Shown one piece after another: positions 1-33,556 of a stretch of DNA of 33,556 nucleotides (positions are counted from its first letter, which is position 1; each line of letters starts with the position of its first letter). This DNA is from a virus (taxonomy: Duplodnaviria > Caudoviricetes), in the IMG/VR virus record IMGVR_UViG_3300012948_000012, positions 1-33,556 of that record; one strand, written 5' to 3'. The notes under the pieces were generated by a model, which did not search any database, was not told where the DNA came from, and saw nothing but the letters and a program-made list of their open reading frames with translations. The translations under genes and the position numbers were made by a program.

Positions 1-249
1 CAGGTCACTTCAGGTACCACAGGTACATTACACATCACAACATCCAATCGAGAATACAATCAGCCCAATATGTCGTTTACAGCTGTTCAGAACGCAAGTG
101 GCAACGTCAACGTTTCTAATAGTGTTTTAGCTGATATGGATGCTGGAGATACATGTACTGTTAGAATTCAAGTTAATGGTATTGGCGCTGACACAGCAGA
201 CCAAAACAGTTCAACAAACACGTATTTCGCAGCTGGATTAATGGCTTAA
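1..249 (+). CDS. 3' end of tail fibre/receptor-binding protein with C1q/TNF-like C-terminal domain (partial)
   Basis: Frame 1 open to TAA at 247-249; ends SVLADMDAGDTCTVRI...TYFAAGLMA, resembling terminal strands of C1q domains. Confidence 0.6.
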   Translation, partial: QVTSGTTGTLHITTSNREYNQPNMSFTAVQNASGNVNVSNSVLADMDAGDTCTVRIQVNGIGADTADQNSSTNTYFAAGLMA

Positions 250-257
250 GGAGAATT

Positions 258-644
258 ATGCAAGTAAAACTAGATGATGAAGTCCTATTTGAAATAGATG
301 ACAGAATGATCAACCTCATGGGACATGATCTTTTAGATCCTATCCCAGATATAAAAAGACGTTTAAGATGAATTATCGAACATAAATGTGATCGATGTTT
401 CGAACGTATGGAAAAAGAATGGATGCAAAGACTTAGAAAAGATCCAAGTATACAATCAATCCCCTTACGTAAAACCGACTTTGTGGATATGGTTTTAGCT
501 CATCCTGACTATAGGAACCGTGTTCAAAGAGAGCAAGATGAGCTTGATAGACAAGCTGAACAAGCACTTAAACATCAAAAATTTTTAGAAGAAAAAGCTA
601 GAAAAGCTGAAGAGGCAAAACTTATGGAATCTTCAGAAATTTAA
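258..644 (+). CDS. Hypothetical protein, 128 aa (TGA=Trp at 369); possible tail fibre chaperone by position
   Basis: AAGGAG RBS, ATG 258; reads KRRLR-W-IIEHKCDRCFERM into the track ORF 408..644. Confidence 0.75.
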
Positions 645-1005
645 TATAGTTTTCCATTGATACATACTTAGGAAAAAGCTTTTTAGCTTCTTCATAATCA
701 CAATGGCGAAATATAACATCATCTGGGTCAAAGAAATAACAAGCGATATGAGCAGATACAATGTCACCAGACTTCACAAGGATAGCTACAAATGAAGCAC
801 TTAAAGTTGATTGTCCCATACATAAGGAATCATAGATATAAATATCATCTGTAGGCAGTCTATGAAGTTCATAGATATCAATAAATACTTGTTGATTATA
901 CCAAAAGATTTGATCGGCTAGATCTTCGTTTTGATACCATTCCTCAGCCGAATAAGCATTGGCCTTCGTAATGAGAATCAAAATAAATAGAAGCCATTTA
1001 AGCAT
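622..1005 (-). CDS. Putative secreted protein (moron-like), hypothetical
   Basis: N-terminal signal peptide MLKWLLFILILITKANA; opposite strand to the flanking tail genes. Confidence 0.65.
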   Translation of the reverse strand: MLKWLLFILILITKANAYSAEEWYQNEDLADQIFWYNQQVFIDIYELHRLPTDDIYIYDSLCMGQSTLSASFVAILVKSGDIVSAHIACYFFDPDDVIFRHCDYEEAKKLFPKYVSMENYIKFLKIP

Positions 1006-1050
1006 ATACCTCTATGGGGTAAAGAAAAAATATAACATTAGGAGTCATTA

Positions 1051-1941
1051 ATGACAAGCCCAACAACATACAAATTGGGATTCCCAAAACTAAAATACAG
1101 TGTCGTTCCTATGGCATCTGGAGCACCATTTGATAGAGATCCTACGAGTTCAGATATCTTCGATCCTGCCGTTGGTGGACAATATAAAATAGGAACCATC
1201 TGGCCTAATAAAGCCACAGGTGGAGTATGAATTCTTGCTCAGACCACGGCTGGTTCTGCAAGCTGGTTAGGTATTACCGATGCTGCTAGTGGTAACGTAG
1301 ATGGTCCTGCAAGTGCTACAGATAACGCTCTTGCACGTTTTGATGGTACTACAGGCAAGTTAATACAAAATAGTGTTGGTATTCTTAGTGATCTAGGAAT
1401 AATGACAGGTGTCAGACCAACATTGCCAGCAGGTACTACAGCAGCCGGAACAGCTCCTATGAAGTTCACACTTGGTGTAAACCTTACTGCTCCTGAAGCA
1501 GGTGCTGTAGAATATGATGGTACCCATGTTTTCTATACTAATAATGCAGCTTCTAGACAAACTGTAGCAGTAGGACCTACAAGTTCTACAGATAATAGAC
1601 TAACTAGAATGGATGGTACCGCAGGAGCTATCCAAGAAGCTACAGGAACTACACTGTCCGATGCAGATGTTATGACATTCCCGGCACAAGGTGGTGTTGT
1701 TTTAACAGCAGGTGGTGCAGGTGCTAGAAAGGGTACATTCACATTAACAGCAGGTGCTTCGGGTGATATCAACACAACAGCGGCTCTAACGGGTTCTGTT
1801 ATAGCTTATAGTATAACTGCTCTAGGAACGGTAGCAGCTCCTAAAACCATGCTGGTTACAATAACCAACGGAGTCAAGTTTGTTATCACTTCCGAAGATA
1901 ACACTGATACATCATCTGGAACATGGGCAATTGTGGGGTAA
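1051..1941 (+). CDS. Tail fibre-like virion protein, 296 aa (TGA=Trp at 1228)
   Basis: AGGAG RBS; GTIWPNKATGGV-W-ILAQ; repeated motif GPASATDNALARFDGTTG / GPTSSTDNRLTRMDGTAG; Gly/Thr/Ala-rich. Confidence 0.75.
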
Positions 1942-1943
1942 TT

Positions 1944-2081
1944 ATGCCATTAGTCAAAGGATCAAGCCAAAAGGCTATAAGACAAAACATAGAAACAGAA
2001 ATGAAAGTGGGTGGACGCCCACGCAAACAAGCAGTGGCTATAGCCTTAAATCAAGCAAGAAAATCTAAGAAAAAAAAGTAG
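1944..2081 (+). CDS. Small basic protein (DUF6496-like, PRKQAVAIAL)
   Basis: MPLVKGSSQKAIRQNIETEMKVGGRPRKQAVAIALNQARKSKKKK, translated manually. Confidence 0.75.
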   Translation: MPLVKGSSQKAIRQNIETEMKVGGRPRKQAVAIALNQARKSKKKK

Positions 2082-2086
2082 ATAAT

Positions 2087-2248
2087 ATGGTAAAAGCAAA
2101 ACTAGGTAGTGGTGCTCGATTCAAAGCAGTCGAGCGCTCTGCTGCTAAGTCTGGTGCTAGCAATCCCGCAGCTGTGGCTGCCGCTGTTGGCATAAAGAAA
2201 TATGGCAAAAAGAAGATGGCTGCGATGGCCAAAGCAGGACGTAAGTAA
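2087..2248 (+). CDS. Small Lys/Ala-rich basic protein
   Basis: MVKAKLGSGARFKAVERSAAKSGASNPAAVAAAVGIKKYGKKKMAAMAKAGRK; tight packing with neighbours. Confidence 0.75.
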   Translation: MVKAKLGSGARFKAVERSAAKSGASNPAAVAAAVGIKKYGKKKMAAMAKAGRK

Positions 2249-2385
2249 TGAAAAAACAAAAGATATTAACAGCTTCTAAGCATCAGAATGGCACAGGAAC
2301 AGGTGTTATGGATATTGTACATAGCAATAAACGTAATCCTAAGTTGCCTGCCAAGCCTGTCAAAAAAGTGAAGTATGGGAAGTAG
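2248..2385 (+). CDS. Small basic hypothetical protein
   Basis: TAATG overlap with previous gene; MKKQKILTASKHQNGTGTG...KKVKYGK. Confidence 0.6.
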   Translation: MKKQKILTASKHQNGTGTGVMDIVHSNKRNPKLPAKPVKKVKYGK

Positions 2386-2392
2386 CGCAATG

Positions 2393-2824
2393 CTACTTCT
2401 TTTCTTTCAATATTTCAGAAATTGACCAAGGACATTTTTTTGGGAAAATGCTTTCATCTAATCCTGTTTCTTTACAAGCTTCGCGTATAGCATCTTTATA
2501 AGCATCAACTCGAATTTCTTCTAATTTTGGTTTCATTCCAGGATTTTTAGAAAGCTCTTTTAAAAAATCTTCATGACTATATTTGATAGATAATTCCCAT
2601 GATCTACAATAAAGATTTGGTTGATATTTTTTCTTAAGAAGATGTAAGAAATAAATAGATAAAAAGCTAGTGATAGTGCGTTTTTCAGATCTTCCCAAAG
2701 ATTCAATCTCATCAATTACATTTTCCCAATCTACTTTGCTATATTCTTTTTTCTTCAAAAGATCAGATTGATTTTTACACCATCCAAAAAAATCTTTATC
2801 ATAAGAACTAGTGGATTTTCTCAT
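2393..2824 (-). CDS. DUF29 family protein
   Basis: YDKDFFGW...VDWENVIDEIESLGRSEKR...HLLK..YQP...SW...FPKKCPW pattern of DUF29. Confidence 0.9.
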   Translation of the reverse strand: MRKSTSSYDKDFFGWCKNQSDLLKKKEYSKVDWENVIDEIESLGRSEKRTITSFLSIYFLHLLKKKYQPNLYCRSWELSIKYSHEDFLKELSKNPGMKPKLEEIRVDAYKDAIREACKETGLDESIFPKKCPWSISEILKEKK

Positions 2825-2903
2825 TAGACCTCCAATTTGGCCTAATTATAACAGAATCTACAAATGATTGGAAGTGCATGATCAGAACGACCATGCACAC
2901 CAC

Positions 2904-3071
2904 CTAGTTGGCAGGTTTAACCGGAATGGTTATTAGATGGCTTAATTTTGGAGACGTGTCTTGAGTTTCGTCTAGAACATCTGTAGCATTTCCATTCGTA
3001 TGAATGTTAGAAAAGCTAAGCGTGCAGCTAGACATCAGACACAACAGCGTCAATGCTAACAACTTTTTCAT
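2904..3071 (-). CDS. Small putative lipoprotein
   Basis: MKKLLALTLLCLMSSC lipobox-like signal peptide; AGAGGA RBS. Confidence 0.55.
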   Translation of the reverse strand: MKKLLALTLLCLMSSCTLSFSNIHTNGNATDVLDETQDTSPKLSHLITIPVKPAN

Positions 3072-3825
3072 TAATCCTCTTTTGTTTCCATACTTCAAAG
3101 TTTAATTTTGTTTTTTGTTCATCTTCTAATAATGTTTTTATTACGTTATTACGTTGAATTTTAAAGTGGTCCACAATACTTGTTATGAACTCACACATAA
3201 GATCTTGTTCTTGCCTATAGCGTTCCATCAACATAGCCTCATTATTTATACCATCATCTAAAACGCACACAGATCGATCAGGTTGCGAGATCTCACCTTC
3301 AATGTATCCAATCCCTATAACATCACTAAAAAGCTGTCTAGCTAGCCTAGAAATCGTTCTTGCATAAAGCATGTCAATTGGTGTTCTCTTTCAGCCACCC
3401 TTCTCTTTTACAAGACCGGCTTGTTGAGCTTCTTCAATTGTAAAGCTTGCGGTATGTTCTTCGCCCGTATCTGACCTGATACCTTTGATCACACACTTTG
3501 TGTTTGTTGATTCGATGATATGAAGTTTGTGTTTGGCTCGTCGAATTAAAGCCGACATGACTCGAGCTGATAGTTCTACTTTGCCTTCTATTATATGTAA
3601 GCCACCATTCAAAGCCTGCGCTGGGCCTATACCATACTCTCTAGCAGCAAGCATAATCATCATGATAGCTGATTCTTTGCCTACGTTTCGGTACATTTGA
3701 CTTTCATAGGCATTCTTCGCTCAGGTTTGATAGACCATTAATTCTTGTTCCGTGGGGATAGTTGTCACCATGCTATAGTCAGCTGGCGCCATATAATTCT
3801 TAGTTGTTGGCAAGTATTTATCCAT
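3028..3825 (-). CDS. Single-strand annealing recombinase (RecT/Red-beta-like), 265 aa (TGA=Trp at 3721-3723 and 3391-3393)
   Basis: GGGGAG RBS; joins two track ORFs in frame via GG-W-KRTPIDMLYARTISRLAR; motifs GLHIIEGKVEL and FTIEEAQQAGL; near an exonuclease gene. Confidence 0.8.
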
Positions 3826-3833
3826 GTCTCCCC

Positions 3834-3980
3834 CTAAAGTAAGCAGTTGTCACACCCACAAAGGCAGTAGCAACCTTGATTTTTTTCTAATTCGTAATCA
3901 TCATCATATTCTTCATCTTCATAGTCATGTTGGTTATCACCTATGATCTCCTCTTTGCTTCATTGACTCCAATAGTTCAT
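3834..3980 (-). CDS. Small acidic Cys-rich protein (TGA=Trp)
   Basis: MNYWSQ-W-SKEEIIG...GCYCLCGCDNCLL; AGGAG RBS, TAATG coupling. Confidence 0.55.
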
Positions 3981-4210
3981 TATAAACTCCTTAAAGCTTC
4001 ATATATTTCTCTAAGATAATCATCCGCTTCTTCCTTAGAGTAAAATTTTCCAAAAATAAAATTTCTATTATTATTTTGTCCAAAAACAAGATAGAAGCCC
4101 CGACTTAATTTATCGTACCAATCTGAATTTCTTTGTTGTATGAAAAAGTTGTTAAAATCATTTAAATTATGTAAAGAGCTGTATTTAGTTATGAATCATT
4201 TTTTATCCAT
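3980..4210 (-). CDS. Hypothetical protein, 76 aa (TGA=Trp at codon 5)
   Basis: TAATG coupling at both ends; MDKK-W-FITKYSS... Confidence 0.6.
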
Positions 4211-4743
4211 TACTTACCCCAAAAATGTTTGTAAATATCTAAGCATTTAGAAAATAAATCAAAATGATCATCATAGACGTAGAGATGTGGAGGTGCACCA
4301 TGCTTGTCTAGATGTAAAAAGTGAATTCCTTTGATATCATAGCCGTGTTGCTTGGCTAAATACTTGTAGGCTGAGCCTTGAATGGGTCAGGTTTTTGAGG
4401 GCTTATAAGATGTTTTTAAATCTAGAATAACGGCCCCTTCTGGAGCTTCAATGATCATATCGACTTGTCCAGTGATCATCAACTGAGAGCAAAAGAAACG
4501 CTGTTCTATGGCCAAGACTTTTGTGTCATGCTTCCACCAGAACTTAAACGAGTCTACATACCCTTTGATTTCATCATCTATATCTCATTCACCTAAGCCT
4601 TTGACGATTGCTTCGCAAACATCATGGACTTTTGAACCACGTCTTGCAGCATTAGCCAGGATATCTTTAGGTATTCTATCTAATCCACTAAAAGGTGAAA
4701 GTACTTCAGTTACTCTTATGTAGTCTTTGTTTATTTCTTCCAT
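4210..4743 (-). CDS. PD-(D/E)XK exonuclease (RecE/AddB/Cas4-like), 177 aa (TGA=Trp at 4585-4587 and 4387-4389)
   Basis: Absent from the track; RVTEVL...RGSKVH...ITGQVDMI...ILDLKTS...KT-W-PIQGSAY motifs. Confidence 0.85.
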
Positions 4744-4744
4744 A

Positions 4745-5060
4745 ATATTTTACACATAATTAATAAAAAATTTTCATCATGTATGTGATACCTATGTTAA
4801 CCTTTACCTAACATCAAGGTAACATATACATGAATTTACATAAAATTCTATTTTTTATTTGTCTTTTAAGTTGTAAACATCATAAGCTAGGAAGAGAATG
4901 AAGCTTATGAAAGACCCCCGCGCAGTACGGGGGAGCATGATTGACTTTTGCCAAGTAATCAGCAAAGGAAGATCTATAAGATCGCAAAGTTTTTAGCTTG
5001 CGAAGATATAGATGTCATGGACTATATCTTCATGAAATATTTTAAGTCTACTTTTTTTTG
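4745..5060. promoter_or_regulatory. Divergent promoter region with inverted repeats
   Basis: Non-coding gap between leftward recombination and rightward replication genes; IR TATGTTAACCTT/AAGGTAACATA (4793-4826) and perfect 10-bp IR GAAGATATAG/CTATATCTTC (5002-5031). Confidence 0.55.
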
Positions 5061-5066
5061 AGGTCT

Positions 5067-5381
5067 ATGTCTAACTTTTTGTGTTGCAGTTTGTGTTATG
5101 AAAATCTTTGCTATAAGGATGCTTTCCGAGGTCTTGAAGCTGCTAAATTTTGGCAAACACTTTGTGACTATTACGTAAAATATCGTGGTCTATTGCGTAT
5201 CAGTGAAAGCATCGTTCCTTGGAGTGTTCCTTTACTGGAATTTTTAGAAAGACACAACTACATAGCTACGTGTGATAGCTATGAAGGTGTCATTTTAAGA
5301 GTAGAAGGGTATGCTGTAGAATCAGACAATATAGAAACATTTTGTAATGATAGGGATAACCATGTATTTTATCCCCATTAA
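5067..5381 (+). CDS. Hypothetical protein with N-terminal CxxC
   Basis: GAGG RBS then ATG 5067; track ORF. Confidence 0.65.
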   Translation: MSNFLCCSLCYENLCYKDAFRGLEAAKFWQTLCDYYVKYRGLLRISESIVPWSVPLLEFLERHNYIATCDSYEGVILRVEGYAVESDNIETFCNDRDNHVFYPH

Positions 5382-5386
5382 AACAC

Positions 5387-5415
5387 AATGGCCAGTCGGT
5401 AAAAAACTGGCCATT
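5387..5415 (+). terminator. Hairpin/inverted repeat after ORF 5067-5381
   Basis: AATGGCCAGT...ACTGGCCATT 10-bp IR; no clear U-tract. Confidence 0.4.
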
Positions 5416-5483
5416 AAACATTCAAGAGTTATGCAAGACAAATGATAGCAAATTCATCTATCTCACAATATCTCACAACACCA

Positions 5484-5575
5484 CATTGTACGGGATGCGT
5501 GATTTTAAAACAATGAGAAGCATAGAGAAATGCTTCCCGGTTTTCATTGTACGGGATGCGTGATTTTAAAACAAT
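5484..5575. repeat. Two exact 31-bp direct repeats upstream of the replication initiator
   Basis: CATTGTACGGGATGCGTGATTTTAAAACAAT at 5484-5514 and 5545-5575. Confidence 0.9.
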
Positions 5576-5596
5576 AAAAATATAGAGAAAAAGAAA

Positions 5597-6592
5597 ATGA
5601 TAGCAAATTCATCTCAAGCGACAGCAGAAGTCCTAGAAATAGGCAAACTTCATATCGAAGGGAATGTAATCCCTCATAATTGGTATCAAAATATAAAGGG
5701 GCCTACAGGGAAAACTGACTTAGAGGCAATAATAATCTTATCCGAAATCTTATATTGGTATCGACCCACATATATAAAAGATGAAAGCAGCGGCCAAGTA
5801 ATAGGAATAAAGAAAAAATTTAAAGCTGATGCTCTTCAACGTACAAAAAAATCTTTTGCAGAACAGTTTGGCTTAACCGAAAGAAAAGTTCAAGAAAGCT
5901 TGGCTTTGCTTGAAAAACTTGGATTGATAACTAGAGATTATCGAACCGTGCTCCATGGGGACGTTGTATGTTCTAACGTGTTGTTTATCAAGATTCATCC
6001 AGAAAGAATAAAGGAAGTAACATTCAAAAATGTCATAGCTATGGCAGAATTCTGCCATACCCCCCCCACAAATTCTACCATACCATTGGCGGAAATCGGG
6101 CATACGTATACAGATAATACTCCACAGATTACAACAGATACTAATACTCCTCCTATACCTCCTCATTCAGGACCACCCGATCCACCGGCTTCGCCGAAGC
6201 CAGCTAAAGCTGGCGGGATGGATTTGGAAGTTTCTAAGTCATTTTCTGAAGAAGTCAAGAAAGTTGGCCAAGAAATGGTTGCTATTCTTAAAACTGATAA
6301 ACCAACGTATAAAGTTCCTTCAAACTTGACGCAATGGTATCAGGCTATTGATCTTATGATTCGATCAGATCATCGACAGGCATCTTTGATTATTAAGGTT
6401 TTCGCATGGGCCGTCGCAGATGAATTCTGGAAAGACAAAATGTTTAAGCCTAATCCAGCTAAGTACTTAAGAACCATGTTCGATCAGCTTGAAACTAAGA
6501 TGAATGCCAAGCCTATGAAAAATCCAAATCGTGTTGATCGTAGGACCAAGGATGCTGATGGCAACCCAATTTATGTGAAGCCGAGGTTTTAA
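5597..6592 (+). CDS. Phage replication initiator (lambda O-like, winged-helix N-terminus, Pro-rich linker)
   Basis: GNVIPHNWY...ILSEILYWYRP...FAEQFGLTERKVQESLALLEKLGLITR; C-terminal DEFWK...PAKYLR..FDQL; followed by a DnaC-like gene. Confidence 0.8.
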   Translation: MIANSSQATAEVLEIGKLHIEGNVIPHNWYQNIKGPTGKTDLEAIIILSEILYWYRPTYIKDESSGQVIGIKKKFKADALQRTKKSFAEQFGLTERKVQESLALLEKLGLITRDYRTVLHGDVVCSNVLFIKIHPERIKEVTFKNVIAMAEFCHTPPTNSTIPLAEIGHTYTDNTPQITTDTNTPPIPPHSGPPDPPASPKPAKAGGMDLEVSKSFSEEVKKVGQEMVAILKTDKPTYKVPSNLTQWYQAIDLMIRSDHRQASLIIKVFAWAVADEFWKDKMFKPNPAKYLRTMFDQLETKMNAKPMKNPNRVDRRTKDADGNPIYVKPRF

Positions 6593-7101
6593 TGCTTAAG
6601 CCTTTGAACCAAAGCCAAGATGTAATTGATTGTTTGGAAGAATTTGCTAGTGATCCCAAAGAATTTATTATATTGTCAGGAACCAATGGTTCCGGTAAAA
6701 CATATGCTGCAATGGCTGTTTATGAAGTCGTAACTCCTTATGTTTTACCAGCATACGATTATGATATAGCTTATTTTTCAACTCAAGTTGATTTAAACAA
6801 TCGATGGAAGCAGATGATGAAAGATTATGGAGATACCCAGTTTTTATCTGATCAGATTGTAGGAGCTAAATTATTTATTCTTGATGATTTAGGAACTAGA
6901 ACGCCTTCTGATGCATTCATGGATTTTCTTTATGAGATTGCAGATAAGAGATATACACATCGAAAAACTAGAGGTACGATAATAACTACCAATTTGAATG
7001 CCTTCGATATGAGAGAGAAGTTTGGGGATGCATTTACCTCTCGTGTCAGTTATAACAAATGCTTTAGGTTGGACTATGAAGATAGGCGCATAATCGCATA
7101 G
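6592..7101 (+). CDS. DnaC/IstB-like AAA+ helicase loader
   Basis: Walker A GTNGSGKT, Walker B LFILDDLG, TIITTNL, SR, EDRR. Confidence 0.9.
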   Translation: MLKPLNQSQDVIDCLEEFASDPKEFIILSGTNGSGKTYAAMAVYEVVTPYVLPAYDYDIAYFSTQVDLNNRWKQMMKDYGDTQFLSDQIVGAKLFILDDLGTRTPSDAFMDFLYEIADKRYTHRKTRGTIITTNLNAFDMREKFGDAFTSRVSYNKCFRLDYEDRRIIA

Positions 7102-7207
7102 AAATGCGATATAACGAATTTTCTATGAAAAAATATCTAAAGGTGCGTATAAGAAAAATAATGCAATATAACGCAATTGTGTGCGTTTTTAACTAAAGGG
7201 GGATACC

Positions 7208-7603
7208 ATGAGAAACGAGCCAGGCAAATTTATAGAATACGCAGAAGTAGAAAAGTTATTAACCCAAAGCGCATATGGTGTAATGGATTTATACGACTTA
7301 GACTTGTTTCATACGGTGCACTATGTTCGTGATGCAATCAATCGAGGTCAACTTAAATCTTGTAAGATCAACAAGAAAGATATCACCATCACTAGAGAAG
7401 ATATCTTGTCTTATTGGAAAAAGTATAGAGCCACAGAGTTTGATCCAGCTGTATTACCAGTTGAAGTTAAGTTGAATTCTTCAGAAGTAACGTGGCTTAC
7501 TAATACAATTAAAAAGTTCAAAATTTCTCATAATGATTTATTCAGAGCTATGATTAATCATTTTAGAAGTTCGGATATGGTGAATTTAATACAATCAATC
7601 TAG
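7208..7603 (+). CDS. Putative DNA-binding protein (excisionase/HTH_17-like N-terminal part)
   Basis: YVRDAINRGQLKSCK...ITREDILSY resembles an excisionase-type winged HTH. Confidence 0.5.
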   Translation: MRNEPGKFIEYAEVEKLLTQSAYGVMDLYDLDLFHTVHYVRDAINRGQLKSCKINKKDITITREDILSYWKKYRATEFDPAVLPVEVKLNSSEVTWLTNTIKKFKISHNDLFRAMINHFRSSDMVNLIQSI

Positions 7604-7611
7604 GAGGATGT

Positions 7612-7935
7612 ATGATTGAAGTTATTAGTGTTAATCCTATTAACAAAGGCGACATGTTAGCGAGCGTGACAGTACGTATTGCTCCATGAAAATTAAAGAT
7701 TCATAAAGTCGTTGTCTTTCAAAAAGGTGAAAACCGTTGGGTTTCTTTGCCTAGAGAGAAATATGAAGACCGTGAAGGCCATGTGCACTTCAAAAACCTG
7801 TTAGAATTTGATGATTCTCAAGTCGAGAAACGTTTTCGGGATCAGATCATGGCGGCCGTGGATGCGTACATGGAAAAGAATCATGGTCTGAATCCTGAAG
7901 ATGTAATAAAACAAGATCAAGAATTTCCCTTTTAA
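7612..7935 (+). CDS. SpoVG-like nucleic-acid-binding protein with SSB-like acidic tail (TGA=Trp at 7687)
   Basis: GGAGG RBS; LASVTVRIAP-W-KLKIHKVVVFQKGENRWVSLP; ends DQEFPF. Confidence 0.7.
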
Positions 7936-7948
7936 TCCTTAGGTATTT

Positions 7949-8125
7949 ATGTTTTGAAGCTTATTATTTTTATTGTTTTTAGGCCTTCAGCTTAGTGGTT
8001 GTATAGCCTGAAGTTGGGTATGGGTATGTGCTCCTTTATGGGGTCCGGTGGTTGTTATAATTGCAGCCCTGGGATTAGCAGTTTTGTTTGCAGCCATCGT
8101 TGCTACGATACAAAAGAGGCCATAA
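7949..8125 (+). CDS. Small two-TM membrane protein (WSWxWVxAPLW family; TGA=Trp at 7955 and 8009)
   Basis: MF-W-SLLFLLFLGLQLSGCIA-W-SWVWVCAPLWGP...; motif common in phage membrane proteins. Confidence 0.8.
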
Positions 8126-8325
8126 TGGATCGTTATCAAGAACTGAAAGAGTATGTCAAAGATTATCTTGAACATATGGATGAACTTAACGAAAAAAAGA
8201 TAGCTTGCAATGAGAAAGAACTAGAGTTTCTAAGAAAAGAAAGCGTGTGTTTTAACCTGTTGCAAAAAAATTTTTTAAGGATGGAGGCTGAAGATGTTAT
8301 ACCCGAAGATCAACAGTCTCTATAA
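8125..8325 (+). CDS. Hypothetical coiled-coil protein
   Basis: TAATG coupling, GAGG RBS; MDRYQELKEYVKD... Confidence 0.6.
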   Translation: MDRYQELKEYVKDYLEHMDELNEKKIACNEKELEFLRKESVCFNLLQKNFLRMEAEDVIPEDQQSL

Positions 8326-8989
8326 GAGACACGGATGGTACTTTGATGAAAAAGACAAGAAGAATACTTCTTCTGAGCTACAAAAGAACAGACAGTCATT
8401 TATCATAGGGGACTATGCTTGTCCTGAGTTTGAATCTATTAATAGATGGCAAATTGATGAAAAGATTGATGGGACAAATATCCGTGTAATTTGAGAACCT
8501 TGGGCAGAAAATCCTGTTACGTTTGGTGGGAGGACACCTAATGCTCAAATTCCTACAGGGTTATTACTGCATCTTCAAAAGACTTTCACAAGAGCTCAGC
8601 TATTTAAGCATTTTCCCGTATGCCATAGGGTTGTATTTTTTGGAGAAGGTTATGGGCCTAAGATTCAAGCAGTAGGATCTAAATATCGAAACGATGTTTC
8701 TTTTATTCTCTTCGATGTTTGGATTGATGGATGGTGGCTAGAAAAAGACACAGTAAAGTCCATTGCTGATGATCTAGAAATAGAACATACTATTGGCGGA
8801 GATATCTTAAGTACTCAAGAAGTTGTTGACTTTGTTAAGTCTAAACCCATTAGCTACAGCTCTGTTGATCGCTCCTTAGTCATGGAAGGAGTGATCGCCC
8901 GATCTTATCCCCTTATGATGTTTAGACAGCGTGGAGCGCCTATAATGTTCAAACTGAAAGTCAAGGATTTTCCAGAATGCAACGTATAG
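8294..8989 (+). CDS. ATP-dependent RNA ligase, Rnl2-like, 231 aa (TGA=Trp at 8492)
   Basis: Nucleotidyltransferase motifs YPKI, EKIDGTN, FGEGYG, FILFDV, EGVIAR and KLK all in one frame once TGA is read through. Confidence 0.85.
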
Positions 8990-9435
8990 TCTTATCCGGT
9001 GATCCTGTTGCCCAAGCGAGAGCTAGGATATTTAGACGGGGCAATCGAGTTATGACTTTTGACCCTCAAGCAAGTTTAAAACGCGAGCTAAAGATACAAG
9101 CCAAGCTACAATTAAAGAATTGAGTGATGCCTAAGTATCCGAGGGTTTCTTTTAGATTCTACATGCCTATACCCAAAAGTATGAAGAAAGAAGAACGCAA
9201 GTTGGCTAATGATGGCTTTTTGAAACATGTCAAGAAGCCTGATGTGGATAACTTGATTAAGTTGTATCTAGATGTTCTTTCTGGTATCGCTTTTGAAGAT
9301 GATAATTGCGTCTCGTTAGGTTCAGCAATCAAGATCTATAGCCTTATGCCTAAAACTGTTATCACTATTTGTGAGCATGATAAGTTAATATCCATGAATG
9401 AAATATGGAGTGTCACTGAAGACACTCCATTTTAG
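8977..9435 (+). CDS. rusA: RusA-like Holliday junction resolvase (TGA=Trp at 9121)
   Basis: GDPVAQARAR N-terminus joined in frame to KPDVDNLIK...D...EDDNCV. Confidence 0.88.
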
Positions 9436-10114
9436 TCACTTTAGGATAATTATTATAGACCCTTCCTATTGCTGCATGGGTCCATAAGTCGGATGTTCTA
9501 GGTTTGATTCCGCGGCTATTCATCTCGCTTGCAATGTCACGTAATGACATGCGCTTGCGTTTACGCATATTATACATAATACGTAAAGCTTCAGCTTCGT
9601 AATCGTCTATCAATAATTGCTTATTAACGACTTTGAAGCCATACGGAACATGTCCCACCCGTTCACCCTTGGCTCGCTTGGCAGCTAGAGCTTTTTTGGT
9701 TCGTTGTCTAATACGATATCTTTCATATTGTGCAAAGCCTCGTATTAGTGTCGTCATCAGAGCGGCTACTCCTGGGTCCATCCCTGAATAATCTTCCATG
9801 ACGCTAATAAGCATACATCCTTTCTTTTCTATCTCATATTGAAGGATAGCAGCTTCCATGACGTCACGACTTAGGCGGTCATGGTTAGCAACTAAAAGAG
9901 TATCACCTTTTTGTAAAGCGTCTAATGCTTCATTAAGCTGATCTCTCTCTTCCATTCGTAAGCCAGAGCTGACTGCCTCATCTTTGTAGACAACGTAGTC
10001 AGCTTGACCTTTTTTTGTTAGATAATCGAGACAGGTTTGTAATTGGGCTTGTATACCTAGACCAGATTTCTTTTGTTCTTCTGTAGAAACGCGCAAATAG
10101 ATTATGTATCGCAT
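9413..10114 (-). CDS. Serine recombinase (resolvase domain plus recombinase domain); apparently ends at TGA
   Basis: YLRVST, DRLSR, FAQYER, GHVPYGF, IASEMNSRGI...W. Confidence 0.9.
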   Translation of the reverse strand: MRYIIYLRVSTEEQKKSGLGIQAQLQTCLDYLTKKGQADYVVYKDEAVSSGLRMEERDQLNEALDALQKGDTLLVANHDRLSRDVMEAAILQYEIEKKGCMLISVMEDYSGMDPGVAALMTTLIRGFAQYERYRIRQRTKKALAAKRAKGERVGHVPYGFKVVNKQLLIDDYEAEALRIMYNMRKRKRMSLRDIASEMNSRGIKPRTSDLWTHAAIGRVYNNYPKVTKMECLQ

Positions 10115-10115
10115 A

Positions 10116-10334
10116 TCAAGAGAAATGTATAGGACAATCCAATACAGTTTGTTGTCTTACGTCTACAGTAAATCCAACGGTCCTTAGGTTTTCTAAGTCT
10201 TTTTTTGAAAAATTCTTCTTTTTCATCAACATCGCCATGTCTACTCCTACCTTATTAACAGGTCGAAACAAGGGACGAGTTATGAATGGGAAATATTCTA
10301 CCTCAACGGTTGGGTAAGCAATCTTATGTTCCAT
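10116..10334 (-). CDS. Hypothetical protein; ends at TGA 1 nt before the recombinase ATG
   Basis: AAGGA RBS; track ORF. Confidence 0.65.
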   Translation of the reverse strand: MEHKIAYPTVEVEYFPFITRPLFRPVNKVGVDMAMLMKKKNFSKKDLENLRTVGFTVDVRQQTVLDCPIHFS

Positions 10335-10351
10335 ATTTTTCCTTTTTTTCT

Positions 10352-10585
10352 CTACTCAGGCATTAACTCCCTAGGCGAACATCCTAGGGCATGGGCTAAC
10401 GCTATTATATTCTCTAAAGCAATGTTACGTTCACCACGTTCGACAGAGCCAACATACGATACACTGAGACCAGCTTTCTCAGCGAGCAGTTCTTGAGAAA
10501 TATCGATAGCATATCTTTTTTTTCTGACTATAACTCCAAAAGCCTTTCGTACCGCAGTTTTTCTGCGATCATGCCAGCGAGCCAT
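10352..10585 (-). CDS. XRE-family HTH transcriptional regulator
   Basis: SQELLAEKAGLSVSYVGSVERGERNIALENIIALAHALG. Confidence 0.92.
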   Translation of the reverse strand: MARWHDRRKTAVRKAFGVIVRKKRYAIDISQELLAEKAGLSVSYVGSVERGERNIALENIIALAHALGCSPRELMPE

Positions 10586-10593
10586 CTCTCCCC

Positions 10594-10633
10594 CATCTAG
10601 GGCAACTAATATGAGAGATATCAGCCCTAGATG
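10594..10633. promoter_or_regulatory. Perfect 10-bp inverted repeat upstream of the XRE gene (operator or RNA hairpin)
   Basis: CATCTAGGGC-N20-GCCCTAGATG. Confidence 0.5.
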
Positions 10634-10654
10634 AAAGAGACTATGAACGCTATT

Positions 10655-10927
10655 TTAAGGTAAACGGCCGTGTATCTCTACGATCGTACCACATATATTA
10701 AGACCATGTTCTATAGCAAACAAATTTCCCGGAAGTTTTAATAAAAGCCCTTCATCATTTATGACCCAGTCCCGTCCTTGATGGTGATAGATATCAATGT
10801 AACCACCCACTTGTTCTTGTAAGAATTCCAATAAGCCATCTCTTGGTAACTCAACTGTTTTTTGACAAAATGTTGACATGTCTCGGTTATCATTAAGCCA
10901 TTCGGATCTATGTATCGTTGCTAACAT
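10655..10927 (-). CDS. DUF3846-like protein
   Basis: LEFLQEQVGGYID...VINDEGLLLKLPGN...ICGTIV. Confidence 0.75.
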   Translation of the reverse strand: MLATIHRSEWLNDNRDMSTFCQKTVELPRDGLLEFLQEQVGGYIDIYHHQGRDWVINDEGLLLKLPGNLFAIEHGLNICGTIVEIHGRLP

Positions 10928-11130
10928 GAGGCCCCCTGCAATGATTTTATTAACCTTGCATCTGGTCTCTTGATTATCTTTCCCCCAAGCTCAAAGCCAT
11001 AAGCTAAGGGCAAGCGTTGTTTCAACAAATGTATGATATCTTCTTGAGTTTGTATGTTAAAACCATCCATAACCCAAGATTCATGGACATGTACTTCTAT
11101 AGTCCATTTCACAAAGTCTTTTTTCTTCAT
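10921..11130 (-). CDS. Hypothetical protein
   Basis: GGAGGTG RBS before ATG 11130; KWTIEVHVHESWVMDGF. Confidence 0.7.
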   Translation of the reverse strand: MKKKDFVKWTIEVHVHESWVMDGFNIQTQEDIIHLLKQRLPLAYGFELGGKIIKRPDARLIKSLQGASC

Positions 11131-11226
11131 AAATTCACCTCCACTCCATGTTTTTGTTGAAGGGATACTATACACTTAACACAATATTTAGCATGCATTG
11201 TTTGATTGAAGTAGGTAGCATCCGAT

Positions 11227-11244
11227 GGGGCTATTGCTAGCCCC
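11227..11244 (-). terminator. GC-rich hairpin after the J-domain gene
   Basis: GGGGCTA-TTGC-TAGCCCC; no U-tract. Confidence 0.4.
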
Positions 11245-11250
11245 GTGTTG

Positions 11251-11733
11251 TTAATTTACTTGTGCATATTCTTGTTTTTGTATCTTTAATGACCCATGAC
11301 GGTCTCTTATTGCAAACATGTCATATTCTTGGCCTCGATAGTACCACCCCTTCTTGGCTTCACTACGCCAATACCAAGATAGCTTCTTAGGAGACCATAG
11401 AAAACCACAAGCTTTAAGCCTGTCTTTGTGTTGCTTAGTGTCGCCAGTTATCCATAACCAGCAACCACACAATTCTATGATCAATCCCTCGAGATGAATT
11501 ATCTTGTTTAGTTGACAACGTAGCGCTTCATCTTTAGCTAAGAGATCATTGATTTCAGTATGAGACTTACCAAGAGATTGATAACTCCCTTTAAGAATAG
11601 ATTCATATTGTGCATTGATAACTTTCATTTTTTCAAGACACCCCCCCAGATCGGGATGATGTACTTTTGCGAGAGATTTATAGCGTTCTTTAATCTCTTG
11701 TTCTGTTGTTAATCCCTCAAAGTATAGAGTCAT
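11251..11733 (-). CDS. DnaJ J-domain-containing phage protein
   Basis: EIKERYKSLAKVHHPDLGG...MKVINAQYE, then IELCGCWLWITG...WYWR domain; GGGAG RBS before ATG 11733. Confidence 0.85.
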   Translation of the reverse strand: MTLYFEGLTTEQEIKERYKSLAKVHHPDLGGCLEKMKVINAQYESILKGSYQSLGKSHTEINDLLAKDEALRCQLNKIIHLEGLIIELCGCWLWITGDTKQHKDRLKACGFLWSPKKLSWYWRSEAKKGWYYRGQEYDMFAIRDRHGSLKIQKQEYAQVN

Positions 11734-11938
11734 GATAGATACTCCCAGGAACTGCAGTAAGATATAATCGATAATCATACCCTTTCCCAGGAAATATCCA
11801 AGCAAAGTGTAACATCCCATCTATCATTAATGCAGGTAGCTCTATTGATCTTAGATAGTATTCTTCTTTCCGTTCATCACTAGGTATATGACCCTCTAAT
11901 ATCCATAAATCATCATATGCTTCTCTTATTGTTTTCAT
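11717..11938 (-). CDS. Hypothetical protein (first gene of the leftward operon; TGA end)
   Basis: Track ORF; short overlap with the J-domain gene start. Confidence 0.55.
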   Translation of the reverse strand: MKTIREAYDDLWILEGHIPSDERKEEYYLRSIELPALMIDGMLHFAWIFPGKGYDYRLYLTAVPGSIYHDSIL

Positions 11939-11939
11939 G

Positions 11940-12244
11940 CCTTATCTCTTATGTTTATTGTTTGTGTATCTTATGCACGTTAGCAATTAGTCTTTGTTAC
12001 GTTAATTGTGTATAAGATGCATGATACGATACATAACATATGATGTTTATGTCAATCATAAATGACGTTTGAAACGATATGTCATTAGTATCAATCTCTT
12101 ATGGTTTTTAGTGTGTCATGACTTTGACATAAATAATGGGAAAATGTTAGGATTCGGATATAATCAGTCTTGAACACGGGGTCCCATGGGGTTTCCCCAT
12201 GCATAGGACATGATATGCAATGTATCATAATTAGTATGAGATAA
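11940..12244. promoter_or_regulatory. Divergent control region between the leftward recombinase/repressor operon and the rightward late operon
   Basis: Non-coding; TTGACA (12124) with TGTTAGGAT/TATAAT downstream; IRs at 11965-12021, 12114-12129 and 12185-12201. Confidence 0.55.
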
Positions 12245-12655
12245 ATGGCTGGCTTCCCAAAAAAAGGTAATCGTAACGGAGAAAATGTTAGACAACCTCA
12301 ACCAGGTGTCAAAATACCCACTGATCAGATTATACAGGCCTTAATTAAGACTCGAGGCAATATCTCCAGGGCTGCTGATAAACTAGGTTGTAGTCGACAT
12401 GCTATCCACTTGAGATCTCAAGCGGAACCAGACATAAAACAGGTTCTACAATCATGTAGAGAGCGGTTTTTGGATGAATCAGAAGATGTCTTGCAAGAGA
12501 AAGTCCTTTCTGGTGATACCACAAGCCTGTTGTTTACCCTAAAGACTCTAGGACGCAAGCGTGGTTATGATATGGATAACAATATCATAGCAGAAAGCGT
12601 AACACGTGGTGCGTTAGATTGGATAATGAACAAGTCTAAGAACCCTGCTGAATAG
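12245..12655 (+). CDS. terS: Probable terminase small subunit (Fis-like HTH)
   Basis: GNISRAADKLGCSRHAI...LDESEDVL...GDTTSLLFTLKTLGRKRGY pattern of HTH-type TerS proteins. Confidence 0.65.
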   Translation: MAGFPKKGNRNGENVRQPQPGVKIPTDQIIQALIKTRGNISRAADKLGCSRHAIHLRSQAEPDIKQVLQSCRERFLDESEDVLQEKVLSGDTTSLLFTLKTLGRKRGYDMDNNIIAESVTRGALDWIMNKSKNPAE

Positions 12656-12907
12656 TCTACAAGCAATACTATCCCTCCCACAATATATCCTAAGCGTATA
12701 TAACATACATATATAGCGTACGCAACTCACGTGTTAGCGTACATATATACTAGGTTCACCCTTGGGACTCTACCCAAGATATGCATACCCCACCTCCTTA
12801 AGAAGAACCGGTTCTATTCATATATCTCTATCCATCCCCCCGAGGAAAAATTTGATGGTCTATGGATTAAATCTCTATCCTACTGTAGATTGTAGAAAAT
12901 TTTTTGT

Positions 12908-13078
12908 ATGGTGTTTATGGCGATGTTGCTATTGATAGATAATGAAGCTTATCCAGTTCCTAGATGTTCAAGATGTGGAGAATACATGTTACCAAGAGAG
13001 GGGGTATGGGTATGTATAGATTGTGACAAAACCTCCAAACCTATTGGAGAAATTGACAAAATGTCTAAATCCAGATAA
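12908..13078 (+). CDS. Small zinc-ribbon protein
   Basis: RCSRCGEYM...WVCIDCD. Confidence 0.6.
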   Translation: MVFMAMLLLIDNEAYPVPRCSRCGEYMLPREGVWVCIDCDKTSKPIGEIDKMSKSR

Positions 13079-13109
13079 TCTTGTAGAAAACTTTTTTCTT
13101 AGGTGATAT

Positions 13110-13253
13110 ATGGAAGAGATAGAAGAGATCATAAAACAACACATAGATATATTGTACATGCGGTTATATGGTTTATACGATGAGATAGAGATGTGGGAGG
13201 GTGTAATAGATGGAGTTAACATGGAAGTTGTGGGAAAACATGAAACCCAATAA
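13110..13253 (+). CDS. Small acidic hypothetical protein
   Basis: AGGTG RBS; MEEIEEIIKQHIDILYMRLY... Confidence 0.5.
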   Translation: MEEIEEIIKQHIDILYMRLYGLYDEIEMWEGVIDGVNMEVVGKHETQ

Positions 13254-13410
13254 ACCTGGGTATTATGCTACATGGGATCCGAATTATTATGAATACCTGA
13301 TGTGTGAATGAGATGGAGAGAATTTTATACCTTGCGAGACTGGTTGTGGATGTTATCCCGCATTTTATGTAGTGCCTGATAAGTGGATGGAGATACCACT
13401 TGCAGATTAA
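13210..13410 (+). CDS. DUF551-like protein (TGA=Trp at 13309)
   Basis: W...KPNKPGYY...CE-W-DGENF...KWMEIP. Confidence 0.6.
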
Positions 13411-13535
13411 CCTCGTGACCACATTCTGGTCTATCCATGCAGAGATACAACAGAAAAGAGATTAAGCGATTATCAGAGATAAAAAACCAGATCTCTGCTA
13501 TGATCTTGGCTAGATCCTTAGATCAGGGGTAAGAT

Positions 13536-13823
13536 ATGCAAGATTTAGCCATACAATTTTTAAAAGATATAAACATAGCCCAATTGCTCGCGATAGGGAT
13601 TATGTTTTGGTTTTTCTATAGTCGTTTGGATAAAAAAATAGAGAAATTAGAAAATCGAATGGATAAGCTAGAAAATAAAATATCTTCGTTAGAAATGCGA
13701 GTTGGAAATATAGAAACTCGGGTTGCTGTTATGGAAAGCCAGTTAAGAACTATTAATGAAAATGTATCTCATTTAATGTGGCATCATCAATTTATAAGAG
13801 ATAAAGATGCAGATGAGCAATGA
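13536..13823 (+). CDS. Single-TM plus coiled-coil protein; extends to 13895 if TGA is read
   Basis: Hydrophobic segment LLAIGIMFWFFY then heptads LDKKIEKLENRMDKLENKI. Confidence 0.8.
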   Translation: MQDLAIQFLKDINIAQLLAIGIMFWFFYSRLDKKIEKLENRMDKLENKISSLEMRVGNIETRVAVMESQLRTINENVSHLMWHHQFIRDKDADEQ

Positions 13824-13913
13824 TGTAATCCCACGGAAGTGACCCTAGAAGATATAGATAAGGCGCTTGAATATCTTATTAACTATGAAATCTAATGTCA
13901 TGAGAGATAAGGC

Positions 13914-14120
13914 ATGGATAAAATTGATATAATCTTATCGGTTGTAAGTGGTGGCTTCAGTTTGATGTTGGTCATGTGGCATTTTATAAATCGTAGAATA
14001 GAAAGACTATCAGACAAAGTAGATGACATTGACAAAAGACTATGCGGCATAGAAGGTTCTTTAGCAACTCAAGGACATTGTCTCTTTCATAATATAAAAG
14101 AAGATCGCAAAATAGAATGA
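13914..14120 (+). CDS. Single-TM plus coiled-coil protein (ATGA overlap with next gene)
   Basis: ILSVVSGGFSLMLVMW then IERLSDKVDDIDKRLCGIE. Confidence 0.75.
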   Translation: MDKIDIILSVVSGGFSLMLVMWHFINRRIERLSDKVDDIDKRLCGIEGSLATQGHCLFHNIKEDRKIE

Positions 14121-14239
14121 TCTTATCATTAGCCCTACTAGCCTTCATTCTATGGACTCGTTCAGAAGCGAGAGAAGAATATAGAAATTTAAGACTTAAG
14201 ATATTGAATCTTGAAGAGCAGATACGTAACAAAACATAA
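14117..14239 (+). CDS. Small TM plus coiled-coil protein
   Basis: MILSLALLAFILWTRSEAREEYRNLRLKILNLEEQIRNKT; W-x-R-(S/A)-E motif shared with the next gene. Confidence 0.6.
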   Translation: MILSLALLAFILWTRSEAREEYRNLRLKILNLEEQIRNKT

Positions 14240-14278
14240 GAAAACATGGATGTCTTTACATTATTGAGGTGAGTACAG

Positions 14279-14506
14279 ATGGACGCATTTACATTATTGA
14301 CGGCCCTAGTGACAATCCTAGGGGTATTCATCGCTAATGTTGGAATGATCATTCCTCTCTTTATATGGGTGCGAGCAGAAACAAGAGCAGATGCTAGACA
14401 TAATGACTCTAAATTAGATTCTACAAGAGAACTTGTAAGAGCTATACATGAAGAAATGAAAGACTTTCATAACCGGATTATTAAGATAGAATCTAGAGAA
14501 AAATAA
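14279..14506 (+). CDS. TM plus coiled-coil protein
   Basis: GAGGTG RBS; ...IPLFIWVRAETRADARH...IHEEMKDFHNRIIKIE. Confidence 0.8.
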   Translation: MDAFTLLTALVTILGVFIANVGMIIPLFIWVRAETRADARHNDSKLDSTRELVRAIHEEMKDFHNRIIKIESREK

Positions 14507-15138
14507 TGATTATAGACTGTATTGGATGTATGCATGGGGTTTATCCAAAACTAGATGGTGGTGATCTTCTTATCATCACTGGGGATATAACCCGTAGGGA
14601 TGATCCTAGAGAGTATATCCCATTCTTTCAGTGACTAAAGAAACAAGAATATATACACAAAGTATTCATCTCCGGCAATCACGATAACCAATCCATGTAT
14701 CAATTCGATTGGTTTGATGCAGAATATCTTCTCGACTCGCTTACAGAATGTCATCATCTGAAAATCTATGGTTCTCCATGAACTATGACGTTTCCTGGGA
14801 TAAATCCGCATTGTTGTGCCTGGACATGTGATAGACTAGATGATCTAAAAGCCAAATGGGATAAGATTCCTGAAGAGACAGATATTCTCGTCACTCATGG
14901 ACCCCCATATGGTTATCTTGATACTATTGGAGACTATGGAGCACATGTTGGTGATATAGCTCTCTCTAAATTCGTTGAGAGAATCAAACCACGCCTTCAT
15001 GTCTTCAGCCACATCCACGAACATGGCGGTAAGGTGATAAAGAATAACGGAACCATCTATGTGAACTGCTCAATCATGGATGAGTTCTATACACCAACAA
15101 ATAAACCCGTGAGAATAGAATGGAATGGTCAACAATAG
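14506..15138 (+). CDS. Calcineurin-like metallophosphoesterase, 210 aa (TGA=Trp at 14632 and 14779)
   Basis: GDLLIITGD, FQ-W-L, SGNHD, KIYGSP-W-T, THGPP, FSHIHE. Confidence 0.9.
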
Positions 15139-15252
15139 ATAAACACCCATAAGTGGCTGTCTCATAAGAACAAAGAAATAAAAACATATTCATTCAAATA
15201 TTCATTGACATGTCATTAATGATTCATATATGAAAGACATAAACATCATGGA

Positions 15253-15468
15253 ATGATTATGTCAATCTCTAGGGTAAAAATTAATAGATATGCAGAAGAG
15301 TTATTCGAAGTATCATATATGGATTCCATTGGTTCTATAGATGAAGAACGTGTAAAACTTGTGAGATTCTTAGACGATCTGACTGATTGCTTGACAAGAT
15401 TGAAGATTCAGAATATCAGTAACGAAATTGGCATATGCACCCTCCAGGTCGGTCATGCGCAAAACTAG
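15253..15468 (+). CDS. Hypothetical protein
   Basis: Track ORF; TTGACA at about 15205 upstream. Confidence 0.55.
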   Translation: MIMSISRVKINRYAEELFEVSYMDSIGSIDEERVKLVRFLDDLTDCLTRLKIQNISNEIGICTLQVGHAQN

Positions 15469-15571
15469 GGTGAAGAAACTAAGAAAGATGTTCAAGTTAC
15501 TGAGTGTGGGCAAAGAGAAAACCGTAAAGAATCATTGGAGGCGCTTCAAGCGTAGTATGAAGGTATGATAG
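15455..15571 (+). CDS. Small basic protein ending TGA-TAG
   Basis: MRKTRVKKLRKMFK...WRRFKRSMKV; tandem TGA TAG. Confidence 0.5.
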
Positions 15572-15666
15572 ATATTCATTTAGAGCCGCAGGCACTAGCA
15601 TTCTTATCAATAATGTTACTCGGTTCTTTTATTCTTTCTCAAGTTATTAAATTGGATATTTTTTAG
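15565..15666 (+). CDS. Small membrane protein
   Basis: ATGA overlap; MIDIHLEPQALAFLSIMLLGSFILSQVIKLDIF. Confidence 0.45.
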   Translation: MIDIHLEPQALAFLSIMLLGSFILSQVIKLDIF

Positions 15667-15674
15667 GAGACTTT

Positions 15675-15905
15675 ATGTATTTAATTTTAACACCAGCTCA
15701 AACACAAAATTATATAGAATATAATATGTCAAATGGTAAAACATCTATTAAAAATGATTATATAGGATCAATGCAACCTATATTTACTAGTGATGGTTAT
15801 GTGGCTAAGAATTACCTGAATAAACCTGGAAGTCTTGTTTATAGCTTAGAAAAACTAGAAAGACTGAGCGATGTACAAATTACCGTAACGGATGTGGTGC
15901 AGTAA
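15675..15905 (+). CDS. Hypothetical protein
   Basis: AGGAG RBS; track ORF. Confidence 0.65.
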   Translation: MYLILTPAQTQNYIEYNMSNGKTSIKNDYIGSMQPIFTSDGYVAKNYLNKPGSLVYSLEKLERLSDVQITVTDVVQ

Positions 15906-16180
15906 TGATGAAGGCTCATTGGTCATTCCCTGGATTACAATTTTATTCAACATCACCAACAAGGAAACAAAAAATGTTTACAGAAACTGAAATGGAATAT
16001 CTGACTAAGAATACAGAACAAGATCTTGAAGCCCTAAAGTATAAGATTGACCAACTAGTTGATCAGATGGCTCTCTGTGGCAAGCAAATTACTGAGTTAA
16101 AGATAACCCAAGCTAAGGTTATGTCAATTCAACAAGCTTTAAAAGATGAGCAAGAAAGTGCCAAAGAGGATGATGAATAA
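15905..16180 (+). CDS. Coiled-coil hypothetical protein (true start may be 15974)
   Basis: Track ORF; AAGGA before ATG 15974. Confidence 0.6.
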   Translation: MMKAHWSFPGLQFYSTSPTRKQKMFTETEMEYLTKNTEQDLEALKYKIDQLVDQMALCGKQITELKITQAKVMSIQQALKDEQESAKEDDE

Positions 16181-16356
16181 TGAAAATATCAAAAGAAACA
16201 ATCTTAAAAAGGAATAAATGGCTAAGGCAATGTAAATATAATTCTAGAACCATTAATTTTACATATGATCATGTATACTTAGACCCTAACCGGATTATTT
16301 ATAGATCTCTTTATGGTAAAGATTATTATCCAATTTATATTCCTTTTTTCTTTTAA
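16180..16356 (+). CDS. Hypothetical protein
   Basis: TAATG coupling; 58-aa open frame. Confidence 0.45.
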   Translation: MKISKETILKRNKWLRQCKYNSRTINFTYDHVYLDPNRIIYRSLYGKDYYPIYIPFFF

Positions 16357-16377
16357 TTATAGAATCATAGGATAATA

Positions 16378-16536
16378 ATGGAAAAAACATATAATTTAAC
16401 AGAAAAAGAAATTCACACTTTAGAAACTATCATATTTAGTCAAATAATGATTGCTACTCTAACAGGCAATCATGAAAGAGCAGGACCTGACGAAGTTCAT
16501 AAAGCAGTTATGGCTTACATAAATAAAAAATACTAA
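16378..16536 (+). CDS. Hypothetical protein
   Basis: AGGA RBS; MEKTYNLTEKEIHTLE... Confidence 0.5.
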   Translation: MEKTYNLTEKEIHTLETIIFSQIMIATLTGNHERAGPDEVHKAVMAYINKKY

Positions 16537-16613
16537 TGCAACAGTGGTAGATGGGACAGGTTCTAGTGTGCAATTCCGCTAGAGTCCGAGGGTTCGAATC
16601 CCTCATGTTGCAA
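16537..16613 (+). ncRNA. Degenerate tRNA-like element (identity unclear)
   Basis: Acceptor-like TGCAACA/TGTTGCA and perfect T-arm GAGGG-TTCGAAT-CCCTC, but poor D-arm and a 7-bp stem with 8-nt loop in place of the anticodon arm. Confidence 0.5.
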
Positions 16614-16648
16614 GGTCCGGTTTCCGGTTACGTCAGCAGGAACCGGTT

Positions 16649-16684
16649 GGGGTGATGTGTAAAAAGCATCAACCCCCTTTTTTT
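16649..16684 (+). terminator. Intrinsic terminator directly upstream of tRNA-Trp
   Basis: GGGGTGATG...CATCAACCCC hairpin followed by T7. Confidence 0.7.
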
Positions 16685-16758
16685 ATCGGCTAAGAACTCA
16701 AATGGTGCGAGTAGCGTCTCCAAAACGCTTGTAGGGGGTTCGATTCCCTCAGCCGGTG
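16685..16758 (+). tRNA. trnW: tRNA-Trp(CCA), atypical geometry, no encoded CCA end
   Basis: Acceptor ATCGGCT/AGCCGGT with A1-U72 and G73; D-stem ACTC/GAGT; anticodon loop CT-CCA-AA; T-arm GGGGG-TTCGATT-CCCTC. Confidence 0.8.
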
Positions 16759-16770
16759 TAGAGGTTTTAT

Positions 16771-17115
16771 ATGGTTATAATTATACATATCTTAGCATCA
16801 ATAATAATCCTTTTGATAGGATTGTTAATTTATAAATATTCACAACCAAATGTGGAGTATATCGTGGCTTATACAAGAGTTCAAGAAACAGAAGAAGACA
16901 ATGAATTTATAAGTGTAGAAGACAGACTACCTGATACAGATGATGAGGTTATGGTTATAGGCCAAAGATTTCAATATATGGGTACTAAGGTAGGTTTGTC
17001 TACAGCTGAATTCTCACCTCAAAGAGGTTGGGTATGGTATGGATTAAATGTATACGCTTGGAAACCCCTCACAAAGCAAACTAAAAAGCTTATTGAGAAA
17101 TATTCTAACACTTAG
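16771..17115 (+). CDS. N-terminal TM plus DUF551-like domain
   Basis: FISVEDRLP...EVMV...VYAWKPL. Confidence 0.7.
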   Translation: MVIIIHILASIIILLIGLLIYKYSQPNVEYIVAYTRVQETEEDNEFISVEDRLPDTDDEVMVIGQRFQYMGTKVGLSTAEFSPQRGWVWYGLNVYAWKPLTKQTKKLIEKYSNT

Positions 17116-17193
17116 AAGAAAGATAGCAGCCACCGAAGGCGATGGCAGTGAAGCTTAATATTAACAAAAACATAAACAGTAGTGTCATCATAC

Positions 17194-18372
17194 CTAATCC
17201 TTATAGGGATCTATTTCGTTTTTAGAGGCCATAGCAACGCCTAAAGGCTTTAAACGATGTACAACCTTGACTGTATCGCGATGAGCATTTAAAACGATTT
17301 CTATGCGTTTATAACAATGGGGCGATTCATCTACATCGCCACCTCGAAGTTCTACATTAAACTTTTGCAGCCAAGCTTGCATATCTTCCTTGCGGACTTC
17401 CCCAGGCTTAATGATCTGTCCAGTCTTTCTATGTATCTTCCCTTTTGCTTGAGAGCGTCCCATGATGCGGCCAGCCCCATGAATGGTTGAGTACATAGCA
17501 GCTTTATTTTCTTCTGATTCCACTCCCTCAAGGATGTAACTAAAGTCTCCCATTGAGCCACCAACGAAACTTTGTAAGCCAGGATTGTTAGGTGTTGCTC
17601 CCTTTCGGACAACCCACACCAGCTCGTCATCGTGAGATTCTTTCCAAGCAAAATTGTGATGGTTATGCACCTCTTGTAGGATTTCGGCCTTGAGGATTCT
17701 AGCCATGCGACTACAAACCCAATCACGTCCAGCGTAGGCGTAACGACCTGCGAGATCCATGCACTTAAGATATTGTTCACCCAGGTCTGAATTCTCGTGC
17801 AGCACGACAGGTTCAGCATGTATTCCATCTTTTCCCCCAGCTTGTTTTATGAAATGCGTCGCTATGGTATGTCCCAAACCACGGCTACCAAAATGGACAC
17901 CCACCCAAATATGATCAAAATCATCGACGAAAATATCAACGTAATGGTTGCCAGATCCGACGGTTCCCAGTTGGTTATAAGCTTTTGATTTGAGATCGCG
18001 CAGAATATCAATACTATCCCAAATAGGGTCATCAAAAATCGGATGATCAACTCTTTCATTGTTATTTCTCCCAACGCCAAAACTGATGTATTTCTGAACA
18101 TCATTCATTAAGCGATAAATATCTTGTCGAACATGGTCAGCATCGGCAGATACACGCACAGCTTTATTACCGCATCCTATATCGAAACCTACGCCATTCA
18201 CGCAGATATGATCTTTGTATGATACTACGGAGCCTATTGGAACACTATAACCTATGTGATGGTCAGCCATGAGAACACCCTTTTGGGCTTTATATTCCAT
18301 AGCCTTAGCCAGTTGATTAACTGATTCCATGTCTGGTTCTCCCCAAACAAGAATATCGCCTATAGGTTGCAT
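17194..18372 (-). CDS. rtcB: RtcB RNA-splicing/repair ligase
   Basis: MADHHIGY, VGFDIGCG, LGTVGSGNHY, HFGSRG, HNHHN, RKGATP, GSMG, HGAGR, DESPHCYK. Confidence 0.97.
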   Translation of the reverse strand: MQPIGDILVWGEPDMESVNQLAKAMEYKAQKGVLMADHHIGYSVPIGSVVSYKDHICVNGVGFDIGCGNKAVRVSADADHVRQDIYRLMNDVQKYISFGVGRNNNERVDHPIFDDPIWDSIDILRDLKSKAYNQLGTVGSGNHYVDIFVDDFDHIWVGVHFGSRGLGHTIATHFIKQAGGKDGIHAEPVVLHENSDLGEQYLKCMDLAGRYAYAGRDWVCSRMARILKAEILQEVHNHHNFAWKESHDDELVWVVRKGATPNNPGLQSFVGGSMGDFSYILEGVESEENKAAMYSTIHGAGRIMGRSQAKGKIHRKTGQIIKPGEVRKEDMQAWLQKFNVELRGGDVDESPHCYKRIEIVLNAHRDTVKVVHRLKPLGVAMASKNEIDPYKD

Positions 18373-18489
18373 GGTTACTCCTTTTTTTGAACATTATCAT
18401 ATGCATCGTATCCTATCAAGCGAATATTTATTGAATAAATATTATTCCGATGTTATATAGAAGTTATTATACCTATTTAGGAGAAGCAT

Positions 18490-18729
18490 ATGATACCAAT
18501 GCAACAAGATGAATATCTATTGAAGATGGTTATGAAGAATGGTCATGTCATTTCATTAATATGTGATGTTCTTACGTTATCAGAATTAGAATCCCATCCT
18601 AAGTATCTTAAGATGAGAGATACATCGAATGATGTTTTTGTCTCTATTGAAGACATTTTAGCATTTGAGATTATAAACAACAAAGTTGTAGAACAACAAA
18701 ATGAGACCATCCCATCCCCTGCTGCGTAA
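18490..18729 (+). CDS. Hypothetical protein
   Basis: AGGAG RBS; track ORF. Confidence 0.65.
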   Translation: MIPMQQDEYLLKMVMKNGHVISLICDVLTLSELESHPKYLKMRDTSNDVFVSIEDILAFEIINNKVVEQQNETIPSPAA

Positions 18730-18919
18730 GAACTGCGAAAACTGCGGTACATTCGATGACCTGGAGTATTATGAGCATGTCTTTAAAGGGATCACTTTAT
18801 GTGGAGACTGTGCGGATTTACCTATGTCAAAAGTATCTAAGTACGGTCAGCCTTGAGTCATTGTAGATGATGAATATTATCCTAGGGATATTAAGTCATG
18901 CAAGAATCTGAAGCACTAG
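18701..18919 (+). CDS. Small zinc-finger protein (TGA=Trp at 18854)
   Basis: KNCENCGT...LCGDCAD; read-through fills the gap up to TerL. Confidence 0.55.
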
Positions 18920-20385
18920 AATTTCTTAGTGATAAAATCTGAAGGCTATCTAACCTTTATTATATCAAGGATAAGAGCGGCAACAAGGTTCTCTTTAAGC
19001 CTAACTGGGCACAGATACAACTACTTAAGCCTCATTATCTTAATATAATTCTGAAAGCTAGACAACTTGGAGTGACTACGTTTCATGCTTTGTTATTCTT
19101 GGATACATGTCTATTCAACAGCAACGTCAACGCTGCTATCATTGCAGACAATAAGCCTAATGCTAAGGAGATCTTCATAGACAAAGTTAAGTTTGCCTAC
19201 GATAACTTACCTGAGGAAATAAAAGTGATGATCCCAGCAAGAAAAGATAATGTCAATGAAATGAGGTTTGAGAATGGGTCGGTCTTTCGAGTGGGTACAA
19301 GTCTTAGATCGGGAACATTACAGCTCTTGCACGTCACCGAATTCGCAAAGATCTGTGTGGAAAACCCAAGGAAAGCAAATGAAATTACATCAGGCGCTCT
19401 GAATACCTTACAATCAGGTCAATTCTGTTGCATTGAATCTACTGCAAGGGGTCGTGGTGGAGCATTCTATGAAATGTGCAAAAAGGCTATGGACCAACAG
19501 GATTCAGGTTCTCTCCTAAGTAAACTGGATTGAAAGTTCTGGTTCTTCCCTTGGTGGAAGGAACCTAGTTATTCTATAGATCCTGAACATATCGTGATAA
19601 CCAAAGAAGAGTCTGAATACTTTGAAAAGATAGAATCTGAATGTAACATGGTTCTCGCCGAGGGTCAGAAAGCTTGGTATGTAAAAAAATCAGAAACTCA
19701 AGGTGAATACATGATGCGTGAATACCCTAGTACACCTGAAGAGTCATTCATGAGTGCTAACGAGGGATTGTATTGGGGCCAGCAGATGGCTAGAGCTAGA
19801 ACAGAAAGGCGAATATGCCATGTTCCATATGATGAGCATGCAATGACTTATAGTAGCTGGGATATAGGTATCGGAGACAGTACAGCCATCTGGGTATTTC
19901 AGCTTGTTGGAAACGAGATTCACTTCTTGAATTATTATGAGAACTCGGATGAATCGCTTCCACATTATGTTAACTGAATCAAAAAGCTACCTTATACGTT
20001 TGAAAAACACTTCATGCCTCATGATGCTGCTTCTAGGGATAAAGCTACTGGTAGGTCATACGCAGATGTCGCTAGAAATCTTGGTTTGAAAATCGACATT
20101 GTCCCTATAGATCAGAATGAGATGTTTGGTATAGAGGCTGTCAGGAATGCTTTTCCTAGATTTTGGTTTGATCAATCTAAGTGTGATAAGGGTATTAAAG
20201 CCATTGATTCCTTCAAGAAAGAGTGGAATGAAAAGCTTGGGTGTTACAGAGAGAAATCTCTACACGATTGGGCTTCTCATGGAGCTAAGGCATTAATATA
20301 TGGAACTGAAGCTATACAACGAATGACCAAAGGTAAAGGTCTAACAGCTGAAGAATGGAAACATTTACGGAGAACAATGATTTAA
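18898..20385 (+). CDS. terL: Terminase large subunit, 495 aa (TGA=Trp at 18940, 19531, 19975)
   Basis: DKI-W-RLSNLY, ILKARQLGVTT, LHVTEFA, IESTA, WDIGIGDST, PHDA, HDWASH; three track ORFs lie in one frame. Confidence 0.95.
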
Positions 20386-20612
20386 TGACAAGGTGGTATG
20401 AAGATGAAAATGAAACAGAAAATGGTGAATCTTGTAAACACTGTAGGTTCTTCTTGCCGTACCTTTATGAGGTCGATGATAATGGATCTCAAGATTGGAT
20501 GGTCACTGATTATGGACAGTGTAGACGCTTCCCGCCAAAAGCGAAGGATGAAGAAACCAGTATTTACCCAGTAGTGACTAGAAACTGATGGTGTGGTGAG
20601 TTTGACATTTAA
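20385..20612 (+). CDS. Small Cys-rich protein (TGA at 20586)
   Basis: CKHCRFF...GQCRRFPP...YPVV...WCGEF motif completed only by read-through. Confidence 0.75.
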
Positions 20613-20654
20613 ACAATTATTTCGATAATTAATATCAACTCACTAAGTGATTTC

Positions 20655-22682
20655 ATGACATACCTTCCGCAAAGTAACGATAAAGTTTTCCAATTCAATC
20701 AATTCTTCTTTGATGCCTATAGAACGTGGGGTAATTATTATGCTGCTGCGTATAGGGATCTAAGATCTTATTCAGGTGATAACTGATCCCAGGTCGAGAA
20801 GACTGCTCTAATACAACAAAAGAGAATGGTTCTTGAGCTGAATAAGATTAGACGTGTTGTCAATCTATATTCAGGGTATGAAAGAGAGAATCGTCTTAGT
20901 ACAGTTGTAGCCCCTATTGAAGATTCTGACGAAGAAACAGCAGATCTCTTTAGTGATGTCATGCTGTATGTCTATGATAAAGGCGATGCTCATCATATGA
21001 TTTCTGATGCCTTTGAGCATAGTCTAAAGACAGGTTTAGCTATTATTGGTATCTACATAGACTATTCGAAAGACAAAGTGAATGGTGATATCAAGTTTTA
21101 TTGGAAACCATTCAATGCCTTGATGCTTGATCCTTATTTTACTAAGAGAGACTTAAGTGACTGCGATCAGGCTAGCACTAGAGATTTGTTATCGCGTGAA
21201 CAGGTTAAAGCTTTGTTGCCTTGGGTTGACCCGAATGAAATTGATAATATCCCAACGGGCATCAGAGATAACAAATATCAATATTTAGGAATTTATCGTC
21301 AGTACAACAGTACATATATAGCCAAGAATCTTTTGACATATGACCAGTATTGGGTAAGAGTTAACAAGCCTCAGAAATATCTTGTAGACTTAGAAACAGG
21401 TGTAACGCAAGAATGAAATGGCTCTAAGGATGAAGAGAAATCAATTCTAGAAGTCATTAGAAACAATGAAAATATCCAGTTAATCAATTCATATAAGAGA
21501 ACCATCGAGCTTAATATTATCGTTGGTGGACGCCTACTATATAGTGGGCCTGATCCTACAGGATTAGATACCTTTCCTTTTGTTCCAATCATTGCTTACT
21601 TCGAACCACTTCTTGACACGATAGAGCTTAAGATTCAGGGCATAGTCAGGTCTATTGTCGATGCTCAAAAGCAATACAATAGAAGACATTCTCAAATCAT
21701 AGATATCATGGAATCTGTCATCAACACAGGATGGGTATCTAAGAATGGTGCGGTGCTAGATCCCACTATGTTGCTACAAAGTGGTCAAGCAAGAAACATT
21801 ATAGTTAATGATGGATTCGATGTACAAGCAGATATCAGAGAAATCAATGCCCCACAAGTTCCACAAGGTTATCTCCAATACCAAGATATCATCGACAAGA
21901 ACATCATGGAGATACCAGGGGGATCAGAAGAACTACTGGGTCTATCATCGACTGGTGATTCCCAAGTATCCGGACGACTCGCTGAAATACGAGCGTCTAA
22001 CGGCCTGAAAGGTAACAGAGGCTTGTTCGACAATCTTGAGTTGTCATTAAAGCTTCTAGGAAACCTAGTACTTCAAGCCATTCAACTTAATTTCACACCT
22101 GGAAAAGTCTGAAGAATCACTAAAAGAGATCCAACACCTGAGTTTTTCTCAGGAGAGTTTGGGCAATACGATTGTGTAATCAAGCAAGCTGTACTCACGC
22201 AAACCCAGAAGGCTGCTTACTATTATCAACTCTTACAGCTTAGAGAACTGGGTATAGCCATTCCAGATGATGAGATCGTCGATGCGGCTCCATTACAAGG
22301 AAAGATACGCCTTAGGGCCAGAATGCAAGCTATAGCTGAGCAACAAGCACAGGCTGCTCAAATAGCAATGGAAACTGAGCAACGTCAAGCAGAACTTGAG
22401 CTTAGTCAGATCGAAAACAATCTAGCTCTAGCACAAGAACGTAGAGCAAGAACGATTGCTGATATAGGTCTAGCGAAAGAGAGAGAATCTGAAGTCACAC
22501 AAAACAATGCCAAAGCTCTACTTGATAATGCCAAAACGTACGCTGAAATCGAACAGTTGGATCGTGATCACTTCTTAGAAACATTACGTTTTGCACATGA
22601 GATCAAACAGGTCGAGCAACAAGAAGCCGATGTGCAAATACAAAAAGATATTAACCAATCTGAACAGCTTAAACAGCACTAA
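20655..22682 (+). CDS. Portal protein, P22-like, 675 aa (TGA=Trp at 20784, 21414, 22110)
   Basis: YSGDN-W, LNKIRRVVN, DLSDC, FPFVP, GIVRSIVDAQKQYN, Gln-rich helical C-terminus; single frame. Confidence 0.9.
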
Positions 22683-22696
22683 AATAGGAGACTGTA

Positions 22697-22942
22697 ATGG
22701 CTAAACAAAAGATGGCCTACATGACCGGATTCAATTCTGGCTATGTGCCACCAAAGGGGTCTGCTGGTAGTGAAGCCAAAGGTGCTTATTCTACACGTAG
22801 CAATCCAAAAAGCGTACCACGTAAGGGTTCATCCTTAGAAGGTGATATGGGTTATGCATATAACTCAGATCGTAACAAGGTAATGGATCTTAAGAGATCT
22901 CAAGCAATGAATGAGAATCTTAGAGGTCAAGCCGGATGCTAA
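22697..22942 (+). CDS. Hypothetical protein in head module
   Basis: AGGAG RBS; track ORF. Confidence 0.7.
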   Translation: MAKQKMAYMTGFNSGYVPPKGSAGSEAKGAYSTRSNPKSVPRKGSSLEGDMGYAYNSDRNKVMDLKRSQAMNENLRGQAGC

Positions 22943-23280
22943 TACTTCCCAAAGAAGATCAACTTAAGGCTCAAAGAGCTGCGCGTGAGGGGTTAGAGTC
23001 CCACTACAATTCTCAGATGGAGAAGATTTTAAGCGCAAATGCAGCTAAGGATGTGTATTGGATTCTTGGGAAAGTCCGTTTTCCAGAAGAAGACGGAGGC
23101 AAAATAGGCAGAACATTTCTAGAGGCTACAGACGTGAAGCCACCAGTAGTGAAGGATGCCTTTCTATACGAAGTCGATAATAAACGAGGGGTCAAAACAC
23201 TGTTATGGGTCATGCACCCTGACGGGAGCCTAAGGTTGCCTACTCTCAATAAAACGATAAGACCAAAAATTAGGGCGTAA
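22936..23280 (+). CDS. Hypothetical protein in head module
   Basis: Track ORF overlapping the previous stop. Confidence 0.7.
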   Translation: MLILPKEDQLKAQRAAREGLESHYNSQMEKILSANAAKDVYWILGKVRFPEEDGGKIGRTFLEATDVKPPVVKDAFLYEVDNKRGVKTLLWVMHPDGSLRLPTLNKTIRPKIRA

Positions 23281-23325
23281 CTGTCTGAGTCGCCATCAGA
23301 ACTGGTCGCCGCAGTGCGGGCGTTA
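23271..23325 (+). promoter_or_regulatory. Twin-hairpin candidate cis-regulatory RNA upstream of scaffold/capsid
   Basis: TCTGA-GTCGCCA-TCAGA and ACTG-GTCGCCG-CAGT flanked by GGGCGT motifs. Confidence 0.5.
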
Positions 23326-23338
23326 GAAACGGGTGAAT

Positions 23339-23968
23339 ATGAGTGAAGAATCCATAGAACAACTAGAACCTGTCGCCGAGGAACAAGTTGTTGAAACACC
23401 AGAGGAACAGGTTAGAACTGTTCCATTGGAAGCTCTAGAAGCAGAACGCAGAAAGAGACAAGACGTAGAAGCACAATACCGTGTTCTACAAGACATGATG
23501 AAAACTCCAACTAAACAGCCAGAGATAAATCATGAAGATGATGAAGAGTTTATCACTAAAGCAGAGATGCGAGAAAGGATGCAAAAAGCAACTTTCTCAA
23601 ACAAGCGAGAAGTCCTAGAGGAAGCTTTCTGCGACTCTAAGCCTGAAGCTGTGCAAATGATAAATGAACATCTAGAAGAAATAATTAAGCGAAAACCCTG
23701 ACTAGCTCAAACGATTGAATCTGCTCATAACCGATATGCTAGAGCATATGAAATAGTACAAGACTATATGCCTAAAGAAACTGCCCCATCTTCCAAGTTT
23801 ACGAGACCGAAAGATGAGGCACGGAAAATCGTAGAGAATTCCCAGAAACCTGGAAATCCTGCAACGATAGCCAAGGCACCAAATGGTAGCAATTTAGATT
23901 ACCTAAAGTCAATACAAGGGAAACCTGAGTTCAGAGAATACCGTAAAAAGATGCTGTCAGGGAGATAA
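23339..23968 (+). CDS. Probable capsid scaffolding protein (TGA=Trp at 23699)
   Basis: Acidic N-terminus, VPLEALEAERRKRQ coiled coil, position directly before the capsid gene. Confidence 0.75.
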
Positions 23969-23985
23969 CAAAAGGAACTCCCTAA

Positions 23986-24927
23986 ATGGCCAATGGTATG
24001 ACTACCACCACGCAAGTAGATCCTGAGGTTCAGATCTACTTCGATAACGTGTTGTTAGACCGTCACCAGCCGTATTTTGTATATGGCTATTTCAGTCAAC
24101 AAAGACGAATCCCTCAAAAGAACTCAAAGCAAGCTATCTTTAGACGTTTTGAGAACTTAGCCGATGCCCTGACTCCATTGTCAGAAGGTGTCACACCTGC
24201 TCCTGAACAAGTAAATAAGTTCGATGTTACTGCTGTTGTATCCCAATACGGTAAGGTTGTAGAACTTACAGACGATGTAATCATAACTGTCCAGGATGAA
24301 ACCTCTAATGAAGTCGCTGACATGTTGGCGCAAAACCAAGCAAGTACTTATGACAAAACCATAAGAAACATGTTGGTTGCTACAGCATCTCAGATTTCAT
24401 GTCTTAATGGTGTTAACGGAAACGCTATCACCGAAGTCACAGTTACAGACCTTGAGTTAGCTATTGACTATCTTGTTGGAAACAACGGTAGACGTATGGC
24501 TCCAAACATCGAAGGCCGTAACATGGAAGGTACTGCTCCAGTTTGGCAGGCTTACTGAATGGTTATCTCTACAGACCTTAGAACTAACTTTAAGAACTTA
24601 GCTAACTTCGTGCCTACAGCTGCATATCCAAGACAGCAATCTGTTCTTGAAGCTGAGCTAGGTGCATGTGACGAAGTTCGTATTGTTATGACAACTGAAG
24701 CTTTTAAGTCTACAGCATCTCCTGCGGTTTATTCTAACCTCATGTTTGCTGCTAATGGCTATGGAACCATTGCTATAGATGATCAATCTATGGAAATGAT
24801 CATAAAGCCTCTTGGAGCTGGTGAGGACCCTCTTAACCAACGTAGTACTATGGGCTGAAAGGGACGCTTAGGCTGTACGATTCTCGACGATAGTTGGGTC
24901 ATAAACCTTTTAAGCACAAGACCATAA
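23986..24927 (+). CDS. Major capsid protein, N4-gp56 family, 313 aa (TGA=Trp at 24556 and 24856)
   Basis: IFRRF..L....TPLSEGVTP, QYG, ELG...EVR, DPLNQRSTMG-W-K. Confidence 0.93.
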
Positions 24928-24937
24928 GGAGGCTGCA

Positions 24938-25630
24938 ATGAGTGTAACTAATTTTGATGTAGCAAACATCGCAGTCTTTACTTTGATTTCTGGAGGTGTG
25001 GCTTATAATATAACCCTCCCTTTCGAAGCAGATACAATAGAATGGTATAACTATACTAAGTATGGTACCAACACACAGAACCTTCAAGGAATCTGGTTTA
25101 ATGGATTCCCAGCTGGCGATGCTCTGATCATTGCCCGAGGAACAACTGACTTAACATCGACGTTAGAAACAACGAACGGTGTTACTGAGTTGTCTACAGG
25201 CACTGGCTTTACAGCTACAAACGTAACACCTACAGCAATCAACACAACTACTTCTGTAGTTACTGCTGCTAATACGTTCTTAGAAGGTCAATTTGTACGT
25301 GGTACTAACTTCAGAGCTACTCCTGTTGGAAGTGCCACGGGATGCTATGGTTTAAACAACCGAGTATTCCAAATAGGCACTGTATCTAGCACTACATTCG
25401 AATTGCTAGAACCCTATACAACTGTCAAAGCAGACTTAACTGGTGAAACAGCTTTCGTCAATAACGGCGTAGCTAAATTTAACCTGATTGGTCAAGACCT
25501 TGGCACTGTAAACCCAGCTCCAACCTTTAGATACACTTTAGGTTCTGCTGTTATGGGTAACGACAATGATGTGATCTGGATTAGAGCTATGAAAGCTAAT
25601 CAATTCACTGACCTTGGAGATGTAGCCTAA
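24938..25630 (+). CDS. Virion structural protein (decoration-like)
   Basis: GGAGG RBS; Thr/Gly-rich beta protein directly after the capsid gene. Confidence 0.65.
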   Translation: MSVTNFDVANIAVFTLISGGVAYNITLPFEADTIEWYNYTKYGTNTQNLQGIWFNGFPAGDALIIARGTTDLTSTLETTNGVTELSTGTGFTATNVTPTAINTTTSVVTAANTFLEGQFVRGTNFRATPVGSATGCYGLNNRVFQIGTVSSTTFELLEPYTTVKADLTGETAFVNNGVAKFNLIGQDLGTVNPAPTFRYTLGSAVMGNDNDVIWIRAMKANQFTDLGDVA

Positions 25631-25980
25631 TGCCCAATACCGAGCTTGGATTTGCTACGACTCAATTAGTACCTACGGCAATCACTAAAACATTGCCTGT
25701 GAGAGTTACTATAGAGGGTCATCAACTTCAAGCTGGGCAAACCTTGCGGGCAACGAGATTCTATGCGTTGCCCCTTGTTGATGCTACCGGTATGGAACAG
25801 CTTAACAACAAGCTGTTCGTTATCGGTAACATCACAGAGGATACGTTTGATTTATTTGATCAGTATGGTGAACCCATAGACGGTACAAACTATACGACAT
25901 TTGTCAATAATGGCATTGGTCAATTCAATCTAACAGGTCCTGCCTTATATACTGAAAATCTAAATACCCAAGAGGGATAA
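25630..25980 (+). CDS. Virion protein with E1-FCCH-like beta domain
   Basis: AITKTLPVRVT..GH....GQ...GMEQLNN...F....DGTNYTTF; similar to repeats in 27681-30371. Confidence 0.6.
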   Translation: MPNTELGFATTQLVPTAITKTLPVRVTIEGHQLQAGQTLRATRFYALPLVDATGMEQLNNKLFVIGNITEDTFDLFDQYGEPIDGTNYTTFVNNGIGQFNLTGPALYTENLNTQEG

Positions 25981-26429
25981 TGAAGAAACAAAAACAAGAA
26001 GAACCAGAGATCACATTCTCAGAAGAGAAAGAATATGATCCCTCTGAGTCGTTACCAACAAAACTAGAACACTTCCCCATATATAATAAGTGGGCAAGAA
26101 AGAACAAGATACCTGTGAAGGTTCCTTCAGAAGACTTTTATCCAAAAATGAAAGTTAGATTCCAAAGATTTCATCAACCTACAAATGTTCTGAAATGCCG
26201 AGTAAGAAACAAAGATATCGACTGGTCCGGTCAATTGATCCCAGGATGCGTTTATGATCTTTGTATCCCTGTTATTCAATGATTAACAAGCTTAGCCGAA
26301 CCTGTTTATGCAGAAGTAAAGGTTAAGAATGATGCAGGTGGTGGACGTTTTGTAGAAAGAACAGAAACCCAACTTGTAGGTGAAAAAGCTAGATTTAGCT
26401 GCCAGCCTATGGAATTTTCTCATAACTAG
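25980..26429 (+). CDS. Hypothetical protein (TGA=Trp at 26280)
   Basis: Read-through IQ-W-LTSLAEPVY to TAG at 26429 fills the gap to the next gene. Confidence 0.75.
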
Positions 26430-26436
26430 GTAGGAT

Positions 26437-27099
26437 ATGGCCAAGACAGCTAGTGATATTATAACCATCATGCGTGACGTCACAGGACGTGTTGACAGTA
26501 CTGACCCTCAGTTTTCTGACACGATTATGCTTGGCTATATCAATGATTTCTACACTCTTGAGATGGGTCAAGAGTTACGTCTAAAAGAGAGACGGACATG
26601 GTGGGAATTTGTTATTAATGATACAACAGCAAATCCCCTACCTGTTAATCTCCAAGAACCATTCGGTGCTCCTACAGGTGTGCAATTCACAACCATAGGT
26701 CCATTCTGTACAGCTGATGGCTTTGAAGTTTTCTGGTATGAAGATCCTGCTGAGTTCTATGCAGTATGACCAGAGACTCAAACTTATCAACCCCAGAGAC
26801 CGACATATGTTTTGTATTATAACAATACACTGACATTCAGAGGGCCACCCGATAAAGAATATGCCATAAAGATTAATGCCTATCAGGTAGAAATCCCAAT
26901 GGATCAGTTGGATTCAACTATTAATCAAGACTATCTATGGAGATACGTGGCTTATGGAGCTGCCCGTGATCTTCTGAATGACTATGGGGAAACTGACAAA
27001 GCCACACTCATAGCTTCAGCTTTTAATGATTATCGTTCTAAAGTCTATGCTAGGACTTACCAACAGCAAATGACTCAAAGATCAACACCAAGGTTTTAG
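26437..27099 (+). CDS. Head-tail adaptor / tail tubular protein A-like (TGA=Trp at 26767)
   Basis: Two track ORFs in frame; MLGYIND..., FRGPPDKEY, YVAYGAA; position in the tail module. Confidence 0.7.
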
Positions 27100-27681
27100 A
27101 TGACTTTTAACATTGTAGTCCCAGCATCTGCTGAAAGTCCTGGGGTATTTCCTGCTCAGAATAATACTAACTTTGATCGTCTTAGAGCTAATATCAATAA
27201 CGATCATAACTTTCAAAACACTAATGCAGCCGATCAAGGTATACATAGACAATGCACTATGATCAACCGTGCTACCCCTGTTGGTCCCTTAGCAGCAGGC
27301 AATGGTATCCTTTACTCCAAGAATGATGTAAACGGTAATGCACAACTTAACTGATATAATGGCAATTCCAATGTTGAGATAACACCTGGTGTGCAGCTTT
27401 TTGAAGGTACTACTCTAGTTGCTCCAGCAGTACCACAAACTGTCTTTGCTGATCCTGGATATTCCTACAATGCTACTCTATGGTACGTGATATCTGGAAC
27501 AAACACTATAAGCCTTAATTCAGCGTATCTAATTCAGCCTGGTATGGGTGACAGTGATATTGAAAACATTAAAGGACAGTCCAATGTATTTGCCTTTAAT
27601 GGAAACGACATTCAATTAACTAATAACACACTAGCCAACATTACTTACAAATGGGCTATCACAATCTCTAGGTTAACCTAA
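27100..27681 (+). CDS. Tail-associated protein (TGA=Trp at 27352)
   Basis: Two track ORFs joined by QLN-W-YNG. Confidence 0.7.
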
Positions 27682-30371
27682 TGCAATATCAAGGCTATCT
27701 GATTGGTAACTTTGCAACTGGTTATGATAAAGAGCTACAGCCTTGGTTAATTCCTGACGATGCTCAAGATCAGCTATTAGATGGTTTTGTCTATAAAGGT
27801 GTATGACAAAAGCGTGATGGCTATAATCAATATGCTGATGGTGCTAGGGGTGGTGCTCCATATTGTGAATCAAGAATGATTCATACTATCACGATCAATG
27901 CTAACCAAGTCCCTAATGGTATTATAACTGTTTTTACTTTTAATATTCCAGGATCAGCTAATCCTTTAAGACGTGGGGGATTCCGAGCAATAGATAAGAC
28001 TGCTCTAGGAGTTCAATCTCAAATCATACAAGATAACGGTGTTGGTGGTACACTAGCAGGTTCTGATGGAACTATAGACACCACACTAAACTACACAACT
28101 ACTCTTGCTACGCCTCAACAAGTAACATTCACAGTTGCTCCCCCTATAGGTCATACAGTTACTTTAGAATTAGATATCCATCAAGGATTCCCAGTGATGG
28201 GAGTCATGAATTTTTTTACTCAAACGAATACTAGAGAACTGATTGTTGCTGACACTACTTACGTTAATCGATACAATGCTACCACCAACAGACTAGATGA
28301 CATTAGTCCTACAACCTTACTTACTGGAACTAATGTGAATTTCATGTCTTGGGTCAACTATCCAGATCCTCAAGACAGGCAAAGACTTTTATTCGTTAAT
28401 TTTAAAGATCCAATACAGCAATATAATGGTACTACAGTAACACCTTATCCTGTTTACACCGCTAGCTTACAAATCACTAATACTCCTTCAGGCGTTTTAG
28501 GCAATGGAACCACTGGTCCTTATGTGATCAGCACGCCAGCAAACACAGGTATATTTCCGGGCAGTCTTTCTGTTATTGATGTAACGGGAGTTCAGACAAT
28601 CACATTTGATCAATTTGGTGTAGCAAGTGGTGCTGGTACAGGTACCGTTAACTTTTTGACTGGTCAAATCTCAGTAACGTTTAATGTTGCAGTTGGCGTA
28701 GGAAATGCTATCAATTTAACTTATTTGCAACAAAATACACCGATCACTACGGCTTTACATATTTTCCAATTCAAGGATCGCTTGGTTGTCTTGTATACTC
28801 AAGAAGGTGGTGTACAATATGGTCATAGAATCAGAATATCCGGAACTGGAGCTTTTGGTGATGTCTTCACTTCTAACGCTATAGGCGCTGGTGTTATTGA
28901 TATACCTGCTGATCCTTTTATTTCTTCCGCAGACTTCAATAGAGACGATCTGTTGATCTTTCTTAGGGGTGAAGCATGGAGTATGCGTTTTACACAAAAT
29001 GACGTAACACCGTTCGTTATAGATCGAATTGATGGCACTAGAGGATCTGATGCTCCATATGGAACTATTACTTACCTTAATGCAACAAACGCAGTCAGTA
29101 ATATAGGTTTCATAATCTCTGATGGCTATTCCATTGAAAGATCTGACTTGAAGATTCCTGACTACTCATATAATGAAATAAACCAAGAACAATTTGGTCT
29201 TTGCTTTGCTGGGTCTGTAGATCAAGATAGAGATCATTATCTTATTCATCCTACTCCTCAAAGCAATATCTCAGACCGTATACTTATCAGCAACTATGAA
29301 GAAGGCAACTATGCAATATACCGCATCCCTCTAAGTTGCATGGGTAACTATATAGAGTCCAAGACTATAACCTGGAATGATCTACTTAAATACAATACCT
29401 GAGCCGAGATGGCCACAGACTATGGTTCTTGGAATGCGTTTGGCTTTGCTAAAGATAATCCTATTACGATTGGCGGAGGTCATGAAGGACAGATAGTCAG
29501 ATTGAATAACGTAGAGACTGAAGACTATCCTGTTAAGATTCGTAACATGACAGTGATAGATTCTGAAACATTAAGAGTTACTACTGACTTCACGAATTAT
29601 GAGATAGGTGATGTTATCATTCTAGAAGCTGTCACTGGTATGGTACAAGCTACCCAGAAACAAGCAGCTATAGTTGCTAAGCCTTCTGCATATGTTTTCG
29701 ATCTAGATATTGACACTACTGGATTTTCTAGCTTTACACCAGCAACAGACTCAGGATTAGCTTCAAAGGTTATCATCTTTGATTGTAAAACCAAGAAGTT
29801 TAACCCATTTGCTAACCAAGATAAAAAGGTAAGCTGTGGATGGGTATATTTCTACGTGTCTTCAAGCGGTACAGATATCACAACCAATCGAAATATCACA
29901 GCAGCTACCCAAACAAATCCTTGTGTATTGACAGTACCAGGACATGGATATACATCAGGAACTCTGATTTATATTAATGGTGTCCAAGGAATGACTCAAC
30001 TCAATGATTTAAATACTTTCATTACAGTTATAAACCAAAATACTATCTCTTTAGATCAAGTCGACTCTACTGCTTTTTCAGCCTATACATCTTCTGGCTT
30101 TACATCGACTTCCGTAGATGGAATCCTGAAAGTTTATTGCATTAGTAATGACACAGAACAACCAATCAGTGTAGAACCTTTTAATCCTTCACCTTTCCAA
30201 GTCAATCTATCCAGTCAATACGCAAGCAACGGCATTAAGAAATGGTACAAACTATGGATCAATCAGACCGCTAGATTTATCCAATTGCAAGTTGTAAATG
30301 ATCAGGCAGGAGTAAACATGGAAATACACGCAATCATGCCTGGCTTTGCAGGCATAGGACGGTTAATCTAA
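27681..30371 (+). CDS. Tail nozzle / tubular protein B-like, 896 aa, with FCCH-like inserts (TGA=Trp at 27804 and 29400)
   Basis: TAATG coupling; LQPWLIPDDA...GV-W-QKRDGY; beta-propeller-like FKDRLVV..RIRISG; single frame. Confidence 0.75.
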
Positions 30372-30646
30372 TGCCCAATCTAATGCCTAGATTCAATTGG
30401 GGAACCGAGGTTAAGAATGTAAACAAGACATTATATAACCAGCTTAATGATTCATACTCGGCCACGGCTAGCGTTATCAACAGTAAGCCCAGTAAACAAG
30501 TTTTTAGAACAGACCCTCCAGCAGATGATCAAGTCAACATAGGATTCAATCAAGGCGATATCTGAATCAATGAAGCTACAGACAATGCTTGGATATTAAC
30601 ATCAAGAACTACAGCCACCGCGGTCAACTGGCAAATCATAACTTAG
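30371..30646 (+). CDS. Small virion protein (TGA=Trp at 30563)
   Basis: GDI-W-INEATDNAWIL...VNW, same motif as GTIWPN...VWIL...ASW in 1051-1941. Confidence 0.75.
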
Positions 30647-30653
30647 GACATAT

Positions 30654-31355
30654 ATGGCAGATTTAGGAGCAGGCGCCTTAGGCGTAGCATCAGGAGCAGC
30701 AACAGGTAGTACATTCGGTCCTGTAGGTACAGCTATTGGAGCAATAGGTGGTGGCCTACTAGGAATGTTTGGTGCAAACAGAAAGAAGAAACCAAAGAAA
30801 CTTTCAACTTTAGATCCTACACAAAGAGGGATCTATAATGACTATGCATCTGGCCTTAGAGGTGAAGGTGGCAGATTTGGTAATATCTTCAATTTTGATG
30901 CTAACCAAATGAAAGATGTCTTTCAAAAGATGTATGCGAACCCTGCATATCAAAATTTCCAAGAAAACATAGTTCCCAGTATCACTGGAGCCTTTAGAGG
31001 TGGTAACTTACAAAACTCAAGCTATCTCGGGGGGGCCTTGTCAAAAGCAGGTACAGATGTACAGAGAAATCTTGATGCTCACTTGTCCAATATGCTTTAT
31101 CAAGGGCAGCAAGATGCGGTAACCCGTAGAGCACAGGGAATTCAAAATCTACTTGGTATGCAGACATTCGCATATCAACAGCCACAAGCCAGTGCTGGAG
31201 ATAATGCTTTTAGTGCCTTAACTCAATATGGCGGCCAAGCTCTTGGAAACTTAATAGATAACAAATTCGGTGGAGGCTTCCAAGGAACCAAACCAAATTT
31301 ACCATCTGGTGGAACCACTAGCACTAGTGGTATAAATCCAAAGATGTTCTCATAA
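30654..31355 (+). CDS. Probable DNA ejection/pilot protein
   Basis: Gly/Ala-rich hydrophobic N-terminus GAATGSTFGPVGTAIGAIGGGLLG, Gln-rich body. Confidence 0.65.
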   Translation: MADLGAGALGVASGAATGSTFGPVGTAIGAIGGGLLGMFGANRKKKPKKLSTLDPTQRGIYNDYASGLRGEGGRFGNIFNFDANQMKDVFQKMYANPAYQNFQENIVPSITGAFRGGNLQNSSYLGGALSKAGTDVQRNLDAHLSNMLYQGQQDAVTRRAQGIQNLLGMQTFAYQQPQASAGDNAFSALTQYGGQALGNLIDNKFGGGFQGTKPNLPSGGTTSTSGINPKMFS

Positions 31356-31364
31356 GGAGATAAG

Positions 31365-32288
31365 ATGCCAAGCGCACAAGTAATAGATTTTGGTGAGGAT
31401 CCCTATGCAAACGCAGTAGGTGGTTTTGCTAAGTCCTTTTTAGGAGCATTGAATGAAAAAACAGCACAGAGACGTAATGAACAACTCTTTGAAAAGATTA
31501 AAGACAAATATGGGAAAGATGCCAAAGGTGAAGATATATTAAGAGATGTTGTCTTTGCAGAAGGATTCGATCAAAGCTACAAACAAGATCTCATCAAAAA
31601 CCTCAAAGAATATGCTACGCTAGCGAACAAAACTGATAAAAATCTGTATGAACAAGCAAAACTTGATCAAAGAAAAGAAGAACTTGACGTTAGAAAAACA
31701 ACCAATGAGATAGCTTCAAACAGACTAAAAAATGAACAAGCTAAGACAGCCAATCAAGAAGATAAGAACCTAAAAGCTACAGCTAAGGATATCAATAACT
31801 ACTCCAGTAAGTTTCTAAAAGATAATGAACTTTCTCTAACTCCCAACGATAAAGCTGATATAAATCTTTTCACTGAACAGTTCATGAAAAACAAGAAACA
31901 AGGACTTACTGAAGCTTTCAATGATGCCTATAAGCTTATAACAATGCGTAGAGAGAAGATTGATGATGTGAAGATCACTCCTTTTCCTTCTTACTTTATA
32001 GGAAGTCCAAACGAGGCAGAAATAGAACCAGCCATGCAAAAAGCTTATTTGGAACTTAAGAATCTATATGAACAAGATGGTATAGACAATCAAAGTGATC
32101 TTAGATCTATAGCAGAGAGATCAGGATGACCAAAAGAACTAGTAACAAAGATGCTACAGAGAATCTTCAAAGAAGATGGTAGAACTCTTAGAGTAGCAAC
32201 ACCTAAACAATCTGCCAATATTCCTAGGGATTTACAGGGAAAAACTGAACAACTAGCAAGCGTAGATGATCTATTGTTTGGAGAGTAG
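31365..32288 (+). CDS. Probable internal virion/ejection protein (TGA=Trp at 32127)
   Basis: AAGGAG RBS; helical; read-through ends at TAG adjacent to the next ATG. Confidence 0.7.
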
Positions 32289-33556
32289 ATGTTAACATTA
32301 GAGCGCATTAATAAAGCCAGACAAGCGGGATATGATGATGATGCTATTGTAGATTCTATCTCGCGAAATGATCCAGCATTTGGTGAACGCATTAGTAAAG
32401 CCAAAAATTCTGGATATGATTCCTCTGCAATTATGCAATCTATAGAACGAAAGTTAAATCAACCTTTGCTGAGTTTATCCTCGGATCAAGCTGGTAATTC
32501 CGTCAATGTAAAACAGCTTTACAAACAAGAAAAACGTGATGTAAAGCCAGACTCTAAACTTAATGTAAAGCAGCTTGACAATGAGAAGAATTGGTTTGAT
32601 CACTTCGCTGAAGGCATGTCACGATCTGTGAGTGGTGGTGCTCAAGAATCAAAGATATCTGAAGACCCTGGATTCTGAAATGGTCTAATCCAATTTAGTG
32701 GTGAAACACTAGGTGATTTACCATACATGGCAGCAGGTGGCTTCTTAGGAGCAAAGCTAGGAGCAACACTTGGTGCAGGAACTGGATCTGTAGCTGGTCC
32801 CGCAGGAACTGGTATTGGTGCAGGGATTGGTGGTGTTCTTGGTGGTGGGTTTGGTTCTCTAGCTTTACCAACTTTTCTTAAGCAAGCTATGAAGGAATAT
32901 AGAGACTATGCCAATAAAGGAAATGATATAACATTTGGTGAGTTTCTAGAACGTGCAGACCGAATAGGCAGTGAAACGCTTAATTCAGGATTGATGGGTG
33001 TCATCCTAGGACAACTAAACAAAGCAGCTCCTTTGCTTAAAGATTTACCAGGAATAGGCAAACTTTTTACAACTAAGATTGCACAAAAAGGTGCTGAGAT
33101 TGGCTTAGAGACAGCAGCACTTGGAACGATTCCTAAAGCTAGCCAAGGAGAGATCCCTACATCAAGAGACTATGCTGAAGCCTTAGCTATTGTCTTAGGC
33201 CTTAACGTATCAAGAATACCTTCCAAAGTAAGAGAAAAACTCCAAAAATCTGGAGAAGCTAGTGGTAAATCTCCTGAAGAGTTTATCAAATCTTACCCTT
33301 TAGAAGAAATCCAGCAAGTCGGTGAAATACTGAAAGCTGACCCTGAGATAGTGACTAATAATGTAAAGCAGCTTTACAACACCAGATTTACAACTGAAAA
33401 AGGTTCAACCTATGAAGTTAATGAAGATGGTAGCACTAAGAGAAATAAGAAGTTTAGACCTGAACATGGCGAAGCTGAACAAGGTGAACAACCTAAGAGT
33501 GAATCAACTAGATATGTAAAGCCAGAAGATGCAGAAAAACTTTCAGAATTTCAAAC
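32289..33556 (+). CDS. Large internal virion/ejection protein (partial; TGA=Trp at 32676)
   Basis: A(R/K)xxGYD repeats, glycine-zipper segment; frame open to the window end. Confidence 0.75.
32507..33378. repeat. Three copies of a 17-bp palindrome TGTAAAGCAGCTTTACA
   Basis: Perfect at 33362-33378; one mismatch each at 32507-32523 and 32564-32580. Confidence 0.8.

Follow-up and report, generated by a model that had tools for sequence, protein, structure and literature searches.

The window, a 33,556-nucleotide stretch of the genome of a tailed phage, raises the question of what TGA means in a phage whose terminase, portal and capsid genes are interrupted by it in frame, and, if it means tryptophan, by what means and in which host it is read as such.

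UGA as a tryptophan codon in lytic genes

A preliminary description of this DNA proposed that TGA encodes tryptophan and counted about 35 in-frame TGA; the curated 60-gene set of the window contains 41, including about 36 sense codons. The coding-density comparison that it suggested shows a gain particular to opening TGA: under code 11, stop-to-stop frames of at least 200 codons occupy 31.7% of the window, and with TGA open 54.5%, compared with 33.7% for TAG and 41.0% for TAA. The 951 homologue codons aligned to 21 window TGA columns include 683 TGG, 15 TGA and 1 Gly codon, which excludes both glycine (code 25) and alignment to random residues. Tryptophan is among the four commonest aligned residues at 30 of the 41 in-frame TGA; seven lack homologue coverage, one (in RusA) is TGA in homologues as well, and at the remaining three Trp is not supported: 7955, 9415 in the integrase, and 14270, a site before the likely gene start. 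In TerL, homologues have TGG in 43/45, 48/49 and 53/54 cases, the remainder being TGA; the scaffold column holds 75 TGG and 1 TGA in 76 homologues; capsid W191 is TGG in 80/80 relatives and W291 in 79/80 (TGA in one); and both metallophosphoesterase sites are TGG in 16/16. Roughly one-third of Trp codons in lytic genes are UGA.

Other particulars of the preliminary description agree with these results. The read-through lengths of TerL (495 aa), portal (675 aa), capsid (313 aa) and the 896-aa virion protein are as it gave them, and TGA stands at W in all five motifs quoted (DPLxQRxxxGWK, WRLxNLY, GSPW, WSWxWV and GDxW). Two genes that it added to the gene track belong to real families, namely the exonuclease at 4210-4743 (phrog_298, E 1.7e-25) and a membrane protein at 7949-8125 (phrog_1374, E 8e-14). 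Two of its labels were not confirmed: the “tail nozzle” scanned as a virion structural protein (phrog_3287), and the “N4-gp56” capsid as Phage_capsid_4/phrog_1357.

It is extremely improbable that these codons arose by nonsense mutation in a decaying prophage or by assembly error, or that they encode glycine or selenocysteine, readings that have nothing in their favor except the codon itself. The TGA-bearing genes are free of frameshifts and of in-frame TAA and TAG, glycine accounts for a single aligned codon, and three other genomes carry TGA at other Trp columns. Assembly error, which the preliminary description had named as a danger, is excluded by contigs of a possible source run, which have the same letter at every covered TGA, and by those of a second study, which show no alternative letter at the part of the sites that they cover (e.g., 8492, 18854, 18940, 19975, 26280, 29400 and 32127); the only match to the window from a further run (X3) was short and weak. 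At the level of sequence comparison, UGA is confirmed as a Trp codon in the lytic genes of the window.

The base preceding sense TGA is enriched for C in the window (p 0.005) and in other recoded genomes (p 0.04). Restriction-site avoidance was rejected as its cause, CCTGG not being depleted in the window, and an A/C bias at +4 (p 0.008 in the window) was dropped, with p 0.52 in other recoded genomes.

Features of the window
Feature	Position	Strand	Remarks	TGA
RecT-like annealase, small gene, exonuclease	3028..4743	-		sense: 3723, 3393, 4198, 4587, 4389
Replication initiator and DnaC-like loader	5597..7101	+		0 (6 TGG)
66-aa helical protein, clade specific	8125..8325	+	coupled to RNA ligase; candidate switch factor; no Trp codons
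RNA ligase, clade only	8294..8989	+	PF09414, E 8.6e-12	8492
RusA Holliday-junction resolvase	8977..9435	+	PF05866, E 2.7e-23	in frame: 9121 (codon 49)
Serine integrase	9365..10114	-	phrog_95, E 4e-52	sole: 9415-9413 (codon 234)
Likely lysogeny/early cluster (XRE repressor-like HTH, DUF3846, DnaJ-like, others)	10352..11938	-		0 sense
Small membrane/coiled-coil gene	13914..14120	+		terminal: 14118-14120
75-aa membrane/coiled-coil protein	14279..14506	+	host marker
Metallophosphoesterase	14506..15138	+	PF00149	sense: 14632, 14779
Degenerate tRNA-like element	16537..16613	+	just upstream of tRNA-Trp; no readable anticodon
Remodelled tRNA-Trp(CCA), candidate UGA decoder	16685..16757	+	73 nt; G73 at 16758
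RtcB RNA ligase	17194..18372	-	PF01139, E 3e-67	0 (7 TGG)
79-aa protein, clade specific	18490..18729	+	upstream of terminase; candidate switch factor; no Trp codons
Terminase large subunit (TerL), 495 aa	18898..20385	+		sense: 18940, 19531, 19975
P22-like portal, 675 aa	20655..22682	+	PF16510, E 1.9e-68	sense: 20784, 21414, 22110
Probable scaffold protein	23333..23968	+	function inferred from position	sense: 23699
Major capsid protein, 313 aa	23986..24927	+	phrog_1357, E 6e-39	sense: 24556, 24856
Other virion and ejection genes, including 896-aa protein (27681-30371)	24938..33556	+	last gene cut by contig end	sense: 26280, 26767, 27352, 27804, 29400, 30563, 32127, 32676

Modular recoding and conserved UGA signals

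By its codon distribution, the recoding is modular: sense TGA is absent from the genes for the integrase, the repressor-like protein, replication and RtcB, and in some genes TGA remains the stop. TGA:TGG ratios in the window are 20:51 in late genes, 15:25 in middle genes and 0:36 in a TGA-free set that was picked after looking at the counts. The same modules in a second recoded genome, G003, which is free of that selection bias, give 0:15 versus 24:39 (p 0.004), and the contrast in G003 and the recoded fragment L014 combined has a p value of 0.0004. RtcB is likewise TGA free in both (0/6 each), as are the G003 homologues of the lysogeny/early cluster. Since TGA also occurs in the genes for RecT, the exonuclease and an SSB-like protein, “lytic only” differs from “late only.” The sole integrase TGA is likely a true stop, as the first stop of the G003 integrase is a TGA at the matching place and other homologues mostly end at 228-248. 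Homologues of the small membrane/coiled-coil gene end at residue 67-68 in 4/4 cases (TAA, TAG, TGA and TGA), and the window TGA, which by this comparison is a true stop, overlaps the ATG of a 40-aa ORF (14117-14239).

In gene-anchored counts, used because an all-frame search was swamped by antisense frames, RusA carries an in-frame TGA at one position in 8/8 clade genomes examined, and no in-frame TGA was found in 11 outgroup genomes. Both halves of the gene evolve with pN far below pS (pS 0.6 to 0.98 in most sister pairs; pN 0.04 to 0.30 on either side), and the TGA has been kept while synonymous sites became saturated. As it is common to the whole clade, UGA dependence predates the lineage of the window. 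The earlier view that recoding is partial or recent therefore holds for partial use, but such use is confined to lytic modules and the dependence on UGA is older than the window lineage. Re-initiation downstream is less likely, judging from the next Met, which lies at +2, +9 or +14 and is not conserved. The RusA UGA is followed by A in all five sister genomes and in G004, and UGA-A is the context most prone to misreading by tRNA-Trp in Escherichia coli (PMC5289835).

The adjacent RNA ligase gene carries UGA signals of other kinds elsewhere in the clade. In G004, which has the tRNA described below and three in-frame TGA, two are in RusA and RNA ligase, the latter at codon 10. In 5/5 sisters, a prfB-type +1 frameshift site (AAGGAG-TGT-CTT-TGA-C) is found at codon 27, and the reading frame goes on in +1. 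The site resembles GGAGG-TAT-CTT-TGA-C of prfB in 5/5 chlamydial genomes and is absent from all 13 outgroup RNA ligases examined; a motif scan returned 21 matches, comprising the 5 sisters and 16 unrelated sequences. These sisters have TGG-only structural genes and UGA signals in just two genes, and TGA serves as stop in 0/73 of their lytic genes versus 78/726 in other relatives, counts that come from related rather than independent genomes. Genomes that appear to use the standard code thus conceal broken-looking RusA and RNA ligase genes under selection.

Two small proteins are specific to the clade: the 66-aa protein occurs in 5/5 clade genomes and the 79-aa protein in 4/4 complete ones, and both are absent from 11 outgroup genomes (0/11 each). 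Atlas searches with either gave no usable family, a predicted structure of the 66-aa protein with chlamydial RF2 lent no support to an interaction and counts neither for nor against one (score, 0.05; mark, 0.32), and scans for promoters and terminators did not exceed chance.

Candidate decoder and host

The candidate decoder folds into a 7-bp acceptor stem, a 4-nt linker, a 4-bp D stem, a 5-bp anticodon stem and a 7-nt anticodon loop, with the D stem stacked straight onto the anticodon stem and nucleotide 26 absent. It went unremarked in the preliminary description, is missed by ARAGORN (default) and scores 28.9 bits (E 0.034) with the Rfam tRNA model. Support for the fold comes from four divergent copies, in which 98.8% of cells are paired (slid controls, 40 to 47%) and 12/21 pairs have two-sided change. 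The exact motif occurs in two IMG/VR records, G003 (40 in-frame TGA) and G004, and JGI metagenomes added a single relative, L132, in which TGA stands at likely Trp sites; records identical to the window (L135) and to G004 (L133) were excluded from counts. No strong model match was obtained in the 22 other relatives with a completeness of 90% or more, and by these searches the remodelled tRNA was found only in the clade of the window. A looser IMG/VR pattern added to G003 and G004 only five matches, which lack a T arm and are due to chance, as is a match in L134.

A UCA-anticodon tRNA was found neither in the window (83% complete, with 7 kb of the genome missing) nor in the complete G003, and 5/5 genomes lack release factor and TrpRS genes. 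Two complete sisters, G005 and G709, keep the RusA TGA and have no detectable tRNA-Trp, so the tRNA is not needed at that site; neither the recoded fragments L006 and L014 nor the sisters L186 and L207 include the tRNA region. The tRNA is without canonical core positions and could function poorly. In E. coli, a CCA tRNA-Trp whose anticodon stem is loosened at the top gives ∼2.5-fold more UGA read-through (PMC13092985), an effect that, by our reckoning, is far short of the need of a capsid gene with two UGA.

Several observations point to Chlamydiota. The family of the 75-aa protein is found in chlamydial chromosomes, with no plasmid match, and in a Chlamydiota genome, a 137-kb contig that includes housekeeping genes carries a syntenic terminase-to-tail module. 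TerL matches with E<1e-100 occur in 24/401 Chlamydiota genomes versus 0/300 in the control phylum (its centre aside). Against this host, no close prophage was found: a capsid search matched 9/400 Chlamydiota genomes, the best at 45% identity, and three chromosomal TerL regions examined share with the window TerL or an HTH only. Also contrary is the closest match in a bacterial genome, a TerL at 68% that comes from a MAG with the title Bacteroidales, where it lies on short contigs. Cultured phages reach at most 44% TerL identity, and scanning GTDB contigs for a capsid pattern turned up no relative. Chlamydiota core genes have zero TGA among 300 valS/ileS-type matches listed, the valS-type matches spanning about 218 genomes. 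Such comparisons, made at the level of the phylum, suggest that the host is likely a standard-code environmental chlamydia. The phage is from soil, has a genome of ∼40 kb and is likely temperate.

Proposed mechanism, alternatives and known systems

The explanation considered somewhat probable is a temperate chlamydial phage in which UGA means Trp in lytic and stop in dormancy genes, switched by the CCA tRNA-Trp and probably by lowered RF2. The phage tRNA, with CCA and G73 retained, would be charged by host TrpRS, and its altered D-stem/anticodon-stem junction would let it misread UGA. The switch would be timed to lytic growth, when host RF2 activity would probably be lowered, and UGA would stay a stop in dormancy genes. 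An ancestor may have placed RNA ligase and RusA, enzymes of RNA and DNA processing, under UGA control, with TGG-to-TGA changes later spreading through lytic genes of some lineages; on comparative grounds, an on/off switch is the likely origin of the recoding. A bolder version, plausible but doubtful, has the clade, as phages of Chlamydiae, lower host RF2 during lytic growth, sense this via a borrowed prfB site and the RusA UGA, and decode with a CCA tRNA-Trp of new architecture, with all stages of code birth kept. If true, these are two gated genes without the tRNA, the tRNA with three sites, and genome-wide recoding.

It is unlikely that, with host and tRNA as above, RF2 is not lowered and the sisters have no timed switch, fixed leaks keeping two harmful enzymes low and the tRNA alone decoding the spread TGA. 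The leaky UGA-A context (PMC5289835), the complete sisters without tRNA and the failure to identify an RF2 antagonist all fit such leaks, yet G004, with the tRNA, has only three in-frame TGA, and the location of two of them in RusA and RNA ligase speaks for targeted control. Furthermore, the sisters avoid TGA stops in lytic genes, a prfB-type site by design reports RF2 level, and a two-UGA capsid gene facing full RF2 is hard to square with the modest E. coli effect. A host from an undescribed lineage itself using code 4, with a phage part-adapted after a host jump, is improbable. TGA in early recombination genes would suit it, as would the capsid tree, in which the heavily recoded genomes are not monophyletic (2 changes), as expected from host jumps; unsampled lineages remain beyond the genomes of the phylum in the valS-type listing. 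Against it, integrase, repressor-like, DnaJ-like and RtcB genes are TGA free in independent recoded genomes, TGA still ends genes, the prfB-type site of the sisters requires UGA as stop, no recoded genome is among the matches listed, and a GTDB-wide survey, in its accessible text, names no chlamydial case (PMC13695967).

The proposed UGA switch addresses an open problem, namely how recoded phages switch codes in standard-code hosts and how recoding begins. The clade supplies a 73-nt CCA tRNA missed by standard scanners, two short UGA-dependent elements, two small clade-specific candidate proteins and complete genomes at different stages, and it suggests that environmental Chlamydiota have tailed temperate phages. 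Gut phages with TGA as Trp are known, and no report was found in the literature of such a decoder, host or graded series. The Agate and Jade clades, for example, are gut phages that are recoded at TGA (code 4) although their hosts use the standard code (Borges et al., bioRxiv 10.1101/2021.08.26.457843), and they share with the window phage TGA as Trp in structural genes, a part of the genome in standard code and close standard-code relatives; a proposed mid-infection switch and the gain of a tRNA before the spread of recoding are likewise common to both. Unlike them, the window phage is from soil, has a genome of ∼40 kb, is likely temperate with a likely chlamydial host, and lacks a UCA suppressor tRNA, RF1 and TrpRS, its decoder candidate keeping CCA. 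The RusA TGA and prfB-type site of the sisters have no counterpart in the available text of that study. A TGA suppressor tRNA was reported in 35% of code 4 phage genomes, with none detectable in 65%, where non-canonical tRNAs were suspected (Borges et al.); the window tRNA-Trp(CCA) is a concrete candidate for one.

A tRNA-Trp(CCA) with a 4-bp anticodon stem is known from Blastocrithidia, Condylostoma and “Ca. Zinderia,” alongside the Hirsh G24A and A9C suppressors (PMC13092985, which in the portion available makes no mention of phage). The phage-encoded tRNA of the window resembles the Blastocrithidia type in keeping CCA, in being changed outside the anticodon and in belonging to a genome with UGA as a Trp codon, and in the G003 copy alone the top pair of the anticodon stem is a G-A mismatch, as in that type. 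Unlike it, the window tRNA has all five stem pairs, with A-U at the top, and is changed at the 4-nt acceptor/D linker and by loss of nucleotide 26, with G24 retained. The autoregulatory +1 frameshift of prfB (RF2) is also known (PMC12421855, PMC5289835 and PMC5009743), and the RNA ligase site of the sisters is of this type in its SD-like purines, 3-nt spacer, CTT TGA C, position at about codon 26-27 and +1 continuation; unlike prfB, it sits in a phage RNA ligase, in the sisters and not in the window. UGA also means Trp in bacteria that use code 4 and in the phages of these bacteria (Mycoplasmatales, Zinderia, Eggerthellaceae and Minisyncoccia [PMC13695967]), but there it is reassigned genome-wide, whereas the window phage keeps both meanings and its likely host phylum has prfB.

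Reading of TGA in the window

TGA encodes tryptophan in the window, as the preliminary description had proposed. Frames of at least 200 codons cover 31.7% of its 33,556 bases (83% complete, 38% G+C, present in soil metagenome runs) and 54.5% once TGA is opened, against 33.7% and 41.0% in control openings of TAG and TAA. The full-length proteins predicted earlier were recovered under table 4, i.e., terminase (495 aa), portal (675 aa), capsid (313 aa) and a virion protein of 896 aa, and all four match phage families in profile searches.

The 60-gene set of the window contains 41 in-frame TGAs, which were masked as X before alignment with the best 80 of 103 relatives retained from an IMG/VR capsid search. 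At the 21 sites with homologues among these 80, the 951 aligned codons were mostly TGG (683) and included 15 TGA, 91 Phe, 31 Tyr and a single Gly codon; columns where the window itself has TGG look much the same (1985 TGG and 21 TGA of 2432 codons). With all loci considered, Trp is among the commonest residues at 30 of the 41 sites, and TGA occurs in homologues too at one; seven of the others have no homologue and three lack Trp support. Assembly error, raised earlier as a possible source of the TGAs, finds no support: no other letter was found at any TGA in contigs of a possible source run or of a second study, the latter spanning part of the window.

Use of TGA is modular. TGA:TGG ratios are 20:51 in late structural genes, 15:25 in middle genes and 0:36 in the integrase, repressor-like HTH, DUF3846, DnaJ-like, DUF29, replication and RtcB genes. 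This TGA-free set was picked after inspection of the counts, and the pattern was therefore tested in the complete recoded relative G003, where homologues of the integrase, DUF3846, DnaJ-like and RtcB genes have 0:15 and structural genes 24:39 (p 0.004; p 0.0004 on adding the recoded fragment L014). RecT, exonuclease and an SSB-like gene carry TGA, which counts against a strict late-gene rule. Some window genes are predicted still to be terminated by TGA. For the gene at 13914, all four homologous proteins stop at residue 67 or 68, the place of a window TGA that overlaps the following ATG. In the integrase, the TGA codon 234 coincides with the first stop of the G003 integrase.

Other features of the window and its relatives were also observed (see the table). 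Two genes, at 24938 and 25630, are paralogues over part of their length (cross-hits of about 40%), and the 896-aa protein has a related E1_FCCH-like domain as well. Small membrane/coiled-coil genes lie in a row, one of them an uncalled ORF of 40 aa, and outgroup genomes have several paralogues each. Five capsid matches are 1,158-1,277 bases long versus 939, which suggests insertions such as introns or inteins. Sequencing runs X1 and X2 have an identical loose end of 255 bases within the portal gene, perhaps from a co-occurring relative.

The candidate decoder tRNA

The sole ARAGORN report in the window is a degenerate tRNA, followed by a second, weak Rfam tRNA match (28.9 bits) with a CCA anticodon. 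The latter forms a cloverleaf in which a 4-nt linker joins the acceptor stem to the D stem, the D and anticodon stems abut without an intervening nucleotide, and G73 comes after position 16757; linkers of host-type chlamydial tRNA-Trp are canonical. The exact core motif occurs in two IMG/VR records, G003 and the clade member G004, and in JGI metagenomes in the window, in L132 (a further relative), in one G004 copy and, by chance, in one other sequence. Judged on the window's own fold, from which the G004 copy lacks two D-stem bases, the four distinct copies have 98.8% of cells paired and two-sided change at 12 of 21 pairs, against 40-47% pairing in slid controls. With a model built from these copies, no other sequence scored above 36 bits, and 22 further relatives of at least 90% completeness gave no strong match; the region lies outside the recoded fragments L006 and L014. 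No release factor or TrpRS domain was detected in any of the five genomes examined. The distribution of the phage tRNA-Trp(CCA), together with CCA tRNAs with loosened cores described in PMC13092985, where the effect on near-cognate UGA read-through is ~2.5-fold, suggests that it may decode UGA.

Three of the four carriers of the atypical tRNA-Trp have an odd tRNA or tRNA-like element immediately upstream of it, and that of G003 has a UCU anticodon and a long variable arm. In host-type chlamydial tRNA-Trp genes (L146, L151, L152 and L153), the bottom pair of the anticodon stem is U-G, a feature that might increase background misreading of UGA.

Probable UGA gating of enzymes in the clade

Structural genes are recoded in three of the best 80 relatives (L005, which is G003, L006 and L014), with largely different Trp columns, and the capsids nearest to that of the window (92-94%; L001-L004 and L079) use TGG only. 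The capsid tree requires two label changes and places these sisters, clade phages with TGG-only structural genes, beside the window (98/92). The terminase and portal tree, built from 18 hand-chosen rows and placing the sisters weakly, unites the window, L014, G003, L006, the sisters and basal G004 in a single clade (99/99, 99/95).

In all eight clade genomes for which RusA was available, the gene has an in-frame TGA at one shared codon position. Between sisters, its synonymous sites are near saturation (pS 0.31-0.98), and both halves are under purifying selection (pN 0.04-0.30). Homologous genes in 11 outgroup genomes are all free of in-frame TGA. The RNA ligase, restricted to this clade among 16 genomes compared, depends on UGA in three ways. 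It contains sense TGAs in both the window and G003, and a TGA in G004 at codon 10, where the sisters have TGG. In all five sisters (G005, G709, G711, L186 and L207), it carries AAGGAG-TGT-CTT-TGA-C at codon 27, and the protein resumes in +1. This is the prfB frameshift architecture, as described in PMC12421855, and prfB of five of five chlamydial genomes has GGAGG-TAT-CTT-TGA-C. A search returned 14 more distant RNA ligases; the 13 of them that were examined have neither an in-frame TGA nor the frameshift site.

In G004, the tRNA is accompanied by just three in-frame TGAs, located in RusA, the RNA ligase and a small gene. TGA accounts for none of 73 stops in the sisters versus 78 of 726 in other relatives; in a fuller set from the sister G709 it accounts for 3 of 32, including those of the HTH gene and the 13914 homologue. 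The simplest history is that an ancestor gated two enzymes by UGA and that TGA spread later in some lineages. CCTGG occurs 0 times versus 16.7 expected in G003 and 3 versus 51 in the sister G005, and is not depleted in the window or G004, which suggests that host restriction systems differ within the clade.

Host, mechanism and known systems

The host is probably a member of the Chlamydiota. A 75-aa protein family matched six GTDB loci, and TerL was matched at E<1e-100 in 24 of 401 chlamydial-phylum genomes, several times in whole chromosomes, and in 0 of 300 genomes of the phylum of a Bacteroidales MAG, that MAG excepted. G289, from the chlamydial phylum sample, has the window's terminase-to-tail gene order on a contig of 137 kb that also encodes kdsB and pyrG. 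Against this host, the best chlamydial-phylum capsid is only 45% identical, and the closest TerL (68%) is on short contigs of the Bacteroidales MAG. Three chromosomal TerL regions examined lack window-type portal and capsid and share little beyond TerL; another type of prophage, or a GTA-like one, therefore appears common in Chlamydiota.

The terminases of the 24 Chlamydiota genomes (L097-L120) are about 50% identical. Records L085 (G256, titled Acidobacteria) and L082 (G405, titled Verrucomicrobia) have chlamydial-type tRNA-Trp, and G256 is in the chlamydial phylum sample. The G289 region, syntenic with the window head-tail module, is a prophage remnant with a split terminase (L224, L225).

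Features and loci of the window and related genomes
Feature	Location	Remark
Candidate tRNA-Trp(CCA)	window 16685-16757	
Upstream tRNA-like element	window 16537-16613	
Upstream tRNA-like element	L005:2169-2260	
Upstream tRNA-like element	L132:4321-4406	
prfB-type +1 site, sister RNA ligase	L096:12147-12170	
prfB-type +1 site, sister RNA ligase	L163	
prfB-type +1 site, sister RNA ligase	L167	
prfB-type +1 site, sister RNA ligase	L186:7153	
prfB-type +1 site, sister RNA ligase	L207:10067	
75-aa family locus	Parachlamydiaceae chromosome	between dxr and rpsL
75-aa family locus	Chlamydiae MAG	
75-aa family locus	record titled Acidobacteria	genome within chlamydial phylum sample
75-aa family locus	record titled Verrucomicrobia	chlamydial-type tRNA-Trp
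75-aa family locus	phage contig, Bacteroidales MAG	
75-aa family locus		sixth, weak match
Partly paralogous genes	window 24938-25980	
896-aa protein	window 27681-30371	E1_FCCH-like domain
Small membrane/coiled-coil genes	window 13536-14506	
Uncalled 40-aa ORF	window 14117-14239	
Longer capsid matches	L061, L074, L075, L076, L080	
Loose end	window 21724	
Prophage remnant	G289:C1 about 56,000-73,300	
Candidate effector	window 8125-8325	Trp-free
Candidate effector	window 18490-18729	Trp-free

The host most likely reads UGA as stop. During lysogeny, only TGA-free genes would be expressed, and RusA, RNA ligase and virion genes would be truncated; during lytic growth, Trp would be placed at UGA by the phage tRNA after charging by the host TrpRS. 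RF2 is probably lowered as well, since two UGAs lie in the capsid gene while near-cognate read-through, as published, is so modestly enhanced, and since the sisters carry an RF2-sensing site. Two clade-specific Trp-free proteins are no more than candidate RF2-lowering effectors. The same capsid codons and sister site weigh against a model of leakage alone, with neither RF2 lowering nor a timed switch in the sisters, which we consider rather unlikely. A host from an unknown code 4 lineage is improbable: one codon with two meanings points to a standard-code host and a switch of code during infection. Among valS matches, TGA was missing from the best 150 of 387 and from the 150 listed among 187 further ones in the 68 lowest-scoring or extra genomes; re-examination of the 237 outside the listed best covered the lowest-scoring only.

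The UGA recoding of the window is real and belongs to an already known kind. TGA = Trp phages with standard-code hosts are known from gut metagenomes and, according to the Borges preprint and PMC11210395, carry UCA suppressors, joined in two cases by TrpRS and RF1, whereas searches of the window (83% complete) and of complete recoded G003 gave no UCA tRNA. Phage UCA pairs were tested in PMC12636597. PMC5389517, on unusual tRNA cloverleaves, does not mention Trp, and a prfB-type site in a phage gene was not seen in the passages of PMC5009743 that were covered. No recoded chlamydial phage, phage CCA-type UGA decoder or prfB-type site in a phage enzyme was found in literature searches that covered titles and the openings of abstracts, plus the papers named here. 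The CCA-anticodon decoder candidate and the proposed clade-wide RusA UGA gate set this system apart from known TGA = Trp phages, and the borrowed RF2 frameshift site in the sisters and a likely chlamydial host are further new features.

Follow-up and report, generated by a model that had tools for sequence, protein, structure and literature searches.

Gene content of the window

The window, by which we mean the whole 33,556-nt stretch of phage DNA analysed, holds 33.6 kb of a genome of roughly 40 kb, with about 7 kb missing. Its genes lie in blocks that are either free of internal TGA codons or recoded, with TGA read as Trp.

3028..4743, minus strand: RecT-like annealase, hypothetical protein and PD-(D/E)XK exonuclease; recoded, 5 TGA
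5058..7603, plus strand: TGA-free replication block (hypothetical protein, RepO-like initiator, DnaC-like loader, HTH protein)
7612..9435, plus strand, as the TGA-free replication block: SpoVG-like protein, small proteins, Rnl2-type RNA ligase and RusA; recoded
8294..8989, plus strand: the Rnl2-type RNA ligase; continuous frame, one TGA at codon 67
9121..9123, plus strand: RusA codon 49, an invariant TGA
9413..11938, minus strand: TGA-free leftward operon (small serine recombinase, 72-aa hypothetical, XRE HTH protein, DUF3846, hypothetical protein, DnaJ-domain protein, 73-aa hypothetical)
9413..10114, minus strand: small serine recombinase, 233 aa; its TGA stop lies within a 10-bp hairpin (9405-9430) at the head-on junction with RusA
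10116..10334, minus strand: 72-aa phage hypothetical, TGA-ended
11717..11938, minus strand: 73-aa hypothetical, TGA-ended
12245..12655, plus strand: likely terminase small subunit (TerS); 6/9 family members match phrog_4044, the window's own copy does not
12908..17115, plus strand: mixed middle region, 4 TGA and 18 TGG
13536..13823, plus strand: ambiguous
13914..14120, plus strand: gene with a TGA stop, as in its G005 homologue
16538..16612, plus strand: tRNA-like element, degenerate, its anticodon loop enlarged
16685..16758, plus strand: atypical tRNA-Trp(CCA), showing a 4-nt connector before the D-stem and no spacer base before the anticodon stem
17194..18372, minus strand: RtcB RNA ligase, TGA-free
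18490..33556, plus strand: packaging and virion genes (TerL, P22-like portal, scaffold, capsid, tail and ejection proteins)

TGA is partitioned between gene blocks

All 14 Trp codons of the leftward operon are TGG, as the initial annotation had stated, and TGA is likewise absent from the Trp codons of the replication block (0/10) and RtcB (0/7). Taken singly, RepO (0/5), the DnaC-like loader (0/1) and DUF29 (0/4) also lack internal TGA, in agreement with that annotation. TGA makes up 10 of the 26 Trp codons in the recombination genes and 21 of the 72 in the virion genes (21 TGA and 51 TGG, counted over 18490..33556 plus genes 258-644 and 1051-1941). The proposal that TerL, portal, scaffold, capsid and most tail and ejection genes need TGA as Trp held up on alignment: of the 30 window TGAs that align with a homologue, 29 sit opposite a Trp majority in sister phages and one does not, while 5 further TGAs have no homologue to align and stand outside the 30. 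The contigs of two runs carry no alternative letters across 7900-24900; one of these sources, X1, may be the one from which the window itself comes. RecT, the exonuclease, the SpoVG-like protein, the RNA ligase, RusA and a phosphoesterase are additional genes that need TGA as Trp, and the rightward gene 13914-14120 also ends at TGA; neither observation appeared in the initial annotation.

By two-sided Fisher test, the leftward operon differs from the virion genes at p=0.018; pooling leftward, replication and RtcB genes against virion and recombination genes gives p=6e-5, with groups chosen after the data had been seen. The partition is real and repeats in the complete relative G011, where, with groups fixed beforehand from the window, TGA accounts for 0/35 versus 42/88 Trp codons (p=2e-8). 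There, the leftward counterpart has 0/13 TGA and 4 TGA-ended genes, and the replication block has 0/16, with an initiator whose terminal TGA is part of an ATGA overlap with a primase-helicase. RtcB is free of TGA in four recoded phages (0/7, 0/6, 0/6 and 0/7). Base composition does not explain the partition, because the fraction of A-ending K/Q/E codons is 0.70 versus 0.68.

Within recoded genes, TGA behaves much like a synonymous choice. It occupies 29-39% of virion Trp codons, and the window and G011 differ in TGA or TGG at 25 of 72 shared Trp sites, a turnover similar to that of K/Q/E third positions (251/678 differing). In TGA-free orthologues of the same two phages, 18/18 shared Trp sites are TGG. 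This suggests that most late-gene TGAs reflect drift, not a selected block. The earlier idea that recoding blocks premature late-gene expression is therefore weak for the virion genes; signs of a selected gate are confined to RusA and, among sisters, to the RNA ligase.

Among relatives, 3/98 loci are recoded in core genes, some loci coming from the same contig, and unrecoded sisters are close, at 82-83% identity in TerL and 93-94% in capsid. Members of the family grade from those that have gates alone, through those that add the tRNA and a few TGAs, to those recoded genome-wide. Of the 20 complete genes in 18490..33556, none ends at TGA. Virion-gene TGA stops number 1/79 in the sisters versus 52/418, a comparison in which the sisters are close kin and several outgroup loci likewise have none.

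Three genes of the leftward operon end at TGA

Three leftward genes end at TGA (at 9413, 10116 and 11717), as claimed, and their homologues stop at or before all three codons, so that the read-through tails are not conserved. The TGA at 10116-10118 indeed lies 1 nt ahead of the recombinase ATG, and read-through would give 133 aa instead of 72. Among distinct homologues of this gene, 12/15 are TGA-ended, 8 of them in an ATGA context, and by this comparison its TGA stop is ancestral. Six homologues of 11717..11938 are 66-70 aa long and have no read-through tail, while an Atlas search with this gene gave no usable match. TGA-ended early genes occur family-wide (18/50 in the outgroup) and were therefore retained, not evolved for a switch. 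The operon encodes ArdA in 6 relatives and adjoins TerS, and on this basis it is likely immediate-early. A promoter scan gave matches at chance level (51 versus 54.7).

Single UGA gates occur in sisters with unrecoded virion genes

The TGA at RusA codon 49 also occurs in sisters without recoded virion genes. It is present in 13/15 genes of one clade (support 99; this and the other trees are quick SH-aLRT trees) at 59-84% nucleotide identity. Synonymous sites within the clade are saturated, with 0/11 conserved K/Q/E columns keeping their third base. All 5 genes of the sister clade have TGG at this position, and the RusA Trp is absent from L208 and G008. In both G005 and G007, with about 105-108 aligned TGG codons, the sole intragenic TGA is that of RusA, and neither genome has a strong match to our tRNA model.

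The neighboring RNA ligase carries a second putative gate in seven relatives, where a prfB-type +1 cassette splits its frame at codon 27. Over its 19 nt, AAGAAGGAGTGTCTTTGAC, this cassette is the same in all 7 genomes while 16/21 upstream third positions vary, a conservation beyond coding need. It has the elements described for the +1 frameshift of prfB, the RF2 gene (PMC12421855, PMC5009743, PMC3711429), namely a purine-rich SD-like run, 3 nt, then CTTT, TGA and C (CTTT-GA-C), early in the gene and with the remainder in the +1 frame, and it matches the prfB motif given in PMC12421855. The position, codon 27, compares with codon 26 in E. coli prfB. Unlike in prfB, the putative cassette resides in a phage RNA ligase and there is no autoregulation; it belongs to the seven relatives and not to the window, whose own ligase lacks it, a motif search of the whole window being without match. 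The three clade genomes with the atypical tRNA all have an in-frame ligase TGA in place of the cassette. The B. subtilis prfB cassette is reported to shift about 53% without any phage (PMC12421855), and the ligase cassette could thus be a fixed attenuator. New here are the invariant RusA TGA in sisters with unrecoded virion genes and the prfB-type cassette in seven ligases.

An atypical tRNA-Trp(CCA) is a candidate UGA reader

The atypical tRNA-Trp(CCA) at 16685..16758 is common to the window, G011 and G001, and we consider it a candidate near-cognate UGA reader. Its stems covary, with 11/21 pairs changed on both sides. The top anticodon-stem pair is A-U in the window and G-C in G001, and is unpaired in G011 and L278 only; the window's anticodon stem has 5 pairs. 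L278 is recoded; L328 carries the tRNA too, and its virion genes are without recoding. Like the UGA-reading tRNA-Trp(CCA) variants described in PMC13092985 (Hirsh G24A, A9C, 4-bp anticodon-stem), the phage tRNA keeps a CCA anticodon and is altered at the D-arm/anticodon hinge. The likeness to the 4-bp variants is found in G011 and L278, with their open top pair; the window's tRNA differs from the variants there in its 5 stem pairs, longer connector and missing spacer base, and in being phage-encoded, phages going unmentioned in the main text of PMC13092985.

No suppressor tRNA with a UCA anticodon was found in G011 or in the window, from which about 7 kb of the genome is missing. ARAGORN at relaxed thresholds called a 'tRNA-SeC (tca)' in G001 and L282; we rejected both as suppressors as they were unconvincing by eye, and the G001 call has no Rfam match. 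A tRNA motif scan of viral contigs returned 5 matches, 2 of them real (G001 and G011); the remaining 3 fall by chance within an unrelated gene.

Host

G011 encodes ribosomal protein S20, and both organism-named matches to it are Chlamydiales. This one gene of a relative points to Chlamydiota hosts. Together with the TGA stops and the prfB-type cassette, it is an indirect sign of a host that is likely standard-code. RtcB homologues bore no organism names, plasmid matches to DUF29 gave no pointer to a host, and the portal reaches only 22-25% identity to cultured phages. If the host call holds, these phages would form a large tailed-phage family of Chlamydiota. A full-text literature search, with subscription journals thinly covered, turned up no paper on tailed phages of Chlamydiota, phage inhibition of RF2 or an RF2-sensing frameshift in a phage gene.

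UGA termination may weaken partway through infection

The reading we favor, at a probability of about 0.55, is that UGA termination weakens partway through infection of a likely standard-code host, and that gates came first and recoding after. Termination likely weakens mid-infection because the replication, RtcB and leftward genes are TGA-free while the recombination and virion genes need TGA as Trp, with timing taken from gene function and gene order only. TGA-free genes would be early and read under full RF2 activity. Termination at UGA would then drop, most simply through loss of RF2 activity, since nothing else would open the in-frame TGA together with the prfB-type +1 shift in sisters without tRNA-Trp. 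UGA could then be read by a near-cognate tRNA-Trp(CCA), either the host's or the phage's atypical one. The RusA gate would have arisen first and would time Holliday-junction resolution; with UGA readable late, TGG-to-TGA changes could have accumulated across the middle and late genes, for the most part by drift. Observations against this model include the tRNA of unrecoded L328, the 5 pairs of the window's anticodon stem, the family-wide occurrence of TGA-ended early genes, the prfB cassette's ability to shift without phage, the lack of the RusA Trp in L208 and G008, and a G001 exonuclease that is TGA-ended.

The analysis identified neither an RF2 inhibitor nor a phage release factor or synthetase. 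The gene at 10116-10334 was dropped as a possible RF2 inhibitor, as it occurs outside the clade and belongs to no named family, and from a noisy pan-genome screen we took no candidate among the matches listed. More tentatively, we put forward that tailed phages of environmental chlamydiae, forming one clade, use the shutdown of host RF2 as a developmental clock, sensed by a borrowed prfB frameshift in the ligase and a fixed RusA UGA; genome-wide TGA=Trp would be a by-product, decoded by CCA tRNAs without a UCA suppressor, and the family would present a second recoding route in three living stages.

Alternative explanations

The phage tRNA alone might suffice if, once expressed, it beat an unchanged RF2, with the RusA TGA and ligase cassette of the sisters being fixed attenuators that keep nuclease and ligase low via basal leak. 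The covarying tRNA of the window, G011 and G001 suits this, as do the open top pair in G011 and L278, given the increase in E. coli UGA read-through reported for such 4-bp stems (PMC13092985), and the ability of a prfB cassette to shift without phage (PMC12421855). We nevertheless hold it unlikely, as 2 in-frame TGAs in the capsid gene, 3 in portal and 8 in G011 TerL demand very efficient near-cognate read-through against active RF2, L328 has the same tRNA type without recoding, and a specifically RF2-sensitive attenuator beside a UGA-gated gene is left unexplained.

The initial annotation read the leftward operon as a lysogeny module, which would maintain a prophage in the standard code until induction turned on code 4. 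What stands of this proposal is that the host must terminate at UGA when TGA-free genes are read and that the phage later reads UGA as Trp; the lysogeny-module label is not supported. Mid-infection weakening is preferred because single TGA-dependent gates are already present in sisters that have not recoded their virion genes. Large serine integrases carry C-terminal zinc-ribbon and coiled-coil domains, for which a 233-aa recombinase has no room, so it is not a true large serine integrase; its homologues measure 226-259 aa, and its domains are Resolvase plus residues 3-51 of 102 of Recombinase, under every NCBIfam cut-off. A scan of viral contigs gave 55 recombinase loci, all distant (25-34% identity; one 43% fragment) and left out of the analysis. 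Capsid-based searches of GTDB genomes for a prophage or host, using the protein and an alignment of it, found no relative among 27 and 107 pattern matches, although GTDB and contig pattern searches can miss integrated copies. In metagenomes, no contig bearing a close RusA relative exceeds 40.6 kb or shows host flanks, several complete relatives have direct terminal repeats, and a repeat search found no repeat bearing on attachment. G003 has no recombinase match, the TGA-free state extends to replication genes and RtcB, and ArdA and TerS adjacency mark a first-entering region. The recombinase and XRE genes are TGA-free in the window and G011, a plasmid-like prophage with a resolvase is conceivable, and Borges et al. 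(2021, bioRxiv 10.1101/2021.08.26.457843) report such a lysis-lysogeny switch for the Garnet and Topaz prophages, in which a recombinase without the recoded codon likewise neighbors structural genes that are recoded. Those prophages, however, are TAG-recoded and integrated, whereas our searches gave no integrated copy and the only recombinase here is of the small serine type. On balance we judge a lysis-lysogeny switch improbable.

Mosaicism, in which TGA-free genes were recently acquired from standard-code relatives and drift has not yet begun, seems to us no more credible. It accords with the RtcB tree, where G011 groups with standard-code G008 (support 96), and with recombinases of the window and G011 that are no more similar to each other than to those of sisters. 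Yet RtcB of the window clusters with that of L001 (support 99), matching their portals, and the pair has 0/13 TGA over branches of 0.2 and 0.29. The DnaJ-like (61%) and DUF3846 (45%) proteins are common to the window and G011 and TGA-free in both, all shared Trp sites of TGA-free orthologues are TGG, and the invariant RusA TGA is unaccounted for. Finally, a code-4 host without RF2, with TGA-free blocks by chance, is very improbable: host identity comes by inference only and recoded lineages could infect another host than the sisters, but the G011 partition, the TGA-ended genes with unconserved tails, its initiator's ATGA stop and the sisters' prfB-type cassette do not fit, virion TGA shares stay at only 29-39% where code-4 genomes reach 80-90% (Mgcod, bioRxiv 10.1101/2022.06.29.495998), and a 2026 preprint lists UGA-to-Trp in four phyla, Chlamydiota not among them.

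Relation to known recoded phages

Phages with early standard and late recoded genes are already known (Borges et al.). As in the code-4 phages of standard-code hosts described there (Agate, Jade and crAss-like clades), structural genes read TGA as Trp, replication genes are standard and close standard-code relatives exist. The phages here differ in several ways. They belong to a P22-like, soil-type family whose genomes measure about 40 kb and whose host is likely one of the Chlamydiota, they yielded neither a UCA suppressor tRNA nor a release factor or synthetase, and they have recoded recombination genes and still TGA-stopped early genes. Block-coded crAss-like phages (Mgcod) also have a standard early block and a recoded late block; their code switch follows a strand switch, while here the boundary sits within a single rightward run (7603/7612), and recoding extends to one leftward operon (RecT-exonuclease).

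The family bears on how recoded phages alter the code of a standard-code cell. In Borges et al., just 35% of code-4 phages have a TGA suppressor tRNA, and the mechanism in the cell is named as a final question. The route they outline runs from stop loss to suppressor tRNA to in-frame stops and, as far as that outline goes, does not include single UGA gates in sisters without virion recoding. This family offers a graded series and, in the RusA UGA, the cassette of the ligase and the tRNA, three short elements.

TGA use differs between modules

The window is one 33,556-base virus record. It encodes a P22-like portal together with capsid, TerL and ejection proteins, uses TGA for Trp in some modules and has no internal TGA in others. 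The initial annotation had claimed this partition, and the tallies bear it out: the leftward operon differs from the virion genes (p=0.018), as do the pooled groups, picked post hoc (p=6e-5). Of the 35 in-frame TGAs, 29 lie opposite a Trp majority in sisters (kin with unrecoded virion genes), one does not, and five have no homologue. K/Q/E codons ending in A are equally frequent in TGA-free and recoded genes. Phages with standard early and recoded late genes, together with the lysogeny idea, were already described by Borges et al., and such phages also in the Mgcod work; the partition itself is an already known kind of phage recoding.

TGA codons among all Trp codons, by module (window; G011). 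Window tallies omit three tiny Trp-free genes; the G011 tallies leave out the middle region, the large gene for an ejection protein and three genes lying close to the start.
Leftward operon (9413-11938, -): 0/14; 0/13
Replication block (5058-7603, +): 0/10; 0/16
RtcB (17194-18372, -): 0/7; 0/6
DUF29 and gene 622-1005: 0/7; –
Recombination block (3028-4743, -; 7612-9435, +): 10/26; 16/21
Middle region: 4/23; –
Virion genes (mainly 18490-33556): 21/72; 26/67

Relatives were collected with TerL and capsid, giving 98 loci, some from one contig, by a pattern search that may under-sample recoded genomes. Core genes were recoded in three: L001, L014 and L156, the last being part of the complete genome G011, which shares a common ancestor with the window (support 98, portal tree). 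With modules fixed beforehand from the window, the TGA-free modules of G011 differ from its recombination and virion genes at p=2e-8. This takes five terminal TGAs as stops (three overlap the following gene in an ATGA, one lies where recombinase homologues end, one is assumed); if all five are counted as Trp, the TGA-free modules become 5/40. In recoded genes the two phages differ in TGA/TGG at 25/72 shared Trp sites, a turnover resembling that of K/Q/E third positions (251/678), whereas TGA-free orthologues have TGG at 18/18 shared Trp sites. The replication block, TGA-free in both, is swapped, with a DnaC-like loader in the window (5597-7101) versus a fused primase-helicase in G005, G007, G011 and G015.

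Unrecoded sisters carry UGA gates

Sisters G005 and G007, with TGG at ~105-108 aligned codons, lack TGA in virion genes, yet their RusA contains one in-frame TGA, upstream of the conserved KPDVDNL motif. Among 20 aligned RusA genes, TGA occupies this column in 13/15 of one clade and TGG in 5/5 of the sister clade; clade members L208 and G008 lack that Trp, and L208 has a TGA 11 columns further on. Ten TGA-bearing genes with 59-84% nucleotide identity, six of them from genomes of known recoding state and four on short contigs, keep the third base in 0/11 conserved K/Q/E columns. The RusA TGA is, on this alignment, under selection. In the intermediate genome G001, TGA occurs in RusA, in the ligase and in the gene preceding TerL, and is absent from virion genes. 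Because G001, with its RusA TGA, is basal in the portal tree (a quick tree), this gate likely predates recoding, a loss of recoding in the sisters being the less likely alternative.

Directly upstream of RusA, the RNA ligase gene halts at codon 27 and resumes in the +1 frame across AAG GAG TGT CTT TGA C in seven genomes (G005, G007, G015, L193, L206, L212/L213, L218).

L191-L194, L206, L212, L213, L218: prfB-type +1 frameshift cassette, RNA ligase codon 27

Nineteen bases of the cassette are invariant, while 16/21 third positions upstream vary. By its sequence, the cassette is the motif of prfB, the RF2 gene, described in PMC12421855 and PMC5009743, in which an SD-like run and a three-base spacer precede CTTT, TGA and C. 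Outgroup ligases (L219, L220, L195) are intact, without TGA. The window's two RNA ligases follow opposite codes, the Rnl2-type (8294-8989) being UGA-gated and RtcB TGA-free. The sister gates, the phage-ligase cassette and the CCA tRNAs described below appear to be new; no report of them was found in the full-text literature, covered as main texts and, for subscription journals, thinly.

A proposed mid-infection drop in UGA termination

We favour, with a probability of roughly 0.55, a model in which UGA termination declines in mid-infection, chiefly through loss of RF2 activity. A suppressor tRNA should compete with a +1 shift; it would open the RusA TGA, and lowered RF2 activity would open both this TGA and the ligase shift. 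Three clade genomes with tRNA-Trp(CCA) have an in-frame ligase TGA and no cassette, a pattern that would fit such competition and is confounded by kinship. TGA stops in virion genes number 1/79 in sisters versus 52/418, which, the sisters being close kin, supports the model weakly. TGA makes up 29-39% of virion Trp codons versus 68% A-ending codons in neutral pairs, and TGA/TGG turns over freely, which suggests that virion TGAs are tolerated drift.

That a tRNA alone explains UGA reading is doubtful. The tRNA-Trp(CCA) common to the window, G011 and G001, which ARAGORN misses at default settings, has 11/21 stem pairs altered on both sides (three sequences, on the window's fold). Its top anticodon-stem pair is unpaired in G011 and in the canonical-armed copy of recoded L278, a form that raises UGA read-through in E. 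coli according to PMC13092985. However, the window's anticodon stem has 5 pairs, the same atypical type occurs at L328:8425-8498, in a distant phage that shows no evident recoding, and G005 and G007 retain both gates without this tRNA. Neither a release factor nor a synthetase was identified in the window, and the tRNA scan, which also covered G011, gave no UCA tRNA.

Several further tRNA features were observed. G001, a 40-kb phage, has at least 14 tRNAs in one array (L002:4844-7426), the atypical tRNA-Trp among them. A long-variable-arm tRNA with anticodon TCT lies just before tRNA-Trp in G011 (L156:2169-2260) and shares both ends with a degenerate tRNA-like element at window:16538-16612. Beside the tRNAs of L278, a signal-peptide protein (L278:2288-2848), by eye like an outer-membrane beta-barrel, is possibly host-derived.

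The split probably separates early from middle and late genes

The leftward operon had been called a lysogeny module, which was not borne out. Its recombinase has a Resolvase and half a Recombinase domain and nothing else, and no integrated or host copy was found in the GTDB genomes searched, nor one with host flanks among relatives. The operon's counterpart in six relatives encodes ArdA (antirestriction), and the operon directly adjoins the likely TerS gene. A role as a lysogeny module is improbable, and a lysis-lysogeny switch is quite unlikely. Headful packaging is the basis for judging which genome end enters first; the end with this operon and TerS would be first into the cell. Given no lysogeny signs, ArdA and the TerS side, the split would be one of early against middle and late genes. 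The split is independent of strand, falling within the rightward run at 7603/7612 in the window and G011, with the leftward RecT-exonuclease operon recoded; its exact boundary is soft, the last two TGA-free genes holding just 3 Trp.

Judged by homologues, the terminal TGAs of the window's early genes are stops, as first proposed. The recombinase read-through tail is absent from 16/16 other aligned homologues, and the G011 tail is unlike it; the 72-aa gene (10116-10334) ends at TGA in 12/15 distinct homologues, unrecoded ones included, and six homologues of the 73-aa gene (11717-11938) are 66-70 aa long. These stops are inherited, TGA ends on early genes being found throughout the family (outgroup 18/50).

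Mosaicism is partly true and, as the full account, very unlikely. RtcB, TGA-free in 80/80 loci and 0/26 when summed over four recoded phages, groups in G011 with that of G008, but RtcB of the window and L001 is co-inherited. A code-4 host is extremely unlikely. As to the host's identity, the TGA-free ribosomal protein S20 of G011 (TIGR00029; L177:17949-18254, -), one gene in one relative, has 15 matches, of which the two with a named organism are both Chlamydiales (51-59%), and a 2026 preprint that places UGA-to-Trp in four phyla does not have Chlamydiota among them.

Genome and sample

Complete relatives, several of them bearing direct terminal repeats, measure 39.6-41.6 kb, so ~7 kb is absent from the window. 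Two soil metagenome runs contain the window, in contigs without any differing letters over 7900-24900 (of these, X1 may be its source). No endolysin was recognised within the window; a membrane/coiled-coil protein (13536-13895) has a weak holin match (E 1.4e-4) and a TGA at codon 96 readable as stop or Trp. A 10-bp hairpin (9405-9430) spans the convergent RusA and recombinase ends, with the recombinase TGA inside it. A ~27-nt motif occurs at both 12029-12065 and 15224-15267, lying upstream of the leftward operon in the first case and of gene 15253 in the second, and is a possible regulator site. At 5440-5614 the initiator gene's 5' end and upstream region are duplicated, giving direct repeats of 20 nt and 36 nt that may mark an origin region.

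Follow-up and report, generated by a model that had tools for sequence, protein, structure and literature searches.

A conserved tRNA-Trp(CCA) of unusual build accompanies UGA recoding in a small clade of tailed phages and is a candidate near-cognate UGA decoder

We describe a phage tRNA-Trp gene with a CCA anticodon that, by sequence comparison, is real, conserved and tied to the reading of TGA as tryptophan within a small clade; that the tRNA decodes UGA is a prediction. The interpretation that we favour, at slightly better than an even chance, is that a reshaped tRNA-Trp(CCA) serves as a phage-encoded near-cognate UGA decoder in a chlamydial host that probably uses the standard code. The analysed stretch of DNA, here called the window, is an entire linear phage contig of 33,556 bp (G000), about 83% complete, with genes for terminase, a P22-like portal, capsid, RtcB, a second RNA ligase and a serine recombinase (Table 1). 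Judged against the complete recoded relative G001, what the window lacks probably comprises the tail genes and the remainder of a gene for a very large virion protein. Many of the small window genes match no known family. Near-identical pieces of the window were found in one soil metagenome run (X2), and no RNA dataset was among the sequencing runs listed as containing such pieces. The phage family is large, comprising tailed phages of ~40 kb (467 terminase matches in viral and 276 in metagenome sequences, and 527 capsid homologs), and we found no description of it in the literature searched; it probably infects Chlamydiales. Among GenBank phages, terminase identity to the window is at most 44%, and the tRNA has no full-length match.

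Table 1. Window features considered in the text, with positions counted from the first base of the window.
Feature	Position	Strand	Basis or remark
Atypical tRNA-Trp(CCA), 74 nt to G73	16685..16758	+	Sequence, fold, cmscan, homolog alignment, covariation; anticodon 16720-16722
Second tRNA-like gene, 8-10-nt anticodon loop with GCA	16537..16613	+	ARAGORN default, cmscan 24.4 bits, fold
Two hairpins between the tRNA genes	16617..16684	+	Fold, z -1.9
RtcB RNA ligase	17194..18372	-	Pfam PF01139; codon counts
Terminase large subunit	18898..20385	+	3 in-frame TGA at conserved Trp positions
P22-like portal	20655..22682	+	3 in-frame TGA
Serine recombinase	9413..10114	-	Pfam PF00239; TGA end near the end of homologs
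72-aa gene	10116..10334	-	TGA end one base before the recombinase ATG

The genes of the window are broken up under translation table 11 and whole under table 4. When 50 window ORFs were searched against loci L001-L023, the homolog columns aligned to window TGA codons held W in 165 of 211 cases, 158 of them encoded by TGG, so that TGA, judged from these alignments, is shown to be read as Trp in the window. Within homolog-covered spans we counted 28 TGA and 99 TGG, about a fifth of Trp codons thus being TGA. G001 is complete (41,313 bp, with terminal repeats) and has 8 TGA in its terminase. Terminase searches supplied 23 loci, to which the 80 best of 467 viral matches and the 80 best of 276 from metagenomes were added; with recoding defined as two or more TGA at Trp sites and clustering at 97% identity, five of 101 clusters were recoded, namely the window (including L252, its own contig), L001, L014, G001 and L244. 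The fragments L001 and L014 are short and reach no further than 1.7 kb upstream of the terminase, less than the tRNA distance in the others. All five recoded rows fall within a single clade of 13 rows, where the other eight are standard-code and interspersed with them, and at 78-85% terminase identity standard-code phages are found in the midst of recoded ones; this pattern needs two changes, and a single origin is also possible. Searches with TGA-specific portal and capsid patterns returned only recoded contigs that were already known.

Sense TGA codons showed no enrichment in late genes (p = 0.20 and 1.0), and their unevenness across genes gave p = 0.65 in the window and p = 0.004 in G001. 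In RtcB, TGA accounts for none of 7 Trp codons in the window and none of 20 in the three recoded genomes together, a pattern noticed post hoc; the gene is also present in all five complete standard-code relatives, and an RtcB search against plasmids gave no clue to the host. Two RNA ligases are thus encoded by a phage of ~40 kb, RtcB, which adjoins the tRNA genes, and a PF09414 ligase at 8294-8989. A comparison of the +4 base after sense TGA and TGG (p = 0.052) was not used.

The tRNA-Trp gene carries the CCA anticodon, rather than UCA, that a preliminary description had read from the sequence, as do 4/4 homologs, and no letters other than CCA occur at the anticodon locus among the contigs compared. 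Its acceptor stem has 7 bp (16685-91/16751-57) with A1-U72 and G73 and no encoded CCA end. A linker of 4 nt (AAGA) joins acceptor and D-stem, with A8, so that U8 is absent; a 4-bp D-stem (ACTC/GAGT) closes a 9-nt D-loop, 5 nt separate the D-stem from the 7-nt anticodon loop CTCCAAA, and the T-arm is normal. The odd geometry that had been pointed out (5-nt spacing, AAGA linker, no U8) was in this way confirmed throughout. The gene is not, as had been stated, the only recognisable tRNA in the window, since ARAGORN at default settings calls the second tRNA-like gene; it misses tRNA-Trp at those settings and finds it at relaxed thresholds only. Against the tRNA model RF00005, cmscan gave 28.9 bits (E = 0.034; gathering score 29). 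The cloverleaf, the 7-bp acceptor, the 7-nt anticodon loop, the TTCRA T-arm and the D-loop GG of that model are present, and its gathering score, U8, 2-nt linker and unpaired nucleotide 26 are not attained. A CCA anticodon and G73 are identity elements of tRNA-Trp, and both occur in all four homologs.

The odd tRNA-Trp is present in the window, in the recoded G001 and L244 and in the standard-code G003; the three homologs are 68-76% identical to the window gene, and all four are 57-76% identical to one another. Covariation across related phages, which had been proposed as a check, was found: in this small set (n = 4), with the structure taken from the window's own fold, both sides change in 14 of 21 pairs and 96% of cells pair, a level reached by 0/500 shuffles. 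The stems are thus kept by compensatory change, which argues that the gene is under selection as a tRNA and is not a decaying copy. As for the claim that A1-U72 and G73 are kept, both are found in the window and G73 in 4/4 homologs, but A1-U72 is found in only 2/4, the other two having G-C.

Four anticodon-stem pairs form in 4/4 homologs, and the position above them is A-U in the window, G.A in G001, U.U in L244 and G-C in G003 (paired in 2/4). G.A is the usual 26.44 pair, and to judge from the alignment a 26.44-type pair on top of a 4-bp stem, together with a variable loop of 5 nt, would suit the pattern. On the earlier alternative of a missing nt 26 or a 4-bp stem, the homologs fit the 26.44-type pair over 4 bp, and the predicted fold of the window can form the top A-U pair, giving 5 bp and no unpaired nt 26. 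Likewise, the anticodon arm described as shortened does show the 5-nt spacing, but the D-loop GG lies as far from the anticodon loop as in ordinary Trp tRNAs (e.g. L342), so that the D-stem appears to be displaced by one register in the direction of the anticodon and the arm as a whole is not shorter. One U-A/G-C change supports the shifted register; a second D-stem register is equally stable or more so in G001 and L244.

The distance from the acceptor to the D-loop GG is 12 nt in the three recoded phages and 10 nt in G003, whose sibling tRNA has 72 nt and two of four D-stem pairs that do not form. A covariance model of the four tRNAs found no further copy among 153 sources, the complete standard-code genomes G006-G009 included, and the 74-nt form occurs in the three recoded phages only (153 sources by model; 46 Trp(CCA)-like viral genes). 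An exact 19-nt tRNA search of viral contigs gave 0 matches, and a pattern search of bacterial genomes found this tRNA shape at none of at least 120 loci (about a third of the collection). L034, a pattern match, was rejected as a relative, since this phage is unrelated (no terminase match) and its short D-arm is of a different kind. We also rejected tRNA-Sec (RF01852), the best model for L244 (34.0 bits) and G001 (30.9 bits), as both scores are below its threshold of 47, the anticodon is CCA and the variable loop has 4-5 nt.

Upstream of tRNA-Trp, the second tRNA-like gene is probably degenerate; its enlarged anticodon loop has no counterpart among the tRNAs listed for G001 and L244. The relative L017, too, has several tRNAs whose loops are abnormal. 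In G001, a UCU-anticodon tRNA whose variable arm is long (L168:2362-2453, +; a Leu/Ser-like body with an Arg anticodon) lies five bases before tRNA-Trp, and its acceptor ends resemble those of the second tRNA-like gene of the window. A degenerate tRNA-like gene in G003 (L170:5953-6021, +) is called Trp(TCA) by ARAGORN at relaxed threshold only and has A33, a G.G closing pair, no cloverleaf fold and no RF00005 match. The second of the two window hairpins (16649-16676), followed by seven T directly 5' of tRNA-Trp, is terminator-like, and the element at 16649-16684 could time tRNA-Trp expression. A terminator scan did not flag the hairpins, the element is absent before the tRNA-Trp of G001, L244 and G003, and a promoter scan gave no matches above chance.

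The premise that UGA is read as Trp without a UCA tRNA holds in both the window and the complete recoded G001, and the proposed search for a UCA tRNA or a release factor found neither in the two. None of the five tRNA matches in G001 is UCA, and pattern and unfiltered model searches, hidden and two-armed forms included, found no UCA tRNA of full tRNA shape in the window, G001 or L244. The RF-1, TrpRS/TyrRS and deaminase (PF00383) families were found in 0/5 phage genomes searched, with positive controls. The genes common to the window and G001 and absent from other family loci are a J-domain gene, a DUF3846 gene and one small gene. The J-domain gene was rejected as a recoding marker: among the first 23 of 80 loci only G001 is recoded, the tRNA is present at 0/13 J-domain loci searched, and close homologs occur in unrecoded contigs (e.g. 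L449, with 35 TGG and 0 TGA).

Co-occurrence was counted across the 46 terminase clusters that extend 5 kb or more upstream of the terminase. A tRNA-Trp(CCA) occurred in 3/3 recoded and 2/43 standard-code clusters (Fisher p = 0.0007), and with 6.5 kb upstream in 2/2 and 2/38 (p = 0.008), p-values that overstate independence since all recoded phages lie in one clade; inside the 13-row clade the tRNA is present in 3/3 recoded and 1/4 standard-code rows (p = 0.14). The link between tRNA and recoding is thus suggestive, not independent proof. The two standard-code carriers are L310, whose gene is unrelated and degenerate, and G003. The latter is complete, with 0 TGA against 156 TGG in 47 genes; its share of TGA stops (6/47 genes) is like those of G006 (8/62) and G007 (7/60), so that there is no sign that the G003 tRNA reads UGA.

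A control pattern demanding G after the D-loop GGU, which favours odd D-arms, matched 113 viral loci, and 46 distinct Trp(CCA)-like genes were drawn from 80 loci with long flanks and four family loci. No U8 was present in 42/46, many of which had short, shifted D-arms. The U8-less tRNA-Trp(CCA) genes of other phages share with the window tRNA A8, the G after the D-loop GGU, a shifted D-stem, CCA and G73, but mostly have 6-10 nt from the acceptor to the D-loop GG rather than 12. A terminase, portal or PolA match was obtained in 20/49 control records searched (of 53 candidates), with internal stops in 0/20, whereas the positive control G001 did show them. An odd tRNA shape alone does not mean recoding. 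The earlier proposal that a structurally distorted near-cognate tRNA lies behind the recoding accordingly keeps the co-occurrence in its favour, and has against it the distorted 72-nt sibling in standard-code G003 and the U8-less genes of unrecoded phages. Coding coverage under code 4 against code 15 on tRNA flanks proved too noisy (known recoded loci 0.00-0.19), and L343, which looked recoded, has genes that end in TGA. Viral contigs L333-L445 hold a widespread class of tRNA-Trp(CCA) with A8, a 1-nt linker, a 4-5-bp D-stem and a tiny loop, in apparently standard-code phages; we found no description of this class in the literature searched.

UGA seems to be retained as a stop in part of these genomes. 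In the leftward operon (J-domain gene to recombinase) of the window and G001, 7/16 genes end in TGA, two of them in ATGA overlaps with the next start, and read-through at these stops would add 4-64 residues. TGA makes up 0/27 Trp codons there and 73/239 elsewhere (p = 0.00015), a test that is partly circular because the operon genes were delimited at the first stop. The recombinase ortholog of G001 likewise has a TGA end; homologs of the 72-aa gene in G006 and G007 have a TGA stop at the same place, and in G001 the end of its ortholog overlaps the start of the recombinase as ATGA. Two ATGA overlaps of G001 (+1171 and +12497) were rejected as stops, both being conserved Trp sites; since the ATGA list has chance cases, only those of the leftward operon were counted. 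Keeping TGA as a stop in one operon would call for a decoder supplied by the phage. Two window genes at 13536-13823 and 13914-14120 (+), of membrane/coiled-coil type with weak holin/spanin matches, have apparent TGA ends. A standard-code homolog of the latter has a TGA stop at the same place, and dual UGA use may extend past the leftward operon.

Clues to the host come mostly from names. A capsid homolog of 78% identity is named in a Ca. Rhabdochlamydia MAG. G001 encodes S20 (L167:17949-18221, -; TIGR00029, E = 4e-22), and none was seen in the window; 2/15 matches to this S20 carry an organism name, both Chlamydiales. Defects in S20 raise nonsense read-through. A terminase search of bacterial genomes gave 17 pattern matches, none of them a relative, and thus no prophage or host link. 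None of the table-4 lineages in the available text of PMC13695967 is chlamydial, and the abstract of PMC13462651 has no chlamydial table-4 lineage. From names only, together with the TGA stops, the host is likely a standard-code chlamydia.

Near-cognate UGA decoding is known in cells; in the literature searched, outside which most subscription papers lie, we found no phage reading UGA with a CCA tRNA and no tRNA of this architecture. According to the available text of PMC13092985, a tRNA-Trp(CCA) whose anticodon stem has 4 bp is found in Blastocrithidia nonstop, Condylostoma magnum, Ca. Zinderia insecticola and bacterium XS4, and raises UGA read-through ~2.5-fold in E. coli. These tRNAs share with ours CCA in a 7-nt loop and four firm pairs, above which the top pair is weak or open there and may be so here, and their systems share with the window and G001 a genome in which UGA is Trp without tRNA-UCA. 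They differ in that a point change unpins their top pair while the body is otherwise canonical and UGA is reassigned genome-wide in cells, whereas the window tRNA is phage-borne, has one pair missing between D-stem and loop, no U8 and a 4-nt linker, and its phage apparently still uses UGA as a stop in one operon. The likeness to Blastocrithidia drawn in the preliminary description is loose; here the core appears re-registered, and there a mismatch unpins the top pair. The main text of PMC13092985 names phages in one reference title only, and its supplement may list chlamydial or prophage-borne tRNAs. The E. coli Hirsh (G24A) and A9C suppressors also have D-arm or hinge changes outside the anticodon, proposed to allow C.A on UGA (PMC13092985, available text), but are laboratory point mutants, whereas the window tRNA keeps G24 (D-stem numbering) and has its hinge rebuilt by length changes.

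Code-4 phages with a suppressor tRNA(UCA), such as the Agate and Jade clades (available texts of bioRxiv 10.1101/2021.08.26.457843 and PMC12636597), resemble ours in reading TGA as Trp, in having close standard-code relatives and in a phage tRNA as the likely switch. In both, the recombinase or integrase is without in-frame stops and ended by the recoded codon, as the available bioRxiv text describes for integrases of phages on standard-code hosts. Unlike them, the window phages have no UCA anticodon, RF1 or TrpRS, are not from the gut set and are probably phages of Chlamydiales. In that same text, where 'CCA' is absent, TGA suppressors are given for 35% of code-4 phages only, and noncanonical tRNAs are guessed for the rest.

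Under the interpretation that we favour, the leftward operon would be translated with UGA as stop before tRNA-Trp builds up. The tRNA would be transcribed from the rightward region upstream of the terminase and charged by host TrpRS via CCA and G73; the CCA anticodon is the main TrpRS identity element and is kept if the anticodon stays CCA. C34 would pair with the A of UGA. The hinge would be loosened by displacement of the D-stem by one register, a 4-bp stem below the 26.44-type pair, the lack of U8 and two extra linker bases, and UGA would be accepted because of this loosening, as in the Hirsh, A9C and 4-bp-stem tRNAs. Reading of UGA would then open the recombination, packaging and virion genes. 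In G001 up to 8 read-throughs are required for terminase of full length, which means that RF2 would have to be outcompeted or lowered; a gain of ~2.5-fold is far below the need of 3-8 UGA per essential gene, so that RF2 must lose out too. The prfB frameshift site holds a UGA, and its mechanism controls RF2 synthesis; in-frame reading of this UGA is a possible route by which less RF2 would be made.

The tRNA could instead be a passenger, nuclease-evading or supplementary, with UGA read otherwise, for example through a phage protein that blocks RF2 while host tRNA-Trp reads through. Odd Trp(CCA) genes are indeed common in unrecoded phages, G003 carries a sibling without recoding, the window has many small genes of no known family, and efficient recoding requires lowered RF2 anyway; RtcB and a second RNA ligase suggest a conflict over tRNA damage (an idea from the available text of PMC10264068). 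We nevertheless regard this account as unlikely, given that the 74-nt form is confined to recoded phages, that few genes are specific to the window and G001, and that close J-domain homologs occur in unrecoded contigs. Quite unlikely, too, is an undescribed code-4 host lineage (tRNA-UCA, no RF2) to whose code the phage has drifted, with tRNA-Trp(CCA) supplementing UGG decoding. Such a host would suit the spread of TGA over recombination and structural genes without late bias, and 4-64 extra residues at TGA 'stops' might be tolerated, but it sits poorly with TGA ending 7/16 leftward-operon genes in two recoded genomes, two as ATGA overlaps, and with standard-code phages interspersed at 78-85% terminase identity. 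It would also leave the 3/3 tRNA match unexplained, and no chlamydial table-4 lineage appears in the available text of PMC13695967 or the abstract of PMC13462651. Very improbable, finally, is decoding only once editing or modification lets C34 read A, with the odd core as the enzyme's signal. This would account for high efficiency, but part of the TrpRS identity would be lost and the PF00383 deaminase is in 0/5 phage genomes searched; in the available text of PMC13092985, C-to-U editing yields a UGA reader in kinetoplastid mitochondria, with none seen in bacterial 4-bp-stem tRNAs.

A wider claim, which we hold tentatively and at somewhat under an even chance, is that tailed phages of environmental chlamydiae switch the host code by one tRNA-Trp(CCA) of new architecture, overlooked or misfiled by default finders, that the two linker bases make it a UGA reader, and that it explains part of the 65% of code-4 phages without a UCA suppressor. 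The phage family offers a natural comparison, with three 74-nt tRNAs in recoded phages and one 72-nt sibling in an unrecoded phage. Should the long form read UGA, near-cognate decoding would reach viruses as well as cells, and to the Hirsh change and the unpinned top pair a third structural route would be added. It would be a natural UGA suppressor that retains synthetase identity, and would mean code switching in phages of obligate intracellular bacteria.
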